A DNA stretch of 50,123 bases from Clostridiales bacterium. GTDB lineage: Bacteria; Bacillota; Clostridia; Lachnospirales; WRAX01. Shown here in pieces: positions 1-50,123 of this stretch; position 1 is the stretch's first letter; each line of letters begins with the position of its first letter. The notes beneath the pieces are model-generated. The model was not told the DNA's origin. It ran no database searches and worked only from the letters and a program-made list of their open reading frames with translations. The DNA is taken from NCBI GenBank assembly GCA_031265685.1, contig JAISCI010000029.1, positions 1 to 50,123 of the forward strand, in the 5' to 3' direction. The translations under genes and the position numbers were made by a program.

Positions 1-88
1 CATTATAATTAAGATCCGCCAGCCGCTACTCACAGTTCGCCTGATCACGGCGTTTTTTGTTTGGCTGGTGGGTTTTTCAATTATAATG
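1..88. repeat. Imperfect inverted repeat / hairpin element (may be cut by window edge)
   Basis: cattataattaagatccgccagcc (1-24) pairs with ggctggtgggtttttcaattataatg (63-88). Confidence 0.6.
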
Positions 89-189
89 AGTGGTGGATTT
101 TTCGGTTGACAAATACATACAAGGCAAACCCTCCAAAGTACGACAGAAAATCTATAGCATGGGAGTTATGCCGCCTGATACTGAACTAT

Positions 190-496
190 GAATTTTGCCA
201 GAACCCGCAAAATTCCTTTACTCGCGCAATGCGCGGCGTGCCGCTGGTACCGGCTGATAGCTGAATTTTGCGTGAACCAAGCAAAATTCATTAATCCATA
301 CATAGCAAAGGGAGTTCCTGATAATGCTAAAGCAAACCAACATGCGGACGTCGGCGTATAACCGGGTCAGCGAGGCGCTGACGGCCGAATTGAAGCGGAG
401 AAGAGAGAGGAGGTGCAGCCATGTTAATAAAAGAAAACATCTTGCGATTGGCGAACGGCGCAATCGATGAATTTTGCTTGAACCACGCAAAAATTC
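190..496. repeat. Three single copies of palindromic family-A unit (190-215, 263-289, 469-496)
   Basis: gaattttgc-cagaaccc-gcaaaattc; gaattttgc-gtgaaccaa-gcaaaattc; gaattttgc-ttgaaccac-gcaaaaattc. Confidence 0.9.
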
Positions 497-715
497 AGAG
501 CCGCGCAAGATGATTATTGATGTAAGCGTTCAGAAAGAATGTCAAACATCTCTATGTAAAATGACAACTTTTTTCTCTGTCAAACAAACGAAAAAACGTT
601 CCACATGTACGATAAATCATCGTACACATAAAACATTTTATATACAGCGTGTATCCAATTTTACATCATAAACAGAATCAAAATAACATCAACAGTAACT
701 CTTTATAATTGACTA

Positions 716-883
716 CTAGTAATTCCAAACTATCAACTCCTTATAATTTTCTCGATTTTCATATCGGCTTGTCAGACTGTTTGATCGCGAAACATGCTCA
801 ATATTAAACCCGCCGTACAACTCCCGAACAAACTCACAGTCATTATAAGACAGTATGAACCGTCCTTTAATCGCCGTTAACAA
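716..883 (-). pseudogene. C-terminal fragment of Dam-type (D12 class) DNA adenine methyltransferase
   Basis: LLTAIKGRFILSYNDCEFVRELY...YKELIVWNY resembles the KF(I/L)LSYND...ELLI.NY tail of Dam-family enzymes; no DPPY or FxG motif upstream. Confidence 0.65.
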
Positions 884-921
884 GCGGATGTCGATTGAGA
901 TAACAGACCGGAGGAATCGAA

Positions 922-1048
922 ATGAACCTTGACGAGAGCAAACTGGCGGGACGCTACCAAGTGACCGCCGCGCGCAAGGATAACGGCGAACGGGTGACGG
1001 GTTATTACTACTGCGGAGCGGCGGCAAACGGCATAATATGCCATTGCG
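922..1048 (+). pseudogene. Truncated phage YopX-like N-terminal fragment
   Basis: GGAGG RBS then ATG at 922; ARKDNGERVTGYY resembles the YopX motif GKRxDNGEWVYGY; runs into the right inverted arm. Confidence 0.35.
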
Positions 1049-1291
1049 TTGTTAACGGCGGTTGCAGATTTTGCGTGATGGAATTTCGCATCGCATTTTC
1101 GCGTGACAGAAGTTTGTATGGTTCACACAAAATCCATAGGCCGGTTCATACTGTCTTATAATGACTGTGAGTTTGTTAGGGAGATGTATGGTGAGTTTAA
1201 TATTGAGCATGTTTCGCGGTCAAACAGTCTGACAAGCCGATATGAAAATCGAGAAAATTATAGGGAGTTGATCGTTCGGAATTACCAATAG
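1049..1291 (+). pseudogene. Second Dam-type methyltransferase C-terminal fragment, interrupted by a 72-bp family-A composite
   Basis: LLTAV-[insert 1064-1135]-IGRFILSYNDCEFVREMY...ELIVRNYQ. Confidence 0.65.
1064..1135. repeat. Partial nested family-A composite
   Basis: gattttgc gtga tg gaatttcgc atc gcattttcgc gtga ca gaagtttgt atggttcac acaaaatcc; absent from the paralogous arm at 841-883. Confidence 0.8.
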
Positions 1292-1642
1292 TTAATTATT
1301 TATAGCGGCTATTAGCGTTGTTTTGATTCTGCCTATAGTATAAAATTAGATTCATATGGCATACGAAAACGTTCTATGTGTATAAAGATTTTTGAACGTC
1401 TTGCTGAACGCTTACAGCGACGGACGAAAATTATTCAAGCAGCGTGAAATATTATGCGGTTAATTTAGATTTATAAATGAATTTTATACATTATAAGCGG
1501 ATGGATTATACAAATTCGCAGTCTGGAGCCAAGACAGCCGTTTAACGCGCGTAACGCTCTTATAACGCCATTCCTTTCCCGGTTTATCCCGCTTGCGGGC
1601 TGATTGGTGGTTTGATGTTTTTTGTGTTAACAGTGGATTGAC

Positions 1643-1678
1643 AAAAGAACCGCCCCCATGTGCGTGGGGACGGTTCTT
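1643..1678 (-). terminator. Intrinsic terminator of the 2029-aa gene
   Basis: aagaaccgtcccca/tgggggcggttctt stem followed by T-run on the minus strand, just past the stop at 1685. Confidence 0.75.
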
Positions 1679-1684
1679 AAAACT

Positions 1685-4600
1685 TCAAAACTGTATAGTA
1701 TACGATTCAGACAGTGGTTCGTATGTAACCGGATCCCAGGCGAAGGCTGTCACCCATCCGCCAACCGAGCCTGTCGCGCCGATATTCACAATCGCCGTGC
1801 CGGAATCGGCCTCCGCCGTGCCGCTCTGCTGACTTATCGCCGTCAGGCGGCCGTCGGCGCCGTATGTAGCGGCGATAAGCTGGTAACCGCGAGGAGACGT
1901 CGTCGTGTTCGTTATCGCAAAGTCGGCTGTGGCGGACGTTCCATCTCCCGCGACGTCTATCGCGATGCTGAACACGGGTTCGGTAAACCGCGCGTAGAGT
2001 ACGAAATACTGCTCGTCGTCACGCTGAGGCGACGGGAATGCCGTCACCGCGTTTCCGCCCGTCTCCGCGTCAAACCAGCCGCGGAATACCAGATCGGTGT
2101 CGGCGAACGCCGCCGCGCCCGGAAGCGCCGGAAACGTGTCGGTCGTCAGCCATACGCCGGATCTGTCCTGACCGGTCTTAAGCGCGACGTCCGAGACAAG
2201 CCTGACGTGGTACGTGCCGTACGGCGTACCGGAAGCGGATCCCGCCTGACTGTACGCGTAATCGCCGTACATCGCGCGGACCCGCACGGTCTGCGGCGCG
2301 CCGTCCGCAAGCCCGTCAACGGCGCCGCTCAGCTTAGCCGCGGATGTTTCGGCAAACTTGACCCAAGACGTCCCCCCGTCGATGGAATACTGATACCCTG
2401 TTATCGTCAGTCCGGTCTGCGCGGCGGGCGCAGTCCAAGATACGGCCAGCTGGCCGCTGGTGCCGGTCGCCGACGCGGAGACGTTCGCCGGCGAAACGGC
2501 CGGCTGATCCACTACGGTGTATGTCAGCGTCGAGGTGCGCAGGGCGTTCGTGTCGTCGCCGAACTTCGTCGTCAGCACGCCGGTGTACGTCCCGGCGGCC
2601 TTTCCCAGTTTCGGGGAGACGTCGTAATAGTACCAGACGTCCGCCGCGTCGTTGTACGTTCCGGTCGCGGGGCCGTCGGAATCGTAGTTGTTCGTCCCGT
2701 TGGCGTCCCAAGACGCGGTGTAATTCTTGTTGGTCGTACCGGTGCCGTAGCTTCGGTGGATCGCCGTTATGACTACGGACGGCACATCCGCGTACCCGAC
2801 GACGAACGTCCCAAAATTGTACGTCTGCGGGACGACGATGTTGCCGTAGCCGTTCGGCGCCAGCCACTGAGCGTAGACCGTCGCCGTTTCGGTCGGCGTT
2901 ACGTTCAGCTGAGCGCCGCCCGTCGCGGCGGTGAACCAGCCGGTCAGGCCGTAAATATCCGGGTTGGTCGCCGTCGTGTATTCGCTGATAACGTTGCGGT
3001 TGGATGGGAGCGCCTTATACTGCCCGTATGTCTCCGGCGTTATCGTTATCGCGTAGGTTGTGTTCGATCCGCCCGTCGTCGGCCATGGGGTTGAAGCGTC
3101 GCTGTCGTCGCGCCAATGCGTCAGCGTCGTGTTGGAACTGCCGGGCGTGTTCAAGCTGAACGTCACGACCCAGCTGCCGTCGGCGTTGACGTTTTTCGGA
3201 ATTCCGCTGCGGATATTAGACGGATCGCCCGGTTCGTCGGTCTCCGACGACGCGCGGACGCGGACGTAATACAGCGTGCCGTTGGTCAGCCCGGTAATCG
3301 CGCCGGACGTTACGGCCTGGCTCGACGCTCCGGGTATCTGCGTCCACGTCTCGGGCCACGTCACCCCGTCCGCGGACGTCTGGTACTGATAACCCGAGAC
3401 GTTGCCGGACACCTCGACCCACGACAGCGATAGCGTGCCGTTGCCTCCCGCGAGCGAATGCCCGTCGTCGGCTGTCGGCAGCAGCACCGCACGGCCAGCC
3501 TGCGGCGCGGAAGGCCGCGCGGCCAGCCCGTTCGATGCGGGACCTCCGCCGGACGCCGCCGCGGCGCGTACGATAAACGCATACAACGTGCCGTTGGTCA
3601 TGTCCGAGCCGGTTGAATTGCGCCCGGTAACGGCGCTCAGCGTGCCGTCCCCGTTATCGGCTACTTGGTTGTAGCCGTCCTGAAGGTCGGCGAAATTCAT
3701 CCATGTGTCTCCGGCGTCGTTCGAGTATTCGTACCACTCCGCCCCGGGCACTGCCGTCCACGTCAGCATGACCCGCCGCGACACGCCGGTGCCTTCGGCC
3801 GAAACAAGCTCCGGTGCGGACGGCACGATATTGATCGTTATGGCGGCGGTCTTGGAACCCGCGCCGGAGACGACGGTCACGGAACCCGTGTGCGAGCCGA
3901 CCGCCAGACCCGTGACGGGCGTTACGGCTATCGTTGAGGATGATTCGCTCGTCGGGTTAACCGGAACCGCCGCGCCGACGCTGAACGAATCGCCGTCCCG
4001 CGTGACGCTCGTAATCGTGAGCTGGTTGCCGCCGACGTTGCTGAAAATAAGATTTTGCGCCGGTATCGACGCGTATCCGTCCGTCGCCGTGAACGTCAGA
4101 GATTCGGTCAGAACCGCCTGATTGTCCAGCAGCGCGTATTTCGCGTATACGGTGATCACGTCTCCGCCAAGCAGCTCCGTCTGCGGCGCCGCGGTTATCC
4201 GAGTGTAAGCCGTGCCCGTCAGGGCCGGCGTGCCGTACCAGGCGACCGCGCCGTAGCCGGTCTTCGACGCGGACGGAAGGTCTGTAGCCGCGCCGTATGT
4301 GTGTACCGCGGGAGCGCCGTCCGCCAGCGTCCCGCCGTCAAGTACGTAGTCGATCGCATACTGTTTGCTAAGAACAAGGTTCTGCCCGGTCACATCCGCG
4401 CCGGAAACCGCGAAGCCGGCTGTCGCGCCTCCCGCGTACCCGTCGGCGGAAACCTCGATTGTGTAGCCGGTTCCGTCGCCCACGCCGCTGATGGTGTAAG
4501 TGCCGTCGCCGGATGTGGCCGCCGAGCCGATCACGGCGTCGCCCTGCCGTAGCGTAACCGAGGCGCCCGCGATATTGACCGCGCCCGGGCTGCCGGTGAT

Positions 4601-7600
4601 CCTGCCGGATACCTTCGCGCCGGAGGACACCACGATATAGATGTTGTACTCCTTCGCGGACTCGGGGGAATTCAGCTTATGGTATATAGTGGACGAGTTG
4701 GTATCCAGCTCGCGTACCATATACGTCACGGGCGTGGCCGTACCGGCGTTCGCGTTCGCCGTCACGCCGCTCTCGGTTACAACGGCGTCCGAGAAGCTGC
4801 GGGCGTATCCGGCGGCGTAATCCACCGTCGATCCGCGGTTGATGAAGAAACGCGGTATGAGAGAGGTAAGGTTCGCGCCCGCGTCCGCCAGCGTTATCCA
4901 TATGTCTTTGCCGCCGCTCGCGTTGGCCTGCTCAACCCAGTTAGTTATCGTCTGTCCCTTGAAGTTAAACTTCTCCTGGCTGTTCGCGCCCGTGTACATA
5001 AAGTTGCCGGAGACCGGCTCGGGCTCGGCGTAGTACCAGCCGTCGCGGCCGGTTCTGCCGCCCGTGCCGCCGGACATGGTGTTGTATCCGCCGTAATAGT
5101 AATCATAGGCGCTCATCGTCTGCGCGACGCTGCTGATCGTGCCCTTGCTGCTCGTAACGCTCACCGCTATGGCGCCCGACACGTTGCGGTCGCCGAAAGG
5201 ATCCTTGGAGATCGCCTCGGCGGGCGCGGTGGTATTGCCCACGCCGCTCGTCGCGGCGTATTTGGCTATCTGGGCGTTCGCGCCGGTTACGTTGTTTCTG
5301 TGCGGGTCGCCGGCAGTATAAAAGTCTACGAAGCTGCTGCCAACGTAGTTATTTGGATCGTACCCGGAGGACGGGCCGAGGAAGCGGTAGACCGCCTTGG
5401 CCATCGACGCGGCGGCCGCGTCCTGCAGGGTGTTGTCGTTGTGGTCGTTTATGCTGGTGTTTCCGACGATAACCATGCGGTCGGGCGCGAAAGTCGCGAT
5501 CAGCTCGTCTTTGTCATACGGCAGATGGTTCCAGAAGCCGAACGAGCCGTTATACATACGGGACTGGCTGCCGATCGGATTGACGAAGGCGAACAGATGG
5601 TTTTCGCGGCCAAGGTTCAGGGTGTACGCGCTCAGCGTCTCGTTGCCCCAGCCGTAATCCGTCGCGTATCCAGCCGTGGTTCCGTAGCCCGCGCCCGTCC
5701 AGTTATAGGCCTGGCCGTAGTTGCTGTAGCGCCAAAGCCCCGCGCCCGAAGCGCCCGAAGCGCCCGGAACGGCGATATATACGCGTTCGTCGAACAGAGC
5801 GCACGCGAACGCTACCTTGCCGTTGATCGAGAAGCCCGTTATGGTGGCGCGTATTGGATAACACTTTTTGTACAGATCGTCGTCCTTATGCGAAAGCATG
5901 TAGGCTTCCAGCACTTCCAGCTGAGCGTGCAGGCTTATCGCCGGTCCCATAATGTTCGAGTAACCGTTGGCCGTCTGGTAGTCGTTGGCATACCCGTTCA
6001 CCGTCGAGCTGTGTGATCCGACCACGTTGTTGCGCGTATCGGTGACAGTAGTGCTGAATGTCATGGTAATCGAGTTGGGAACGGTCAAACCGCTGCCGAT
6101 ATTGATGAACGCGCCCGCCGATACGCCGCTGGCTGAGCCAAGCGTCACCGTTATGTTCTGATTGGCGCCGCCGTTGTACTTAACCACGCCGGTGACGTTG
6201 TTGCCGTTCTTTGCCGTGCTGACGACGGTTATCTCGGGCATCAGGCCGTATTCGTACATCTGTGCCATCTTTAGTACCTCTTCGCGCCGGCCCCCAACGC
6301 CGAACCAGTCCGCGTTGTTGAGGACCTTTCCGTCGTGACCCTCGCCTATACCGTTGTTTAGCGCCACGTCGGGTTCGCCGTATACGTCCGTGTACTCGCC
6401 CTGCGCCGCCTTGTACGTCACGAACTCATACGGGTTCGGCAGCGTCTGCTGCGCGGGCAGGTTGCGCGGGTCGGGGAAGCGCGTGTCATACCACCGCAGC
6501 CCGTCGAACGCCTTAAGCGCGGCGAGCATATTGGCCTGGTTCTCCGTAGCGCTCCACGTATTGTATGCCGCGGTCCACCTGTCGCGCGAATCCGGCGTCC
6601 ACAGGTTGGGACTGGTGTTAAGTCCGTATCGCGCGTCGTTTCTGTTCCAGAACCACTGATCCTGCGTAACCGCCCACGCGCTGTAGGCGAAGCTGTTCGC
6701 GTCCGCCGGGTAGGATGCGGCGCGTCCCGATACCGTCGGCGCGCCCGTCAGCGTCACTATACCCGCCGAGCGGTTACGCGAGCGCTCGTTGTTGAAGTTC
6801 GGCGCGGCGGTATCGGCGTCCGCCGCCACGTAGTTCTTCGCCGACCAGAGCGTCCACGCCGCCGTGCCGCCACCGTTGTGATAGGCCAGCTCCAGGCCGA
6901 CCTCCGTGCCGTTCGTCAGCGGGAAGTCCCAGTCGCTGCCCCAACCGGCTATCTCGATGGCGATCTTGAAAAGCGTGTGCGTCGTGTTGTTCTCGACGGC
7001 GTAAGCCTTGATACGCGGGCCGTTGTACCACGGGTGATTCGTATTGTAGGGCGAGTTGCCCGCGATCATGCCGCCTGAGCCGAACGACGTGTACGCGGTT
7101 CCGTTCGTCGTGGACGCGCCGGATATGTACATCCACCCGGTGGTGTCGGTCTCGAACGCCAGCATCTCGTTGCGCAGATCCAGCTGAATACCGAGATAGT
7201 CGTTGCTGCTGGTGCCTATGCCGGCTGCAGTCGTGTCGGGAGGCGCGCCGCCGTTCGACGTCGTGTCCGCCATGTCGAGCAGCGCGTAGAGCGTCGGCCC
7301 GTCCCACAGGAACTTGACCGTTCCGGTCGGAGCGCCTGTAGTCGTCGCGGTGCGGGCCTCGGTGAACATGCCGTTCACCGTGTAACTCGCCGCGCCTGCC
7401 CAGGCGGTCGCCTCGGCTCCCGTGCCGGTTCCCGCCACGGCCATGTTGACGGAGGTCGCCCCGCCGCCCGCCGCCGGGGCAACGAACGCCGCGTTGGCCT
7501 TCGCGCGGTCATAGAGAATCCATTCGTTGTTGGTATTGCTCCAATGTGCCATGTTCGTGTTGGGACGATAGGCGTACTCGCCGGGGCGCGCCCCGTACGG

Positions 7601-7774
7601 ATACGTTGAGTCGTCCCCCGCCACATACGCGCTGCTTGTCAGCGTCTTGCGCTGATCCAGCAGGTTGCCGACGGGACCGGCGGCGGCCGCCCGCGCCGGT
7701 GTGACCACCAGCGCGGAAACGATCGTTACGACCGCCGTCGCTGCCGCGAAAATTCGCGGCAGTGTCTTTTTCAT
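1685..7774 (-). CDS. Secreted multidomain protein: CBM9/DOMON-like domain, CE15 glucuronoyl-esterase-like domain, carboxypeptidase-regulatory-like Ig, InlB B/Listeria-Bacteroides repeats, FnIII domains, conserved C-terminal domain
   Basis: Signal peptide MKKTLPR..ARA; LWDGPTLYALLDMAD; LPNPYEF..W..RREE..YEYG; TGFSINGK..FDERV..PGASGASG; LPYDKDELIATFAP; FnIII-type Y.VRVRA motifs; GAGGAG RBS. Confidence 0.85.
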   Translation of the reverse strand: MKKTLPRIFAAATAVVTIVSALVVTPARAAAAGPVGNLLDQRKTLTSSAYVAGDDSTYPYGARPGEYAYRPNTNMAHWSNTNNEWILYDRAKANAAFVAPAAGGGATSVNMAVAGTGTGAEATAWAGAASYTVNGMFTEARTATTTGAPTGTVKFLWDGPTLYALLDMADTTSNGGAPPDTTAAGIGTSSNDYLGIQLDLRNEMLAFETDTTGWMYISGASTTNGTAYTSFGSGGMIAGNSPYNTNHPWYNGPRIKAYAVENNTTHTLFKIAIEIAGWGSDWDFPLTNGTEVGLELAYHNGGGTAAWTLWSAKNYVAADADTAAPNFNNERSRNRSAGIVTLTGAPTVSGRAASYPADANSFAYSAWAVTQDQWFWNRNDARYGLNTSPNLWTPDSRDRWTAAYNTWSATENQANMLAALKAFDGLRWYDTRFPDPRNLPAQQTLPNPYEFVTYKAAQGEYTDVYGEPDVALNNGIGEGHDGKVLNNADWFGVGGRREEVLKMAQMYEYGLMPEITVVSTAKNGNNVTGVVKYNGGANQNITVTLGSASGVSAGAFINIGSGLTVPNSITMTFSTTVTDTRNNVVGSHSSTVNGYANDYQTANGYSNIMGPAISLHAQLEVLEAYMLSHKDDDLYKKCYPIRATITGFSINGKVAFACALFDERVYIAVPGASGASGAGLWRYSNYGQAYNWTGAGYGTTAGYATDYGWGNETLSAYTLNLGRENHLFAFVNPIGSQSRMYNGSFGFWNHLPYDKDELIATFAPDRMVIVGNTSINDHNDNTLQDAAAASMAKAVYRFLGPSSGYDPNNYVGSSFVDFYTAGDPHRNNVTGANAQIAKYAATSGVGNTTAPAEAISKDPFGDRNVSGAIAVSVTSSKGTISSVAQTMSAYDYYYGGYNTMSGGTGGRTGRDGWYYAEPEPVSGNFMYTGANSQEKFNFKGQTITNWVEQANASGGKDIWITLADAGANLTSLIPRFFINRGSTVDYAAGYARSFSDAVVTESGVTANANAGTATPVTYMVRELDTNSSTIYHKLNSPESAKEYNIYIVVSSGAKVSGRITGSPGAVNIAGASVTLRQGDAVIGSAATSGDGTYTISGVGDGTGYTIEVSADGYAGGATAGFAVSGADVTGQNLVLSKQYAIDYVLDGGTLADGAPAVHTYGAATDLPSASKTGYGAVAWYGTPALTGTAYTRITAAPQTELLGGDVITVYAKYALLDNQAVLTESLTFTATDGYASIPAQNLIFSNVGGNQLTITSVTRDGDSFSVGAAVPVNPTSESSSTIAVTPVTGLAVGSHTGSVTVVSGAGSKTAAITINIVPSAPELVSAEGTGVSRRVMLTWTAVPGAEWYEYSNDAGDTWMNFADLQDGYNQVADNGDGTLSAVTGRNSTGSDMTNGTLYAFIVRAAAASGGGPASNGLAARPSAPQAGRAVLLPTADDGHSLAGGNGTLSLSWVEVSGNVSGYQYQTSADGVTWPETWTQIPGASSQAVTSGAITGLTNGTLYYVRVRASSETDEPGDPSNIRSGIPKNVNADGSWVVTFSLNTPGSSNTTLTHWRDDSDASTPWPTTGGSNTTYAITITPETYGQYKALPSNRNVISEYTTATNPDIYGLTGWFTAATGGAQLNVTPTETATVYAQWLAPNGYGNIVVPQTYNFGTFVVGYADVPSVVITAIHRSYGTGTTNKNYTASWDANGTNNYDSDGPATGTYNDAADVWYYYDVSPKLGKAAGTYTGVLTTKFGDDTNALRTSTLTYTVVDQPAVSPANVSASATGTSGQLAVSWTAPAAQTGLTITGYQYSIDGGTSWVKFAETSAAKLSGAVDGLADGAPQTVRVRAMYGDYAYSQAGSASGTPYGTYHVRLVSDVALKTGQDRSGVWLTTDTFPALPGAAAFADTDLVFRGWFDAETGGNAVTAFPSPQRDDEQYFVLYARFTEPVFSIAIDVAGDGTSATADFAITNTTTSPRGYQLIAATYGADGRLTAISQQSGTAEADSGTAIVNIGATGSVGGWVTAFAWDPVTYEPLSESYTIQF

Positions 7775-7896
7775 GTCGCATTACTCCTCTCTGTCCGACC
7801 GCGCCCCGCGGCGCGACACCCGCCGCCCGAAATTAGTCAAAGGCGGGCGTTCCCCCCGCGCCCGAGCCGGAATTGACAAAAGCGCCGCAAGTTTCA

Positions 7897-7947
7897 TGAA
7901 ATTACTTTCACAAGATGATTATAAGTCCGCAACCGTTAGTTTGTCAA
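7897..7947 (-). promoter_or_regulatory. SigmaA promoter with downstream LacI/CcpA-like palindrome
   Basis: Minus strand TTGACA (7947-7942), 18 bp, TATAAT (7923-7918); TGAAATTACTTTCA at 7897-7910. Confidence 0.65.
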
Positions 7948-8153
7948 TATAATATTATAATTTGCTACGAAATTTTATAAAAATCTTTGCAAATTTGTGA
8001 AAATAGTAGGTAACGCACAGAAGATTTGCGGAATTAACGGGCGTATTGCGCAACGCTCCGCGAAAGATGTTTCACAACAGGGAGGGGGATACCCGTCCGG
8101 TTATCCCCCGTTTCACAGCGCCGGCTCCGAAAGGCGATTCGCGCTTAATACCA

Positions 8154-8281
8154 ATACTAATCTCCATTTTGAGGAATAGAAAAGATTTTTCAAGTCCGCG
8201 CTTCCGCTTTGAAAAATATTTTCTACCAATCTAACGGAGATTAGCATGATCTCCATTTGAGGAATAGAAAAGATTTTTCAG
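8154..8281. repeat. Family-B hairpin element (8154-8247) plus tandem partial copy (8248-8281) overlapping the uxaE 3' end
   Basis: Termini atactaatctcc / ggagattagcat; inner aaagatttttcaa / ttgaaaaatattt; atctccattt(t)gaggaatagaaaagatttttca occurs twice. Confidence 0.8.
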
Positions 8282-9541
8282 GTGCGCGCCTATATGCTCG
8301 GCGAGCCGCTCGGCGTAATCTTCCGCGTGTTCCGCCCAGAGCCGGTACAACCGGCTGCGGAACTGCGGCGCCGTCAGAATATGCCCGTAGGTGATGTGGA
8401 CGACCTGGCGCGCGTCGTCGTCGTCCAGAACGGACGGAAGGTCGGAATCGGGAACGCCGGAAATATCCGGGGCGCTTTCGGGCGCCGCCTTAACGTGGTA
8501 GAATCGTCGCGCGTCCGCGAAACTCTCCAGAGCGAAGGCGTAAACCTCGCGGAACAGCGCCGGATCCGCCGCCGCGACCACGCGGACCGCCTCGAGCCAG
8601 TTGGTGCCGGCGGTCTTCAGGTGGAAGCGACCGCGCGTCAGTCTGCCGACGGAACGGAACACGGCGAATTTATCCGATCCGGAATGGATCGACAGTTTGT
8701 ATCCAAACCGTTCCGCTATCTCCCGGTGCGCGGCCAGCTCGCGCTCGAATTGGCTTATATCGCCGATATAGTCGATCCCCTTCTGAAACTCACCGCAAAA
8801 GCGCGGCGCGACGGTCGCGGGACGGACGCCCCGCGCGGCCAGACTTTCCGCTACGTACAGATGCTGGGCCGGCGTCGTGGGCGTATCGGTCTCGTCGATC
8901 GACAGCTCGAAATCCACTTTGCCGCCCGCGGGCGCGATGTAATCGTGATAGATCCGCGCGGCGAATTCTATCGCGTCTCCGTACACCGCGCGGCAGCTTT
9001 CGGGATCGTCGCCCGAGCCGGGGCGGATATGATCGGAACAATCCAGCGTTATCATCGTGTACCCCAGGCCGATCGCGGCGGTTATGTCCTCCGGGCGCTT
9101 CAGGTGGTCGGCGTCCGCGCCGTAGCCGCGCCGGTACCCCTCTCGGAAGACGGCGAATGTCGCCGCGTCGAGCACGTCCTCAAAGGACCGGTTCGTCAGC
9201 GAAAGCTCGCGCGCGGACTGCTGAGCGAACACCGGAAACACGTCGTAATCCGCGACGGCGCGGATATGCCCCGGCGTCGCGACGCCGAGGCGATCCCCCA
9301 GGCCGATCGTGCGCGGATTGGACAGTATCGGAGCGGGCGCGGTGAAAGGCAGCAGAGAGCGCAGCGCGGCGGCGTTCGCGCGGGTCAGTTCGCCCCCGCC
9401 GAACGCGTCTTTTACGGCGCCGGCGGTCACTACTATGTCGCGCCCATTGTGCCGCGCCATGGCGAGGCCTCCGTCTTGCACCTCGCTCACCGAGTCCGGG
9501 TACACGCGCGCGCCATCCGGCAGTACGAAATCAATACTCAA
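8231..9541 (-). CDS. uxaE: Tagaturonate/fructuronate epimerase
   Basis: GLGDRLG, QQSARE, GADADHLK, FELSIDE, GEFQKGIDY, SIHSGSDKF, HLKTAGTNWLEA motifs. Confidence 0.9.
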   Translation of the reverse strand: MSIDFVLPDGARVYPDSVSEVQDGGLAMARHNGRDIVVTAGAVKDAFGGGELTRANAAALRSLLPFTAPAPILSNPRTIGLGDRLGVATPGHIRAVADYDVFPVFAQQSARELSLTNRSFEDVLDAATFAVFREGYRRGYGADADHLKRPEDITAAIGLGYTMITLDCSDHIRPGSGDDPESCRAVYGDAIEFAARIYHDYIAPAGGKVDFELSIDETDTPTTPAQHLYVAESLAARGVRPATVAPRFCGEFQKGIDYIGDISQFERELAAHREIAERFGYKLSIHSGSDKFAVFRSVGRLTRGRFHLKTAGTNWLEAVRVVAAADPALFREVYAFALESFADARRFYHVKAAPESAPDISGVPDSDLPSVLDDDDARQVVHITYGHILTAPQFRSRLYRLWAEHAEDYAERLAEHIGAHLKNLFYSSNGDHANLR

Positions 9542-9606
9542 CGGCGTATCACTTCCTTCATTATAATATATAATCTAACTACATGAATGAACAAAAACGG
9601 CTGGGA

Positions 9607-11001
9607 CTAAACATCCCAGCCGTCGGGCAAATATTCCAGCGTGGCGCGGATCATCGAGCGCAACAGCGCGTCGGCGCCGCCCGGAGGCACCGACGACATC
9701 AGCGGATCGTTCTGGAACGTCGAGAGCGCCAGCCTGTAGTCGCGGCGGAGAGCGGCGTCCAAGGTATTGCGCTGGTTGTGCGCGTGCCGCGCCACGAGCG
9801 GCAGCACATTCCCCGGGAGCGATCCCGCCGCTACCGGCAGTATAGCCCCGCGCCGGAACAGCGCGTTTGTCTCGACGACGGCGCCGCGCGGCAGGTTCTC
9901 GATCTGCCCGCTGTTCGGCAGGTTCACGTTGCTGATCAGGTCGCCCAAGCCGAGCAGCGCCTTGATGAGCAGGTGTCCTTCCTCGCCGGAGGGCGTAATC
10001 CGAAGCTCCTCCTCGCCGGAGACGAGCGCGTCGCTGCGGCGGAGCCGCCTCGCCAGATCCCGCTCGCGCCAATCGACCGACGTCAGCGCGAAGCCCCAGC
10101 TCTCGACCGTCTCCGGGTCGCGGAGGTACCACGGCGGCATGAACTCGGCCAAGTGCCTGTCCCCGGCCGCCGCTATCAGCCCGTAGCGCCGGAACAAGTC
10201 GAACTTAACGCGGTGGCTGCACACGAAATTCTTATTGAACGATACCTCGTCCTCGGCGAAAGCGAACCCGCTCTCGAAATACCTGCCGGCGAACCCGGCG
10301 TAGAGCGGAAACAGGTCGATCCCGCGATAGCTGGCTTTGTCGAACCACGTGAAGTGGTTGACGCCGAGCACGTTGACCGCGATCTCCTGTCTCGTCACGC
10401 CTTCTGCGCCAAGGGTATCCGCGAGCATGGCGGCCAGCAGCTTCTGCGTGCCGAACACCTCATGGCAGCAGCCGAAGGCGCGTATACCGGGGAACGTCTC
10501 GTAAAGCGCCGCTATGCACACGCTCATCGGGTTAGTATAGTTGACGACCCAGGCTTCGGGCGCGTAGTCGCGGATCGCTTCCGCTATCTCAACGAACATC
10601 GGCACGGCGCGCAGCGCGCGGACGAACCCGCCCGGACCCACCGTGTCGCCGACGGACTGCCATACGCCATAGGCTTCCGGCGCGTGGACGTCCGAGCGCA
10701 TCTCGCGGAATGTGCCCGGCAGTATCGATATGACGACTACGTCCGCGCCCTCGAGCGCTTCGGCCAGACTGTCCGCGACGGAATACTTCCAGCGGGACAC
10801 CGCGTCCTTGTGCGCGGATATTTTATTTCCGATAACGGCGTTCCGGCCGGCGGCCGCGTGGTCTATGTCGTACAGGCGGACGGCGCCGGCCACGCTCTCG
10901 TCCATGGCCAGATCCATCATGAAGCCCCACGCCCACCCGCGCGACCCGCCGCCGATATACGCCACGCTCACGTCCGCGGCGTTTCCGTTTTCATACCTCA
11001 T
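9607..11001 (-). CDS. GH4 NAD+-dependent glycosidase, alpha-galacturonidase (LplD-like)
   Basis: YIGGGSRGW, QSVGDTVGPGG, NYTNPM, GCCHEVF, GVNHFTW, AAGDRHLAEF; start set at MRYENG after GAGGTG. Confidence 0.85.
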   Translation of the reverse strand: MRYENGNAADVSVAYIGGGSRGWAWGFMMDLAMDESVAGAVRLYDIDHAAAGRNAVIGNKISAHKDAVSRWKYSVADSLAEALEGADVVVISILPGTFREMRSDVHAPEAYGVWQSVGDTVGPGGFVRALRAVPMFVEIAEAIRDYAPEAWVVNYTNPMSVCIAALYETFPGIRAFGCCHEVFGTQKLLAAMLADTLGAEGVTRQEIAVNVLGVNHFTWFDKASYRGIDLFPLYAGFAGRYFESGFAFAEDEVSFNKNFVCSHRVKFDLFRRYGLIAAAGDRHLAEFMPPWYLRDPETVESWGFALTSVDWRERDLARRLRRSDALVSGEEELRITPSGEEGHLLIKALLGLGDLISNVNLPNSGQIENLPRGAVVETNALFRRGAILPVAAGSLPGNVLPLVARHAHNQRNTLDAALRRDYRLALSTFQNDPLMSSVPPGGADALLRSMIRATLEYLPDGWDV

Positions 11002-11018
11002 ACCACACCTCGGAACAC

Positions 11019-11047
11019 GGGAGAACCGGCGAGGAACCGATTCTCCC
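11019..11047 (-). terminator. Intercistronic stem-loop after the SBP gene (mRNA stabiliser or partial terminator)
   Basis: gggagaa-ccgg..ccga-ttctccc. Confidence 0.45.
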
Positions 11048-11081
11048 AATCTTCTCTGACTTCTGTTACAGATCTTCCGTA

Positions 11082-12485
11082 TCAGCCGGTGGCGGCCAGT
11101 CTAGTGATCAGCTCGACGATCTGCTGCGCGCCCTCGTCGTTTGTGGCCTCTCCGAACTGAACGGCCTGATATATCCGCTGAAGCTCCTGGATAAACTCCT
11201 GGTCGCCGGGAAGGTTCGGATCCTGTGGGATCGTCTGGCCGGACGCGGCGGCGAAAGCAGAATAGTCGAACAGAATCTTGTCGGCGCCTTCGGCGCTGGC
11301 GGAGAGCGACTCAAGAGCCGGGATCGACGACGGGATACCGCGGTTGGTCTGGAGTATCGCCGCGGCCTCGGGGTGCGACGCGAAGAAATTGAGGAACAGC
11401 GCTGCCGCCTCGACGCTCGCCGCGGTCTTGTTGATCGTGAAGCACTGGCTGCCCTGCGTAGCGAGGGCGGGCTTCCCGCCGGTCGGCAGTACGGTCAGGC
11501 CCAGCTCGTCTGTCGTGGCGCCCTGATACGCGCCGATCTGGTTCGCCCAGATAAGGCCGACGGCGGCCTTGCCGGCGATCAGCGCGGATGTGTCGGGCGA
11601 GGTCTCGGCGTACCCGCCGGTCGTCTCAGCGTCGGGGACGAGCCCGTCGGCGATGTATCCGGTCCAGACGTCAAGCCATCCCTTGGCGCCGTCCGCGTCC
11701 ACGAACGTCTGCAGGTCGCTGGTCCAGACCGGCTTGTCGAGCTGACGGAACCAGTAGGCTATATAGTTCGCCTGATTCGCCGCGTTGTCCACGAACGGGT
11801 ACACGCCCTCGGGCAACAGAGCCTTGACGGACTCTCCGTAGGCTTTCATCTCTTCCCAAGTCCACGTGGCGGGCGGAAGCGGAGCGCCCGCGGACTCGAG
11901 CAGCGTCTTGTTGTAGACGAGCGCGAGCAGGTTCTTGCCGACGCAGACGCCGAGACGGTCGCCGCCCGCGCTGTAGATGTCGAACGTGGTCTGATCAAAT
12001 GCGGCGGGGTCGGCCACGTTCGCCAGCTCGCCGCCGAAATAGGACTGAAGCGGGACGATGAATTCCTTGAAGTCCGCGAAGTTTCCGCCCATCTGGATGA
12101 TGTCGGCGGCGTTTCCGGCGGTCAGCTGGGTCTTCACCATGTCGAACATCTCGTTGGTGCCGGGAGCGGGTTCGCCCGTCACCTTGATCGACGGATAGTA
12201 GCTCTCAAACAACGCTATCACGTCGTCTGTCCTCTGTACTCGGTCGTCGTTGCCCCAGTAGGCGAGACGAAGCTCTACGGGATCGCCCGTGTACTGCGGG
12301 TAGCCCTCCGGACCCTCGGCGACTGCCGGCGGCTCGACCGCGGCCGGCTCGGTCGTCACTTCGGCGGCGGGCGCGGTGGTTGCGACGGGCGTGTCCGTGT
12401 TGTTGGCGGCGGGCTGGTCGCCTCCGCAAGCGGTCAGGCCGAACGCCATAGCCGCGGCCATGAGCAGCGCTAGCGTCTTTTTCAT
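11082..12485 (-). CDS. Carbohydrate ABC transporter substrate-binding lipoprotein
   Basis: Lipobox LTAC, Pro/Ala/Thr linker, LRLAYWG, YNKTLLE..WTWEE; GGGAGGA RBS before MKKTLAL. Confidence 0.9.
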   Translation of the reverse strand: MKKTLALLMAAAMAFGLTACGGDQPAANNTDTPVATTAPAAEVTTEPAAVEPPAVAEGPEGYPQYTGDPVELRLAYWGNDDRVQRTDDVIALFESYYPSIKVTGEPAPGTNEMFDMVKTQLTAGNAADIIQMGGNFADFKEFIVPLQSYFGGELANVADPAAFDQTTFDIYSAGGDRLGVCVGKNLLALVYNKTLLESAGAPLPPATWTWEEMKAYGESVKALLPEGVYPFVDNAANQANYIAYWFRQLDKPVWTSDLQTFVDADGAKGWLDVWTGYIADGLVPDAETTGGYAETSPDTSALIAGKAAVGLIWANQIGAYQGATTDELGLTVLPTGGKPALATQGSQCFTINKTAASVEAAALFLNFFASHPEAAAILQTNRGIPSSIPALESLSASAEGADKILFDYSAFAAASGQTIPQDPNLPGDQEFIQELQRIYQAVQFGEATNDEGAQQIVELITRLAATG

Positions 12486-12569
12486 GCTGATTCCTCCCAA
12501 TTTTGTAGTGTGACGCACGTATATGTATGCGGGGATCCGCGCCGTTATCCAGCGGAAAAACGGCGTCAC

Positions 12570-12708
12570 ACTAATCCCATTTTACAAAGACGGGTAAAAA
12601 TTTTTCAGTTCGCGCCAAGGAAGTTTGCTTGGTTCACGCAAACTTCAGAGCCGCGCGAACGCGCTGACGCTTGAAAAATTTTATCCATAAATCTAAATGG
12701 GATTAGCA

Positions 12709-12709
<1 letters not shown>
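12570..12709. repeat. Family-B hairpin element with a family-A unit (12620-12646) in its loop
   Basis: Termini actaatcccattt / aaatgggattagcat; inner aaaatttttca / tgaaaaatttt; central gaagtttgc-ttggttcac-gcaaacttc. Confidence 0.85.
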
Positions 12710-13587
<878 letters not shown>

Positions 13588-13590
13588 GCG

Positions 13591-14499
13591 CTATTCCCCC
13601 GTTCCGTATGACACCCACGAACCCGACGAGCGGAAGATGATAAGCGTCAGGACCGCGATAATGAGCAGCAGAACCCAGGCCATCGCCGAGGCGTACCCCA
13701 TGTCGCTGAGATAGAATCCCTTGTTGTAAAGGTAGAGCGAGTAAAACAGAGTGGAATCCACCGGGCCGCCCTTGCCGCCCGAGATGATGTACGCCTGCGT
13801 GAACGCCTGGAACGCCGAGATCATCTGCATGATAAGGTTGAACAGGATGACCGGCGTGAGCGACGGCACGGTTATCTTGAAGAACTGCCGAACCTTGCTC
13901 GCGCCGTCGATGGAGGCGGCCTCGTAGTAATCCTGCGGTATCTGCTTAAGCCCCGCCAGGAAGATGATCATGGACGAGCCGAACTGCCAGACAGTCAGTA
14001 TCACGAGCGTCCATATGGCGTACTTCGGATTGGCGATCCACCCGGGCAGGTCGGACGCGTTTATCCCCGGCAACGACCCCAGCAGCATGTTTATAACGCC
14101 GTCCTTCGAGAACAGCTTGCGCCACAGAACCGCTATCGAGACCGATCCGCCCAGCAGCGTCGGTATGTAGTATATCGCGCGGTAGACGCCCACGAACCGC
14201 AGCTTCTGGTTCATCAGCACCGCGATCAGCAGCGCGAATATCAGCTTGAGCGGCACAGACACGAACACATAGAGAAACGTCACCTGGAGCGACTTCATGA
14301 ATTTCGGGTCGGACGTGAACATCTGGATATAGTTGCCCAATCCGATGAACTGTGTGGAGTTCGGCCTGGTGATGTTATAGTTCGTCATGCTCATGTACAG
14401 CGACATCGCCATCGGATACAGCGTCATCACGAAGAACCCGATCAGCCACGGCAGCAGGAACAGGTACGGAACCGAGTTTTTCTTAAGGAAGCTTTTCAC
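13591..14499 (-). CDS. Carbohydrate ABC transporter permease (MalF-like)
   Basis: FIGLGNY, FLAGLKQIP..YEAASIDGA, MGYASAMAW. Confidence 0.92.
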   Translation of the reverse strand: MKSFLKKNSVPYLFLLPWLIGFFVMTLYPMAMSLYMSMTNYNITRPNSTQFIGLGNYIQMFTSDPKFMKSLQVTFLYVFVSVPLKLIFALLIAVLMNQKLRFVGVYRAIYYIPTLLGGSVSIAVLWRKLFSKDGVINMLLGSLPGINASDLPGWIANPKYAIWTLVILTVWQFGSSMIIFLAGLKQIPQDYYEAASIDGASKVRQFFKITVPSLTPVILFNLIMQMISAFQAFTQAYIISGGKGGPVDSTLFYSLYLYNKGFYLSDMGYASAMAWVLLLIIAVLTLIIFRSSGSWVSYGTGE

Positions 14500-14544
14500 C
14501 GCCAGGACTCCTTTCCGTTAGAGATAAATAACTTAAACCAAGGC

Positions 14545-14630
14545 AATTTCGCGTGAACCCGCGAAAATTCATTGGGGGCGCCGCCCCAAACCCCGCCTCT
14601 TTTCTTAAAAGAAAAGAAGCAAAAGAACTT
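14545..14630. repeat. Family-A unit (14545-14570) abutting a second REP-like hairpin cassette (14574-14630)
   Basis: aatttcgc-gtgaaccc-gcgaaaatt, then ggggcgccgcccc aaaccccg and cttttct-taaa-agaaaag hairpins. Confidence 0.7.
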
Positions 14631-14631
14631 G

Positions 14632-15525
14632 TTACAGAAGAAATAGTTTGCCGCCTTTTATCGCCGCCCCGCGGACTTGGCAGCGCTCGTTCGGCGTGTC
14701 GTTGGGCGAATGGAACGCTATGTAAAGGCGCTCCGATTCATCCCTGAAGAACATCCCGTGCCCTCCGCCCGAGACGAGCGGTTCCGGCTGCTGCTCCCAC
14801 GGCTCGAACAGCCCGCCCGAGTCCGACCGCGCGTATCCGAGACAGTACCTGCCGTCCGCCCCGAACGACGACCACAGCATATACAGCGCGCCGTCCGGAC
14901 CGCGGAGCAGGTTCGGCCCGTCGGTGACATAACTGCCCGGGGCGCGGCCCGCCAACGGGTACGCCCACGGCGCCGAGCTGGCCGCGAACAGCGTCACGGG
15001 TTCGCCGGCGGCTTTCGTAAGGTCCGGCGACAGCCGCATTGCGCATACCGTCCCATCGCCGATCTGCTGCCACTCGTGACAGAACGCCATGTAACAAGTT
15101 TCATTTTCTATCCACAGCGAGCCGTCCAGGCACTCCCGTTCGGGGGGCGTGACCGGCTCGTCGGTGATCGGGACGAAAGGACCAAGCGGGTTTTCGGCCC
15201 GCAGTACGGCGGTGCCCCGCCGGCCCGCCTTCGGCTTGAAAGTAGCGAACATATAGTACGCGCCGTTTAGCGGGTATACCTCCGGCGCCCAAAAATTCTT
15301 CTCCGACCAGAAACCGGCGTCAGGGCGGAACACCGGGAACGGGCCGTCCAGTTCTTCCGTCCCGCCGCCCCGATACGCGTCGAACCCCGTACCGCCGCGC
15401 CATATATCCTTGTCGGTAGAACCGTACAGATAATACGCGCCGCCCTCCAGCAGGAAATACGGGTCGCGGATCTGAATATCTTCAAGACGAATTCCGCTTG
15501 ATTCACGCGAAATTACCTTTTTCAT
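14632..15525 (-). CDS. GH43 family glycoside hydrolase
   Basis: IRDP, FWAPEV, CLDGSL, CHEW, VTDGP, GGHGM five-bladed propeller motifs; contains a family-A unit at 15489-15515 in-frame near the N-terminus. Confidence 0.88.
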   Translation of the reverse strand: MKKVISRESSGIRLEDIQIRDPYFLLEGGAYYLYGSTDKDIWRGGTGFDAYRGGGTEELDGPFPVFRPDAGFWSEKNFWAPEVYPLNGAYYMFATFKPKAGRRGTAVLRAENPLGPFVPITDEPVTPPERECLDGSLWIENETCYMAFCHEWQQIGDGTVCAMRLSPDLTKAAGEPVTLFAASSAPWAYPLAGRAPGSYVTDGPNLLRGPDGALYMLWSSFGADGRYCLGYARSDSGGLFEPWEQQPEPLVSGGGHGMFFRDESERLYIAFHSPNDTPNERCQVRGAAIKGGKLFLL

Positions 15526-15542
15526 AATTATCAACTTTCTGG

Positions 15543-15587
15543 TTGCGTTATGCTGAACGCTGTGTTATTATATGTAACGAATTTTCA
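15543..15587 (+). promoter_or_regulatory. Putative sigmaA promoter plus operator-like box for the six-hairpin GH gene
   Basis: TTGCGT-17-TATTAT with extended TG; TGTAACGAATTTTCA at 15573-15587 resembles the box at 17735-17748. Confidence 0.45.
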
Positions 15588-15597
15588 TTGCCATATA

Positions 15598-15655
15598 GAT
15601 TTTCGCGGGTTCAGGCGAGAATCACAGCGGATTTTCGCGGATTCAGGCGAAAATC
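15598..15655. repeat. Tandem pair of family-A units
   Basis: gattttcgc-gggttcag-gcgagaatc and gattttcgc-ggattcag-gcgaaaatc. Confidence 0.85.
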
Positions 15656-15679
15656 ACTTATAGAGGGAGGCGGCGCGGC

Positions 15680-17716
15680 GTGATAGACCGCGAACAGCTT
15701 GTAACGCGCCACAACACGCGCTTTTCAGCGCTTCATAACGAGCCGCTCTCCGTCGGCAACGGTCGTTTCTGTTTCACCGCCGATTACACCGGACTGCAGA
15801 GCGAACCGGCGCTCTATCCGGGCTTCCCGCTAACGACTATGGCGGAATGGGGCTGGCACAGCTACCCCGACGCGCCGAAATCCGAGAAAGGCCTCAGGCT
15901 CACATCCTACGACACGTTCGGGCGCGGCGTCCGCTACGCCACCGAACACGAGGGGCAGGAAGAACTCTTCTACGCCCTGCGCCGGAACGCCCACAAGGTA
16001 TCGCTGGCGCGGCTCTCGTTCACATTGGACGCGTCCGGGCTTGCGGGGGGAACCGCCGTCGCGCGGACGCTGGATATGTACCGCGGTGTACTCTCGTCCG
16101 AATTCATTGCCGCCGGGGAGACCGTTAATGTGGAAACGTTCGTCGATCCCGACCGCGACGCCGTCTATGTGCGCGCCGAGTCGCCGCTTCTGGCGTCCGG
16201 GCGGCTTGGGATAGAGCTGTCGTTTCCGTACGGCTCGCATACGATCAGCGGAGCGGACTGGACGAAGCCCGATCGGCACACGACCGAATCCGTAGCCGGG
16301 GATGGAACGGCCCATGTAACGCGGCGTTTGGACGACTTGTCCTTCAGCGTCCGCGCGGACTCGCCGGGCGCCTTGATTACGGCGGGCGAACACTCGCTGT
16401 CGTTTGTATGGGACAAACCCGCCGTCTGGCTGTGCGTCCGTTTCGACATGAATTCCGCGTGGTTCGCGCGAAATTACCCTCGAGGCGCGGACGCCGCCGA
16501 GCCGTTCGGCGCGGCGAAACTCCGTCTGGCCGAATTCTGGCGCGGATACTGGCAGTCCGGCGGCGCGATAGACCTTTCGGAATCGTCCGACCCCCGCGCT
16601 TTCGAGCTGGAGCGCCGTATCGTTCTGTCGCAATACCTGACGGCCATTCAGAGCCGGGGCAGCCTGCCGCCCGCCGAGACAGGCCTGACGCTCAACAGCT
16701 GGTACGGCAAGTTCAACGTCGAGATGCACTGCTGGCACATGGCGCACTTCGCGCTCTGGGGCCGGGCCGGCGTTATCCGGCCAAGTCTCGCGTGGTATAA
16801 ATCCGCGCTGCCCGCCGCCAGAGAGATCGCGCGCTCACAGGGTTACGAGGGAGCGCGCTGGCCGAAGCTCTGCGACGCCAGCGGATACAACTCGCCGTCC
16901 GCGATAGCCGTCCTTCTCATTTGGCAGCAGCCGCACCCCATCATGCTGGCCGAGCTTATCCGGCGCGCCGGGGCGCCCCCCGAGTTTACGCGCGAATACG
17001 CCGAAGTGATCGCCGAGACCGCGAATTTCATGGTTTCTTTCGCCCGCTGGGACGGTTCGCGTTATGTGCTGGGGCCGCCGTACTACCCGTCGCAGGAGCG
17101 GTTCGACCCGCGTACAGTGCTGAACGCCGGGTTTGAGGTCGAATACTTCCGATGGGGTCTGCGGAAAGCCGCCGAGTGGACCGCCGAGACGGGCGGAACG
17201 CCCGATCCGCGCTGGATACAAGTCGCGGACAAACTCGCCGCGCCCGCCGTCGCCGACGGCGTGTTCCCAGCGCATGAGAACTGCCCCGAGACGTTCACGA
17301 CCGCCCCGTTCAATACCGACCACCCGTCGCAGACGGCCATGCTGGGGTTCCTGCCCGGGGACGGCGTCGATCGCGCCGTTATGAGCGCCACGCTCGACCG
17401 CGTTCTCTCCGATTGGGACATACCCTCGGTCTGGGGCTGGGACTTCCCGATGATGGCTATGACCGCGGCGCGGCTGGGCCGGCGGGAGGACGCCGTAAAT
17501 CTGCTGCTGATGGATTCGCCCAAGAATACCTGTATGCCCAGCGGCCACAACCGCCAAGGCGACAAGGCCGACCTGCCGCTGTATCTGCCCGGCAACGGAG
17601 CGTTGCTGCTGGCCGCCGCCATGATGGCTGCCGGCTGGGACGGAGCGGAAGGATACGCGCCCGGTTTTCCCGAAGGGTTCGTCACGCGGCACGAGGGGCT
17701 GTCGAGATATATCTGA
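15680..17716 (+). CDS. Six-hairpin (alpha/alpha)6 glycosidase, GH65/GH95-like, substrate unknown
   Basis: IDREQLVTRHN, LSVGNG.F.FTAD.TGLQ, ETGLT.NSWYGK, GARWPK, LIWQQPH, WGWDFP, YLPGNG; GGGAGG RBS. Confidence 0.75.
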   Translation: MIDREQLVTRHNTRFSALHNEPLSVGNGRFCFTADYTGLQSEPALYPGFPLTTMAEWGWHSYPDAPKSEKGLRLTSYDTFGRGVRYATEHEGQEELFYALRRNAHKVSLARLSFTLDASGLAGGTAVARTLDMYRGVLSSEFIAAGETVNVETFVDPDRDAVYVRAESPLLASGRLGIELSFPYGSHTISGADWTKPDRHTTESVAGDGTAHVTRRLDDLSFSVRADSPGALITAGEHSLSFVWDKPAVWLCVRFDMNSAWFARNYPRGADAAEPFGAAKLRLAEFWRGYWQSGGAIDLSESSDPRAFELERRIVLSQYLTAIQSRGSLPPAETGLTLNSWYGKFNVEMHCWHMAHFALWGRAGVIRPSLAWYKSALPAAREIARSQGYEGARWPKLCDASGYNSPSAIAVLLIWQQPHPIMLAELIRRAGAPPEFTREYAEVIAETANFMVSFARWDGSRYVLGPPYYPSQERFDPRTVLNAGFEVEYFRWGLRKAAEWTAETGGTPDPRWIQVADKLAAPAVADGVFPAHENCPETFTTAPFNTDHPSQTAMLGFLPGDGVDRAVMSATLDRVLSDWDIPSVWGWDFPMMAMTAARLGRREDAVNLLLMDSPKNTCMPSGHNRQGDKADLPLYLPGNGALLLAAAMMAAGWDGAEGYAPGFPEGFVTRHEGLSRYI

Positions 17717-17734
17717 TTTACTGCGAAACCCATA

Positions 17735-17782
17735 TGTAACTATTTTCACCGAAAGTGTAACGTAATTACGCGCCGTTGTCAA
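17735..17782 (-). promoter_or_regulatory. Leftward sigmaA-like promoter with operator-like box, divergent from the LacI gene
   Basis: Minus TTGACA (17782-17777), 17 bp, TACACT (17759-17754); TGTAACTATTTTCA at 17735-17748. Confidence 0.5.
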
Positions 17783-17870
17783 TAGATATGTTAAATTTGA
17801 TAACTTTTTCGATAGGCGGCGTGGAATTTTTATGGTTTTTAACGCGGCGACGCATTATAGGGTGATTTTT

Positions 17871-18860
17871 GTGAACATTCACGATATAGCCGCCATGTGC
17901 GGCGTATCCGCGGCGACGGTGTCCCGCGTCATAAACAACAGCCCGAACGTAAGCCCGCCCACGCGCGAGCTGGTCCTTCGGACCATGCAGGAGGCGGAAT
18001 ATATCCCGAACGCCTTCGCGAGCGGGTTCGGGCGCAACTCGATGCAGCTGGCTGGTATCCTCTGCCGAGACGTCGCCAATATGTATTACGCGAACGTCGT
18101 CTCGCTGCTGGAGCGGGAGCTTCGCGGCAAGGGGTTCGACTCGCTGCTCTGCTGCACCGGGCGCAACCTGACCGACATCAAGGAGCGGCTGACGTCTGTA
18201 CTCCAGAAGCGCGTCAACGCCGTCATCCTAGTCGGCTCGGCCTACCGCGAGGAGCGCGATAACAGCCACATCCGCGAGGCCGCCGCGCAGGCGCCCGTGT
18301 TCATGGTAAATGCGTTTATCCAGACGCCGAACGTATACTGCGTATACTGCGACGAGCGCGACGCGATGAAAAACGCCGTAAAGCGGCTGTTTGAGGACGG
18401 ACGCCGCAAAATCCTCTATATCCACGATATGGCGAAGTGGGCGTGGAGCGGCAGCCAGAAACTGGCTGGGGTGCGCGACGGCCTGACCGAATGCGGCCTG
18501 ACCCCGGGCGACGACCTGATCCAGCAAGTGACGAACGGTATCGACCCGGCGCGCAGGCGCGTATCCGATCTGATCGAGCGCGGAGTGGATTTTGACGCGG
18601 CGCTGGCTTCGGAGGATCTGCTCGCCATAGGCGCGCAGAAGGCGCTGCTCGCGGCGGGCAAGGACATTCCCGTGGTCGGCTTCAACAACAGTCAGCTGGC
18701 CGAATGCGCCACGCCGGAGTTATCCTCCGTCGATAATATGCTGGAGACGATCTGCGTCATGTCCGTGGACTTTATGGCGAGCCTGCTGGCGGGCAACAAG
18801 ATACCGCAGAAAGTGGTGGTGTCGGCGGAACTGGTCCAACGCAAGACGTTTCGGGCTTGA
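17871..18860 (+). CDS. LacI family transcriptional regulator
   Basis: HTH NIHDIAAMCGVSAATVSRVIN, YIPNAFA hinge, VVGFNN..PELSSVD; GTG start after AGGGTG. Confidence 0.92.
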   Translation: MNIHDIAAMCGVSAATVSRVINNSPNVSPPTRELVLRTMQEAEYIPNAFASGFGRNSMQLAGILCRDVANMYYANVVSLLERELRGKGFDSLLCCTGRNLTDIKERLTSVLQKRVNAVILVGSAYREERDNSHIREAAAQAPVFMVNAFIQTPNVYCVYCDERDAMKNAVKRLFEDGRRKILYIHDMAKWAWSGSQKLAGVRDGLTECGLTPGDDLIQQVTNGIDPARRRVSDLIERGVDFDAALASEDLLAIGAQKALLAAGKDIPVVGFNNSQLAECATPELSSVDNMLETICVMSVDFMASLLAGNKIPQKVVVSAELVQRKTFRA

Positions 18861-18896
18861 CGCCAAAAGGGCGTTTGGGAGGCGTCTTTTTGGCGT
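18860..18896 (+). terminator. Terminator hairpin after LacI gene
   Basis: acgccaaaagggcg / cgtctttttggcgt. Confidence 0.65.
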
Positions 18897-19685
18897 AGCC
18901 GTTGCAAAACGTCCCGAAGAACATCAAATGACAGGAAGCGAAAGAAGCGCAGAACCCCGCAATACAGCCATTCTGAAACTCGATTGAGGACATTTTGGTA
19001 TATACACCGGAGATGTATAAAACGTATATTTATACATTTTATCCTAATCGGCTTTTCGGAGGGCTTTCTAGATTTCGACATTTAGAAAATTTGGTTTTGG
19101 CCAAAAAAGCTTAGAAGCACCCTGAAACGGTGTAATACCGTAATCTTGTTTTCCAGAAGAAAAAATTGATGAATTATTAACACGCATACATATGGAATCA
19201 GAGGGCTTCCGGACACAAAAAGATCGCTGACATGGATGCTACAATCAGTTTTTTGATGTCCGCAATCGACAATCCAGTATTTATGCCATCTTTTCATCAA
19301 ATAATACACTCGGCATTGTGTATAAATTTTCCGATTGCGGACATTACATAAACTGTTTCTCCATCCGATGTATTTTTGGCTTCCGGGGAAAAGCACCTCG
19401 ATTTTGAATGAATCCCCCCTCGAATTTCTTAAAAAAACGGATCCGATCGAACCGATTTCGGCGATAAAAAATAGTATTTTTTCGCGCCACATCCAAACAG
19501 CATTTTTGAGTCGGATAATTTAATGGGAGCGAGCAAACCCGCATGAACACTACGTTTGCGCGGGTTTGCTCTTTTCCTTTTTGCGCTCGCCCACGCGTCT
19601 AAAATCGGCGCGCGGTGCCAAAATGGTGCCTGAGCTTCGTAAGGTGATATAAGAAGCGGTAAGGAATTGTAAGCACTTGCGTGAT

Positions 19686-19957
19686 TTACAACTCCGTTTC
19701 ACGCCCTTTTGCCTTTTGCGGTTTTTGCTTCTCCGCTTCCTTTTCCGTCTGCCCGCCCGCCGCGTGGACGGCGGCGTGGTAGAGGTCAAGCACTTTCTTT
19801 TGCGTTCAAGCCGCACGTCCACATACCGCGCCGTGAGCGCCTCAAAGTTCATGGACAGGCCGAGCGACGCGCCGATCCCCGCGAGCGTATGCCCCAACAC
19901 TTCGCCCGTGGTGTAGAAGTCACCCGTCAACTGGTGCATATTGGTCGCCGCCGTGTG
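19686..19957 (-). pseudogene. Tyrosine integrase C-terminal fragment (frameshifted)
   Basis: HTAATNM..GEVLGHT..TARYVDV contains the (R)HT.AT, LGH and catalytic Tyr boxes; followed by direct repeat ggcacc-atttt-ggcacc (19614-19630). Confidence 0.65.
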
Positions 19958-20057
19958 CCATTATGGTATAATAGTGCCAAACCCGAATACACCAGTAATA
20001 TCAAGGTTTGCGGGTTTGGCGTTATTCTTTTTCACTCTATTCCCGAACCAAAATGGG
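19956..20057 (+). repeat. ~100-bp structured repeat, copy 1 (copy 2 at 38283-38385, minus)
   Basis: Shared ataatagYgccaaacc..aatatcaagg..ggcgttRttctttttcactctattcccgaaccaaaatggg. Confidence 0.85.
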
Positions 20058-20109
20058 CAAAACAATCTTTATCGGCGCGAGAAAGGTCAGCGTGGGGCTT
20101 GCCCGCAAG

Positions 20110-20213
20110 GAATTTTGCTTGACAGAAGTTTGCATCGCATTTTCGCTTGGATGAATTTTGCGGCTTTACGCAAAATTCTGTCAGGCGAAAATACTTCGAT
20201 TCAAGCAAACTTC
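20110..20213. repeat. Nested family-A composite (outermost right arm lost)
   Basis: gaattttgc / gaagtttgc / gcattttcgc / gaattttgc..gcaaaattc / gcgaaaatac / gcaaacttc. Confidence 0.88.
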
Positions 20214-20219
20214 ATCCAC

Positions 20220-20315
20220 ATCATGGGGCACAAGTCCGGGGACGCCGGGGAGCGGATTTACACGCACAAAACTTTACAGGAACCGCGCGAGGCCGTCGAG
20301 CTTATAACAAACTAG
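20220..20315 (+). pseudogene. Tyrosine integrase C-terminal fragment
   Basis: IMGHKSGDAGERIYTHKTLQE.REAVELI = GH..Y(T)H tail of phage integrases; hairpin aagcgggaagcc..ggcttcccgctt follows (20326-20361). Confidence 0.65.
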
Positions 20316-20409
20316 TTAACATAGGAAGCGGGAAGCCTTGTAAAATCAGGGCTTCCCGCTTGCTGCGAGTTATATTGCATGATTATTCGGGTAGAAATAA
20401 GCGATTCAT

Positions 20410-21672
20410 TTATGCGATGATAGACTTGATTTCCACCGCGATATCGTCTAAAAGCCGACGAACAAACGCCCTATCGCTTTCGCAGCCATAAATATTACAG
20501 CATATGGTACAATAGCCGTCCCATGTAGAAGCCGTCAACTGCAGATAAGGACGCGGTTTAATCGAGGCTGTCATATACGCGCGCTTAACCGGCGCGGACG
20601 CGAAACACAGCCGTTCTTTTTCCAGTACGCCCAAGTTGGTGTACGAAATAACCGGCTCGGCTACAAATTTTCTGAAACATGGCTTCAGTACCGGTAACGG
20701 CAGAAATCGGACGGCGGCGTCCCAGAGCATAACTTGTTTCAGGACGTTTTTGCCCGATTTATGCTCGCCCATCCGTGCCGAAACCTGTTTCATGGTTTCA
20801 GACAGCGAATCCCCGCCGCGGACGGTTACAGCGCACATACAATTGCCGACATAATTGCTGAATCCGATGTTTCCCGGCGGCAGAAACCGCCGCAGGTCCA
20901 TTGTCGATGGCAGCAAGACTTTTTCTGTACGCGTTTCCTTGCAAAACGCTCGGGCATAAAGCGCCATCAGAGCGTCGTTGACCGTCGCTCCGTCCGCCTT
21001 TGCGGAGCGGCGCAGCCGTCCGAAATCTTCCGCCGCTATTACCAGATTCTCCATGTAAGTTTCGTTTTGGTCTGACGCGGGGCGAGACAGTCCTTCCTGA
21101 CGGTTGGAAGAAGCGTACGCGTCGAACCTGGAGCGCAGAATCCTCAGACGCTCGCCGAATCTCACGCTCCTCAAGAGCGGTTTTGTTCCTCTGCAGCCGG
21201 GCTTTGGTACGGAAAATTCTTCGTGACGCGCGAGTTTTGTATAACAGTTGCTCAACAGGTAAAGATATGCCTTAAAACCCATACCGTCGCAAATAAGATG
21301 GCTTATAACGGCGCACATCGTATCGCCGGAGGTTTTCCTGACGACGGATATTTTAAGCGGAGGTTCGCGCGTAACTTCGACGCCGTCTGACATAATTTGA
21401 AAAACCGTTCGCTCAGCGCCGGCGTCCGCGATGATCGTCCGTACCATGTCACCGCCGTCGAAGCCCTTGTCAGCCCAGCGAGGGTATAGGCGGACTCCGT
21501 CAAAAACGCAGCCTAAAACCGGAACGGCGCGTATCGAAACTGTTACGGATTCCCGCAAAACGTCAGCGTCTAAACGACCGTCGAAATCTATTCGGCAGCG
21601 GATAAGCGGATTATAGTTCGTTATGTTTTGCAGATACATCCAAATATCAAACGCTTCCGCTTTAAGGTCCAT
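20410..21672 (-). CDS. Stand-alone condensation-domain / CoA-dependent acyltransferase-like protein
   Basis: SHLICDG (HHxxxDG variant), ATVNDALMA, MDLRRFL, SYTNLG. Confidence 0.8.
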   Translation of the reverse strand: MDLKAEAFDIWMYLQNITNYNPLIRCRIDFDGRLDADVLRESVTVSIRAVPVLGCVFDGVRLYPRWADKGFDGGDMVRTIIADAGAERTVFQIMSDGVEVTREPPLKISVVRKTSGDTMCAVISHLICDGMGFKAYLYLLSNCYTKLARHEEFSVPKPGCRGTKPLLRSVRFGERLRILRSRFDAYASSNRQEGLSRPASDQNETYMENLVIAAEDFGRLRRSAKADGATVNDALMALYARAFCKETRTEKVLLPSTMDLRRFLPPGNIGFSNYVGNCMCAVTVRGGDSLSETMKQVSARMGEHKSGKNVLKQVMLWDAAVRFLPLPVLKPCFRKFVAEPVISYTNLGVLEKERLCFASAPVKRAYMTASIKPRPYLQLTASTWDGYCTICCNIYGCESDRAFVRRLLDDIAVEIKSIIA

Positions 21673-21793
21673 TTATGCCCGCACCCTTCCGGCGGTGACG
21701 CATAATGAAACGTCTTTCATTGGGAAACTTCCCCGGACGTTTCCCTGATTATAGCGCGATACTTGTGATGCGCCGGCCAACCCCTTGCCTCCT

Positions 21794-23764
21794 CTAACTC
21801 AGCTCGCTCAAGTCAATGTAAAGATGTCCGAATTCCTCGATGTACGCTTTCCGCGCCTTCAAATTGTCGCCGAGAAGGACGTCGAACATTGTCCGCGCCT
21901 TGTACATATCGCCGGGCAGTACCGCCAGCAGCCGTCTGGTTTCCGGGTTCATCGTCGTCCGCCACATCATGTCCGGCTCGTTCTCGCCAAGACCCTTCGA
22001 GCGCTGGATCGAGTACTTTGCGAGCCGCGCCGTTATCTGCGCCTTCTCACGCTCGGTGAAGGCGAAAAACGTCTTCTTCCCGCTCGTAATCTCATAGAGC
22101 GGCGATTCCGCGATAAACACCTTTCCCTCATCAATCAGCGTCGGAACAAGCCGGTAGAACATAGTCAGTATCAGCGCGCGTATCTGGAAACCGTCCACGT
22201 CCGCGTCCGTGCAGATGATCACCTTGCTCCAGTTCAGCTTCGACAGATCGAACGAGTTCAAATCCTTGTTATGCTTAGCCTTGACCTCGACGCCGCAGCC
22301 CAGCACCCGTATCAGATCCGTTATGATGTCGGAAGCGAAAATCTTGTCGTAATCGGCTTTCAGGCAGTTGAGAATCTTCCCTCGCACGGGCATGATCGCC
22401 TGAAACTCCGCGTCCCGCGCCAGCTTGCACGCGCCCAGAGCCGAATCGCCCTCCACGATATATATCTCGCGGCGCGTCAGATCTTTCGTGCGGCAGTTGA
22501 CGAACTTCTCCACGCGGTTCTGCAGGTCGATTGATCCGGTCAGCTTCTTCTTGATGGCGGTGCGCGCTTTCTCCGCCTGCTCGCGGCTACGCTTGTTCAC
22601 GAGCGTCTGCGCCGCGATTTTATCCGCGTCGGCCTTATTCTCGATGAAATATATCGTGAGCTGCTTCTTCAGGAACTCCGACAGCGTCTCCTGGATAAAA
22701 CGGTTAGTTATGGATTTCTTCGTCTGATTCTCATAGCTCGTGACGGTGGAAAACGAGCTGACAACCAGGATCAGGCTGTCCTCGATGTCGGCGTATACTA
22801 TCTTCTTTTCGTCCTTCTTATACAGACCCGCGTTTTTAATATACGCGTCCACGGCGGACACGAAAGCGCCGCGCGCGGCCTTGTCCGGGGAACCGCCGTG
22901 CTCCAGCCAGCTGGAGTTGTGGAAATAGAAAACGGCGGCGTTGTCGTTCGAGAAACAAAACGCCGTCTCGAATTTTACGTCGTATTCGGGCTTATCCTCG
23001 CGGTCGCGTCCCCGGGCGCGTCCTTCCCACAGCACCGGCTCCGTCAGCGACTTACCGGCGGCAAGCTCGGCGATGTAGTCCGCGACGCCGCGCCCGTAGT
23101 AAAACTCCTCTGTCGTTCCGCTCGGCTCGTCCGTGAAAACAAAGCGCAGACCGGCGTTGACGATAGCTTGGCGCTTCAGCGTGTCGCGGTAGAAATCAGC
23201 CGTAACGGACACGTCGGTGAACACCTCGCGGTCGGGCCGCCACTTTATTACGGTGCCCGTAGGATGCCCCGGGGCGGGCAGGCGCGAAAGCCCGCCGACG
23301 TTCCTGCCTTTCTCGAAGCGCAGCGTGTACCGCGTATCGTCACGGTGAATCAGGACGTCCATATACTCGGAGGCGTACTGCGTCGAGCACAGCCCGAGTC
23401 CATTCAGCCCCAGGCTGAACGTGAAGCTGCCGCCGTCGTTGTTGTCGTACTTACCCCCGGCGTACAGCTCGCAGAACACAAGCTCCCAGTTGTATTTCTT
23501 CTCGACCGTGTTGTAATCCACGGGTATGCCGCGCCCGTGGTCGGCCACCGTGACCGAGTCGTCCCGGTGGCGGGTTATCTCGATCACGTCGCCGAAGCCT
23601 TCCCTGGCTTCGTCGATCGAGTTGGAGATAATCTCGAAAATCGAGTGCTCGCAGCCCTCCGCGCCGTCCGAACCGAATATAACGGAAGGTCGAAGGCGCA
23701 CGCGCTCCTCGTCCTTCAGCATTTTTATGCTGTCATTGCCGTATTCGGCGGCTTTTCTTATCAT
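21794..23764 (-). CDS. Type IIA DNA topoisomerase B subunit (GyrB/ParE-like)
   Basis: EIISNSIDE, D.GRGIP, AGGKY..GLNGLG GHKL ATPase; VEGDSA, PVRGKILN, TDADVDG Toprim; QRSKGLGE. Confidence 0.92.
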   Translation of the reverse strand: MIRKAAEYGNDSIKMLKDEERVRLRPSVIFGSDGAEGCEHSIFEIISNSIDEAREGFGDVIEITRHRDDSVTVADHGRGIPVDYNTVEKKYNWELVFCELYAGGKYDNNDGGSFTFSLGLNGLGLCSTQYASEYMDVLIHRDDTRYTLRFEKGRNVGGLSRLPAPGHPTGTVIKWRPDREVFTDVSVTADFYRDTLKRQAIVNAGLRFVFTDEPSGTTEEFYYGRGVADYIAELAAGKSLTEPVLWEGRARGRDREDKPEYDVKFETAFCFSNDNAAVFYFHNSSWLEHGGSPDKAARGAFVSAVDAYIKNAGLYKKDEKKIVYADIEDSLILVVSSFSTVTSYENQTKKSITNRFIQETLSEFLKKQLTIYFIENKADADKIAAQTLVNKRSREQAEKARTAIKKKLTGSIDLQNRVEKFVNCRTKDLTRREIYIVEGDSALGACKLARDAEFQAIMPVRGKILNCLKADYDKIFASDIITDLIRVLGCGVEVKAKHNKDLNSFDLSKLNWSKVIICTDADVDGFQIRALILTMFYRLVPTLIDEGKVFIAESPLYEITSGKKTFFAFTEREKAQITARLAKYSIQRSKGLGENEPDMMWRTTMNPETRRLLAVLPGDMYKARTMFDVLLGDNLKARKAYIEEFGHLYIDLSELS

Positions 23765-23795
23765 TCAGCGATCTCCAGTTCTTCGTTAAATACTT

Positions 23796-24968
23796 TTATT
23801 CCGGAAGCGCTTCCCCGGCGCCGTCCGCGATGTCGGCGATGTAGAACTCCGTAGGGTGCCCGACGCGGCGCTCGTACCCCTCGCCGACGCGCCGGATGAA
23901 CCCGTTCACCGCGTCTTCGGCGACGATAGCCACCGAACAGCCGCCCATTCCCGCGCCCGTCATGCGCGCGCCTATTACGCCCGGCGCCGCGAGCGATTCC
24001 TCGACCAGCGCGTCAAGCTCCGGACCCGTCACCTCATACAGGTCGCGAAGCGAATTGTGCGAAGCTATCATGAGCTTGCCGAACTCGTCAAGACGCCCCT
24101 CCCGCAGCGCGTCCACGGACATGAACGCGCGCTCGTTCTCGTAAATTACGTGCTCGGCGCGGCTGCGCTGAGCCGGCGACGGTATCAGATGCTTATAAAG
24201 CTCGAAGTCCCGCGGGTTTACGTCGCAGAGGCTCTGGATCGGCAGGCGGTTCTTGAGGTAAGAAAGCGCCGCCTGGCATTCGTACACGCGCTCGTTGTAC
24301 TTGGAATCCGTCAGCGCGCGCGGCTTTTTAGTGTTCGCGATAACTATCTTGTACCCCGGCATGTCAACGGGGACATACTCATATTTAAGCGTGTCGCATT
24401 TAAGCAGTATCGCGTGCCCCGCCTTGCCCATCGCGACGGCGAACTGATCCATTATGCCGCAGTTGACGCCGATATAATTATGCTCGACGCGCTGCGCCAG
24501 CAGAGCGGTCTCAATGCCCGACAAGCCAGCGCCCGTGAACGCGTTGAGGATAGTCGCGACCAGTACGCACACCGACGCGCTGGAACTCAGACCCGAGGCC
24601 GACGGGATATTGCCGTGGATCAGCAGGTCGAAGCCCGGTATCTTCGGATGGCCGGGCAGCTTCGTGAACTCGACCGCGACGCCCTTCGGGTTGTTAGCCC
24701 AGCCGTGCGCCTTGTCGTACCTGAGATCGTCCGCGCTCACCTCGACGCGCGTGTCGAAGTTGACCGAAGCGAGCCGGATAACGCCGTCGGAACGCTCGCG
24801 CGCGACGCCGTATGTCCCGAAAGTGAGCGCGCACGGGAACACGTAACCGCCGTTGTAGTCGGTATGCTCGCCGATCAGGTTGACCCTGCCAGGACTGAAA
24901 AACACCCGGGGATCGTCCCCCCCGCCGAACAAATCGGCGAACCGCCCCTTAAGGCTCAATATGTCCAT
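23796..24968 (-). CDS. galK: Galactokinase
   Basis: PGRVNLIGEHTDYNGG, GLSSSAS, CGIMDQF, GARMTGAGMGG. Confidence 0.95.
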   Translation of the reverse strand: MDILSLKGRFADLFGGGDDPRVFFSPGRVNLIGEHTDYNGGYVFPCALTFGTYGVARERSDGVIRLASVNFDTRVEVSADDLRYDKAHGWANNPKGVAVEFTKLPGHPKIPGFDLLIHGNIPSASGLSSSASVCVLVATILNAFTGAGLSGIETALLAQRVEHNYIGVNCGIMDQFAVAMGKAGHAILLKCDTLKYEYVPVDMPGYKIVIANTKKPRALTDSKYNERVYECQAALSYLKNRLPIQSLCDVNPRDFELYKHLIPSPAQRSRAEHVIYENERAFMSVDALREGRLDEFGKLMIASHNSLRDLYEVTGPELDALVEESLAAPGVIGARMTGAGMGGCSVAIVAEDAVNGFIRRVGEGYERRVGHPTEFYIADIADGAGEALPE

Positions 24969-24987
24969 CCTCAACACTTCCTTTAAT

Positions 24988-25014
24988 GAATTTTTCAAAA
25001 CTCACGAAAAATTC
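24988..25014. repeat. Degenerate family-A unit overlapping the stop of the upstream membrane-protein gene
   Basis: gaatttttc-aaaactcac-gaaaaattc; contains the TGA at 25004-25002. Confidence 0.6.
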
Positions 25015-26123
25015 TTATCATATTTATTACTGTCAGCATATTCCGCAGGCTCGGGAACAGTTTCGGAACCCGGCGCCTGGCCGCCGTAATCCGCGCGGAA
25101 AGCCGCGACGGAACGCTCGAAAGCTTCCGCCATACCGGCGTCGTACCCCGTTACGACGCCGGGCGCGCGGGCGGCTATCCACGCGAGAACCAGCCGCGCC
25201 CGTTCGGCGCCGCGGAATTTAAGCGAAGCCGTCCCGCCGTTCTCAAACCTCAGCCACACGGAGCCGCCGCGTATATACGCCCAAACGAGACCGGACAGTT
25301 TCCAGACACGGTAGTCAAACGCGCCGCGCCGAATGATCCAGCCGGGGTAGAACGTCCAGCTGCCCGCCGCGAACCCGTCCGAAGCCGATATAACCTCGGA
25401 GACGGCCTTGTTGACGTCCTCGGGTTCGACCCCGGCGTCTCGGCCCATCCTCCGGAAATCGCGGCACTCATACGGCGATATGACCTGCCCCAGACCCAGC
25501 GCCAGATAGAACAGCCAGAAGCACCCAAGCCCGAACACCGCCCCCCACGCGGCCTGATCCGCCCAGCGCGGAACCGTCGTATCAATTATATACGGCGCGA
25601 GAATCGCCCGCGCGGACGCGTCGTCCACCCCAAGCTGCTCGGATATGTCCGCCGCTACGCGGTCCGCCGCCAGCGCCAAAAGACCCTCGGGCTTTTCGAG
25701 CCGCCCCTGTATGTCCTTGTCGGTATACGACGGCTCGTCGTACTCAAGACCCGCCCGGACTATCACGAAACGCTCGCCCATCGCGAAAGCGTAGTATGTC
25801 GCGTCGCGTCTGCCGTTTTTCCGTTCCATGTACATCGTGTCGAACATGGCCGAGGCGCGCGCCGTCACGTGATATTTACGCCCTAAATACGCCGCCTCCA
25901 TCTGTTCGGCGGACGTTATAACCTCCGGGGCGACAAAAATATTTCCCAGATTCGGCTGAAACAGAAACGGCGAACACGCCGCGGCCAGTCCGATAAGCGC
26001 CGCGATTATCCTGCCCCGCCCGGCGCGCCGGCCCTCTCGCTTCGCGAAGTCCGGCGCCGGTCGCGAACCCTCCGTCCCGTCTGCCGGCGCGTCCGGACCT
26101 GTTTCCCGCAATTTCTCATCCAT
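25002..26123 (-). CDS. Hypothetical membrane protein (two TM segments)
   Basis: 373-aa ORF co-oriented between glyA and galK; hydrophobic segments near aa 39-55 and 195-213. Confidence 0.7.
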   Translation of the reverse strand: MDEKLRETGPDAPADGTEGSRPAPDFAKREGRRAGRGRIIAALIGLAAACSPFLFQPNLGNIFVAPEVITSAEQMEAAYLGRKYHVTARASAMFDTMYMERKNGRRDATYYAFAMGERFVIVRAGLEYDEPSYTDKDIQGRLEKPEGLLALAADRVAADISEQLGVDDASARAILAPYIIDTTVPRWADQAAWGAVFGLGCFWLFYLALGLGQVISPYECRDFRRMGRDAGVEPEDVNKAVSEVISASDGFAAGSWTFYPGWIIRRGAFDYRVWKLSGLVWAYIRGGSVWLRFENGGTASLKFRGAERARLVLAWIAARAPGVVTGYDAGMAEAFERSVAAFRADYGGQAPGSETVPEPAEYADSNKYDKNFS

Positions 26124-26181
26124 ACTATATCCGCCCCATCCCGGCTCTTGGCCTTATCTTCCAGTTCCTGTGTTCCGGCGT

Positions 26182-27408
26182 CTAGTAAATCGGCCTCTTG
26201 TTAGTCAGCTTCACGACGCGCGCCCTGGCGTCCGCCTCGCCGCCGCCTCTAAGCGCTATCGCGATTATATCGGCCACCTCGGCCATGTCGGCTTCGTCGA
26301 AACCGCGCGTCGTCACGGCGGGCGTGCCGAGCCGGATGCCGCTGGTCACGAAAGGCGACTGCGGATCGAAAGGTATGGTGTTCTTGTTGCACGTCACGCC
26401 GACGGCGTCCAGCTTCTTTTCGGCTTCCTTGCCCGTCAGCCCGGCGCCGCGCAGATCGACGAGCATGAGGTGGTTGTCGGTGCCGCCGGACACTATGTCG
26501 AAGCCGTTGGCGGTAAGCGCACCGGCCAGCGCCTTGGCGTTCGCGACGACCCGCCCGATGTAGCGCTTGAACTCGTCCGTGGCGGCTTCTTTCAGCGCGA
26601 CCGCCTTCGCCGCGACGACATGCATAAGCGGCCCGCCCTGTATCCCCGGGAATACGGCCTTGTTTATCGCCGCCGCGTTTTCCTCCCCGCAGAGGATCAT
26701 TCCGCCGCGCGGACCGCGCAGCGTCTTGTGCGTCGTCGTTGTGGTATAGTCAGCGAGGGATATCGGGCTTGGGTGGTACCCGGTCGCGACAAGCCCGGCG
26801 ATATGGGCGATGTCCGCCATCAGCAGCGCGCCGACCTCCTTGGCGATATCGGAAAACTTCTCGAAGTCGATCACGCGCGAATAGGCGCTGGCCCCGGCGA
26901 CGATCAGCTTGGGGGCGGTACGTTTCGCGAGATCGCGCAGAGCGTCGTAGTCGATACGGCCAGAGCCGTCCACGCCGTATGGCACGATATTAAAATACTT
27001 TCCGCTCATATTGACGGGACTTCCGTGGCTAAGGTGCCCGCCGTCGGAGAGGTTCATGCCGAGAACGGTATCCCCCGGCTTTATCGCCGCGAAGAACACG
27101 GCCATATTCGCCTGCGCGCCGCTGTGCGGCTGAACGTTCGCGCTGCCGGCGCCGAAGAGGGCCTTGGCGCGGCTTATCGCCAGATTTTCGGCAATGTCCA
27201 CCTGTTCGCAGCCGCCGTAGTAACGCTTCGCCGGATACCCCTCGGCGTATTTGTTCGTGAGCGGACTGCCCATCGCCGCCATAACCGCCTTCGAGACGAA
27301 GTTCTCGCTGGCGATAAGCTCAATCCCCCGCCGCTCGCGGTCAAGCTCGCCGGTTATCGCCGCCGCCAGTTCCGGATCGGCGGACGCTATCTCGTTATAG
27401 TCATACAT
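26182..27408 (-). CDS. glyA: Serine hydroxymethyltransferase
   Basis: [41 protein letters not shown]; GGGAGGA RBS before MYDYNE. Confidence 0.97.
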
Positions 27409-27459
27409 CAGGTATTCCTCCCAGTAGCGCGAATCCCCCGAGGAACTCGCATCAGGCGC

Positions 27460-27488
27460 ATTATAGCATAGGTTGGGGTAATAATCAA
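27460..27488 (-). promoter_or_regulatory. SigmaA promoter of glyA
   Basis: TTGATT-17-TATAAT with extended TG. Confidence 0.6.
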
Positions 27489-27526
27489 GGGGCAACGAAT
27501 CGCGGGAGAGGGATAAATGACAGATG

Positions 27527-27561
27527 GAATTTTGCGTGACGGAATTTCGCTTGCGAAATTC
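27527..27561. repeat. Degenerate two-level family-A composite
   Basis: gaattttgc gtga cg gaatttcgc tt gcgaaattc tg. Confidence 0.7.
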
Positions 27562-27625
27562 TGTTGCAATATGAAGTGGTTTTTTCGCCCGACGTTTATA
27601 CTCCGCGAGCCGAAGCGAGCGGCAG

Positions 27626-27654
27626 TTGACTTTTCCCCAAGTATGTGTTATCCT
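27626..27654 (+). promoter_or_regulatory. SigmaA promoter of hppA
   Basis: TTGACT-17-TATCCT with extended TG. Confidence 0.55.
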
Positions 27655-27723
27655 GCACGTGGGTTTTTTAGTTTTCCGGTTTTCGTTATCCAGTTTCTAA
27701 ATATTTAGATTGGAGGATTTGCT

Positions 27724-29886
27724 ATGTCATTGTTAGACGCGATGTTTCTGCTGGCGCCGGTCGGCTCAATCCTGGCGCTTGTTTTCGCGGCCTTTCAGGC
27801 AAAGGGGGTACTCAAGTTCCCCGAGGGTTCGGACGTCATGAAGAGCATCTCGCAGAAGATCCGGATCGGCGCGAACGCGTATCTCAAGCGCCAATACAAG
27901 ACTGTCGGCCTGTTCTTCGTCGGGATGTTCGTCGTGCTCGGCGTTATGGCGTTTTTTAACATGCTGACGCCGTTCGTGCCGTTCGCATTCATCACGGGCG
28001 GCTTCTTCAGCGGACTTTCGGGCTTCGTCGGCATGAAAATAGCCACCGCCGCCAACGCCCGCACCGCCAACGCCTCGAGCGAGAGCCTTAACAAAGGCCT
28101 GCGCGTGGCTTTCTCCAGCGGGACGGTCATGGGGTTCACGGTCGTCGGGCTTGGCCTGCTCGATCTCTCCATCTGGTTCTTCCTGCTAAGGTACGCGTTC
28201 GCGCCGTATTTCGTGGACGTACACAACGTTGACGAGCTGGTGTCGTTTATCTCGCAGGCCATGCTGACGTTCGGCATGGGCGCCAGCAGCATGGCCCTGT
28301 TCGCGCGCGTCGGCGGCGGCATATTCACTAAAGCGGCGGACGTCGGCGCGGATCTTGTCGGCAAGGTTGAGGCCGGCATCCCCGAGGACGACCCCCGCAA
28401 CCCCGCCGTCATCGCCGATAATGTCGGCGACAATGTCGGCGACGTGGCCGGCATGGGCGCGGATCTCTACGAATCTTACGTCGGATCAATTGTCGCCACG
28501 ATCGCGCTCGCCGTGTCGGCGTTCAAGGATCCCGGCGATCCCACGTCGCTGGGCGCGATAAGGGGCGCGTCGGTACCTATGATCATGGCGGCCGTCGGAA
28601 CCCTCGCGTCCATCGTCGGAACATTCTTCGTCCGTACGGGCGAGAAGGCCAGCCAGCGCGCGCTGCTCTCCGCGCTGCGTAAGGGTACTTACATTTCGAG
28701 CGGGATAATCGTCGTCGCGGCGTTCCCGATCATATGGTTCGCGCTCGGACCCGAGAATATAGGCGTTTACGGCGCGGTTCTCTCCGGGCTTATCGCGGGC
28801 GTGCTGGTCGGCTTCTTTACCGAGTACTACACGTCGGACACGTATAAGCCGACGCGCCGCCTGGCCGATTCCAGCCTGACGGGACCGGCGACTCTCATCA
28901 TCAGCGGGCTGTCGCTGGGCATGGTCTCCACGTTCCTCCCGGTCGTCATAGTCGGCATATCCGTCCTCGTCAGCTACTACGCCTCAGGCGGGGCGGCCTC
29001 GTTCGCCCAGGGTCTGTACGGCGTCGGCATATCCGCCGTCGGAATGCTCTCGACGCTGGGGATAACGCTGGCCACGGACGCCTATGGACCCGTGGCGGAT
29101 AACGCCGGAGGTATCGCCGAAATGAGCGGCCTGCCTGAATCCGTGCGCGAGCGCACCGACGCGCTGGATTCGCTCGGCAATACGACCGCCGCGACCGGCA
29201 AGGGATTCGCGATAGGCAGCGCGGCGCTGACCGCCCTCGCCCTCATAGTCGCCTATACCGACGAGATCGCCGTCAAGGCGCCGGACTTCATTTTCCATCT
29301 CGACCTTACGTATCCGCCGACGCTGATCGGCCTGTTCATCGGCGCGATGCTCCCGTTCCTGTTCTCGTCGATGACGATGCAGGCCGTGGGGCGCGCGGCG
29401 CAAGGGATCGTCGTGGAAGTGCGCAGGCAATTCAAGGAAATCAAGGGGCTTCTTGAGGGCAAACCGGGCGTGGAGGCCGACTACGCCAAATGTGTGGACA
29501 TCTGCACCGGCTCCGCTCAGCGCGAGATGGTCGGTCCGGCGCTTACGGGCATAGCCGCGCCGATAGTCGTCGGACTTATCCTCGGCGTCAACGGCGTGGT
29601 CGGTATGCTGGCCGGGGCGACCGCCACGGGATTCGTGCTGGCCGTCATGATGTCGAACGCGGGCGGCGCGTGGGACAACGCGAAGAAGTTCATCGAGGCG
29701 GGCAAGCACGGCGGCAAAGGCTCTGATGCGCACAAGGCGGCGGTCGTCGGCGACACGGTCGGCGATCCGTTCAAGGATACCTCCGGCCCGTCGATCAACA
29801 TACTGATCAAACTGCTAAGCATGGTGTCGATAGTGTTCGCCGGTCTGACGCTGACATTCAATTTGGTGGATACGCTGTTCAAATAA
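27724..29886 (+). CDS. hppA: Membrane-bound pyrophosphatase, K+-dependent type (probably Na+-translocating)
   Basis: DVGADLVGKVE, EDDPRNP, DNVGDNVGD, GDTVGDPFKD; GNTTAA (Ala) signature of K+-dependent enzymes. Confidence 0.95.
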   Translation: MSLLDAMFLLAPVGSILALVFAAFQAKGVLKFPEGSDVMKSISQKIRIGANAYLKRQYKTVGLFFVGMFVVLGVMAFFNMLTPFVPFAFITGGFFSGLSGFVGMKIATAANARTANASSESLNKGLRVAFSSGTVMGFTVVGLGLLDLSIWFFLLRYAFAPYFVDVHNVDELVSFISQAMLTFGMGASSMALFARVGGGIFTKAADVGADLVGKVEAGIPEDDPRNPAVIADNVGDNVGDVAGMGADLYESYVGSIVATIALAVSAFKDPGDPTSLGAIRGASVPMIMAAVGTLASIVGTFFVRTGEKASQRALLSALRKGTYISSGIIVVAAFPIIWFALGPENIGVYGAVLSGLIAGVLVGFFTEYYTSDTYKPTRRLADSSLTGPATLIISGLSLGMVSTFLPVVIVGISVLVSYYASGGAASFAQGLYGVGISAVGMLSTLGITLATDAYGPVADNAGGIAEMSGLPESVRERTDALDSLGNTTAATGKGFAIGSAALTALALIVAYTDEIAVKAPDFIFHLDLTYPPTLIGLFIGAMLPFLFSSMTMQAVGRAAQGIVVEVRRQFKEIKGLLEGKPGVEADYAKCVDICTGSAQREMVGPALTGIAAPIVVGLILGVNGVVGMLAGATATGFVLAVMMSNAGGAWDNAKKFIEAGKHGGKGSDAHKAAVVGDTVGDPFKDTSGPSINILIKLLSMVSIVFAGLTLTFNLVDTLFK

Positions 29887-29887
29887 G

Positions 29888-29928
29888 CGCCGAAAAGCCC
29901 CGCGCCTAGGGCGCGGGGCTTTTCGGCG
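29888..29928 (+). terminator. Terminator after hppA
   Basis: cgccgaaaagccccgcgc / gcgcggggcttttcggcg perfect stem. Confidence 0.8.
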
Positions 29929-30017
29929 GCGGCGTGAAATAGGCGCGGATATCGAATCATCAAATCGCGCGGGAAACCGGACACGACCGCGGAACGATAT
30001 CACGGATATGAAGCGAA

Positions 30018-30213
30018 TACCGCACATCACCTCAACTCTCAGACCACGCAAAAACGCACAAAGCCACAGCAAAAGCCCTCGGAACACGGTATAATAAAAG
30101 CGGCGAAAACGATTGCGGAGGCGACGATCATGCCCAAGCAGGGCAAAAACCGGAACCGACTGACGCTGATCCCAATATGTCCGGGCGATTATATTGAATC
30201 TAACAGCGTATGA
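30018..30213 (+). mobile_element. IS1182-family left end and truncated transposase stub
   Basis: MPKQGKNRNRLTLIPICPGDYIESNSV* (30130-30213); DNA aligns with 49908-50123. Confidence 0.7.
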
Positions 30214-30297
30214 AGTATAGTGTTTGAGAATGCGTCATAGACTTAACGGGTCTCCCCTTATCGCAGCTTTTGACGTGATCAAACGAAGACTTACTTG

Positions 30298-30696
30298 ATT
30301 AGGGCGCAGGAGGAAAAATTGCGAAGCTATGCGGTAGCCAGGGATTGGGCGGTCTACAAAATTTACGCGGACGAGGGAGTCAGCGCGAAGGACATTGATG
30401 GCCGCCCGGCGGTCAAGTAGTTGATTGCGGACATTACGGAGGGCAATGTCAACAATGTGCTGGTCTATAAAATCAATCGTTTGACGCGCTCGGTGAAAAA
30501 TCTGATTGAGTTGGTTGACTTGTTCAATCAGCACCGTTGCGCCTTTAACTCGTTAAACGAGTCGATTGACACCACCACCGCCACCGGGCGCATGTTCCTA
30601 AAAATCGTGGGGATTTTCGCCGAGTTTGAGCGGGAGAACTTGGCGGAGCGGGTACGGCTGGGACTGGAGCGGAAGGTGCGCGAGGGCTATACCTAA
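30298..30696 (+). pseudogene. Serine recombinase (resolvase catalytic domain) fragment
   Basis: IRAQEEKLR..IYADEGVSA..RPAVK* then VLVYKINRLTRS..IDTTTATGR..FAEFERE; in-frame TAG at 30418-30420, no YxRVS nucleophile, premature end. Confidence 0.85.
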
Positions 30697-30802
30697 AGCC
30701 TTTCACTCATCAAGTAGGGTTTTCCGTCTTTTTTTATCCCGCCGAGTATATCGGTCGCTTTTAATCTAAAAACTCTGTGGAAAAAGGTACTTGATTACCC
30801 GG

Positions 30803-30920
30803 TTGACAATATCGCAAGGCGTGATATAGTCTATGTCAGAGTTTTTAGGCATTAAAAACCAACGTCCTTACCGTCTAAAGTTCGGGGGCTTTTTTTGCTT
30901 TTTAGGCACTAAAAAAGCCC
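30803..30920 (+). promoter_or_regulatory. SigmaA-like promoter followed by two palindromic boxes and a terminator-like hairpin
   Basis: TTGACA-16-TATAGT (extended TG); TTTTTAGGCAYTAAAAA at 30842-30858 and 30899-30915. Confidence 0.55.
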
Positions 30921-31130
30921 TTTTGTTGGTGGCAGATGTACAAAAACATACATTTTGGCAAATGATTTCTCACCTGCCAGTCGCAAAAAGGCTTTCAATA
31001 ACAATATGTTATAGTATGTTTTTGTTTTTTACAATCCCTATTTGCCATGGTTTCGTCTGATTTGTCCGGCAAAACGCCGATAAATTGCGAAGTCGGCACG
31101 AATTGCCCGGCTGATCCGCCGTAAATCTTT

Positions 31131-31604
31131 TTAGTCGTGCTGATCCTTTCGCAAATATTTGTCCACAAAGTCCGAAAAATCGCGCGCCGCGCCCTCGTCC
31201 GCGTAATCGTCCCAAAGCCAGACGGCGTTACCCTGCGCTTCCTGAACGCACACGCCCTCGCGCACAATCGTCCGGTACACGCGCGTCTCCAGTTTCGCGG
31301 CCCAAGCCATCATCAGGCTTATGTACAGCCGCTCGTTGTTCGTCGCCCTGTTTCGCCCCAGAAGAATGCCGTCAATCCGCAGCTTTGGGTTAAGCTGGCG
31401 AATTTCCGGCAGACCTTCGATCAGGTTGACACAGCCTTGAACGTTCGCGCTGTCGGGATGAAGCGTGATGATCATATCGTCGGCGCAGTTCGCGGCTTGC
31501 AGCATCTGCATCGTTCCGACCAGCGGCTGGTTGTCGATGACGATGTAGGAATATTCAGACTTTATCGGCTCCAGCGCCTTGTCAAGCGCCTTGACGCCGT
31601 TCAT
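31131..31604 (-). pseudogene. ParA/Soj family ATPase, C-terminal fragment
   Basis: YSYIVIDNQP Walker B region, LNPKLRIDGIL, TIVREGVCVQEAQ; Walker A missing. Confidence 0.75.
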
Positions 31605-31833
31605 CGACGTGCTGGAACTGTTCTACCAGATGGCCGCTCTGTCCAAAACATTTTCCAAAAAACGTCAGGGAAAAAGTGAGCCATATATCCGGTGTAGGCT
31701 ACCCTCGGATAGGCAAATCATAATAAGGACATCTCTCATAGAAAATAAAGCCAACTGTATTTTGAGCCATACCCAACTGGGCATATGCATTATAACATAG
31801 ATGAAATGCCGTGACAGGACATTTAAGGAAAAA

Positions 31834-32145
31834 TTATCCTCTCGCCACTTGGGGTTGGTCGTTCCAATTCTTGAAATTTTTGTTCGGCAAGTGTAGCCGC
31901 GTGTTTGGGTGTTTTGCCCGGATTTTCTCTATAAATTCGCGGCCAGCCTCGTCGTTGTCCACGCACAAAACCGGCTCGGCTCCCACTCCGGCGACGCCGA
32001 GCGTATGCTCCAGCACGTTTTCTTTCAACCCCGCCAGCGATACCAAAAGACATCCGGTCAGAGACTTGCCAACGCCGCGCTCAATCTCAATAAAAGATAA
32101 CAAATCAATTCCGCTCTCAAAATAGAACGCATAGGCGGTCTTTTC
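31834..32145 (-). pseudogene. Toprim-domain (conjugative-element primase-like) fragment
   Basis: FESGIDLLSF..VSLAGLK..LCVDNDEAG..KNWND. Confidence 0.7.
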
Positions 32146-32399
32146 ACCGAAGTGAAACTATTTCCAGACTTCCGCGGATCAACGCTATATGCCCTGTCGA
32201 TTATTATAGCGCTTGTCGTGATGAATTTCAAGTGATATTGCTGCTGATATTCTTACCGACGCGCGTTACTTTAGGGTTATGATGAACATTTTCGCCTGTC
32301 TTTCTTGCGCATCCCTATTAATTTATGCTATAATTAAATAACTAATGATTAATTAAAAGGAAGGCGGTATATATGGGCTAAAAGTGAAAAGTAAAAGGT

Positions 32400-32520
32400 A
32401 ATTTTCGCCTGATGGAATTTCGCTTGGTTCGAAGCATTTTTGCTTGGACGAAGTTTGCTTGAACCACGCAAACTTCTGTCACGCAAAAATGCGATGCGAA
32501 ATTCGTACCCGCGAAAATTC
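32400..32520. repeat. Complete four-level nested family-A composite
   Basis: Arm pairs aattttcgc/gcgaaaatt, gaatttcgc/gcgaaattc, gcatttttgc/gcaaaaatgc, gaagtttgc/gcaaacttc. Confidence 0.92.
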
Positions 32521-32559
32521 ATGCCGAAAAGGCAATCCAAGAAAGAAGGTTAACTGTTA

Positions 32560-35500
32560 ATGAAAAAACGTATTCCGCGAGCGGTGTCGGCGATTGCTCT
32601 GGCGGTATTGATGTGCCTGCCGGGCGGTCTGACCGCCCAAGCGGGGATCGGAGACGTTGACGGCGCGTGGAGCGCGGGGCTTGTGCTTGACCTGCCGTTC
32701 GACGGGAACCTGACGGACGCGACGGGCAAACACACCGTAACCGCCGCCAACTACGACGGCGCGACGACGGTAACTTACGTAAACGGCGCGGACGGCGGCG
32801 CGAACCGCGCGGTGCGGCTGTCCGGCAATACTTATCTGAACATTGGTTCTGAGGCCGACTTGAACCCGGAGAGCATGACGCTGTCGTTCTGGATTAACCC
32901 GAGCGCGGCAATCACCGGCGAGCAGATTGTCATGTGGAACAAGAACGCCTACAATTCCGCGGGCTGGTACGTAACGCTGCTGTCCGACACCGTACCGATC
33001 AAGCTTTCGGTCGGTACGGAGCCGTTCGAGATAAGCGTGCACGGCGCGCGTGCCGATTTCTTCCCGGTCGGCAAATGGACGCACATCGCCGTCACCTTTG
33101 ACGGCACCGCAAAAGAGACCCGGATATTCCGCAACGGCGTACCGCAGACTCTGAGCGTAGACCAGGGAAGCGCCGCGAGCGCCGCGATTTCTGACAGCGG
33201 CGTCCACAAATCCATCGGATGGAACGGGCCTAACCACCATAACGGCGGATGGCTCGCGAATTCGGCGCTCGACGGTCTGAAGCTGTTCGACGGCGCGGTG
33301 ACGGAACAGGAAGTTGTGGAACTGTACAACGAAGCCGGGACAAAACTCGCGGCGACGGCGGACTTCACGTCGGACGTTATTCTGGATCTGAAATTTGACG
33401 GCGACACGAACGACGCGTCATCCGGCGCAAATAACTATAGCGTCGCCTCGGGAACCGCCGGATACACGACCGGAGTGGACGGCGCGGCGAACCACGCGTT
33501 CCTATTCAACGGATCGACTTGGCTGGAAACCCCGGCCTCGGGCAGCGAAGACTTGAACCCCGAATCGTTTACGGTCTCCTTTTGGGTGAAACCGACCGGG
33601 ACGATGAGCGGAGAGCAGATCTTTTTCTGGAACAAGAACCAGTATAACCAAGCCGGCTGGTATATCGGATCCAATACGAACGATAAGCCGCTTGTCGTAT
33701 CGGTCGGCGTGGGTACGGGCGGATCGGGCAGCGGGCAGCCGCTGGAATTTAATATTGAAACATCGCGCGCGGCGTTTTTCCCGGCGGATACTTGGACGCA
33801 TATCGCCGTGTCGTATGACGGCGCCGCCAAGGAATGCAAGATATATCGCGACGGGATAATGCAGATTGCCGCCGACGGCGCGACAACGGGCAACGCGACG
33901 GCGGCGGGGGCGGTCGCGGACAGCGGCGTCAAGAAGATGATCGGGCGCAACGGACCATCGCACAACAGCGGCGGAAACCTGAGCGTCGCGCTTGACAACG
34001 CGCTGATGTGGAAGAGGGTAGTCCCGCAGAACGCGCTCGCGGATCTGTACGGACTCCACGCGGAGCTGGACGCGCAGGCTCTCGTCAATAAGGATACCGT
34101 CTCCCTCCCGGCGCAGATATCGTCGAGTATAACGCTGCCCGTTATCGGTCAGCAGGGTTCCCGCGTACGGTGGATCAGCTCGTCCCTCCCCGGAATTCTT
34201 TCCGCGGATGGAACCGTCGTCCGACCGGAGGAAACGACTGAAGTGACGCTAACCGCGGCGTTCACCTACGACGGGAAGACGGCGGTAAAAACGTTCACCG
34301 TGACGGTATTGGGGCGGGACGAATCGGACGGCACGGTAGTGCTCGAGGAAATGATGGAAAATATCGGCACGGACAGCGTGGAGCTGCTCGACGCGTACCT
34401 CTTGAACAACGAGATGAACGACGTGTCGTACCTGCTTTCACTTGACCCGCAAAGGTTCCTGTACCACTTCTACAAGACGGCCGGCGTAACGCAGCCGACG
34501 GGCAACACGGCTTACGACACACTGAACGGCGAGGCGACCTGGGAGCGCACGAACGACCTAAACTTCCGCGGACACATGTTCGGGCACTGGCTGGGCGCTT
34601 GCGCGCTGGCGTACCGCTCGGCGGACACGACGACCGATCAAAAGTCTCGGCTGCTGACGAAGATTCAAACCGCGCTCGCTGGGCTCGCGGCCTGCCAGAC
34701 CGCCTACGGAAACACGTACAGCGGCCGCGGCGGCTACATCGCGCCGTTCACCGAGAAGCGTCTCTATGAGCTGGACGGCGTTTCGGGCGGCGGCTACCAA
34801 ACCGCTTACGACGGAACCGTCTATGTGCCTTACTATAATCTTCACAAAGTTGTGGAAGGCCTGCTGCAAGTTTACTCGAGCTTCCGCGACATCGGAACGA
34901 CTACGGCGGCGACTGAGTCGGCGAGGGACGACGCTTTGGAGATAGTTTCCAAATTCGGCGACTATATGTACGACTGCCGCGTCAATAACGCGTCCTGGTC
35001 GGACTCGAGGACGCAAGGCACCGAATACGGCGGCTTCAACGAGGCTTTTTACGAGCTTTACGCCATAACCAAAAGCGCTAAGCATCTGCGCGTCGCCGAG
35101 GCTTTCGACGAAACGAGCAACTTCCAGCGCATGGTCAACGGCGAGGATTACCTGACGGACGTACACGCCAACACGACTATCCCGAAATACATCGGCGCCG
35201 TCAAGCGGTACGAGGTGTTCACGGAGAACGAAACGCTCTACAACACGCTGACCGCCGCCCAGCGGGAACAGCTTACGTCACTGTATCTGACGGCGGCTGA
35301 GAATTTCTGGGACATTGTAGTCCGCGATCACAGCTACATCACCGGCGACAACTCGACGGGCGAGCATTTCCGCTCTATCGTCGGCGGCAACGGGCTTAAG
35401 TACGACGCGGTGACGCGCAACCCGCCCGAAACCTGCGAAACCTGCAACGCCTACAACATGCTGAAGCTGACGCGCGAGCTGTACAGGATCACGGGCGACA

Positions 35501-37338
35501 AGAAATACTCCGACTTCTACGAGCGGACGTTCATAAACACGATCGTTTCGTCGATGAACCCGGAAACGGGCGGCATGACGTACTTCAACCCGATGTACTC
35601 GGGCTACTACAAACTGACCAACGCGAACCGCTTCTGGTGCTGCACGGGCACGGGCGTCGAGAACCACGTCAAGTACGGCGACTCGATCTACTTCAAGTCC
35701 GGCGGGGACGTATTTGTCAACATGTACTACTCGTCGATTCTGACGCTGACGGAGCTGAACCTCAAGCTGACCCAGGAGACAAGCATCCCCGTTTCCGACT
35801 CGGCGAGGTTCACCGTAGCCACGGCGTCCGGTTCGGGCGAGGTAGCCGCCGGCACTAACCTGCGCTTCCGCCGGCCGGATTGGATCGCGGGTACGCCGAC
35901 GGTTAAGGTAAACGGGGATGAAACGGCGGCGGTGATCGAGGGCGGATACATCGTCGTTAAAGGCGCCGCCGCGGGCGATGTAATCGAGCTGACCATCCCG
36001 GCGGGAACCGAGGCGTGGAGCGCCGCGGACGACGCGAGTTTCGTCGCTTTCCGCTACGGGCCGCTCGTGCTTTCGGCCACGCTCAGCGCCGTCGCGGACG
36101 TTTCGGCGGGCGACGGTACGGGCATATTGGTTCTCCACTCGTCCGACCCAGCGTCGGAACCCAACACGATCAACATCACCAACGGTCAGACGGTCGCGGA
36201 GTGGAAAGCCGACATAAACAACAACCTAGTACGCGCGTCCAACGCGACAAAGACGATAACCGGCAAGACGGGGACGATCAGCGTACCGCAGATCCGATTC
36301 CAGCTTACGGGTACAAGTCAGGACAGCCTTGTCTACATACCGCACTACATGCAGTACGCCAACCGTTACGGATTGTATATGAACGTCAAGACCGGCCCGG
36401 CAGCCCCGGCGCCCGAGCGGGAACCGATCCTGCGCTATACGTTCGACGCGGGCACGATAACCGGCACAACCGTCGAAGACGTAACCGGCAACGGCAACGA
36501 CGGCGCGCTGATGAGCGGAGCGGCGGCGTCCGCGTCCAGCCCGTTGGGAAATACCATGGGCAGCTCGCTTTCGCTGGACGGCGGCGCTCAATATGTCGAT
36601 ATCACGACCAACCCGCTTGACGGGCTTGTAAACTTCACGATATTGGCGTGGGTCAAGCCGGACGCGCTGGACAGCTGGGCGAGGGTGTTCGACTTCGGCC
36701 CGTCAGGCGAGAAGCCCGGCCTGTTCTTCACGATCAACAGGGGGAGTAATTTAGGGCGGCTGGCGTTTGAAACCGCCTCGTCAAACACGGCGGTGAACCT
36801 TACAAGCGCGCTTTCAACCTCCGCGTGGGCGCACCTTGCCTGCGTTATCGACGGGACGAGCGCCCGGCTCTACATCAACGGCGTCCTGGCGGGCGAGAAC
36901 GCCGCGTTTAACTATGATTCGGCGCTGGCGGGTCAATTTTCCGACAACTACCTCGGCAGGTCGCAATACGGCGGCGACGAGTACTACGACGGCGGTATCG
37001 ACGATTTCCAAATCTACAACTACGCGCTGTCCGGCGACGAGGTCGCGGACATATACCGAGGCGAGGAACCGCGGCGCGACCTTGAGTTCTCGTCGACGCT
37101 CAGCCTGACCGCGCAATGGCAGGCGGAAGTCCACAATCCCGGATACTTCGACAGCGAAAGCGTGACGGTCATCGTCGCGTACTACAATGCGGGCGGACGT
37201 CTTATCTACGTCCTTACAAAATCCGGGACGGTCGCGGGGTTGGGTTCGCTGACCCTCAACGAGTACGCGCCGCAGGGGGCGGCGTCCGCTAAGGCGTTCT
37301 TCTGGGACACGGCGTCATATGTTCCGCTGACGGCGTGA
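32560..37338 (+). CDS. Secreted GH127/GH146-type beta-L-arabinofuranosidase with three LamG-like domains, an Ig-like domain and a conserved C-terminal domain
   Basis: Signal peptide; FRGHMFGHWL, PYYNLHK, EYGGFNE, HANTTIPK, ETCNAYNMLKL, FWCCTGTGVE; LamG-type W.HIAV.FDG motifs. Confidence 0.9.
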   Translation: MKKRIPRAVSAIALAVLMCLPGGLTAQAGIGDVDGAWSAGLVLDLPFDGNLTDATGKHTVTAANYDGATTVTYVNGADGGANRAVRLSGNTYLNIGSEADLNPESMTLSFWINPSAAITGEQIVMWNKNAYNSAGWYVTLLSDTVPIKLSVGTEPFEISVHGARADFFPVGKWTHIAVTFDGTAKETRIFRNGVPQTLSVDQGSAASAAISDSGVHKSIGWNGPNHHNGGWLANSALDGLKLFDGAVTEQEVVELYNEAGTKLAATADFTSDVILDLKFDGDTNDASSGANNYSVASGTAGYTTGVDGAANHAFLFNGSTWLETPASGSEDLNPESFTVSFWVKPTGTMSGEQIFFWNKNQYNQAGWYIGSNTNDKPLVVSVGVGTGGSGSGQPLEFNIETSRAAFFPADTWTHIAVSYDGAAKECKIYRDGIMQIAADGATTGNATAAGAVADSGVKKMIGRNGPSHNSGGNLSVALDNALMWKRVVPQNALADLYGLHAELDAQALVNKDTVSLPAQISSSITLPVIGQQGSRVRWISSSLPGILSADGTVVRPEETTEVTLTAAFTYDGKTAVKTFTVTVLGRDESDGTVVLEEMMENIGTDSVELLDAYLLNNEMNDVSYLLSLDPQRFLYHFYKTAGVTQPTGNTAYDTLNGEATWERTNDLNFRGHMFGHWLGACALAYRSADTTTDQKSRLLTKIQTALAGLAACQTAYGNTYSGRGGYIAPFTEKRLYELDGVSGGGYQTAYDGTVYVPYYNLHKVVEGLLQVYSSFRDIGTTTAATESARDDALEIVSKFGDYMYDCRVNNASWSDSRTQGTEYGGFNEAFYELYAITKSAKHLRVAEAFDETSNFQRMVNGEDYLTDVHANTTIPKYIGAVKRYEVFTENETLYNTLTAAQREQLTSLYLTAAENFWDIVVRDHSYITGDNSTGEHFRSIVGGNGLKYDAVTRNPPETCETCNAYNMLKLTRELYRITGDKKYSDFYERTFINTIVSSMNPETGGMTYFNPMYSGYYKLTNANRFWCCTGTGVENHVKYGDSIYFKSGGDVFVNMYYSSILTLTELNLKLTQETSIPVSDSARFTVATASGSGEVAAGTNLRFRRPDWIAGTPTVKVNGDETAAVIEGGYIVVKGAAAGDVIELTIPAGTEAWSAADDASFVAFRYGPLVLSATLSAVADVSAGDGTGILVLHSSDPASEPNTINITNGQTVAEWKADINNNLVRASNATKTITGKTGTISVPQIRFQLTGTSQDSLVYIPHYMQYANRYGLYMNVKTGPAAPAPEREPILRYTFDAGTITGTTVEDVTGNGNDGALMSGAAASASSPLGNTMGSSLSLDGGAQYVDITTNPLDGLVNFTILAWVKPDALDSWARVFDFGPSGEKPGLFFTINRGSNLGRLAFETASSNTAVNLTSALSTSAWAHLACVIDGTSARLYINGVLAGENAAFNYDSALAGQFSDNYLGRSQYGGDEYYDGGIDDFQIYNYALSGDEVADIYRGEEPRRDLEFSSTLSLTAQWQAEVHNPGYFDSESVTVIVAYYNAGGRLIYVLTKSGTVAGLGSLTLNEYAPQGAASAKAFFWDTASYVPLTA

Positions 37339-37344
37339 GCGGGG

Positions 37345-37367
37345 AGGGGTTGAAAACTTCAACCCCT
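37345..37367 (+). terminator. Hairpin after the GH127/146 gene
   Basis: aggggttgaa-aac-ttcaacccct. Confidence 0.6.
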
Positions 37368-37539
37368 TGCGCTGTTTCAACAAAACATAATAGCCGGCTA
37401 TGTAAACGACGCTAAAGAAAGGTTTGACAAGCTTCCCATAGCGTGCGGCAGCAGGATTGTGTTTCTACTCGAAAAATCACTCACCGCAGCAATATAATTG
37501 AAATCGCCCGCCGCATTTTCAAAGTTCGCTTAAATTCGC

Positions 37540-38100
37540 GTTTTGTTGATGTCGGTATATTCGTAGGCGTCAGCGGCGTCCAGCCCTTGGACGTCCGACA
37601 GTACGTAGTGCCGGTCAGGATTTTGCCCCAATCCCCAAAATTCGTTTCCTATCCGCACTGATTGATTTCCTCACGAATCAGCGTGACTTCCAGCATTTCA
37701 AGCACCGGCCAGCCCTTCACTGAATTTTGCGGGTCCAAGCAAAATTCACCTCGCTAAAGTCCGCGACAGCGCTAATTCCGTCTGCGTACGCACACTGTGC
37801 CTGTCGGACGCCGATACTCCGTTGATCGTAATCGGCGCGGAGATATTGGCGCCGCCTGTCACTGTTTGATACTGCCATTGGTTATTTATAGCGCTTGCCG
37901 CCGCTCCCGCCACTGAATTTTGCGTGGTTCAAGCAAAATTCATCAGGCGTTGTAACGCGCCGCCTTGCCTACTGAATTTTGCGTGGCCCTTGCAAAATTC
38001 ATCGCGGCGGCGCGGATGTCGCCCAGCCGCTCCCTTATCTCGCCAAGGAATTTCGCTTGATTCACGCGAAATTCTGAGAAGCCCTCGGCGTCCATCCGCG
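37540..38100 (-). pseudogene. Possible phage tail relic (tape-measure tail / distal tail-like), riddled with family-A units
   Basis: Minus-strand pieces TVTGGANISAPITINGV..ELALSRTL and MLEVTL..YVLSDVQGLD loosely resemble siphophage tail genes; weak. Confidence 0.3.
37722..38074. repeat. Four family-A units (37722-37747, 37915-37941, 37974-38000, 38048-38074)
   Basis: Each is gaattt(t/c)gc-N8/9-gc(a/g)aaattc. Confidence 0.9.
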
Positions 38101-38282
38101 CGAAGCAGGCGCGTTTTTTGGAGGGCTGGCAATTTCCTGCTCGTCCGCCGCCGTCTGATTCGCCTCCGCGAATATAGACCGTATCGTGTCCGCGATTGCC
38201 CATTATAGTTTTCCTCCTTCATTTTCGGGGCAAAACTTTTAGCGTTAATTTTACGTTGGAGTTTTCCGGACGCAAAATCAGT

Positions 38283-38385
38283 CCCATTTTGGTTCGGGAA
38301 TAGAGTGAAAAAGAACAACGCCTAACCCACAAACCCTTGATATTGTCGGGTTCTTCAGGTTTGGCGCTATTATGTCATAAGGGCA
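38283..38385 (-). repeat. ~100-bp structured repeat, copy 2
   Basis: Reverse complement aligns with 19956-20057. Confidence 0.85.
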
Positions 38386-38680
38386 GGTTGGCCGAGCGCA
38401 ATACACGGTGGACGGCCAACGCCCCCGGCATCGCCGCAAGCGACATCGCGGAAAGCTGCCTGCGGAGATAGCGGCCACCGTCAGGAATCTTGAAATCAAA
38501 CAGCCATCGAAGACGCCGGTTGTATATGCTAATCGGAAAAACCGCCACCCACTTATATTTGGAAACTCTCACTACAGATTGCGGGTCTCGCTTAATATCT
38601 CCGTTTGCTTCTCGGCCGGCGGCTTTTTCGATTATATTACGCGGTGGTTTTTCGCTTGACATTTATATAAGTCAGTGACA

Positions 38681-40072
38681 TTACGACACCCGTAGTCCAA
38701 AATACTTGACGGAGTTTCCAAAAGCGATATCCCGTATAATTCCGCCCAGCGTCTCATAGTCCTCCGGATATTCCCCGTTATCCACCCATTCGCCGATCAG
38801 GCCGCAGAGTATGCGCCGGAAATACTCATGGCGGGTGTAGCTCAGCAGACTGCGCGAATCGGTCAGCATACCGATGAAGTCGCCCAATACGCCAAGATCG
38901 GCGAGGTTGGCCAGTTGACCGCGCATACCCCGCTTTGTGTCGTTGAACCACCAGGCCGAGCCGTGCTGGATCCTTCCGCGCGCGCCCGCGCCTTGAAAAC
39001 ACCCCGCTGCCGTCGCGAGCGCCGCGTCGTCGTTGGGGTTGAGCGAGTATAGCACGACTTTCGGCAGCGAACCTTCCCGCGACAGCGCGTCGAGAATGCC
39101 GGCCACGCCATCCGCGCACGGTCGCGTCGATACGCAATCGAAACCGGCGTCCGGACCGAGCGCCTCGAAGCCCCGCGTGTTGGCGTTACGGATCGCTCCG
39201 TAATGAAACTGTGTCGCCCAGCCGCGCTTCGCGTACTCGCGGCAGCAGAACAGCAGCATCTCCGTTTTGAACGCGTCGGCCTGCTCACGCGTTACGCAAC
39301 CGGCCCGCGCCGCGCGAAACGCCGCGTCCGCGTCTCCGGGGACATAAACCATCGTGTCCAAGCCGTGGTCGGAGAGCAGGCAGCCGTTTTCGCCGAAGAA
39401 GTCCATGCGCCGCGCGAGGGCGTCCTTCAGGGCGTCGGCGTCGGTGATCGCGGAGCCGCTCGCCTCTCCGAGCTTTTCGATATAACCCCAGAAACCGGGC
39501 TTGTCGATGTTGACGGCCTTATCGGGGCGGAACGCCGGAAGGACGCGCGTCTTGAAACCCGCTGCGGCGATGGCGCGGTGATAACGCAGGTCGTCGATCG
39601 GGTCGTCGGTGGTCGCCAGCGCCGCGACGTTCGAGCGCGAGATAATAGTCCGCGCCGACAGCTCCGGTAGCTTCGCGCCGCATTCGTCAAAGATACGCCG
39701 GGCGGACGCGGGCGAGAGCGGCTCCGTTATGCCGAAATACCGCCGCAGCTCAAGGTGCGACCAATGATAGAGCGGGCTGCCGGGCGCTCGGGACAGCGCT
39801 TCGGCGTACCGCACGAACTTGTCGAAGCCGGGAGCGCCGCCGGTTACGAGGCTCTCGTCGGCGCCGTCCCAGCGCATCAGCCGCCATTTGTAGTGGTCTG
39901 CGCCGAGCCATAGCTCGGCCATGTCCGCGAATACTTTGTCCTCGGCGATGTGCGCCGGGGGGATGTGGCAGTGGTAATCGAAGATCGGCTCGGGCGCGGC
40001 GTATGTGTGATAGAGACGGCGCGCGGCGTCGGTGGTGAGGAGGAAGTCCTCGTCCATGAATGGTGTTGGCAT
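38681..40072 (-). CDS. uxaC: Uronate isomerase
   Basis: FMDEDFLL, IFDYHCH, DHYKWRLMR, TTDDP, AWWFND, GMLTDSRS, RHEYFRR. Confidence 0.96.
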   Translation of the reverse strand: MPTPFMDEDFLLTTDAARRLYHTYAAPEPIFDYHCHIPPAHIAEDKVFADMAELWLGADHYKWRLMRWDGADESLVTGGAPGFDKFVRYAEALSRAPGSPLYHWSHLELRRYFGITEPLSPASARRIFDECGAKLPELSARTIISRSNVAALATTDDPIDDLRYHRAIAAAGFKTRVLPAFRPDKAVNIDKPGFWGYIEKLGEASGSAITDADALKDALARRMDFFGENGCLLSDHGLDTMVYVPGDADAAFRAARAGCVTREQADAFKTEMLLFCCREYAKRGWATQFHYGAIRNANTRGFEALGPDAGFDCVSTRPCADGVAGILDALSREGSLPKVVLYSLNPNDDAALATAAGCFQGAGARGRIQHGSAWWFNDTKRGMRGQLANLADLGVLGDFIGMLTDSRSLLSYTRHEYFRRILCGLIGEWVDNGEYPEDYETLGGIIRDIAFGNSVKYFGLRVS

Positions 40073-40091
40073 AATTCACCTTCTCAATTTA

Positions 40092-41306
40092 TCAGAACCG
40101 AGCCTTATAAGCCCACAGCCCCAGCGCCGGATTAGGCACAAAATAAATCCCGCCGTCATTGTACCCGGCTCTAAGCGTCTCCGGCGCGAACCGCTCCGAA
40201 GCTTCCTCGAACGGCATATACTCAAAGCCCGCGCCCGTCACCTCTTCCGCCGTCAAACGCCGCGTGCAGTACGTAATCTTAAACCGCCCGTCGCTCGAGC
40301 CGTGGATGAGGTGCGCCGCCGCCGACAGATTTCCGCGCAGATCAGCGTTCTCCGCGCACATCCGGATGACGCGCTCGCGCCCCTTGTAGCCGTATTTGCG
40401 GATCAGCGCATCGATGGCGGGGTCCTCGCCGAATTTATCCGCGCCCGGCGCTAGAACGAACAGTTCCCCGCCGTCGGCGATCGCCATGCGCGTGCGGTAG
40501 ATGGCCTTGTTCCCGAGCCAGCAGCTCTGAAACTCCTCCGGGTCGAGCCAGACGACCATCGTTTGAACGGGTTCGTCCAGCAGCGTGATATTCACCTCTC
40601 GCGAGAGCGCCACCGCCGCCTCGAAGCCTTCGCGCCCGCGCGAGATAAACACGCCGCGCGTCTCGATAACCCCGGCGGGGGCGGTCGTTACTGTCAGGAT
40701 ATACCACAGCGGCAGACCGGCCAAGTATTTTTCGGCGGCGTAGTCGAATACCGCGCGCGCGGGCGAATGATCCTTACCCATCGCCGCCTCCAGCCCGCAG
40801 AACGCGCCGAGCATATGGGATGCGTTGATCATGGCCTGCCCGCCGCACCCGACGAAAATATTCTTGGCGTGGTTCGCCATGCCCACGACCTCATGCGGCA
40901 CCACTTGGCCGATCGACACAACCAAGTCGTACCCGTCGAACAGACGCCGGTTCACCTCCACGGGGATCGGGTCGCGGACCAGCCCGCCGGACACCTCCGC
41001 GACAAATTCGCCGGGCACCTCGCCGAGACGGATCAGCCCGTCCCGCCAATTGTGCGGGATGAAACTATGCTTCGGGATATCGCCGTACATATGCCCGAGC
41101 TGGCGGTCCGTCATAGGCACGTGCGTGCCCAGCGCCTCTATCAGCTCGACCAGCTCCGCCTTGAGGTTGTGATAGAGGTAGTTCGCGATAAACCCGGCGT
41201 TCGAGTGATACCGCGTATAGTCCGGGACAATGAGCAGAACGCGCCGCCGCTCCCCCGCCTCGCGTATAAAGCCGTCCAATTGCCGGATTATCTCGCTGCC
41301 TGTCAT
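40092..41306 (-). CDS. Lactate-racemase (LarA) superfamily protein, probable D-mannonate/D-gluconate 2-epimerase (GntE-like)
   Basis: PDYTR, ALGTH.PM, IGQVVPHEVVGMAN..K, LIHGSS; ATG overlaps the gnd stop (ATGA); context uxaC-gnd-kinase. Confidence 0.75.
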   Translation of the reverse strand: MTGSEIIRQLDGFIREAGERRRVLLIVPDYTRYHSNAGFIANYLYHNLKAELVELIEALGTHVPMTDRQLGHMYGDIPKHSFIPHNWRDGLIRLGEVPGEFVAEVSGGLVRDPIPVEVNRRLFDGYDLVVSIGQVVPHEVVGMANHAKNIFVGCGGQAMINASHMLGAFCGLEAAMGKDHSPARAVFDYAAEKYLAGLPLWYILTVTTAPAGVIETRGVFISRGREGFEAAVALSREVNITLLDEPVQTMVVWLDPEEFQSCWLGNKAIYRTRMAIADGGELFVLAPGADKFGEDPAIDALIRKYGYKGRERVIRMCAENADLRGNLSAAAHLIHGSSDGRFKITYCTRRLTAEEVTGAGFEYMPFEEASERFAPETLRAGYNDGGIYFVPNPALGLWAYKARF

Positions 41307-42754
41307 ACCGTGTATACCGTGGACGCGGTGTCCCCGCCTTCCCCCGTCCAGTTGGTGTGGAAAAACCGCCCGAGCGGCGCGTCCACGCGCTCGTAGGTGT
41401 GGGCGCCGAAGTAATCGCGCTGAGCCTGAAGCAGGTTCGCCGGGAGCCGCGCCGAGCGGTATCCGTCGAAATACGTCAGCGCGGAAGCCATCGCCGGTAC
41501 GGGTATGCCGTAGGTAATTGCCGCCGCGCACACCTCTCGCCAGCCCTTCTGCGCCGCCTGTATCCTGCCGCTGAAATAGCCGTCCAGCAGCAGGTTAGGA
41601 AGCCCCGGATCCTTGTCGAACGCCTTTTTTATGTCTCCGAGGAACGCGCTGCGGATTATGCAGCCTCCGCGCCACATCAGCGCTATACCGCCGTAGTTCA
41701 GATCCCAGCCGCAGGTGTTGGCGGCCGAGCGCATGAGCGTGTAGCCCTGGGCGTAGCTGATAATCTTGGAAGCGAATAACGCGTCTTTAATCGCGCCGAC
41801 AAAGGCGGGCTTGTCCCCCGCGAACGCGCGTCCGGGACCGCTGAGAACGCCGGACGCGGCCACGCGCTCTTCCTTCGCCGCCGACAGGCACCGCGCGAAC
41901 ACGGCCTCGCCGATCAGCGTCAGCGCCACGCCCTCATCCAGGGCGGCTATGCCCGTCCATTTGCCCGTACCCTTCTGCCCGGCGGTATCCAGTATCTTGT
42001 CGATAATCGGCAGGCCGTCCGCGTCCTTATATTTCAGAATATTACTGGTTATCTCGATCAGGTAACTGTCCAGCTCGCCCTTGTTCCACTCGGCGAAAAC
42101 CTTGCCGATCTCTTCGGCGCCCATGCCCAGCAGATCGCGCATAAGCTGGTAGGCCTCGCAGATCAGCTGCATGTCGCCGTACTCGATGCCGTTGTGAACC
42201 ATCTTGACGAAATGCCCCGCGCCGCCCTGTCCGACCCAGTCGCAGCAGGGGCTACCGTCCTCGACTTTCGCCGAGATAGCTTGCAAAACCGGCGCGACGC
42301 TGGGCCAAGCCGCCGGCGATCCGCCCGGCATAATCGAAGGTCCTTTGAGGGCGCCTTCCTCTCCGCCGGATACGCCCGTGCCGACGTAGAGAAGCCCCTT
42401 ACTCTCGACATACGCCGTCCGGCGGGCGGTGTCCGGGAAATGCGAATTGCCGCCGTCGATGACGACGTCTCCCGGCTCGAGGACGGCGAGAAGCTGTTCG
42501 ATGGTGTCGTCCACGGGCTTACCCGCCTTGACCATGATCATCACTTTGCGCGGCGTCTTAAGCGCGGCGGCCAAATCGGCCAGAGTCTTTGTCCCGACGA
42601 TGTTCCGGCCTTTCGCCCTGCCGTTCACAAAATCGTCCACTTTACTGGTTGTGCGGTTATATACCGCCACCCGGAATCCCTTGGATTCCATATTCATGAC
42701 CAAATTCTCGCCCATGACGGCAAGGCCGATCAGGCCTATATCGCATTTCCCCAT
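41303..42754 (-). CDS. gnd: NADP-dependent 6-phosphogluconate dehydrogenase (decarboxylating)
   Basis: GLAVMG, YNRT, DGGNS, GVSGGEEGA, KMVHNGIEY, QKGTGKW, QAQRDYFGAH. Confidence 0.96.
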   Translation of the reverse strand: MGKCDIGLIGLAVMGENLVMNMESKGFRVAVYNRTTSKVDDFVNGRAKGRNIVGTKTLADLAAALKTPRKVMIMVKAGKPVDDTIEQLLAVLEPGDVVIDGGNSHFPDTARRTAYVESKGLLYVGTGVSGGEEGALKGPSIMPGGSPAAWPSVAPVLQAISAKVEDGSPCCDWVGQGGAGHFVKMVHNGIEYGDMQLICEAYQLMRDLLGMGAEEIGKVFAEWNKGELDSYLIEITSNILKYKDADGLPIIDKILDTAGQKGTGKWTGIAALDEGVALTLIGEAVFARCLSAAKEERVAASGVLSGPGRAFAGDKPAFVGAIKDALFASKIISYAQGYTLMRSAANTCGWDLNYGGIALMWRGGCIIRSAFLGDIKKAFDKDPGLPNLLLDGYFSGRIQAAQKGWREVCAAAITYGIPVPAMASALTYFDGYRSARLPANLLQAQRDYFGAHTYERVDAPLGRFFHTNWTGEGGDTASTVYTV

Positions 42755-42787
42755 CGCCGTTTCCCCCAGATGATGTTTTTCCGTATA

Positions 42788-43861
42788 TTAACGTTTTACC
42801 CTGGCGTTGCCTTTATATATATCCCAAACCTGATCCTCGTCGGCGGGCGAACCGAAGTCGGTCTCAAGCGTCGCCGTAAGCGCGCCGCACGCCCAGCCGA
42901 ACCGCAACCATTTCTCTGGTTCCCAGCCCTTGAGCGCCCCGTACAGCAATCCGCTGACAAAGGCGTCGCCGCCGCCGATACGGTCAAGCACGGGTATCTC
43001 GCGCGGCTGTTCCACGAACCAGTCCCCGTCCGCGCGCAGGATAGCTCCCCAATTATGCGCGTTCGCGCTGATAACCTCGCGCAGCGTAGTCGCGAATACG
43101 CTCGCGTTCGGATACGCCGCGCCCACGCGCCCGATCATCTCCTTGAAACCCTCTATCTTCGCGGAAAGCCCTTTCCCGCCGGACTCCGGGCCATCTATGC
43201 CGAGCGCCAGCTGGAAGTCCTCCTCATTGCCGATCAATATGTCGGACGCCGCCGCTATCTCGCTGAAGACGGCGCGAAGCTCGCGCTCGCGCCCTTTCCA
43301 GAAGCTGGCGCGGTAGTTCATGTCGAACGACACGAGCGCGCCGTTCGCCTTAGCCTTACGCGCGACGGACAGACACGTCTCGCTGGTCGTCTCGCTCATC
43401 GCGGCGATAAGCCCGGAGAGGTGTACGATTCTCGCGCCCTGTCCGCCGAAAAGCCCGTCCAAATCGAAGTCCTCGGGCGAGAGCGTCCGCCCGATCTCCC
43501 CGGCGCGGTCGTTCCAGACGCGCGGGCCACGGGCGCCGTACCCCGCGTCGGCTATATTGAATTGGTGCCGGTATCCCCAAGGGCCGCCCTGGGCGGTTTC
43601 CGGCCCCATGTATTCTATACCGCGCCGCCGCAGGTCGCCCCGGATGAAAGCGGCGATTGGGCTACCGGCCACGAACTTCGTCAGCGCGAGCGTTTTCAGG
43701 CCAAGCGCCGCCGGTACACTGAGGACGTTGCTCTCGGCGCTGGTGGCCTGCAACTCGAAAAGCCCCCCGGCATGCACCGGCTGGCGGTTCCGCGGGACGA
43801 GCCGGACGCCCATGCTGGTGAGTGTGACAAGGTCGTAGACCGCGCCTTTGCGCAATTCCAT
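42788..43861 (-). CDS. PfkB family sugar-acid kinase (KdgK-like; candidate gluconate kinase)
   Basis: SAESNV, SFDMNYR..W, GNEED, DRIGGGDAF; AGGAG RBS. Confidence 0.85.
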   Translation of the reverse strand: MELRKGAVYDLVTLTSMGVRLVPRNRQPVHAGGLFELQATSAESNVLSVPAALGLKTLALTKFVAGSPIAAFIRGDLRRRGIEYMGPETAQGGPWGYRHQFNIADAGYGARGPRVWNDRAGEIGRTLSPEDFDLDGLFGGQGARIVHLSGLIAAMSETTSETCLSVARKAKANGALVSFDMNYRASFWKGRERELRAVFSEIAAASDILIGNEEDFQLALGIDGPESGGKGLSAKIEGFKEMIGRVGAAYPNASVFATTLREVISANAHNWGAILRADGDWFVEQPREIPVLDRIGGGDAFVSGLLYGALKGWEPEKWLRFGWACGALTATLETDFGSPADEDQVWDIYKGNARVKR

Positions 43862-43883
43862 TGGAATCACTCCTAAAAAAGTC

Positions 43884-43925
43884 TGTTAACGGGTTAATTT
43901 TACTACAAAGCCAAAGCGATGTCAA
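43884..43925 (-). promoter_or_regulatory. SigmaA promoter of the kinase-gnd-epimerase-uxaC operon with operator-like palindrome
   Basis: TTGACA (43925-43920)-17-TAAAAT (43902-43897); TTAAC-CC-GTTAA immediately downstream. Confidence 0.6.
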
Positions 43926-44003
43926 TGATCGGCGGAGACGGGGGAGCGTCAAAACTATGCCGCAAATGACTGTATGAAATTGAAAAAATCCGACGCGAGC
44001 GGT

Positions 44004-44951
44004 TTACCCCATAGATCCGGCGCTGCCGAGCACGTCCGCGATTTTGCCCTCGATCAGTCTCTGGATATAGACGCGGGCGTCGCCGAGATAGCCGCGCGGG
44101 TCGAACGACTCGGGCTTGTTGCCGAAGTGCTTGCGGATAGCCGCCGTCATCGCGAGCCGGATGTCTGTATCCATGTTGATTTTACAGACGGACATAGCCG
44201 CCGCCTTGCGCAGCATCTCCGCGGGCATGCCCTTCGCGCCAGCCAGCCTGCCGCCGTATGCGTTGCACGTCGCCACGGACTCCTCGTCCACGCTGGACGC
44301 CCCGTGCAGTACGATGGGATATTCCGCGAAACCTGCGGCGGCAAGCTTCGCGGTTATCGTCTCGAGCCGGGCGAAGTCGATCTTCGCGTCGCCTTTGAAC
44401 TTGTACGCGCCGTGACTCGTGCCGATCGCTATCGCGAGTGAATCCACCCCCGTGCGCGAAACAAAGTCCACGGCTTGATCGGGGTCGGTGTACGTAGCGT
44501 TGGCGGCGTCCACGTTCACGTCGTCCTCGACGCCGGCCAGCTTGCCCAGCTCCGCCTCGACGGATATGCCGCGCTCATGCGCGTATCGCGTCACTTCGGT
44601 CGTTTTAGCGACGTTCTCCTCGTAGTCGTAATGCGAGCCGTCGAACATGACGGACGTGAAGCCCGCCGCGATAACCTCCCGGACGGTCTCAAAGTCGGGT
44701 CCGTGGTCCAGGTGGAGGGCTATGTCTATGCCGGTCTCCTCGACGGCCGCGTCCACCATGGCCTTGAGGTATCCCGGTCCGGCGTACTTAAGGGCGCTCT
44801 TGGACACCTGCAGTATGACGGCGGATTTTTTCGCGGCGGCGGCGCGCGTCACCGCCTGTATGATCTCCATATTGTTGATGTTGAAAGCGCCGACGGCGTA
44901 TCCGCCCTCGAACGCCTTTTTGAACATTTCTTTCGTCGGTGTCAGTGCCAT
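44004..44951 (-). CDS. fba: Class II fructose-1,6-bisphosphate aldolase
   Basis: AVGAFN, LHLDHG, VEAELG, AIGTSHGAYK, VLHGAS, KINMDTD. Confidence 0.93.
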   Translation of the reverse strand: MALTPTKEMFKKAFEGGYAVGAFNINNMEIIQAVTRAAAAKKSAVILQVSKSALKYAGPGYLKAMVDAAVEETGIDIALHLDHGPDFETVREVIAAGFTSVMFDGSHYDYEENVAKTTEVTRYAHERGISVEAELGKLAGVEDDVNVDAANATYTDPDQAVDFVSRTGVDSLAIAIGTSHGAYKFKGDAKIDFARLETITAKLAAAGFAEYPIVLHGASSVDEESVATCNAYGGRLAGAKGMPAEMLRKAAAMSVCKINMDTDIRLAMTAAIRKHFGNKPESFDPRGYLGDARVYIQRLIEGKIADVLGSAGSMG

Positions 44952-45082
44952 TTTTATGACCTCCCAAATTCATCTTTTGACCATTATAAACGCTTGTTAA
45001 AAAAAATACAAGTCTTGACGGGGTGGGACGGGCATATTATTATTCAGATAACGACGACGCGCGTATGAAAAGAGGTATAAAA

Positions 45083-47554
45083 ATGAACCGTAAAATATAT
45101 CGGGCCGCTCTGGCGCCGCTGGTCTGCCTGACGCTGCTATCCTGCGCCCCTGCGCCGTCCGCCTCCGATCCGTCAGCTTCCGACCCCGTTTCTACCGAGG
45201 GACAAGCCGCCGAAGTCTACGCGCCGGGCGGTCTCAGCGTCATAGAGCCGACGGCCGATCCGGTAACATACGACGGCGACAGCGTTCCGGTCTCCCGGGC
45301 GCTCGTGGCGAAGATGGCCGCGCTGATCGGCATGGACGGCGCGCGGATAACCGGCTTGCCCCGCTCGATCAAATTCGCGGACACCTCGGCGGACAAGTGG
45401 TATGACAAATACATCAACGCGGCTGTGTCGCAGGGCTACATGTCCGGCGCCGGCGAGGTGTTTATGCCGGAGCAGCCGCTTACGCTGCGGCAGGCGCAGT
45501 ACGTGCTGGACAAGATATGCGGCGGGCGCATCAAGATTCAGCTCACCGGCGAGAACGACGGCAAGGCTATCTCATACGCGCTCTGGACCGAGCTGTTCAT
45601 GAAGGCGCTGGAGGAGACTTCGGGCGGGGCGGGCGCCGCGGCGAAATTTGGAATAACGCGTCGTGACGCGATCGTTCTGGCGACGCCCGGCACGAACGCT
45701 AAACTTCCAGCCTGGCGCATGGTGACGGATTCGGGTCTGCTGAGCTTCGACGGCCTTTCGATGGACGCGTATGTGGACAAGAAGGTTTCCCTGCTGACCA
45801 AAGGACGCGAAACCGTCGCGTACCTCTCCCTGCTAGACGAGTCGCCTACGATACATAACGCTTACATAGTCGGTTCCACGTCGAGATCGATAACGCTTTT
45901 CGCCGGGGGCGCCGAGCGCGTCTACGCGTGCGCCGCCGAAGGCGTCGCCGCCGGGATGGTTCTCGACGTAAAAATAAACGGAAGGATCGCCGAGAACGTA
46001 ACGGTGTACCCGGAAAGCGCCGGGGGTACGGTCAAGCGAGTGACGCCCGACACCGTCGAGCTGGCGGACGGGCGCAAATTCGCCGTCACGCCCGAGACGC
46101 GCGTCTATTCCGTCACGGACGGAGCGCCCCGGCTGGGGGACCTTGACGCGCTGACCGTCGGCGGCGACGCGGCGGAATTCGCCGTATCTAACGGCACGAT
46201 CCGCGCGGCGATGATAAAACGCACCACCCTGCCCGAGCATATCCGCGTGGCCATATCGACTTCCGGGTTTGCCGGGCTTACGCACACGGGCGTGACGCTC
46301 ACGTCCGACGCCGCGTACACAGTGAACGACGGCTCGGGCGAGCGGACTATCGCGGCGGGCGAGCCGTATTCGGTCATGACGGAATCCGACTTCAAGAACG
46401 GCGCGACGCGTATATACGTAAAGCCGTCCGGCGGAGCCAAGCTCGCGGTAACGAGCGTAACTCGGGCGTATCCCGGCGGGGCTTCGCCGAAGTACCGCGG
46501 CGTGATAGAGATTAGCCTGGAAAAAGACGGGTTCTGCGTCGTCAACGAAACGACGATGGACGAGTACCTGTACGCGGTCGTTCCCAGCGAGATGCCGACG
46601 GGCTACGGCGTGGAGGCGGCGAAGGCGCAGGCGGTCGCCGCGCGCAGTTACGCCTACATACAGTACTACGCCAATCGCTTCCGGCAGTATGGCGCGAATG
46701 TGGACGACTCGGTGTCGTGCCAGGTGTACAACAATATTCCGGAGAACGACACGTCGATCCAGGCGGTGGACGCGACGCGCGGTCAGTGCCTGACATACGA
46801 CGGAGTCGTAATATCGGCGAACTACTTCGCGGCGTCCTGCGGGATGACGGCGAACAACGGCGAGGTGTGGGCGGGTTCGGACGGGGCGCTGCCGACTGAT
46901 ACAGCGCCGTACCTCGCGGCGCGCAAGCAGTATGTCTCGGGCGACTACGGCGATCTGTCCGACGAGGGGAACGCCGCCGCGTTCCTCAAGAATGACGCCG
47001 TCGAGTCATACGATTCCAAGGCGCCGTGGTTCCGCTGGACTGTCCGCCTCACGCGGGAACAGATCTCGCGCGGCGTTAACGCTTCGCTGGCGGCACGGTA
47101 CGCCGCCAACCCCAATCTGATCCTGACGCTCGATTCATCCGACGGCGTTTATAAGAGCGCGCCGGTGTCCTCGGTCGGGGACGTGAGGAGCTTGGCGGCG
47201 GCGCGGCGCGGGGAGGGAGGCAATATCATAGATCTGGAGATTGCCGGCAGCGAGAATACCGTCCTCATACGCGGCGAGTACAACATCCGCTCCCTGCTGT
47301 CGCCCTCGAAGATGGGCGGCGTCACGATAAAGCGCAAGAACGGTTCGGACGTCGCCGATTACGCGATGCTGCCGAGCGCGTTCGTGACGTTCGAGCTTGG
47401 CGCGGACGGGGCGTACACGCTGTATGGCGGCGGATGCGGACACGGAGTCGGCATGAGTCAGGACGGAGCCGCCGGGATGATCGGGTATGGGTATACGGCG
47501 ATGGATATTTTGGCGCATTATTATCCGGGTACGGTGGTGCGCAAGATGTATTGA
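45083..47554 (+). CDS. SpoIID/LytB-domain lipoprotein with SLH-like segment
   Basis: Lipobox LLSC; FADT..WY..YINAAV..G; YLYAVVPSEMP, KAQAVAARSY, CQVY, GHGVGMSQ. Confidence 0.88.
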   Translation: MNRKIYRAALAPLVCLTLLSCAPAPSASDPSASDPVSTEGQAAEVYAPGGLSVIEPTADPVTYDGDSVPVSRALVAKMAALIGMDGARITGLPRSIKFADTSADKWYDKYINAAVSQGYMSGAGEVFMPEQPLTLRQAQYVLDKICGGRIKIQLTGENDGKAISYALWTELFMKALEETSGGAGAAAKFGITRRDAIVLATPGTNAKLPAWRMVTDSGLLSFDGLSMDAYVDKKVSLLTKGRETVAYLSLLDESPTIHNAYIVGSTSRSITLFAGGAERVYACAAEGVAAGMVLDVKINGRIAENVTVYPESAGGTVKRVTPDTVELADGRKFAVTPETRVYSVTDGAPRLGDLDALTVGGDAAEFAVSNGTIRAAMIKRTTLPEHIRVAISTSGFAGLTHTGVTLTSDAAYTVNDGSGERTIAAGEPYSVMTESDFKNGATRIYVKPSGGAKLAVTSVTRAYPGGASPKYRGVIEISLEKDGFCVVNETTMDEYLYAVVPSEMPTGYGVEAAKAQAVAARSYAYIQYYANRFRQYGANVDDSVSCQVYNNIPENDTSIQAVDATRGQCLTYDGVVISANYFAASCGMTANNGEVWAGSDGALPTDTAPYLAARKQYVSGDYGDLSDEGNAAAFLKNDAVESYDSKAPWFRWTVRLTREQISRGVNASLAARYAANPNLILTLDSSDGVYKSAPVSSVGDVRSLAAARRGEGGNIIDLEIAGSENTVLIRGEYNIRSLLSPSKMGGVTIKRKNGSDVADYAMLPSAFVTFELGADGAYTLYGGGCGHGVGMSQDGAAGMIGYGYTAMDILAHYYPGTVVRKMY

Positions 47555-47959
47555 CAGAGATTAGCGCCGGCGGCGCGAGCCGCCGATTCCGTCTCGGCGA
47601 GAGCCGTCGGGGGCGGGCGGGCAGGGGCCTGACGCCGCCGGCTGGCGAGCGATATGGCCGAAGCCCTTCACCGCGCGGTCGGCGGCGTGTCGCGTTGAGC
47701 GTTGCCGGTCAGTCGGCGGCAATCGTTGGGTAAAAATTCTATCAAACTTCATATAATGGAATGAACCGGGAAAACAGCCGGCAGCGCGCGCCGGAAATAA
47801 AGACGCTCGGCATGGCGCCCGACCAAACTTGGATGACCGCGCCTGGCGGCAAGTATATATACCAAAGGTCTGCGGAACTGGATATGCCGTTCATTATCTG
47901 CGCGGCGGGCGATCTGAACCTATACGAACGTTTCGGCTTGATGAGAAGGAAGTGACGCG

Positions 47960-49615
47960 ATGCCGGAGGGAGAGAACTGGGAAGTAATAGTCAAGTGTAA
48001 CGGGGACATCGGCGCCATCGCGGAAGCGCTGGGCATCCAGGCGGAAGTCCTTGGCGAGGGATTCGCGATCCTCACGCTCGCGCCGGAAGATATTGACGAA
48101 TTATACCAATTCCCAGAGATCGCATATATCGAGATGCCGCGCGAACTGTCGCTGTCCGCGTGGATCGGGCCTGACGACTCCTGCGTGCCCCCCGCGCGGA
48201 ACCCCTTGGACTACGGGTTGAGCGGACGCGGGACGATCGTCGGCGTAATCGATTCCGGCGTGGATTACACGCACCCGGCGTTTCGGGACGCGGACGGTAA
48301 CAGCCGCATACTGTGTCTGTGGGATCAGACCGCCGAAGGCGCGCCGCCCCGAGGCTTCCTCGGCGGCGTGGAATATAATAACGAGCAGCTGAACGCGGCT
48401 CTTAAAAGCCCGATTCCTTTCGATGTCGTCCCGGAGACTGATTCTGTGGGGCACGGGACGGCTGTGGCCGGCATAGCGGCGGGGGGCGGGGAAGAGGAAG
48501 GCGTCGCGCCCGAAGCGTCGCTGATTGTCGTGCGCCTGGGCGAAAGGGGGCGGCGCTCTTTCGCCCGCACGACCGAAATTATGCGCGCGCTGAAATACGT
48601 TTCCGACAGGGCTTTGGAGTTCGGTATGCCCGTCGCGGTAAACTTAAGTTTCGGGACAAATAACGGCTCGCACGCCGGCAACTCGCTGTTTGAAACCTTC
48701 ATCGACGACGTGGCGCGGCGCGGCAAGTGCGTGATTGTCACCGCGACCGGCAACGAGGGCTTCGCGGGCCATCACTACGAGGGCAAAGCGAAAGAGGGGC
48801 AAATGATTGAGATTGATTTCACGGTAGTCTCACCGCGCTCGGTTTACCTGACGATGTGGAAGGGCTTCGCCGATACGTTCGACATCGAGCTGATCGCGCC
48901 GAACGGCGGTTCCAGCGGCATTATGAGTCCTTCCGACGCTTTCCGGAGCTTTTCAGTTCCCGGCGTGGACGTCTCAATCTATTACGGCCAGCCGTCGTTC
49001 TATAATGAGAACCAGGAGATATTTATCCAGCTGGATCCGTCGGGACTCGCCCCGCAAAACGCTTTTTGGCGTCTGCTTGTCTTCGGTCGTAAGGTTATCG
49101 AGGGGGATTTTCATATTTGGCTTCCGACTTTGGAGGACGCCGGCGACGAAACATTTTTCCTTACGTCCGACTCGGATCTGACGCTGACGATCCCTTCAAC
49201 GGCGCGTAACGTGCTGTCCGTCGGGGGTTATGACGCCGAAACGGGTTCCGCCGCTCCGTTCTCCGGCAGGGGTTACACGTTCCGCGATATCTACGTCAAG
49301 CCGGATTTGGCCGCGCCCGCCGTCGATATCCGGTCCGCGCGCGCGGGCGGCGGATACGCGGCTTTCACGGGCACCAGCATGGCCGCTCCTTTCGCGGCCG
49401 GCGCGGCGGCGCTGATGATGGAATGGGGGATAGCCCGCGGGAACGACCCGTTCCTGTACGGCCAGCGCGTAAAAGCTTACCTTATGAGCGGAGCCTCGCG
49501 CGATCCGTCGATCGCTTACCCCAACAATATATGGGGTTACGGAGCGCTGTGCCTCGAGGCTTCGATGGATCTGCTGCGCGATTACGGATCAATCTATCCT
49601 CTTGCCTGCGAATAG
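47960..49615 (+). CDS. S8 subtilisin-like protease, CspA/CspB germination-protease type
   Basis: Intact triad VIDSG, GHGT, GTSMA; LWDQT; NDPFLYG; YPN..WGYG. Confidence 0.9.
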   Translation: MPEGENWEVIVKCNGDIGAIAEALGIQAEVLGEGFAILTLAPEDIDELYQFPEIAYIEMPRELSLSAWIGPDDSCVPPARNPLDYGLSGRGTIVGVIDSGVDYTHPAFRDADGNSRILCLWDQTAEGAPPRGFLGGVEYNNEQLNAALKSPIPFDVVPETDSVGHGTAVAGIAAGGGEEEGVAPEASLIVVRLGERGRRSFARTTEIMRALKYVSDRALEFGMPVAVNLSFGTNNGSHAGNSLFETFIDDVARRGKCVIVTATGNEGFAGHHYEGKAKEGQMIEIDFTVVSPRSVYLTMWKGFADTFDIELIAPNGGSSGIMSPSDAFRSFSVPGVDVSIYYGQPSFYNENQEIFIQLDPSGLAPQNAFWRLLVFGRKVIEGDFHIWLPTLEDAGDETFFLTSDSDLTLTIPSTARNVLSVGGYDAETGSAAPFSGRGYTFRDIYVKPDLAAPAVDIRSARAGGGYAAFTGTSMAAPFAAGAAALMMEWGIARGNDPFLYGQRVKAYLMSGASRDPSIAYPNNIWGYGALCLEASMDLLRDYGSIYPLACE

Positions 49616-49838
49616 CTGCTTATGTCACAAGTGACATAAAGTTCGCTATGCGCTGAAGTGGCGGGTTAAAAGAAAAGAGCCGCAAAGCGGCTCAAATACA
49701 GGTTTCATAGGGAAATCTCCTCACATAATATTTCTTGCTTGGCTGATGAAGTCCGGCAATGGAAATTGTGGATTGGGTGATGCGGGTTCGGTAACAGCAA
49801 GTTGAGGTATCTTTCGATTGGTAAGTGCCTTTGTGACG

Positions 49839-49907
49839 GCGGTGCTTGAGAAACGCGCGGGGCTTAACTTCGCCCAGATGGATCTCTACCTCAACGTCGC
49901 CGGCGGG
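49839..49907 (+). pseudogene. Short internal radA/sms fragment
   Basis: AVLEKRAGLNFAQMDLYLNVAGG matches the RadA Lon-like domain motif. Confidence 0.65.
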
Positions 49908-50123
49908 TACCGCAAAATCAGCCCGCGCAAAAACTCCCAAACCCATAGCAAAATCCCATAAAACATGGTATAATTAAAACAACACAAACGATTGCGGAGG
50001 CGAAGATTATCCCATACAAACAGGGCGAAAACCGAAACCAACTGGCGCTTGAGCCGCTGTGCCTGGACGACTACATTGAGCCGGACAGCATATGCCGGGT
50101 GATCGCGGCGTATGTGGACAGCC
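49908..50123 (+). mobile_element. IS1182-family element, left end and transposase N-terminus (runs off the window)
   Basis: PYKQGENRNQLALEPLCLDDYIEPDSICRVIAAYVDS from 50012; ATC where the paralog at 30130 has ATG. Confidence 0.8.

What the first reader, a model, noticed from the sequence alone, without database searches (positions are those of the whole stretch)
190..38074. Self-targeting ~30-bp palindromic micro-element (family A) at about 17 loci
Seen: units GAAWTTYGC-N8/9-GCRAAWTTC with a conserved loop (ttgaaccac / ttggttcac / ttgattcac or reverse complement) at 190, 263, 469, 1064, 12620, 14545, 15489, 15598, 15630, 20110, 24988, 27527, 32400, 37722, 37915, 37974 and 38048. Arms covary (gaattttgc/gcaaaattc, gaagtttgc/gcaaacttc, gaatttcgc/gcgaaattc, gaatttttc/gaaaaattc), so base pairing is being maintained. 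Copies sit inside other copies, inside a different hairpin family, inside pseudogenes and inside an intact ORF. Known analogues: REP/REPIN elements moved by RAYT (HUH Y1) transposases, and Rickettsia palindromic elements that insert in-frame. Inference: this is a very short non-autonomous element moved in trans, with net +30 bp (frame-preserving) insertions. No candidate mobiliser is in this window.
Basis: partly seen in the sequence, partly recalled or inferred. Interest (0 to 1): 0.9.

Follow-up and report, generated by a model that had tools for sequence, protein, structure and literature searches.

The report
Self-nesting 27-base hairpin micro-repeats
A termite-gut Clostridia-like genome carries roughly 490 copies of a tiny DNA hairpin that sits inside the loops of other copies like Russian dolls; it resembles known palindromic repeats (REPs), but it lacks their sequence tag and no enzyme that moves it was found.

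Summary
All 17 listed sites are hairpins of one superfamily: a 9-bp AT-rich stem closed by GC, plus a conserved 9-nt loop xTG-NNN-CAy or an 8-nt loop GGNTTCAG. The window has 8 matches against 0.01 expected by chance. The 2.2-Mb draft genome (termite-gut MAG, 91% complete) has about 491 copies in several arm families, here called A, B, C, D and E. The arms covary. Copies nest up to five deep.

Paralogous filled/empty sites show discrete units. An A unit is a polar triplet (ACA, ATG or GCA) plus the hairpin, giving +30 or +29 nt, placed just after the TG of a host loop (53 of 58 nests). B adds +33 and E adds +35. There is no target duplication. Whole nests also appear as single units. In-frame copies lie in AroB, in the MutL linker and in the window's 678-aa ORF.

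The loop motif occurs 193 times here, against at most 9 in each of 400 other genomes of the order.

The family lacks the GTAG/CGTC tag. The genome shows no Y1 transposase (RAYT) and no TnpB.

Best reading: a REP-like, non-autonomous hairpin mobile element that targets hairpin loops, with an unknown mobiliser. Spread by recombination or template switching is not excluded.

The parts
190..215 (.). A unit, perfect arms GAATTTTGC/GCAAAATTC, 8-nt loop CAGAACCC
   Evidence: ssDNA fold -6.2 kcal/mol
263..289 (.). A unit, 9-nt loop GTGAACCAA (9 bp + G.A mismatch + 2 bp + triloop)
469..496 (.). A unit with a 1-nt bulge in the right arm (GCAAAAATTC)
1064..1135 (.). Truncated nest: left arms of A, A, B and A, but only one loop and the outer right arm remain. 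A paralog at G000 C4:1350-1500 keeps the full nest.
12606..12660 (.). D-type hairpin (GTTCGCGC...GCGCGAAC) at the centre of a MITE (about 12562-12716). An A unit (12620-12646, GAAGTTTGC) lies in its loop. The paralogous empty copy at C4:11070-11195 is 29 nt shorter.
14544..14569 (.). E-like unit (CAATTTCGC GTGAACCC GCGAAAATT) with flanks AAGG..CAT, intergenic
15489..15515 (.). E-like unit (GAATTCCGC TTGATTCAC GCGAAATTA) at the 5' edge of the GH43 ORF 14632-15534(-)
15598..15655 (.). Two tandem GATTTTCGC units with 8-nt loops (15598-15623 and 15630-15655), 32 nt apart, intergenic
16450..16476 (+). Decayed E-like unit inside the intact ORF 15680-17716. It encodes MNSAWFARNY and coincides with a 7+4-residue gap in two homologs of 43-44% identity.
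20110..20213 (.). Four-level nest: A (20110, right arm lost) [A 20125-20213 [B 20138-20193 [A 20153-20178, 8-nt loop]]]
   Evidence: fold -29.4 kcal/mol, z -7.1
24988..25014 (.). Variant palindrome GAATTTTTC AAAACTCAC GAAAAATTC at the junction of galK and the neighbouring ORF. The loop is not the family consensus.
27527..27561 (.). Decayed nest: outer A left arm, GTGACG, then an inner GAATTTCGC hairpin whose loop is reduced to 2 nt. The outer right arm is degenerate.
32400..32519 (.). Four-level nest: E 32400-32519 [A 32415-32504 [B 32435-32491 [A 32450-32476]]], upstream of the GH127 gene. The paralog at C109 lacks the inner 62 nt.
   Evidence: fold -29.9 kcal/mol
37618..37643 (.). Decayed palindrome GGATTTTGC CCCAATCC CCAAAATTC
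37722..37747 (.). A unit, 8-nt loop GGGTCCAA
37915..37941 (.). A unit, loop GTGGTTCAA, flanks ACT..ATC
37974..38000 (.). A unit with a diverged loop GTGGCCCTT, flanks ACT..ATC
38048..38074 (.). A unit with arms GAATTTCGC/GCGAAATTC, loop TTGATTCAC, flanks AAG..TGA

Best explanation
These are a superfamily of miniature, non-coding, hairpin-forming mobile DNA units of 26-37 nt. Each unit is a 9-bp AT-rich stem closed by GC, a conserved loop, and a few polar flanking bases. For A the flank is a 5' ACA/ATG/GCA triplet, for B it is CGAAG..CGATG, and for E it is AAGGT..CAT.

The units integrate without target-site duplication, at a fixed position and on a fixed strand. An A unit enters the loop of a resident hairpin between TG and an RTY triloop (xTG^RTY-CAy). 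A B unit enters one base earlier. Because every unit carries the same loop, the family is its own preferred target and builds nests up to five deep.

Nested composites then behave as single larger units. The outer arms act as ends and the loop acts as cargo. Units also land in ordinary DNA, including genes, where copies that keep the frame persist.

What is shown: the anatomy, the copy number, the presence/absence differences with exact junctions, the polarity, the lineage restriction, and the derived in-frame insertions.

What is inferred: that a trans-acting enzyme working on folded single-stranded DNA moves them, with logic like IS200/IS605-RAYT but not a detectable Y1 HUH protein. Its gene is either outside this 91%-complete bin or lost.
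For: (1) Abundance and specificity.
- The window has 8 matches against 0.01 expected.
- The genome has 491 family hairpins.
- The arm-agnostic loop motif GCKTGRWYCAMGC occurs 193 times in G000. It occurs 0-1 times in each of the 19 other genomes of the family and at most 9 times in each of 400 other genomes of the order.
- The exact A hairpin occurs 166 times here and 0 times in 40 relatives.

(2) Discrete units at paralogous filled/empty sites. One search gave junctions for 59 of 63 candidate pairs; alignments are.
- A with a 9-nt loop into A or B loops: +30 in 8 pairs.
- A with an 8-nt loop: +29 in 6 pairs.
- A into D loops: +29 in 4 pairs and +28 in 1.
- B into A loops: +33 in 3 pairs and +34 in 1.
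- A[B] composites: +62 to +65 in 11 pairs.
- D[A] composites: +48 to +50 in 9 pairs.
- A near-identical 35-nt E unit (AAGGT..CAT) lies at two unrelated sites, both directly 5' of AGCG and with no duplication (C113:168 and C122:17342).

(3) Polarity.
- Of 58 A-in-loop nests, 53 carry ACA, ATG or GCA on exactly one side, next to the host TG. The other side is GTT, ATC or GTC.
- Units with 8-nt loops keep the triplet on the GG side of the loop.

(4) Insertion is the derived state in conserved proteins.
- AroB has about 24-26 extra residues encoded by a D[A] nest. They are missing from 3 aligned homologs, and the match is split at that point in the relatives' hits.
- The window ORF 15680-17716 shows the same kind of gap.
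- A copy lies in the MutL interdomain linker.

(5) No sign of an RNA or operator role.
- Loop orientation relative to the nearest gene is 108 of 215.
- Copies occur in ORFs and in decayed mobile genes (IS110 and phage fragments).

(6) Independent assemblies. The same hairpins occur on two contigs of other termite-gut MAGs (L004 and L032).
Against: - No mobiliser was found. The draft genome has 0 PF01797 (Y1_Tnp) hits and 0 PF07282 (TnpB) hits.
- The IS110 copies (8 hits) are a frameshifted copy and partial or decayed fragments; in four of the six loci they lie next to or around hairpins, so they look like victims or like hairpin-targeting IS rather than drivers.
- The tyrosine recombinases (9 hits) look like phage integrases.
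- None of the 18 ORFs flanked by hairpins on both sides looks like a nuclease or recombinase.
- In paralog comparisons the direction of change is assumed. The D-hairpin +/-20 nt differences are bounded by 5-6-nt direct repeats and look like deletions.
- Unequal nests exist, such as 3 left arms against 2 right arms at C10:34470 and the truncated nest at window 1064. There are also 15-nt and 33-nt tandem arrays. Both show that slippage or recombination reshapes the arrays.
- Constant junction triplets could be inherited from a few founder composites that spread as units or by gene conversion.
- Junction bases at non-hairpin targets vary, and no single target motif covers all events.
- All of this rests on one short-read MAG. 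No orthologous empty site from a close strain and no population polymorphism could be obtained.
Confidence: 0.6

Rival explanations
1. There is no dedicated transposase. The hairpins multiply through general DNA transactions. These would be template switching and slippage at hairpin-stalled forks, correction of quasi-palindromes, and gene conversion or short-homology recombination between the many homologous hairpins, so that a filled loop converts an empty one.
For: - No mobiliser was detected.
- Nests are sometimes truncated or asymmetric, and arms are sometimes hybrid (window 1064; C10:34470).
- Symmetric arrays with a 15-nt period on each side occur (C45:11006), as do 33-nt tandem arrays of C units (C9).
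- The D hairpin is present or absent between CGCGC direct repeats.
- Hairpins sit at junctions of unrelated gene fragments (C46:87143).
- Near-perfect arm complementarity with compensatory changes is what palindrome correction would produce without selection.
Against: - The conserved loop and the polar flank triplet cannot be templated locally.
- Near-identical 35-nt E units and 30-nt A units lie in unrelated, non-homologous targets, including unique coding sequence.
- Different arm families nest in each other at family-specific positions (A after xTG, B after xT).
- The strand-specific junction is seen in 53 of 58 nests.
Confidence: 0.22
2. The hairpins are primarily host cis-elements, for example binding sites for a nucleoid, topoisomerase or recombination protein, or RNA stem-loops that stabilise or terminate transcripts. 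On this view their abundance reflects selection, as has been proposed for REPs.
For: - Intergenic enrichment: only 181 of 491 lie in crude ORFs although 83% of the genome is in ORFs.
- Density is lower in divergent intergenic regions (0.41 per kb) than in tandem (0.94) or convergent (0.76) regions.
- The loop and a stable fold are conserved.
Against: - No orientation bias with respect to transcription: 108 of 215 for 9-nt loops and 131 of 226 for 8-nt loops.
- No T-run follows the stem.
- Copies nest up to five deep, and they lie inside proteins and dead genes.
- The family was not found in any other genome of the family or order that was sampled, so no conserved host function needs it.
- Nearest-gene position is 190 downstream against 152 upstream.
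Confidence: 0.1
3. The hairpins are an assembly, library or binning artefact, such as chimeric fold-back reads.
For: The genome is a fragmented short-read MAG (130 contigs). Logan contigs of the source run break at the hairpins.
Against: - The same sequences occur on contigs of two other MAG records under other isolate names (L004 and L032).
- The units read in frame inside conserved genes.
- Copies show graded decay and family structure.
- The source contigs are reproduced with 0 differences (table 8).
Confidence: 0.03

Closest known systems
REP / REPIN elements mobilised by RAYT (Y1 HUH) transposases
   Same: Both are short (20-40 nt) palindromes at hundreds of copies. Both are mostly intergenic and lineage-specific. 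Both come in several families per genome, have an asymmetric end, show no target duplication and are sometimes intragenic (PMC3733652, abstract and passages read; PMC3116915 and PMC3337134, search listing only).
   Different: There is no GTAG or CGTC tag: GTAG/CTAC lies near the stem foot in 15 of 491 copies and CGTC/GACG in 52 of 491. No RAYT gene was found. The host is a Clostridia-like organism; the words 'Firmicutes' and 'Clostridi' do not occur in PMC3733652. The usual arrangement is nesting in loops rather than head-to-head doublets or BIME-like arrays.
IS200/IS605 single-strand 'peel and paste' transposition and its MITE/PATE derivatives
   Same: Both rely on hairpin recognition. Both insert in one polarity next to a short specific sequence and make no duplication. 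That mechanism would find ssDNA hairpin loops accessible. This comparison is from my own knowledge of the family, not from a call.
   Different: Those elements carry two different subterminal hairpins and guide and cleavage tetranucleotides some distance away. Here the whole unit is one hairpin plus 2-5 bases. TnpA and TnpB were not detected.
CGTC-tagged REPs / Rickettsia palindromic elements (RPE)
   Same: Both are palindromic repeats without a dedicated transposase, and both can sit in frame inside protein genes, including repair genes (PMC3733652, abstract). Here the examples are MutL, AroB and a C5 methylase.
   Different: RPEs are about 100-150 bp (recalled, not from a call) and carry a CGTC tag. 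The units here are 26-37 nt and untagged.
Mitochondrial GC clusters (yeast GC42) and other organellar hairpin elements
   Same: [quoted passage not shown]
   Different: Those are organellar and GC-rich, with an AG target duplication or footprint. An RNA-mediated route has been proposed for them. Regular nesting in loops was not among the passages I saw.
IS110-family elements that target REPs or attC hairpins (bridge-RNA recombinases)
   Same: The genome carries IS110 DEDD genes (8 hits), in four of the six loci next to hairpins. The family is known to insert into palindromic repeats (PMC11208160, abstract in search listing; target preference recalled).
   Different: The copies here are decayed or frameshifted. 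A 30-bp double-stranded circle is not a plausible IS110 donor. These IS are more likely users or victims of the hairpins than their mobiliser.

Membership tests
REP/REPIN-RAYT | Short imperfect palindrome, high copy number, mainly extragenic | tested here: met
   491 copies; 310 of 491 lie outside crude ORFs although ORFs cover 83% of the genome
REP/REPIN-RAYT | Conserved GTAG (or CGTC) tetranucleotide at one end of the palindrome | tested here: not met
   Within 8 nt of the stem foot: GTAG/CTAC in 15 of 491 copies, CGTC/GACG in 52 of 491. The conserved polar flank is instead ACA/ATG/GCA.
REP/REPIN-RAYT | Cognate RAYT gene (Y1 HUH, PF01797) in the genome, usually flanked by REPs | tested here: not met
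   0 six-frame hits in G000, which is 90.96% complete; the control search hit 6 of 14 reference genomes. The 18 ORFs flanked by hairpins include no nuclease-like gene. The bin is incomplete, so absence is not proven.
REP/REPIN-RAYT | REPIN doublet (two inverted REPs with a spacer) as the replicating unit | not tested
   9-nt-loop units have no stable orientation, so doublets were not scored. The dominant higher-order form is nesting (depth 2 or more for 156 of 491 innermost hairpins).
IS200/IS605-derived MITE/PATE | No target-site duplication, polar insertion next to a fixed short motif | tested here: met
   Junctions show no duplication. A units follow xTG in 53 of 58 nests. Two E units lie 5' of AGCG.
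IS200/IS605-derived MITE/PATE | TnpA (Y1) and/or TnpB encoded in the genome; distinct left-end and right-end hairpins | tested here: not met
   PF01797 gives 0 hits and PF07282 gives 0 hits. Each unit has a single hairpin.
Classical MITE (DDE transposase) | Terminal inverted repeats plus a direct target-site duplication of fixed length | tested here: not met
   The arms could be read as 9-bp TIRs, but the flanking triplets are not direct repeats (for example ACA..GTT, ATG..GTT).
Rickettsia palindromic elements | In-frame insertion into protein-coding genes | tested here: met
   AroB (+24-26 residues against 3 homologs), the MutL linker and the window ORF 15680-17716
Rickettsia palindromic elements | Element about 100-150 bp with a CGTC tag | tested here: not met
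   Units are 26-37 nt, and CGTC/GACG is near only 52 of 491 copies. The RPE size is recalled, not from a call.
Any Rfam RNA family | Match at the gathering score | tested here: not met
   0 matches in the 50-kb window

The most novel reading that the evidence does not exclude
These may be the smallest autonomous-looking insertion units yet seen in a bacterium: a 26-27-nt hairpin plus 3 bases. On this reading they are moved by a still-unknown enzyme that is not a Y1 HUH protein and not TnpB, and that recognises a folded hairpin and integrates it strand-specifically into the TG^RTY step of another hairpin's loop. The element would then be its own target and its loop would be a cargo site, giving a recursive 'Russian-doll' transposition mode. 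If so, the enzyme would be a compact, structure-guided single-strand DNA integrase.
Probability: 0.3. Interest if true: 0.85.

Novelty: new variant of a known kind. Interest (0 to 1): 0.7.

Why it matters
Small palindromic repeats (REPs and their kin) are among the least understood bacterial mobile DNAs. CGTC-type REPs and organellar hairpin elements still have no known mobiliser.

This genome offers an unusually clear natural experiment for five reasons:
- It has hundreds of copies.
- It has several arm families with family-specific junctions.
- It contains exact filled and empty pairs within the same genome.
- The elements recurse into each other's loops, which pins the integration point to a single phosphodiester bond in a defined DNA structure.
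- The lineage lacks the expected RAYT.

This makes the question 'what moves tagless REP-like hairpins?' directly testable, either by finding the enzyme or by showing that replication and recombination suffice.

It also shows 10-26-residue peptides being written into conserved enzymes (AroB, MutL), and apparently two adjacent reading frames (hisF and hisIE) being joined through a run of hairpins. Both are ways in which such repeats create protein novelty.

For practical work, these repeats break short-read assemblies and carry short contigs into the wrong bins.

Tried and rejected
Transcription-factor operator or terminator: rejected. There are 491 copies, they nest, they lie in ORFs, they show no orientation bias, and no T-run follows the stem.

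DNA-uptake-sequence-like 9-mer: rejected. Of 341 GAATTTTGC arms, 275 have a partner within 250 nt, and the loop is conserved.

CRISPR-like array: rejected on reading the sequence. The units are nested, not interspersed with spacers.

3-bp target-site duplication (27 + 3 = 30): rejected, because the two flanking triplets are not direct repeats.

IS110 as mobiliser: not supported.

Group II intron RT (C53): truncated and unrelated to the hairpins.

Tyrosine recombinases: 9 hits that look like phage integrases, some at contig ends; none is tied to hairpins.

Repeats of 1 kb or more that might carry a transposase: none is assembled, the longest repeat being about 470 bp.

Sequence collections:
- IMG/VR: 0 hits for the family pattern.
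- Metagenome contigs: 0 hits for the exact family pattern.
- A looser pattern returned 118 loci. By a hairpin test, 106 of them hold none and 12 hold one, so these are chance matches.
Fifty-six of those were unrelated palindromes that share the arms by chance or have other loops. UBA6388 has only 4 copies of a GAATTTTGCCCC..GGGGCAAAATTC palindrome.

Sequencing runs: 3 runs of one termite-gut study were listed. One may be the source of this DNA. No RNA holder was listed.

Laying Logan contigs on window 19001-39000 gave no contig bridging a hairpin site in the related low-coverage strain. The joints it reported at hairpins (for example 37911->38079) have higher depth than the genome and probably come from paralogs. 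No polymorphism could be concluded.

Supplementary files of papers were not opened; the REPtron lists in the supplements of PMC3733652 could bear on whether any Firmicutes REPs were recorded.

Not in print, as far as four full-text searches show: loop-nested micro-hairpins in bacteria.

My gene calls are crude (longest non-overlapping ORFs of 100 aa or more). The coding/intergenic figures are therefore approximate. Several 'intragenic' copies (AlaRS, Tex, a DinG-like helicase) are really upstream of the true start.

Full report
WHAT IS THERE. The window is the whole of contig C87 of a 2.22-Mb, 130-contig draft genome (58.5% G+C, 91% complete). Its genes are Clostridia-like and suited to plant-polysaccharide breakdown: SpoIID, a CspB-type protease, GH43, GH127 and a glucuronyl esterase. 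The only public runs that hold the window are termite-gut metagenomes from one study.

The strict regex gives 7 sites and a relaxed version gives 14. The N9 form with up to 3 mismatches gives 8 matches against 0.01 expected from 100 shuffles. I read all 17 listed positions and each is a hairpin of one superfamily, although 14545, 15489, 15598 and 15630 belong to sister arm families and 1064 and 27527 are truncated nests.

ANATOMY. A unit is a 9-bp stem (GAATTTTGC and variants) closed by G-C, plus one of two loops.
- The 9-nt loop is xTG-NNN-CAy. It folds as a G.A or T.C mismatch, two more base pairs and a triloop (GTT, AAC, ATT or AAT).
- The 8-nt loop is GGNTTCAG, or CTGAANCC on the other strand.

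As ssDNA, single units fold at -6.2 to -8.0 kcal/mol (z -4.0 to -5.4).

Genome-wide, 368 of the 615 perfect hairpins of this geometry fall into eight arm families:
- GAATTTTGC: 166
- GAAGTTTGC: 58
- GAATTTGCC: 34
- AATTTTCGC: 33
- CATTATCGT: 27
- GAATTTCGC: 21
- GATTCGCGC: 16
- CATTTTCGC: 13

A broader screen (one mismatch allowed, family-like loop) finds 491. I call the families A (GAAxTTxGC), B (CATTxTCGy with flanks CGAAG/CGATG), C (GAATTTGCC), D (GxTyCGCGC) and E (AATTTTCGC with flanks AAGGT/CAT).

Covariation was tested without assuming pairing, by anchoring only on the loop and the closing GC (193 sites). The seven outer positions are paired in 87-98% of sites. Several positions show two or three Watson-Crick pair types.

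NESTING. Counting outward from the 491 innermost hairpins, nest depth is 1 for 335, 2 for 104, 3 for 43, 4 for 7 and 5 for 2. Typical architectures are A[B[A]], E[A[B[A]]] (window 32400-32519) and D[A[B[A[B]]]] (C83:6373-6523). The two window nests fold at about -29 to -30 kcal/mol (z -5.5 and -7.1).

ARE THEY INSERTIONS? The genome is full of other short repeats (MITE-like elements), and these supply paralogous empty and filled sites. One MITE exists without a hairpin, with a simple A hairpin (C34) and with a three-level nest in that hairpin's loop (C46, C5, C110 and others). A systematic screen gave junctions for 59 of 63 candidate pairs (alignments). The length differences are quantised:
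- A (9-nt loop) into A or B loops: +30 in 8 pairs.
- A (8-nt loop) into B loops: +29 in 6 pairs.
- A into D loops: +29 in 4 pairs and +28 in 1.
- B into A loops: +33 in 3 pairs and +34 in 1.
- A[B] as a block: +62 to +65 in 11 pairs.
- D[A] as a block: +48 to +50 in 9 pairs.

Clean junctions read xTG[ACA, ATG or GCA + hairpin]NNN-CAy. The added piece is therefore the hairpin plus one polar triplet, placed directly after the TG of the host loop.

Across all nests of this geometry, 53 of 58 carry that triplet on exactly one side. The triplet on the other side is GTT, ATC or GTC, never AAC. The integration point is thus specific for both position and strand (TG^RTY). B units enter one base earlier (xT^G).

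E units appear as near-identical 35-nt blocks (AAGGT..CAT) in two unrelated sequences, both immediately 5' of AGCG. No junction shows a direct target duplication.

Direction of change is independently fixed in proteins:
- AroB (3-dehydroquinate synthase) has 24-26 extra residues between conserved blocks. They are encoded by a D[A] nest and are absent from three aligned homologs (40-49% identity). In the relatives' hits the match is split at that point.
- The window's 678-aa ORF carries a unit encoding MNSAWFARNY exactly where two homologs have gaps.
- A unit lies in the MutL interdomain linker and another in a C5-methylase.

WHAT SPEAKS FOR OTHER PROCESSES. Not every difference is an insertion. 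The D hairpin's +/-20 nt is bounded by 5-6-nt CGCGC direct repeats and looks like slippage deletion. Some nests have more left arms than right arms (C10:34470, window 1064). Tandem arrays with 15-nt or 33-nt periods occur. Hairpins also sit at junctions between unrelated gene fragments (serine-recombinase fragment | hairpin | IS110 fragment at C46:87143). Recombination, slippage and palindrome correction therefore reshape the arrays. Gene conversion between composites could account for part of the junction uniformity.

DISTRIBUTION.
- The exact A hairpin occurs 166 times here and 0 times in 40 relatives.
- The loop motif with closing GC, which ignores the arms, occurs 193 times here. It occurs 0-1 times in each of the 19 other genomes of the family and at most 9 times in each of 400 other genomes of the order, mostly 0-3.
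One is a 5.4-kb phage-like contig of an Oscillospiraceae MAG, where two units interrupt a PAPS-reductase gene. The other is an 8.6-kb contig binned as Treponema that shares other G000 repeats and carries a phage portal fragment. Each is the only such contig in its bin, so both are probably stray contigs of the same lineage or its phages.
- IMG/VR and the metagenome contig collection gave no family hits.

LOCATION AND ORIENTATION. Of the 491 copies, 181 lie in crude ORFs, which cover 83% of the genome. Density is 0.94 per kb in tandem intergenic regions, 0.76 in convergent and 0.41 in divergent ones. Orientation relative to the nearest gene is random for 9-nt loops (108 of 215) and weakly biased for 8-nt loops (131 of 226). 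This fits a selfish DNA element tolerated mainly outside genes and promoters, not an RNA signal.

MOBILISER. None was found.
- PF01797 (Y1 HUH, which includes RAYTs): 0 hits.
- PF07282 (TnpB): 0 hits.
- IS110 DEDD: 8 hits. One copy is frameshifted; the other loci hold partial or degraded pieces, and in four of the six loci hairpins lie next to or inside them.
- Tyrosine recombinases: 9 hits that look like phage integrases.
- Reverse transcriptase: one hit, a truncated group II intron maturase.
- No repeat of 1 kb or more is assembled.
- The 18 ORFs flanked on both sides by hairpins are housekeeping genes (GlmS-, IscS-, Tgt- and Ddl-like; named from reading the translations, not tested) or small ORFs with no informative family.

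The bin is 91% complete and short-read, so a single-copy or plasmid-borne gene could be missing.

COMPARISON WITH KNOWN SYSTEMS. The elements work like REPs and like IS200/IS605-type single-strand elements: a hairpin, polarity, a fixed junction, no duplication, high copy number and lineage restriction. They fail the membership tests that could be run. The GTAG/CGTC tag is missing (15 and 52 of 491 copies). There is no RAYT or TnpA and no TnpB. The two distinct end hairpins are missing. They share in-frame intragenic insertion with RPE/CGTC-type REPs, which also lack a dedicated transposase (PMC3733652, abstract and passages). They share 'no known transposase' with yeast mitochondrial GC42 clusters (PMC4478555, passages). 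Four full-text searches turned up no description of regular loop-in-loop nesting of micro-hairpins in bacteria.

VERDICT. There are three corrections. It is a superfamily with family-specific flanks and unit sizes (26-37 nt; net +28 to +35, or +48 to +65 for composites). It is not a RAYT-type REP by any test I could run. Recombination and slippage contribute to the arrays. The mobiliser and the strandedness of the intermediate remain inferred.

Noticed in passing
window 1-120 and 37440-37560; also at or near ends of many G000 contigs (e.g. C46:88584-88701, C115, C66, C48, C111, C47, C15): A palindromic repeat of about 110-150 bp (..AATATAATTGAAATCGGCCACCCC..GGGGGTGGCCGATTTTTCAATTATATTGG) lies at many contig ends, so it probably causes the assembly breaks. 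One copy (C1:9427) carries an E-type hairpin that 16 paralogs lack.
   Followed up: partly
window 12562-12716; paralogs e.g. G000 C4:11070-11195, C15:3730-3890: A MITE-like element with terminal inverted repeats ACTAATCCCATT..AATGGGATTAG and a GC-rich D hairpin at its centre. Copies differ by the presence of an A unit in the D loop and by a 20-nt deletion between CGCGC repeats.
   Followed up: partly
G000 C46:18693-19010, C5:13023-13330, C34:5042-5305, C4:61626-61822 and others: Another MITE (inverted ends AGAACCTGTATTCA..GAATACAGGTTCT, flanked by TTA/TAA) occurs in forms of about 175, 240 and 310 bp. The three forms document stepwise gain of an A hairpin and then of a nest in its loop.
   Followed up: yes
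window 517-1300: An AT-rich repeat of 370-400 bp is present in 7-9 copies (window 517-883). Inverted repeats of about 160 bp (722-880 and 1137-1290) flank a small Cys-rich ORF that ends in a hairpin nest. Its nature is unknown.
   Followed up: no
G000 C46:87000-88100: A serine-recombinase fragment is joined through an A hairpin to an IS110 transposase fragment. The segment that follows is homologous to window 37760-37915. Hairpins therefore mark rearrangement junctions in decayed mobile genes.
   Followed up: partly
G000 C19:12682-14274: hisF (His_biosynth domain) and hisIE (PRA-CH and PRA-PH domains) read as one 530-aa ORF through a stretch of hairpin-derived codons (aa 293-302 and following). 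This may be a gene fusion created by the repeats.
   Followed up: partly
G000 C93:3031-3138: A further nested palindrome family with arms GGAAAAACGC/GCGTTTTTCC is stacked four deep at a spacing of about 13-15 nt.
   Followed up: no
G000 C9:9146-9210 and 11980-12045: C-type units (GAATTTGCC, 8-nt loop) occur in tandem with a 33-nt period (26-nt hairpin plus ACCCAAG).
   Followed up: no
L003, L015, L038, L050 (Clostridiales bacterium UBA6388): The same outer arms GAATTTTGC/GCAAAATTC occur around a different, fully paired core (CCCC-ATT-GGGG) at 4 sites in that genome. Window 37618 looks like a decayed copy of this form. The arm word may be older than the family loop.
   Followed up: partly
L032 (contig binned as Treponema sp.) and L004 (Oscillospiraceae MAG): Each is the only contig in its bin with these hairpins. 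L032 also shares other G000 repeats at 96-98% identity. They are probably mis-binned contigs of this lineage or its prophages.
   Followed up: partly
G000 C122:24311-25644: An IS110-family transposase gene is split by a frameshift near 24920. It has a long structured upstream region and no hairpins nearby.
   Followed up: partly

What the first reader, a model, noticed from the sequence alone, without database searches (positions are those of the whole stretch)
32400..32520. Four-level Matryoshka palindrome: each unit sits in the loop of the previous one
Seen parse: aattttcgc ctga [tg gaatttcgc ttggttc [gaa gcatttttgc ttgg [ac gaagtttgc ttgaaccac gcaaacttc tg] tcac gcaaaaatgc g] at gcgaaattc gt] accc gcgaaaatt. 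Removing each bracket leaves a normal single unit: loop ctga|accc equals the reverse complement of the free unit's loop at 15598, and ttggttc|at and ttgg|tcac match the ttggttcac loop at 12620. The innermost insert is 31 bp and apparently replaces one loop base (net +30). Inference: serial insertion into the hairpin loop built this structure. It lies 40 bp upstream of the GH127/146 start, so it may also affect expression.
Basis: partly seen in the sequence, partly recalled or inferred. Interest (0 to 1): 0.85.

Follow-up and report, generated by a model that had tools for sequence, protein, structure and literature searches.

The report
Nested hairpin repeats, loop within loop
A 120-base stretch upstream of a sugar-degrading enzyme gene is a real four-deep "hairpin inside hairpin" made of small repeat units that litter this termite-gut bacterium's genome and appear to settle preferentially in the loops of earlier copies.

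Summary
Window 32400-32519 holds four perfect nested stems, 9, 9, 10 and 9 bp long. It folds as one long hairpin (z about -5.3; none of 200 shuffles folds as well).

It is one instance of a lineage-specific family of REP-like palindromic units:
- One unit type occurs 264 times in this 2.2-Mb genome. It has no real match in the 150 other genomes of the order that were searched.
- Nested chains of 1 to 7 levels number 470/92/70/25/14/3/1. Shuffled genomes give none deeper than 2.
- Junction geometry is almost invariant: 6x6, or 10x3 around the 'C' unit type.

Several results favour level-by-level assembly in hairpin loops over copying of one 120-bp MITE:
- No four-level or deeper composite has a twin at 90% identity or more.
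- Arm subtypes at adjacent levels assort independently.
- An unrelated palindromic MITE occurs with an empty loop, with one unit, or with deeper nests.
- A nested palindrome sits in frame inside aroB and is missing from relatives.

The mechanism and the enzyme are unknown, and no Y1/RAYT or TnpB gene was found. No strain comparison was possible. Host loops are restored only approximately when the insert is removed. The regulatory role is untested.

I rate this a new variant of a known kind (REP/MITE).

The parts
32395..32399 (+). 5' flank aaggt, the flank typical of free A-type units
   Evidence: By my reading, most of the 46 free A-type units listed carry (a)aggt on one side and cat on the other.
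32400..32408 (+). Level 1 (outermost, A-type) left arm, AATTTTCGC
32409..32414 (+). Left side of the 6x6 junction (ctgatg) between levels 1 and 2
   Evidence: A>B junctions are 6x6 in 15 of 17 cases.
32415..32423 (+). Level 2 (B-type) left arm, GAATTTCGC
32424..32433 (+). Long (10-nt) side of the asymmetric junction (ttggttcgaa) between levels 2 and 3
   Evidence: B>C junctions are 10x3 or 3x10 in 62 of 67 cases.
32434..32443 (+). Level 3 (C-type) left arm, GCATTTTTGC
32444..32449 (+). Left side of the 6x6 junction (ttggac) between levels 3 and 4
   Evidence: C>B junctions are 6x6 in 47 of 47 cases.
32450..32476 (+). Level 4 (innermost, B-type) complete 27-nt unit: GAAGTTTGC, loop ttgaaccac, GCAAACTTC
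   Evidence: The pattern occurs 264 times in the genome.
32477..32482 (+). Right side of the 6x6 junction (tgtcac) between levels 4 and 3
32483..32492 (+). Level 3 right arm, GCAAAAATGC
32493..32495 (+). Short (3-nt) side of the asymmetric junction (gat)
32496..32504 (+). Level 2 right arm, GCGAAATTC
32505..32510 (+). Right side of the 6x6 junction (gtaccc)
32511..32519 (+). Level 1 right arm, GCGAAAATT
32520..32522 (+). 3' flank cat, the flank typical of free A-type units
32326..32334 (+). Extended -10-like TGcTATAAT. If used, the composite lies in the 5' UTR. This is an inference and is not part of the repeat.
   Evidence: Read. The consensus scan did not list it, because its -35 matches only 3 of 6 positions.
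32560..37338 (+). Downstream gene: secreted multi-domain GH127 beta-L-arabinofuranosidase-like protein (context only)
   Evidence: One search gives PF07944 at E 2.8e-69, PF20736, and three Laminin_G_3 domains.

Best explanation
The 120-nt structure is a stack of four members of a lineage-specific, REP-like family of small, non-autonomous palindromic elements.

Anatomy of the family:
- Each unit has a 9-10 bp stem and an 8-9 nt loop.
- The loop carries a shared core, TGRWYC or its complement. Within the loop is a 2-bp TG/CA mini-stem and a conserved mismatch next to the main stem.
- I call the unit types A, B and C.

Proposed origin (inferred):
- New units settle preferentially in the apex of the loop of a hairpin already in the genome. 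The host can be a member of the same family or an unrelated palindromic MITE.
- Repeated rounds therefore build Matryoshka palindromes.
- Each round adds the unit plus 2-4 junction bases. The net gain is about +30 nt for a B unit and +33 nt for a C unit.
- Each round leaves a fixed internal-loop geometry: 6x6 around B units and 10x3 around C units.
- At this locus an A unit with its usual flanks (aaggt on one side, cat on the other) came first. B, C and B units then followed inward.

What is shown:
- the anatomy and the genome-wide grammar;
- the uniqueness and combinatorial make-up of the deep composites;
- empty, filled and deeper states of one host element;
- presence inside a conserved gene that lacks the insert in relatives.

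What is inferred:
- that the order of events is outside-in;
- that the target is recognised as a single-stranded hairpin loop;
- that an unidentified enzyme does it, with the shared loop core as the likely recognition and cut site.

At this locus the stack probably lies in the 5' UTR of the GH127 gene. There it would form a -50 kcal/mol RNA hairpin that leaves the ribosome-binding site free. Any effect on expression is a by-product and is untested.
For: 1. The structure is real and far beyond chance.

2. The family is abundant here and restricted to this lineage.
- The pattern GAAKTTYGC-N8-9-GCRAAMTTC occurs 264 times in the own genome. The pattern read backwards occurs 0 times.
- Among 150 other genomes of the same order there is a single match in one genome (G004). 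I read it as chance, because its loop lacks the family core and its arms are not fully complementary.
- There are 0 matches in JGI metagenome contigs and 0 in viral contigs.
- There are 2 units each on single contigs of two other termite-gut MAGs.

3. Every nesting level exists. Chains of 1 to 7 levels number 470/92/70/25/14/3/1. Three shuffled genomes gave 82-113 one-level chains, 1-4 two-level chains and none deeper. An independent left/right arm classification gave LR 232, LLRR 33, LLLRRR 15, LLLLRRRR 3 and tandem LRLR 23.

4. The grammar is fixed.
- C>B junctions are 6x6 in 47 of 47 cases.
- B>C junctions are 10x3 or 3x10 in 62 of 67.
- A>B junctions are 6x6 in 15 of 17.
- A>C junctions are 9x3 in 3 of 3.
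- Type order: B>C 69, C>B 47, B>B 43, A>B 11, A>C 6, C>C 1. A-type units are never found inside B or C.

5. The deep composites are not copies of one master.
- 0 of 25 four-level chains and 0 of 18 five- to seven-level chains have another composite at 90% identity or more.
- Arm subtypes at adjacent levels are statistically independent. Permutation p values are 0.115, 0.144, 0.29 and 0.56 for B>C, C>B, B>B and A>B.

6. One host element occurs in several states. By my reading of the listing, the 'P' palindromic MITE occurs as:
- 4 copies with an empty 6-7 nt loop (C58:8173, C106:5915, C61:72487, C4:11126);
- 19 copies with one B unit in that loop;
- 9 copies with deeper or partly deleted nests.
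In one subfamily the arms of the empty, B and B>C copies are 86-95% alike, so the states are intermixed. The empty loop is tgaacc, which is the family's own loop core.

7. The elements are mobile. aroB on C1 carries an in-frame insert of 24 aa. The insert is a three-level nested palindrome (E>D>B). It is absent from the 4 homologues I aligned, and in all 11 relatives with a match the hit splits at that place.

8. The loop core is shared by at least 10 different stem families. It occurs in 367 of 870 perfect 8-bp hairpins with 8- or 9-nt loops, against 9 after shuffling the loop letters. This fits a loop-reading protein.

9. Removing the level-2 unit with 2 nt on each side restores the canonical 8-nt loop ctgaaccc exactly.
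Against: - No orthologous empty or filled pair between strains could be obtained, so insertion is not distinguished from loss at any single site. No same-genus genome is held. Only the probable source run holds the locus, and only as contigs.
- No candidate enzyme was found. There are 0 matches to Y1_Tnp and 0 to the TnpB zinc-ribbon domain, in a genome that is 91% complete. The IS110-like and tyrosine-recombinase matches are not tied to the units.
- Host loops are not restored by one uniform rule. The extra bases number +2 in P hosts, +3 in 9-nt loops and +4 in 8-nt loops. After removing a C unit the host loop lacks its last 2 nt. There is no target-site duplication: only 1 of 47 C>B junctions has the same triplet on both sides.
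- C units never occur free, which is odd for an independently mobile unit.
- The expected age gradient, with inner stems younger and so more perfect, is weak. Innermost stems are 88% perfect and outermost 84%, under a detection limit of at most 1 mismatch. A looser test was not clean.
- Some composites clearly do spread as wholes. 23 of 69 three-level chains have a twin at 95% identity or more. The three B>C-type copies of one P subfamily share one nest, one of them in a partly deleted form.
- Six other loci share the A/B-B-C-B architecture at 82-89% identity.
Confidence: 0.55

Rival explanations
1. Whole-composite copying. The ~120-nt A>B>C>B hairpin is itself a MITE that multiplies as a unit, and this locus is one diverged copy. 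Differences between copies arise afterwards and are kept paired by arm-to-arm correction.
For: - Six other loci match the whole 120 nt at 82-89% identity with the same order of levels and junctions. The typed architecture ABCB occurs 5 times.
- 23 of 69 three-level and 11 of 90 two-level chains have a twin at 95% identity or more.
- The B>C-type copies of one P subfamily share one nest.
Against: - 0 of 25 four-level and 0 of 18 deeper chains have a twin at 90% identity or more.
- Because all composites are built from the same few unit types, unrelated ones already share about 80-88% identity: the median best match is 0.80-0.88.
- Arm subtypes at adjacent levels are independent.
- All intermediate depths are abundant.
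Confidence: 0.15
2. Growth in place without a dedicated transposase. Hairpin loops are broken or stall replication, and repair by template switching or ectopic gene conversion between the many short identical arms adds, removes or swaps levels.
For: - No suitable transposase was found.
- A partly deleted nest (C19:26937) is exactly what slippage between 12-nt direct repeats of a B>C nest would leave.
- A four-level B>B>B>B stack has period-15 tandem repeats on both sides (C5:24233).
- Many asymmetric arm patterns exist: LRR 27, LLR 14, LLLRR 10, LLRRR 10. Part of this may be imperfect detection.
Against: - There is no excess of identical subtypes at adjacent levels, which duplication in place would give (B>B p 0.29).
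- Junctions are non-complementary, chiral and nearly invariant. Oriented by its GAA side, the C unit has the GTT triloop in 33 of 38 cases.
- Units appear at unrelated sites, such as inside aroB and in the P loop.
- 9-bp arms are very short for homologous repair. This last point rests on established knowledge and was not tested here.
Confidence: 0.2
3. A selected regulatory RNA or DNA structure. The stack exists because a long 5'-UTR hairpin, or a protein-binding array, controls the GH127 gene.
For: - It lies 40 nt upstream of the start codon and downstream of an extended -10-like motif.
- It forms a very stable RNA fold that leaves the ribosome-binding site free.
Against: - Units of the same family lie in every gene context and on both strands, and some lie inside coding sequence.
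- There is no Rfam match at gathering level. The best hits are miRNA models at E 0.13-0.66.
- There is no T-run behind the stem, so it is not an intrinsic terminator.
- The family is confined to one lineage.
- An acquired regulatory side-effect is not excluded.
Confidence: 0.05
4. Assembly artefact of a metagenome-assembled genome at a palindromic repeat.
For: - The genome is a 130-contig MAG. Several contigs begin or end in these repeats.
- The second assembly breaks at the palindrome centre.
Against: - The four stems are all different, so no fold-back of one sequence can produce them.
- Contigs of a second assembler cover both halves without a difference and overlap at the centre.
- 202 non-overlapping composites obey one grammar.
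- One composite is in frame inside aroB.
Confidence: 0.02

Closest known systems
REP / palindromic units and BIMEs of proteobacteria
   Same: - Both are short imperfect palindromes present in hundreds of copies.
- Both are mostly extragenic. In a crude ORF context, 259 of 420 family chains are intergenic, 93 lie within 200 nt of an ORF 5' end and 29 lie deep in long ORFs.
- Both have conserved mismatches.
- Both occur singly and in ordered clusters. Tandem forms exist here too (LRLR 23).
   Different: - BIMEs are side-by-side units in alternating orientation. Here the units sit inside each other's loops, up to 7 deep.
- These stems are AT-rich in a 58.5% GC genome. REP stems are described as G+C rich (Delihas 2011, PMC3184786, passages seen).
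- No RAYT was found.
REPINs and RAYTs (Bertels & Rainey 2011, PMC3116915; passages seen)
   Same: - Both are non-autonomous hairpin-forming elements confined to a lineage.
[quoted passage not shown] This is the nearest precedent I found.
   Different: - A REPIN is a doublet of two inverted REPs. Its higher-order forms are mainly tandem.
- Nesting there is occasional and is not described as loop-directed, multi-level or governed by fixed junctions.
- No Y1 transposase is present here.
Insertion sequences that target REP hairpins (IS1397/ISKpn1, IS621, ISPpu9/10; Tobes & Pareja 2006, PMC1525189, passages seen)
   Same: A mobile element chooses a small extragenic palindrome as its landing site.
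   Different: - There the guest is a full IS with its own transposase. Here the guest is another 27-35 nt palindrome of the same family.
- IS110-like ORFs exist in this genome (8 matches), but I could not connect them to the units.
Rickettsia palindromic elements (recalled, no call)
   Same: Palindromic repeats are tolerated in frame inside protein-coding genes, as in aroB here.
   Different: RPEs are longer and unrelated in sequence. As far as I recall they are not reported as nested stacks.
Nested MITEs of plants (recalled, no call)
   Same: MITEs insert into other MITEs, and nested copies are used to infer insertion preference.
   Different: Those are eukaryotic and TIR/TSD-based, with targets defined by sequence. 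Here there is no TSD, and the landing point is the hairpin apex.

Membership tests
REP / REPIN-RAYT system | Short imperfect palindrome in high copy number, mainly extragenic | tested here: met
   - 264 B-type units.
- 367 hairpins carry the shared loop core.
- 259 of 420 family chains are intergenic by a crude ORF call, a further 93 lie within 200 nt of an ORF 5' end, and 29 lie deep in long ORFs.
REP / REPIN-RAYT system | A RAYT (Y1 HUH transposase, PF01797) gene in the same genome, usually flanked by the repeats | tested here: not met
   There are 0 matches in the own genome, while the control genomes ring. The genome is 91% complete, so absence is not proven.
REP / REPIN-RAYT system | Conserved tetranucleotide at the 5' foot of the hairpin (feature recalled from the RAYT literature) | tested here: not met
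   The 100 free B units show only a loose flank preference, A-A-K on the left and M-T-T-G on the right, and 60 of 100 have no extra paired base. A-type units have aaggt on one side and cat on the other instead.
REP / REPIN-RAYT system | Replicative unit is an inverted doublet of two REPs (a REPIN) | tested here: not met
   The commonest form is the single 26-27 nt hairpin (LR 232). Composites are nested, not doublets.
Classical MITE | Terminal inverted repeats plus a target-site duplication | tested here: not met
   The arms could count as TIRs, but the flanking triplets are not direct repeats: only 1 of 47 C>B junctions has the same triplet on both sides.
Classical MITE | A parent IS with the same ends | tested here: inconclusive
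   Only four Pfam transposase or recombinase families were searched. No ORF was found bounded by unit arms. IS copies are often unassembled in MAGs.
IS200/IS605-derived elements (PATE-like) | TnpA (Y1) and/or TnpB in the genome, with subterminal hairpins | tested here: not met
   0 matches to PF01797 and 0 to PF07282.
Intrinsic terminator | GC-rich stem followed by a T-run | tested here: not met
   The stem is followed by catgccgaaaagg. It is not among the terminator-like sites.
Any curated RNA family (Rfam 15) | Covariance-model match at gathering score | tested here: not met
   Only three miRNA models match, at 19-22 bits against gathering scores of 76-130.

The most novel reading that the evidence does not exclude
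A family of tiny palindromic elements uses the apical loop of an existing DNA hairpin as its insertion site, recognised by structure together with a shared loop core. The elements therefore colonise each other, and unrelated MITEs, recursively, giving stacks up to seven deep. They would be moved by an enzyme that is neither a Y1/RAYT transposase nor TnpB. That would be a loop-directed, self-targeting mode of single-strand DNA transposition not described for bacterial repeats.
Probability: 0.4. Interest if true: 0.8.

Novelty: new variant of a known kind. Interest (0 to 1): 0.68.

Why it matters
How bacterial REP-like repeats choose their sites and spread is still largely unknown outside the RAYT systems.

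This genome offers a natural series of states: empty loop, one unit, two units, and so on up to seven, with near-invariant junctions. In principle the insertion chemistry can be read from that series.

The family also appears to do without the only enzyme family so far tied to REPs. If loop-directed insertion is confirmed, it would show that hairpin apices, which are exposed in single-stranded DNA, can act as safe-harbour targets. That would let selfish elements multiply with little damage to the host.

There are practical consequences as well:
- Such stacks break short-read assemblies.
- They add in-frame peptides to proteins such as AroB.
- They place very stable hairpins in 5' UTRs, as upstream of this GH127 gene.

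Tried and rejected
1. Comparison across strains was tried by four routes and gave nothing.
- A 2.5-kb query of the locus matched no genome among 40 relatives. No genome of the same genus is held.
- The look-up of sequencing runs found only the probable source run. A second run holds a 0.04 share of the words and a third holds none.
- Laying their contigs showed no allele with fewer levels. X2 has no cover at 30343-32343, and its pieces differ by about 5-9% from the window. No conclusion about absence follows from this.
- The unit pattern found nothing in JGI metagenome contigs or in viral contigs.

2. Enzyme hunt. The Y1_Tnp and TnpB zinc-ribbon searches were negative. IS110-like matches (8) and tyrosine-recombinase matches (9) exist. 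The IS110-like ORF on C122 has no nest beside it. The C46 match has a B unit inside its open frame and nests on both sides. I could not derive a link and dropped it.

3. Age gradient of the stems. The result was weak, and the looser version was confounded by register shifts and tandem cross-pairs. I treat it as inconclusive.

4. A single rule for the cut site. I tried several models:
- a unit with 2 nt on each side;
- a 3-nt 5' flank plus the unit;
- replacement of the triloop by a 33-nt unit;
- a 3- or 4-nt target duplication.
Each model fits some host types and fails others.

5. The greedy ORF caller over-calls (83% coverage, 311 of 675 chains 'in ORF'). After filtering to 420 family chains, I use the context figures only as rough bounds.

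6. Literature. Six searches were run. One was badly chosen and one returned nothing. I found no paper describing multi-level loop-in-loop bacterial repeats. Those searches cover only the held library. Supplementary files were not consulted, and the supplements of Bertels & Rainey and of Tobes & Pareja may show individual nested cases.

Full report
**The observation.**
- There are four perfect stems: AATTTTCGC, GAATTTCGC, GCATTTTTGC and GAAGTTTGC, each paired with its reverse complement. They are nested one inside the other.
- The stems are separated by internal loops of 6x6 (ctgatg | gtaccc), 10x3 (ttggttcgaa | gat) and 6x6 (ttggac | tgtcac) nt.
- The structure is closed by the 9-nt loop ttgaaccac.
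- Folding the 131 nt around it gives precisely these four helices. The DNA energy is -33.9 kcal/mol and the RNA energy is -50.5 kcal/mol. Both z-scores are about -5.3, and no shuffle out of 200 does as well.
- Contigs of a second assembler from the probable source run cover both halves without a difference and meet at the centre. This is the same sample, so it is not independent evidence.
- The ORF starting 40 nt downstream (32560-37338) is a multi-domain GH127 enzyme.
- No curated RNA family matches. There is no T-run behind the stem.

**What it belongs to.** The window is contig C87 of a 2.216-Mb, 130-contig, 58.5% GC assembly rated 91% complete. The only run that holds the stretch is labelled termite gut metagenome. 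The genome is full of small AT-rich palindromes. I distinguish these types:
- **A:** aaggt-AATTTTCGC, an 8-nt loop such as ctgaaccc, then GCGAAAATT-cat. There are 46 free copies, and they are often tandem.
- **B:** GAA[TG]TT[TC]GC, a 9-nt loop of the form xTG-NNN-CAy, then the complementary arm.
- **C:** GCATT[AT]T[CT]G[CT] arms.
- **Rarer D and E types**.

All types share the loop core TGRWYC or its complement. The core occurs in 367 of 870 perfect 8-bp hairpins with 8- or 9-nt loops, against 9 after shuffling the loop letters, and it sits on at least ten different stems. In the 9-nt loops the positions next to the stem are G..A or T..C, never a pair. The hairpin therefore carries a conserved mismatch and a 2-bp TG/CA mini-stem around a triloop.

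The B pattern occurs 264 times here, and 0 times when the pattern is read backwards. Among 150 other genomes of the order there is one match in one genome, which I read as chance. There are none in JGI metagenome contigs or viral contigs. Two units each occur on single contigs of two other termite-gut MAGs. The family is thus REP-like in kind but private to this lineage.

**Nesting is the rule, not an oddity.** I used a chain finder with these settings: 9-bp stems with at most 1 mismatch, junctions of at most 12 nt per side, and seeding on family motifs.
- It gives 470, 92, 70, 25, 14, 3 and 1 chains of one to seven levels.
- Three shuffled genomes give 82-113, 1-4 and nothing deeper.
- In 7 of the 18 chains with five or more levels, and in 6 of the 25 with four, some levels are stems of other palindromic MITEs rather than A/B/C units. 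This is my reading. The deepest pure stack is the seven-level, 211-nt chain on C95.
- The window itself holds one-level units, the four-level stack, a second stack of B, C and B units at about 20113-20215, and a B unit inside a larger MITE.
- The junction geometry is almost invariant: C>B 6x6 in 47 of 47; B>C 10x3 or 3x10 in 62 of 67; A>B 6x6 in 15 of 17; A>C 9x3 in 3 of 3.
- The order of types is constrained: B>C 69, C>B 47, B>B 43, A>B 11, A>C 6, C>C 1. A is never found inside B or C.
- C units are chiral. Oriented by their GAA side, 33 of 38 have the GTT triloop.

- Six other loci match the whole 120 nt at 82-89% identity. But composites made of the same few unit types share about 80-88% identity anyway.
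- None of the 25 four-level chains, and none of the 18 deeper ones, has a partner at 90% identity or more.
- The arm subtypes found at adjacent levels are statistically independent, with permutation p values of 0.115, 0.144, 0.29 and 0.56. That is what free combination predicts and what whole-composite copying does not.
- Copying of wholes does also happen. 23 of 69 three-level chains have twins at 95% identity or more, and three copies of one MITE subfamily share one B>C nest, one of them in a partly deleted form.

**Evidence that loops are landing sites.** An unrelated palindromic MITE, which I call P, has four subfamilies with a central stem GTYCGCGC. By my reading it occurs in three states:
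- 4 copies with an empty 6-7-nt loop;
- 19 copies with one B unit in that loop, in either orientation;
- 9 copies with deeper or partly deleted nests (B>C, B>B, B>C>B, B>C>B>C).

Within one subfamily the arms of the empty, B and B>C copies are 86-95% alike, so the states are intermixed among close relatives. The empty loop reads tgaacc, which is the family's own loop core.

Separately, aroB on contig C1 carries an in-frame 24-aa insert whose DNA is a three-level nest (E>D>B). The four homologues I aligned lack it, and in all 11 relatives with a match the hit splits at that point. The elements are therefore mobile. They reach sites that were once empty, and hairpin loops are where they are most often found.

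**What remains open.**
- I could not obtain a strain with an orthologous empty site. For any single locus, insertion and loss are therefore not told apart.
- Removing an insert restores the canonical host loop exactly at level 1 of this locus (ctga|accc), at the D host inside aroB, and in some P copies. In 9-nt loops one base is missing or changed, and after removing a C unit the host loop lacks its last two bases.
- The added bases beyond the unit number 2 to 4, depending on the host.
- There is no target-site duplication.
- C units never occur free.
- The prediction that inner stems should be younger is borne out only weakly.
- No Y1/RAYT or TnpB gene is present in the assembly, and the IS110-like and tyrosine-recombinase genes could not be linked to the units.
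- A partly deleted nest is exactly the product of slippage between 12-nt direct repeats. So recombination and slippage also shape these loci.

**Mechanism I think most likely (inferred, about 0.55).**
- The units are non-autonomous single-strand hairpin elements.
- An unidentified protein recognises them by their loop core and mismatch.
- The same feature, exposed at the apex of any resident hairpin, serves as the preferred target.
- Each round places a new unit into the middle of an older loop.
- At this locus an A unit with its normal flanks came first, and B, C and B units followed inward.

The rivals are copying of whole composites (0.15), transposase-free growth by repair or template switching (0.20), a selected regulatory structure (0.05) and an assembly artefact (0.02).

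**Function at this locus.** An extended -10-like TGcTATAAT lies at 32326-32334 (read; it is not listed by the scan). If it is used, the stack is in the 5' UTR of the GH127 mRNA, with the purine-rich ribosome-binding region left free. Whether it stabilises, blocks or does nothing to the transcript is untested.

**Comparison with what is known.** The family behaves like REP or MITE repeats, but it fails the membership tests for the REP-RAYT system. It has no RAYT, no conserved foot tetranucleotide and no doublet unit. It also fails the tests for classical MITEs, because it has no target-site duplication.
- The nearest precedent I found is the remark of Bertels & Rainey (2011, passages seen). [quoted passage not shown]
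- REP hairpins are also known targets of full insertion sequences (Tobes & Pareja 2006, passages seen).
- In six searches of the held library I found no description of regular, multi-level, loop-in-loop stacking with fixed junctions.

I therefore rate it a new variant of a known kind, of high descriptive interest, with its mechanism open.

Noticed in passing
window 12575-12700 (stems called at 12599-12680): The 'free' B unit at 12620 lies in the loop of a larger palindromic MITE ('P'), which has nested arms AATTTTTCA / GTTCGCGCC. P has four subfamilies genome-wide, with empty, single-unit and multi-level loops.
   Followed up: yes
window 20113-20215: A second stack is present, reading B, B, C, B from the outside. 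The outermost right arm was not detected. Repeat copies from elsewhere pile up here in the laid contigs.
   Followed up: partly
window 15598-15655; also 190, 263, 472, 14545, 27541, 37722-38074: There is a tandem pair of A-type units with a 32-nt period, plus eleven further one-level units. Four of them form a cluster just downstream of the GH127 gene.
   Followed up: partly
G000:C1:2186-2815 (L013/L043): aroB (3-dehydroquinate synthase) carries an in-frame insert of about 24 aa made of a three-level nested palindrome, followed by more E-type remnants. Homologues in other genera lack it. Other apparently in-frame 9-aa B-unit inserts were seen in long ORFs on C36, C55 and C65 and were not checked against homologues.
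   Followed up: partly
L019 956-1100 and many G000 contigs (C104, C121, C46:36089, C119, C33, C37, C60, C7): Another palindromic MITE family, rich in AAAATCACCCACCC and its complement, occurs at 96-98% identity. It is shared with a contig binned into a different termite-gut MAG.
   Followed up: no
L019 1-118; G000 C54:1-118, C55:1-118, C94:2-121, C118:2-119, C21:10403-10521: A 118-nt repeat at 99-100% identity sits at the very ends of several contigs in both assemblies. This suggests an unassembled multi-copy element, which may hide the missing transposase. It also suggests that L019 comes from a close relative or is mis-binned.
   Followed up: no
G000 C37:9486-9668, C52:3567-3869, C4:2683-2826, C46:87172-87726: Fragments matching the IS110 DEDD transposase domain lie next to, or between, clusters of nested palindromes. 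On C46 a B unit lies inside the open frame.
   Followed up: partly
G000 C19:26937-27002: A half-nest is present, reading B left arm, atc, C left arm, loop, B right arm. It is exactly what deletion between 12-nt direct repeats of a B>C nest would leave.
   Followed up: yes
window 32560-37335 (protein residues 324-434): The GH127 protein has a weak Pfam match (E 2.3e-6, and no stretch passing on its own) to the lectin-like N-terminal receptor-binding domain family of clostridial neurotoxins. It lies beside three Laminin_G_3 domains and most likely just reflects a concanavalin-like carbohydrate-binding fold.
   Followed up: no
window 32203-32231, minus strand: A strong sigma-70-like promoter match (TTGAAA, 17-nt spacer, TATAAT; 11 of 12 positions) points away from the GH127 gene. 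The 430-nt AT-rich spacer may therefore be a divergent promoter region.
   Followed up: no
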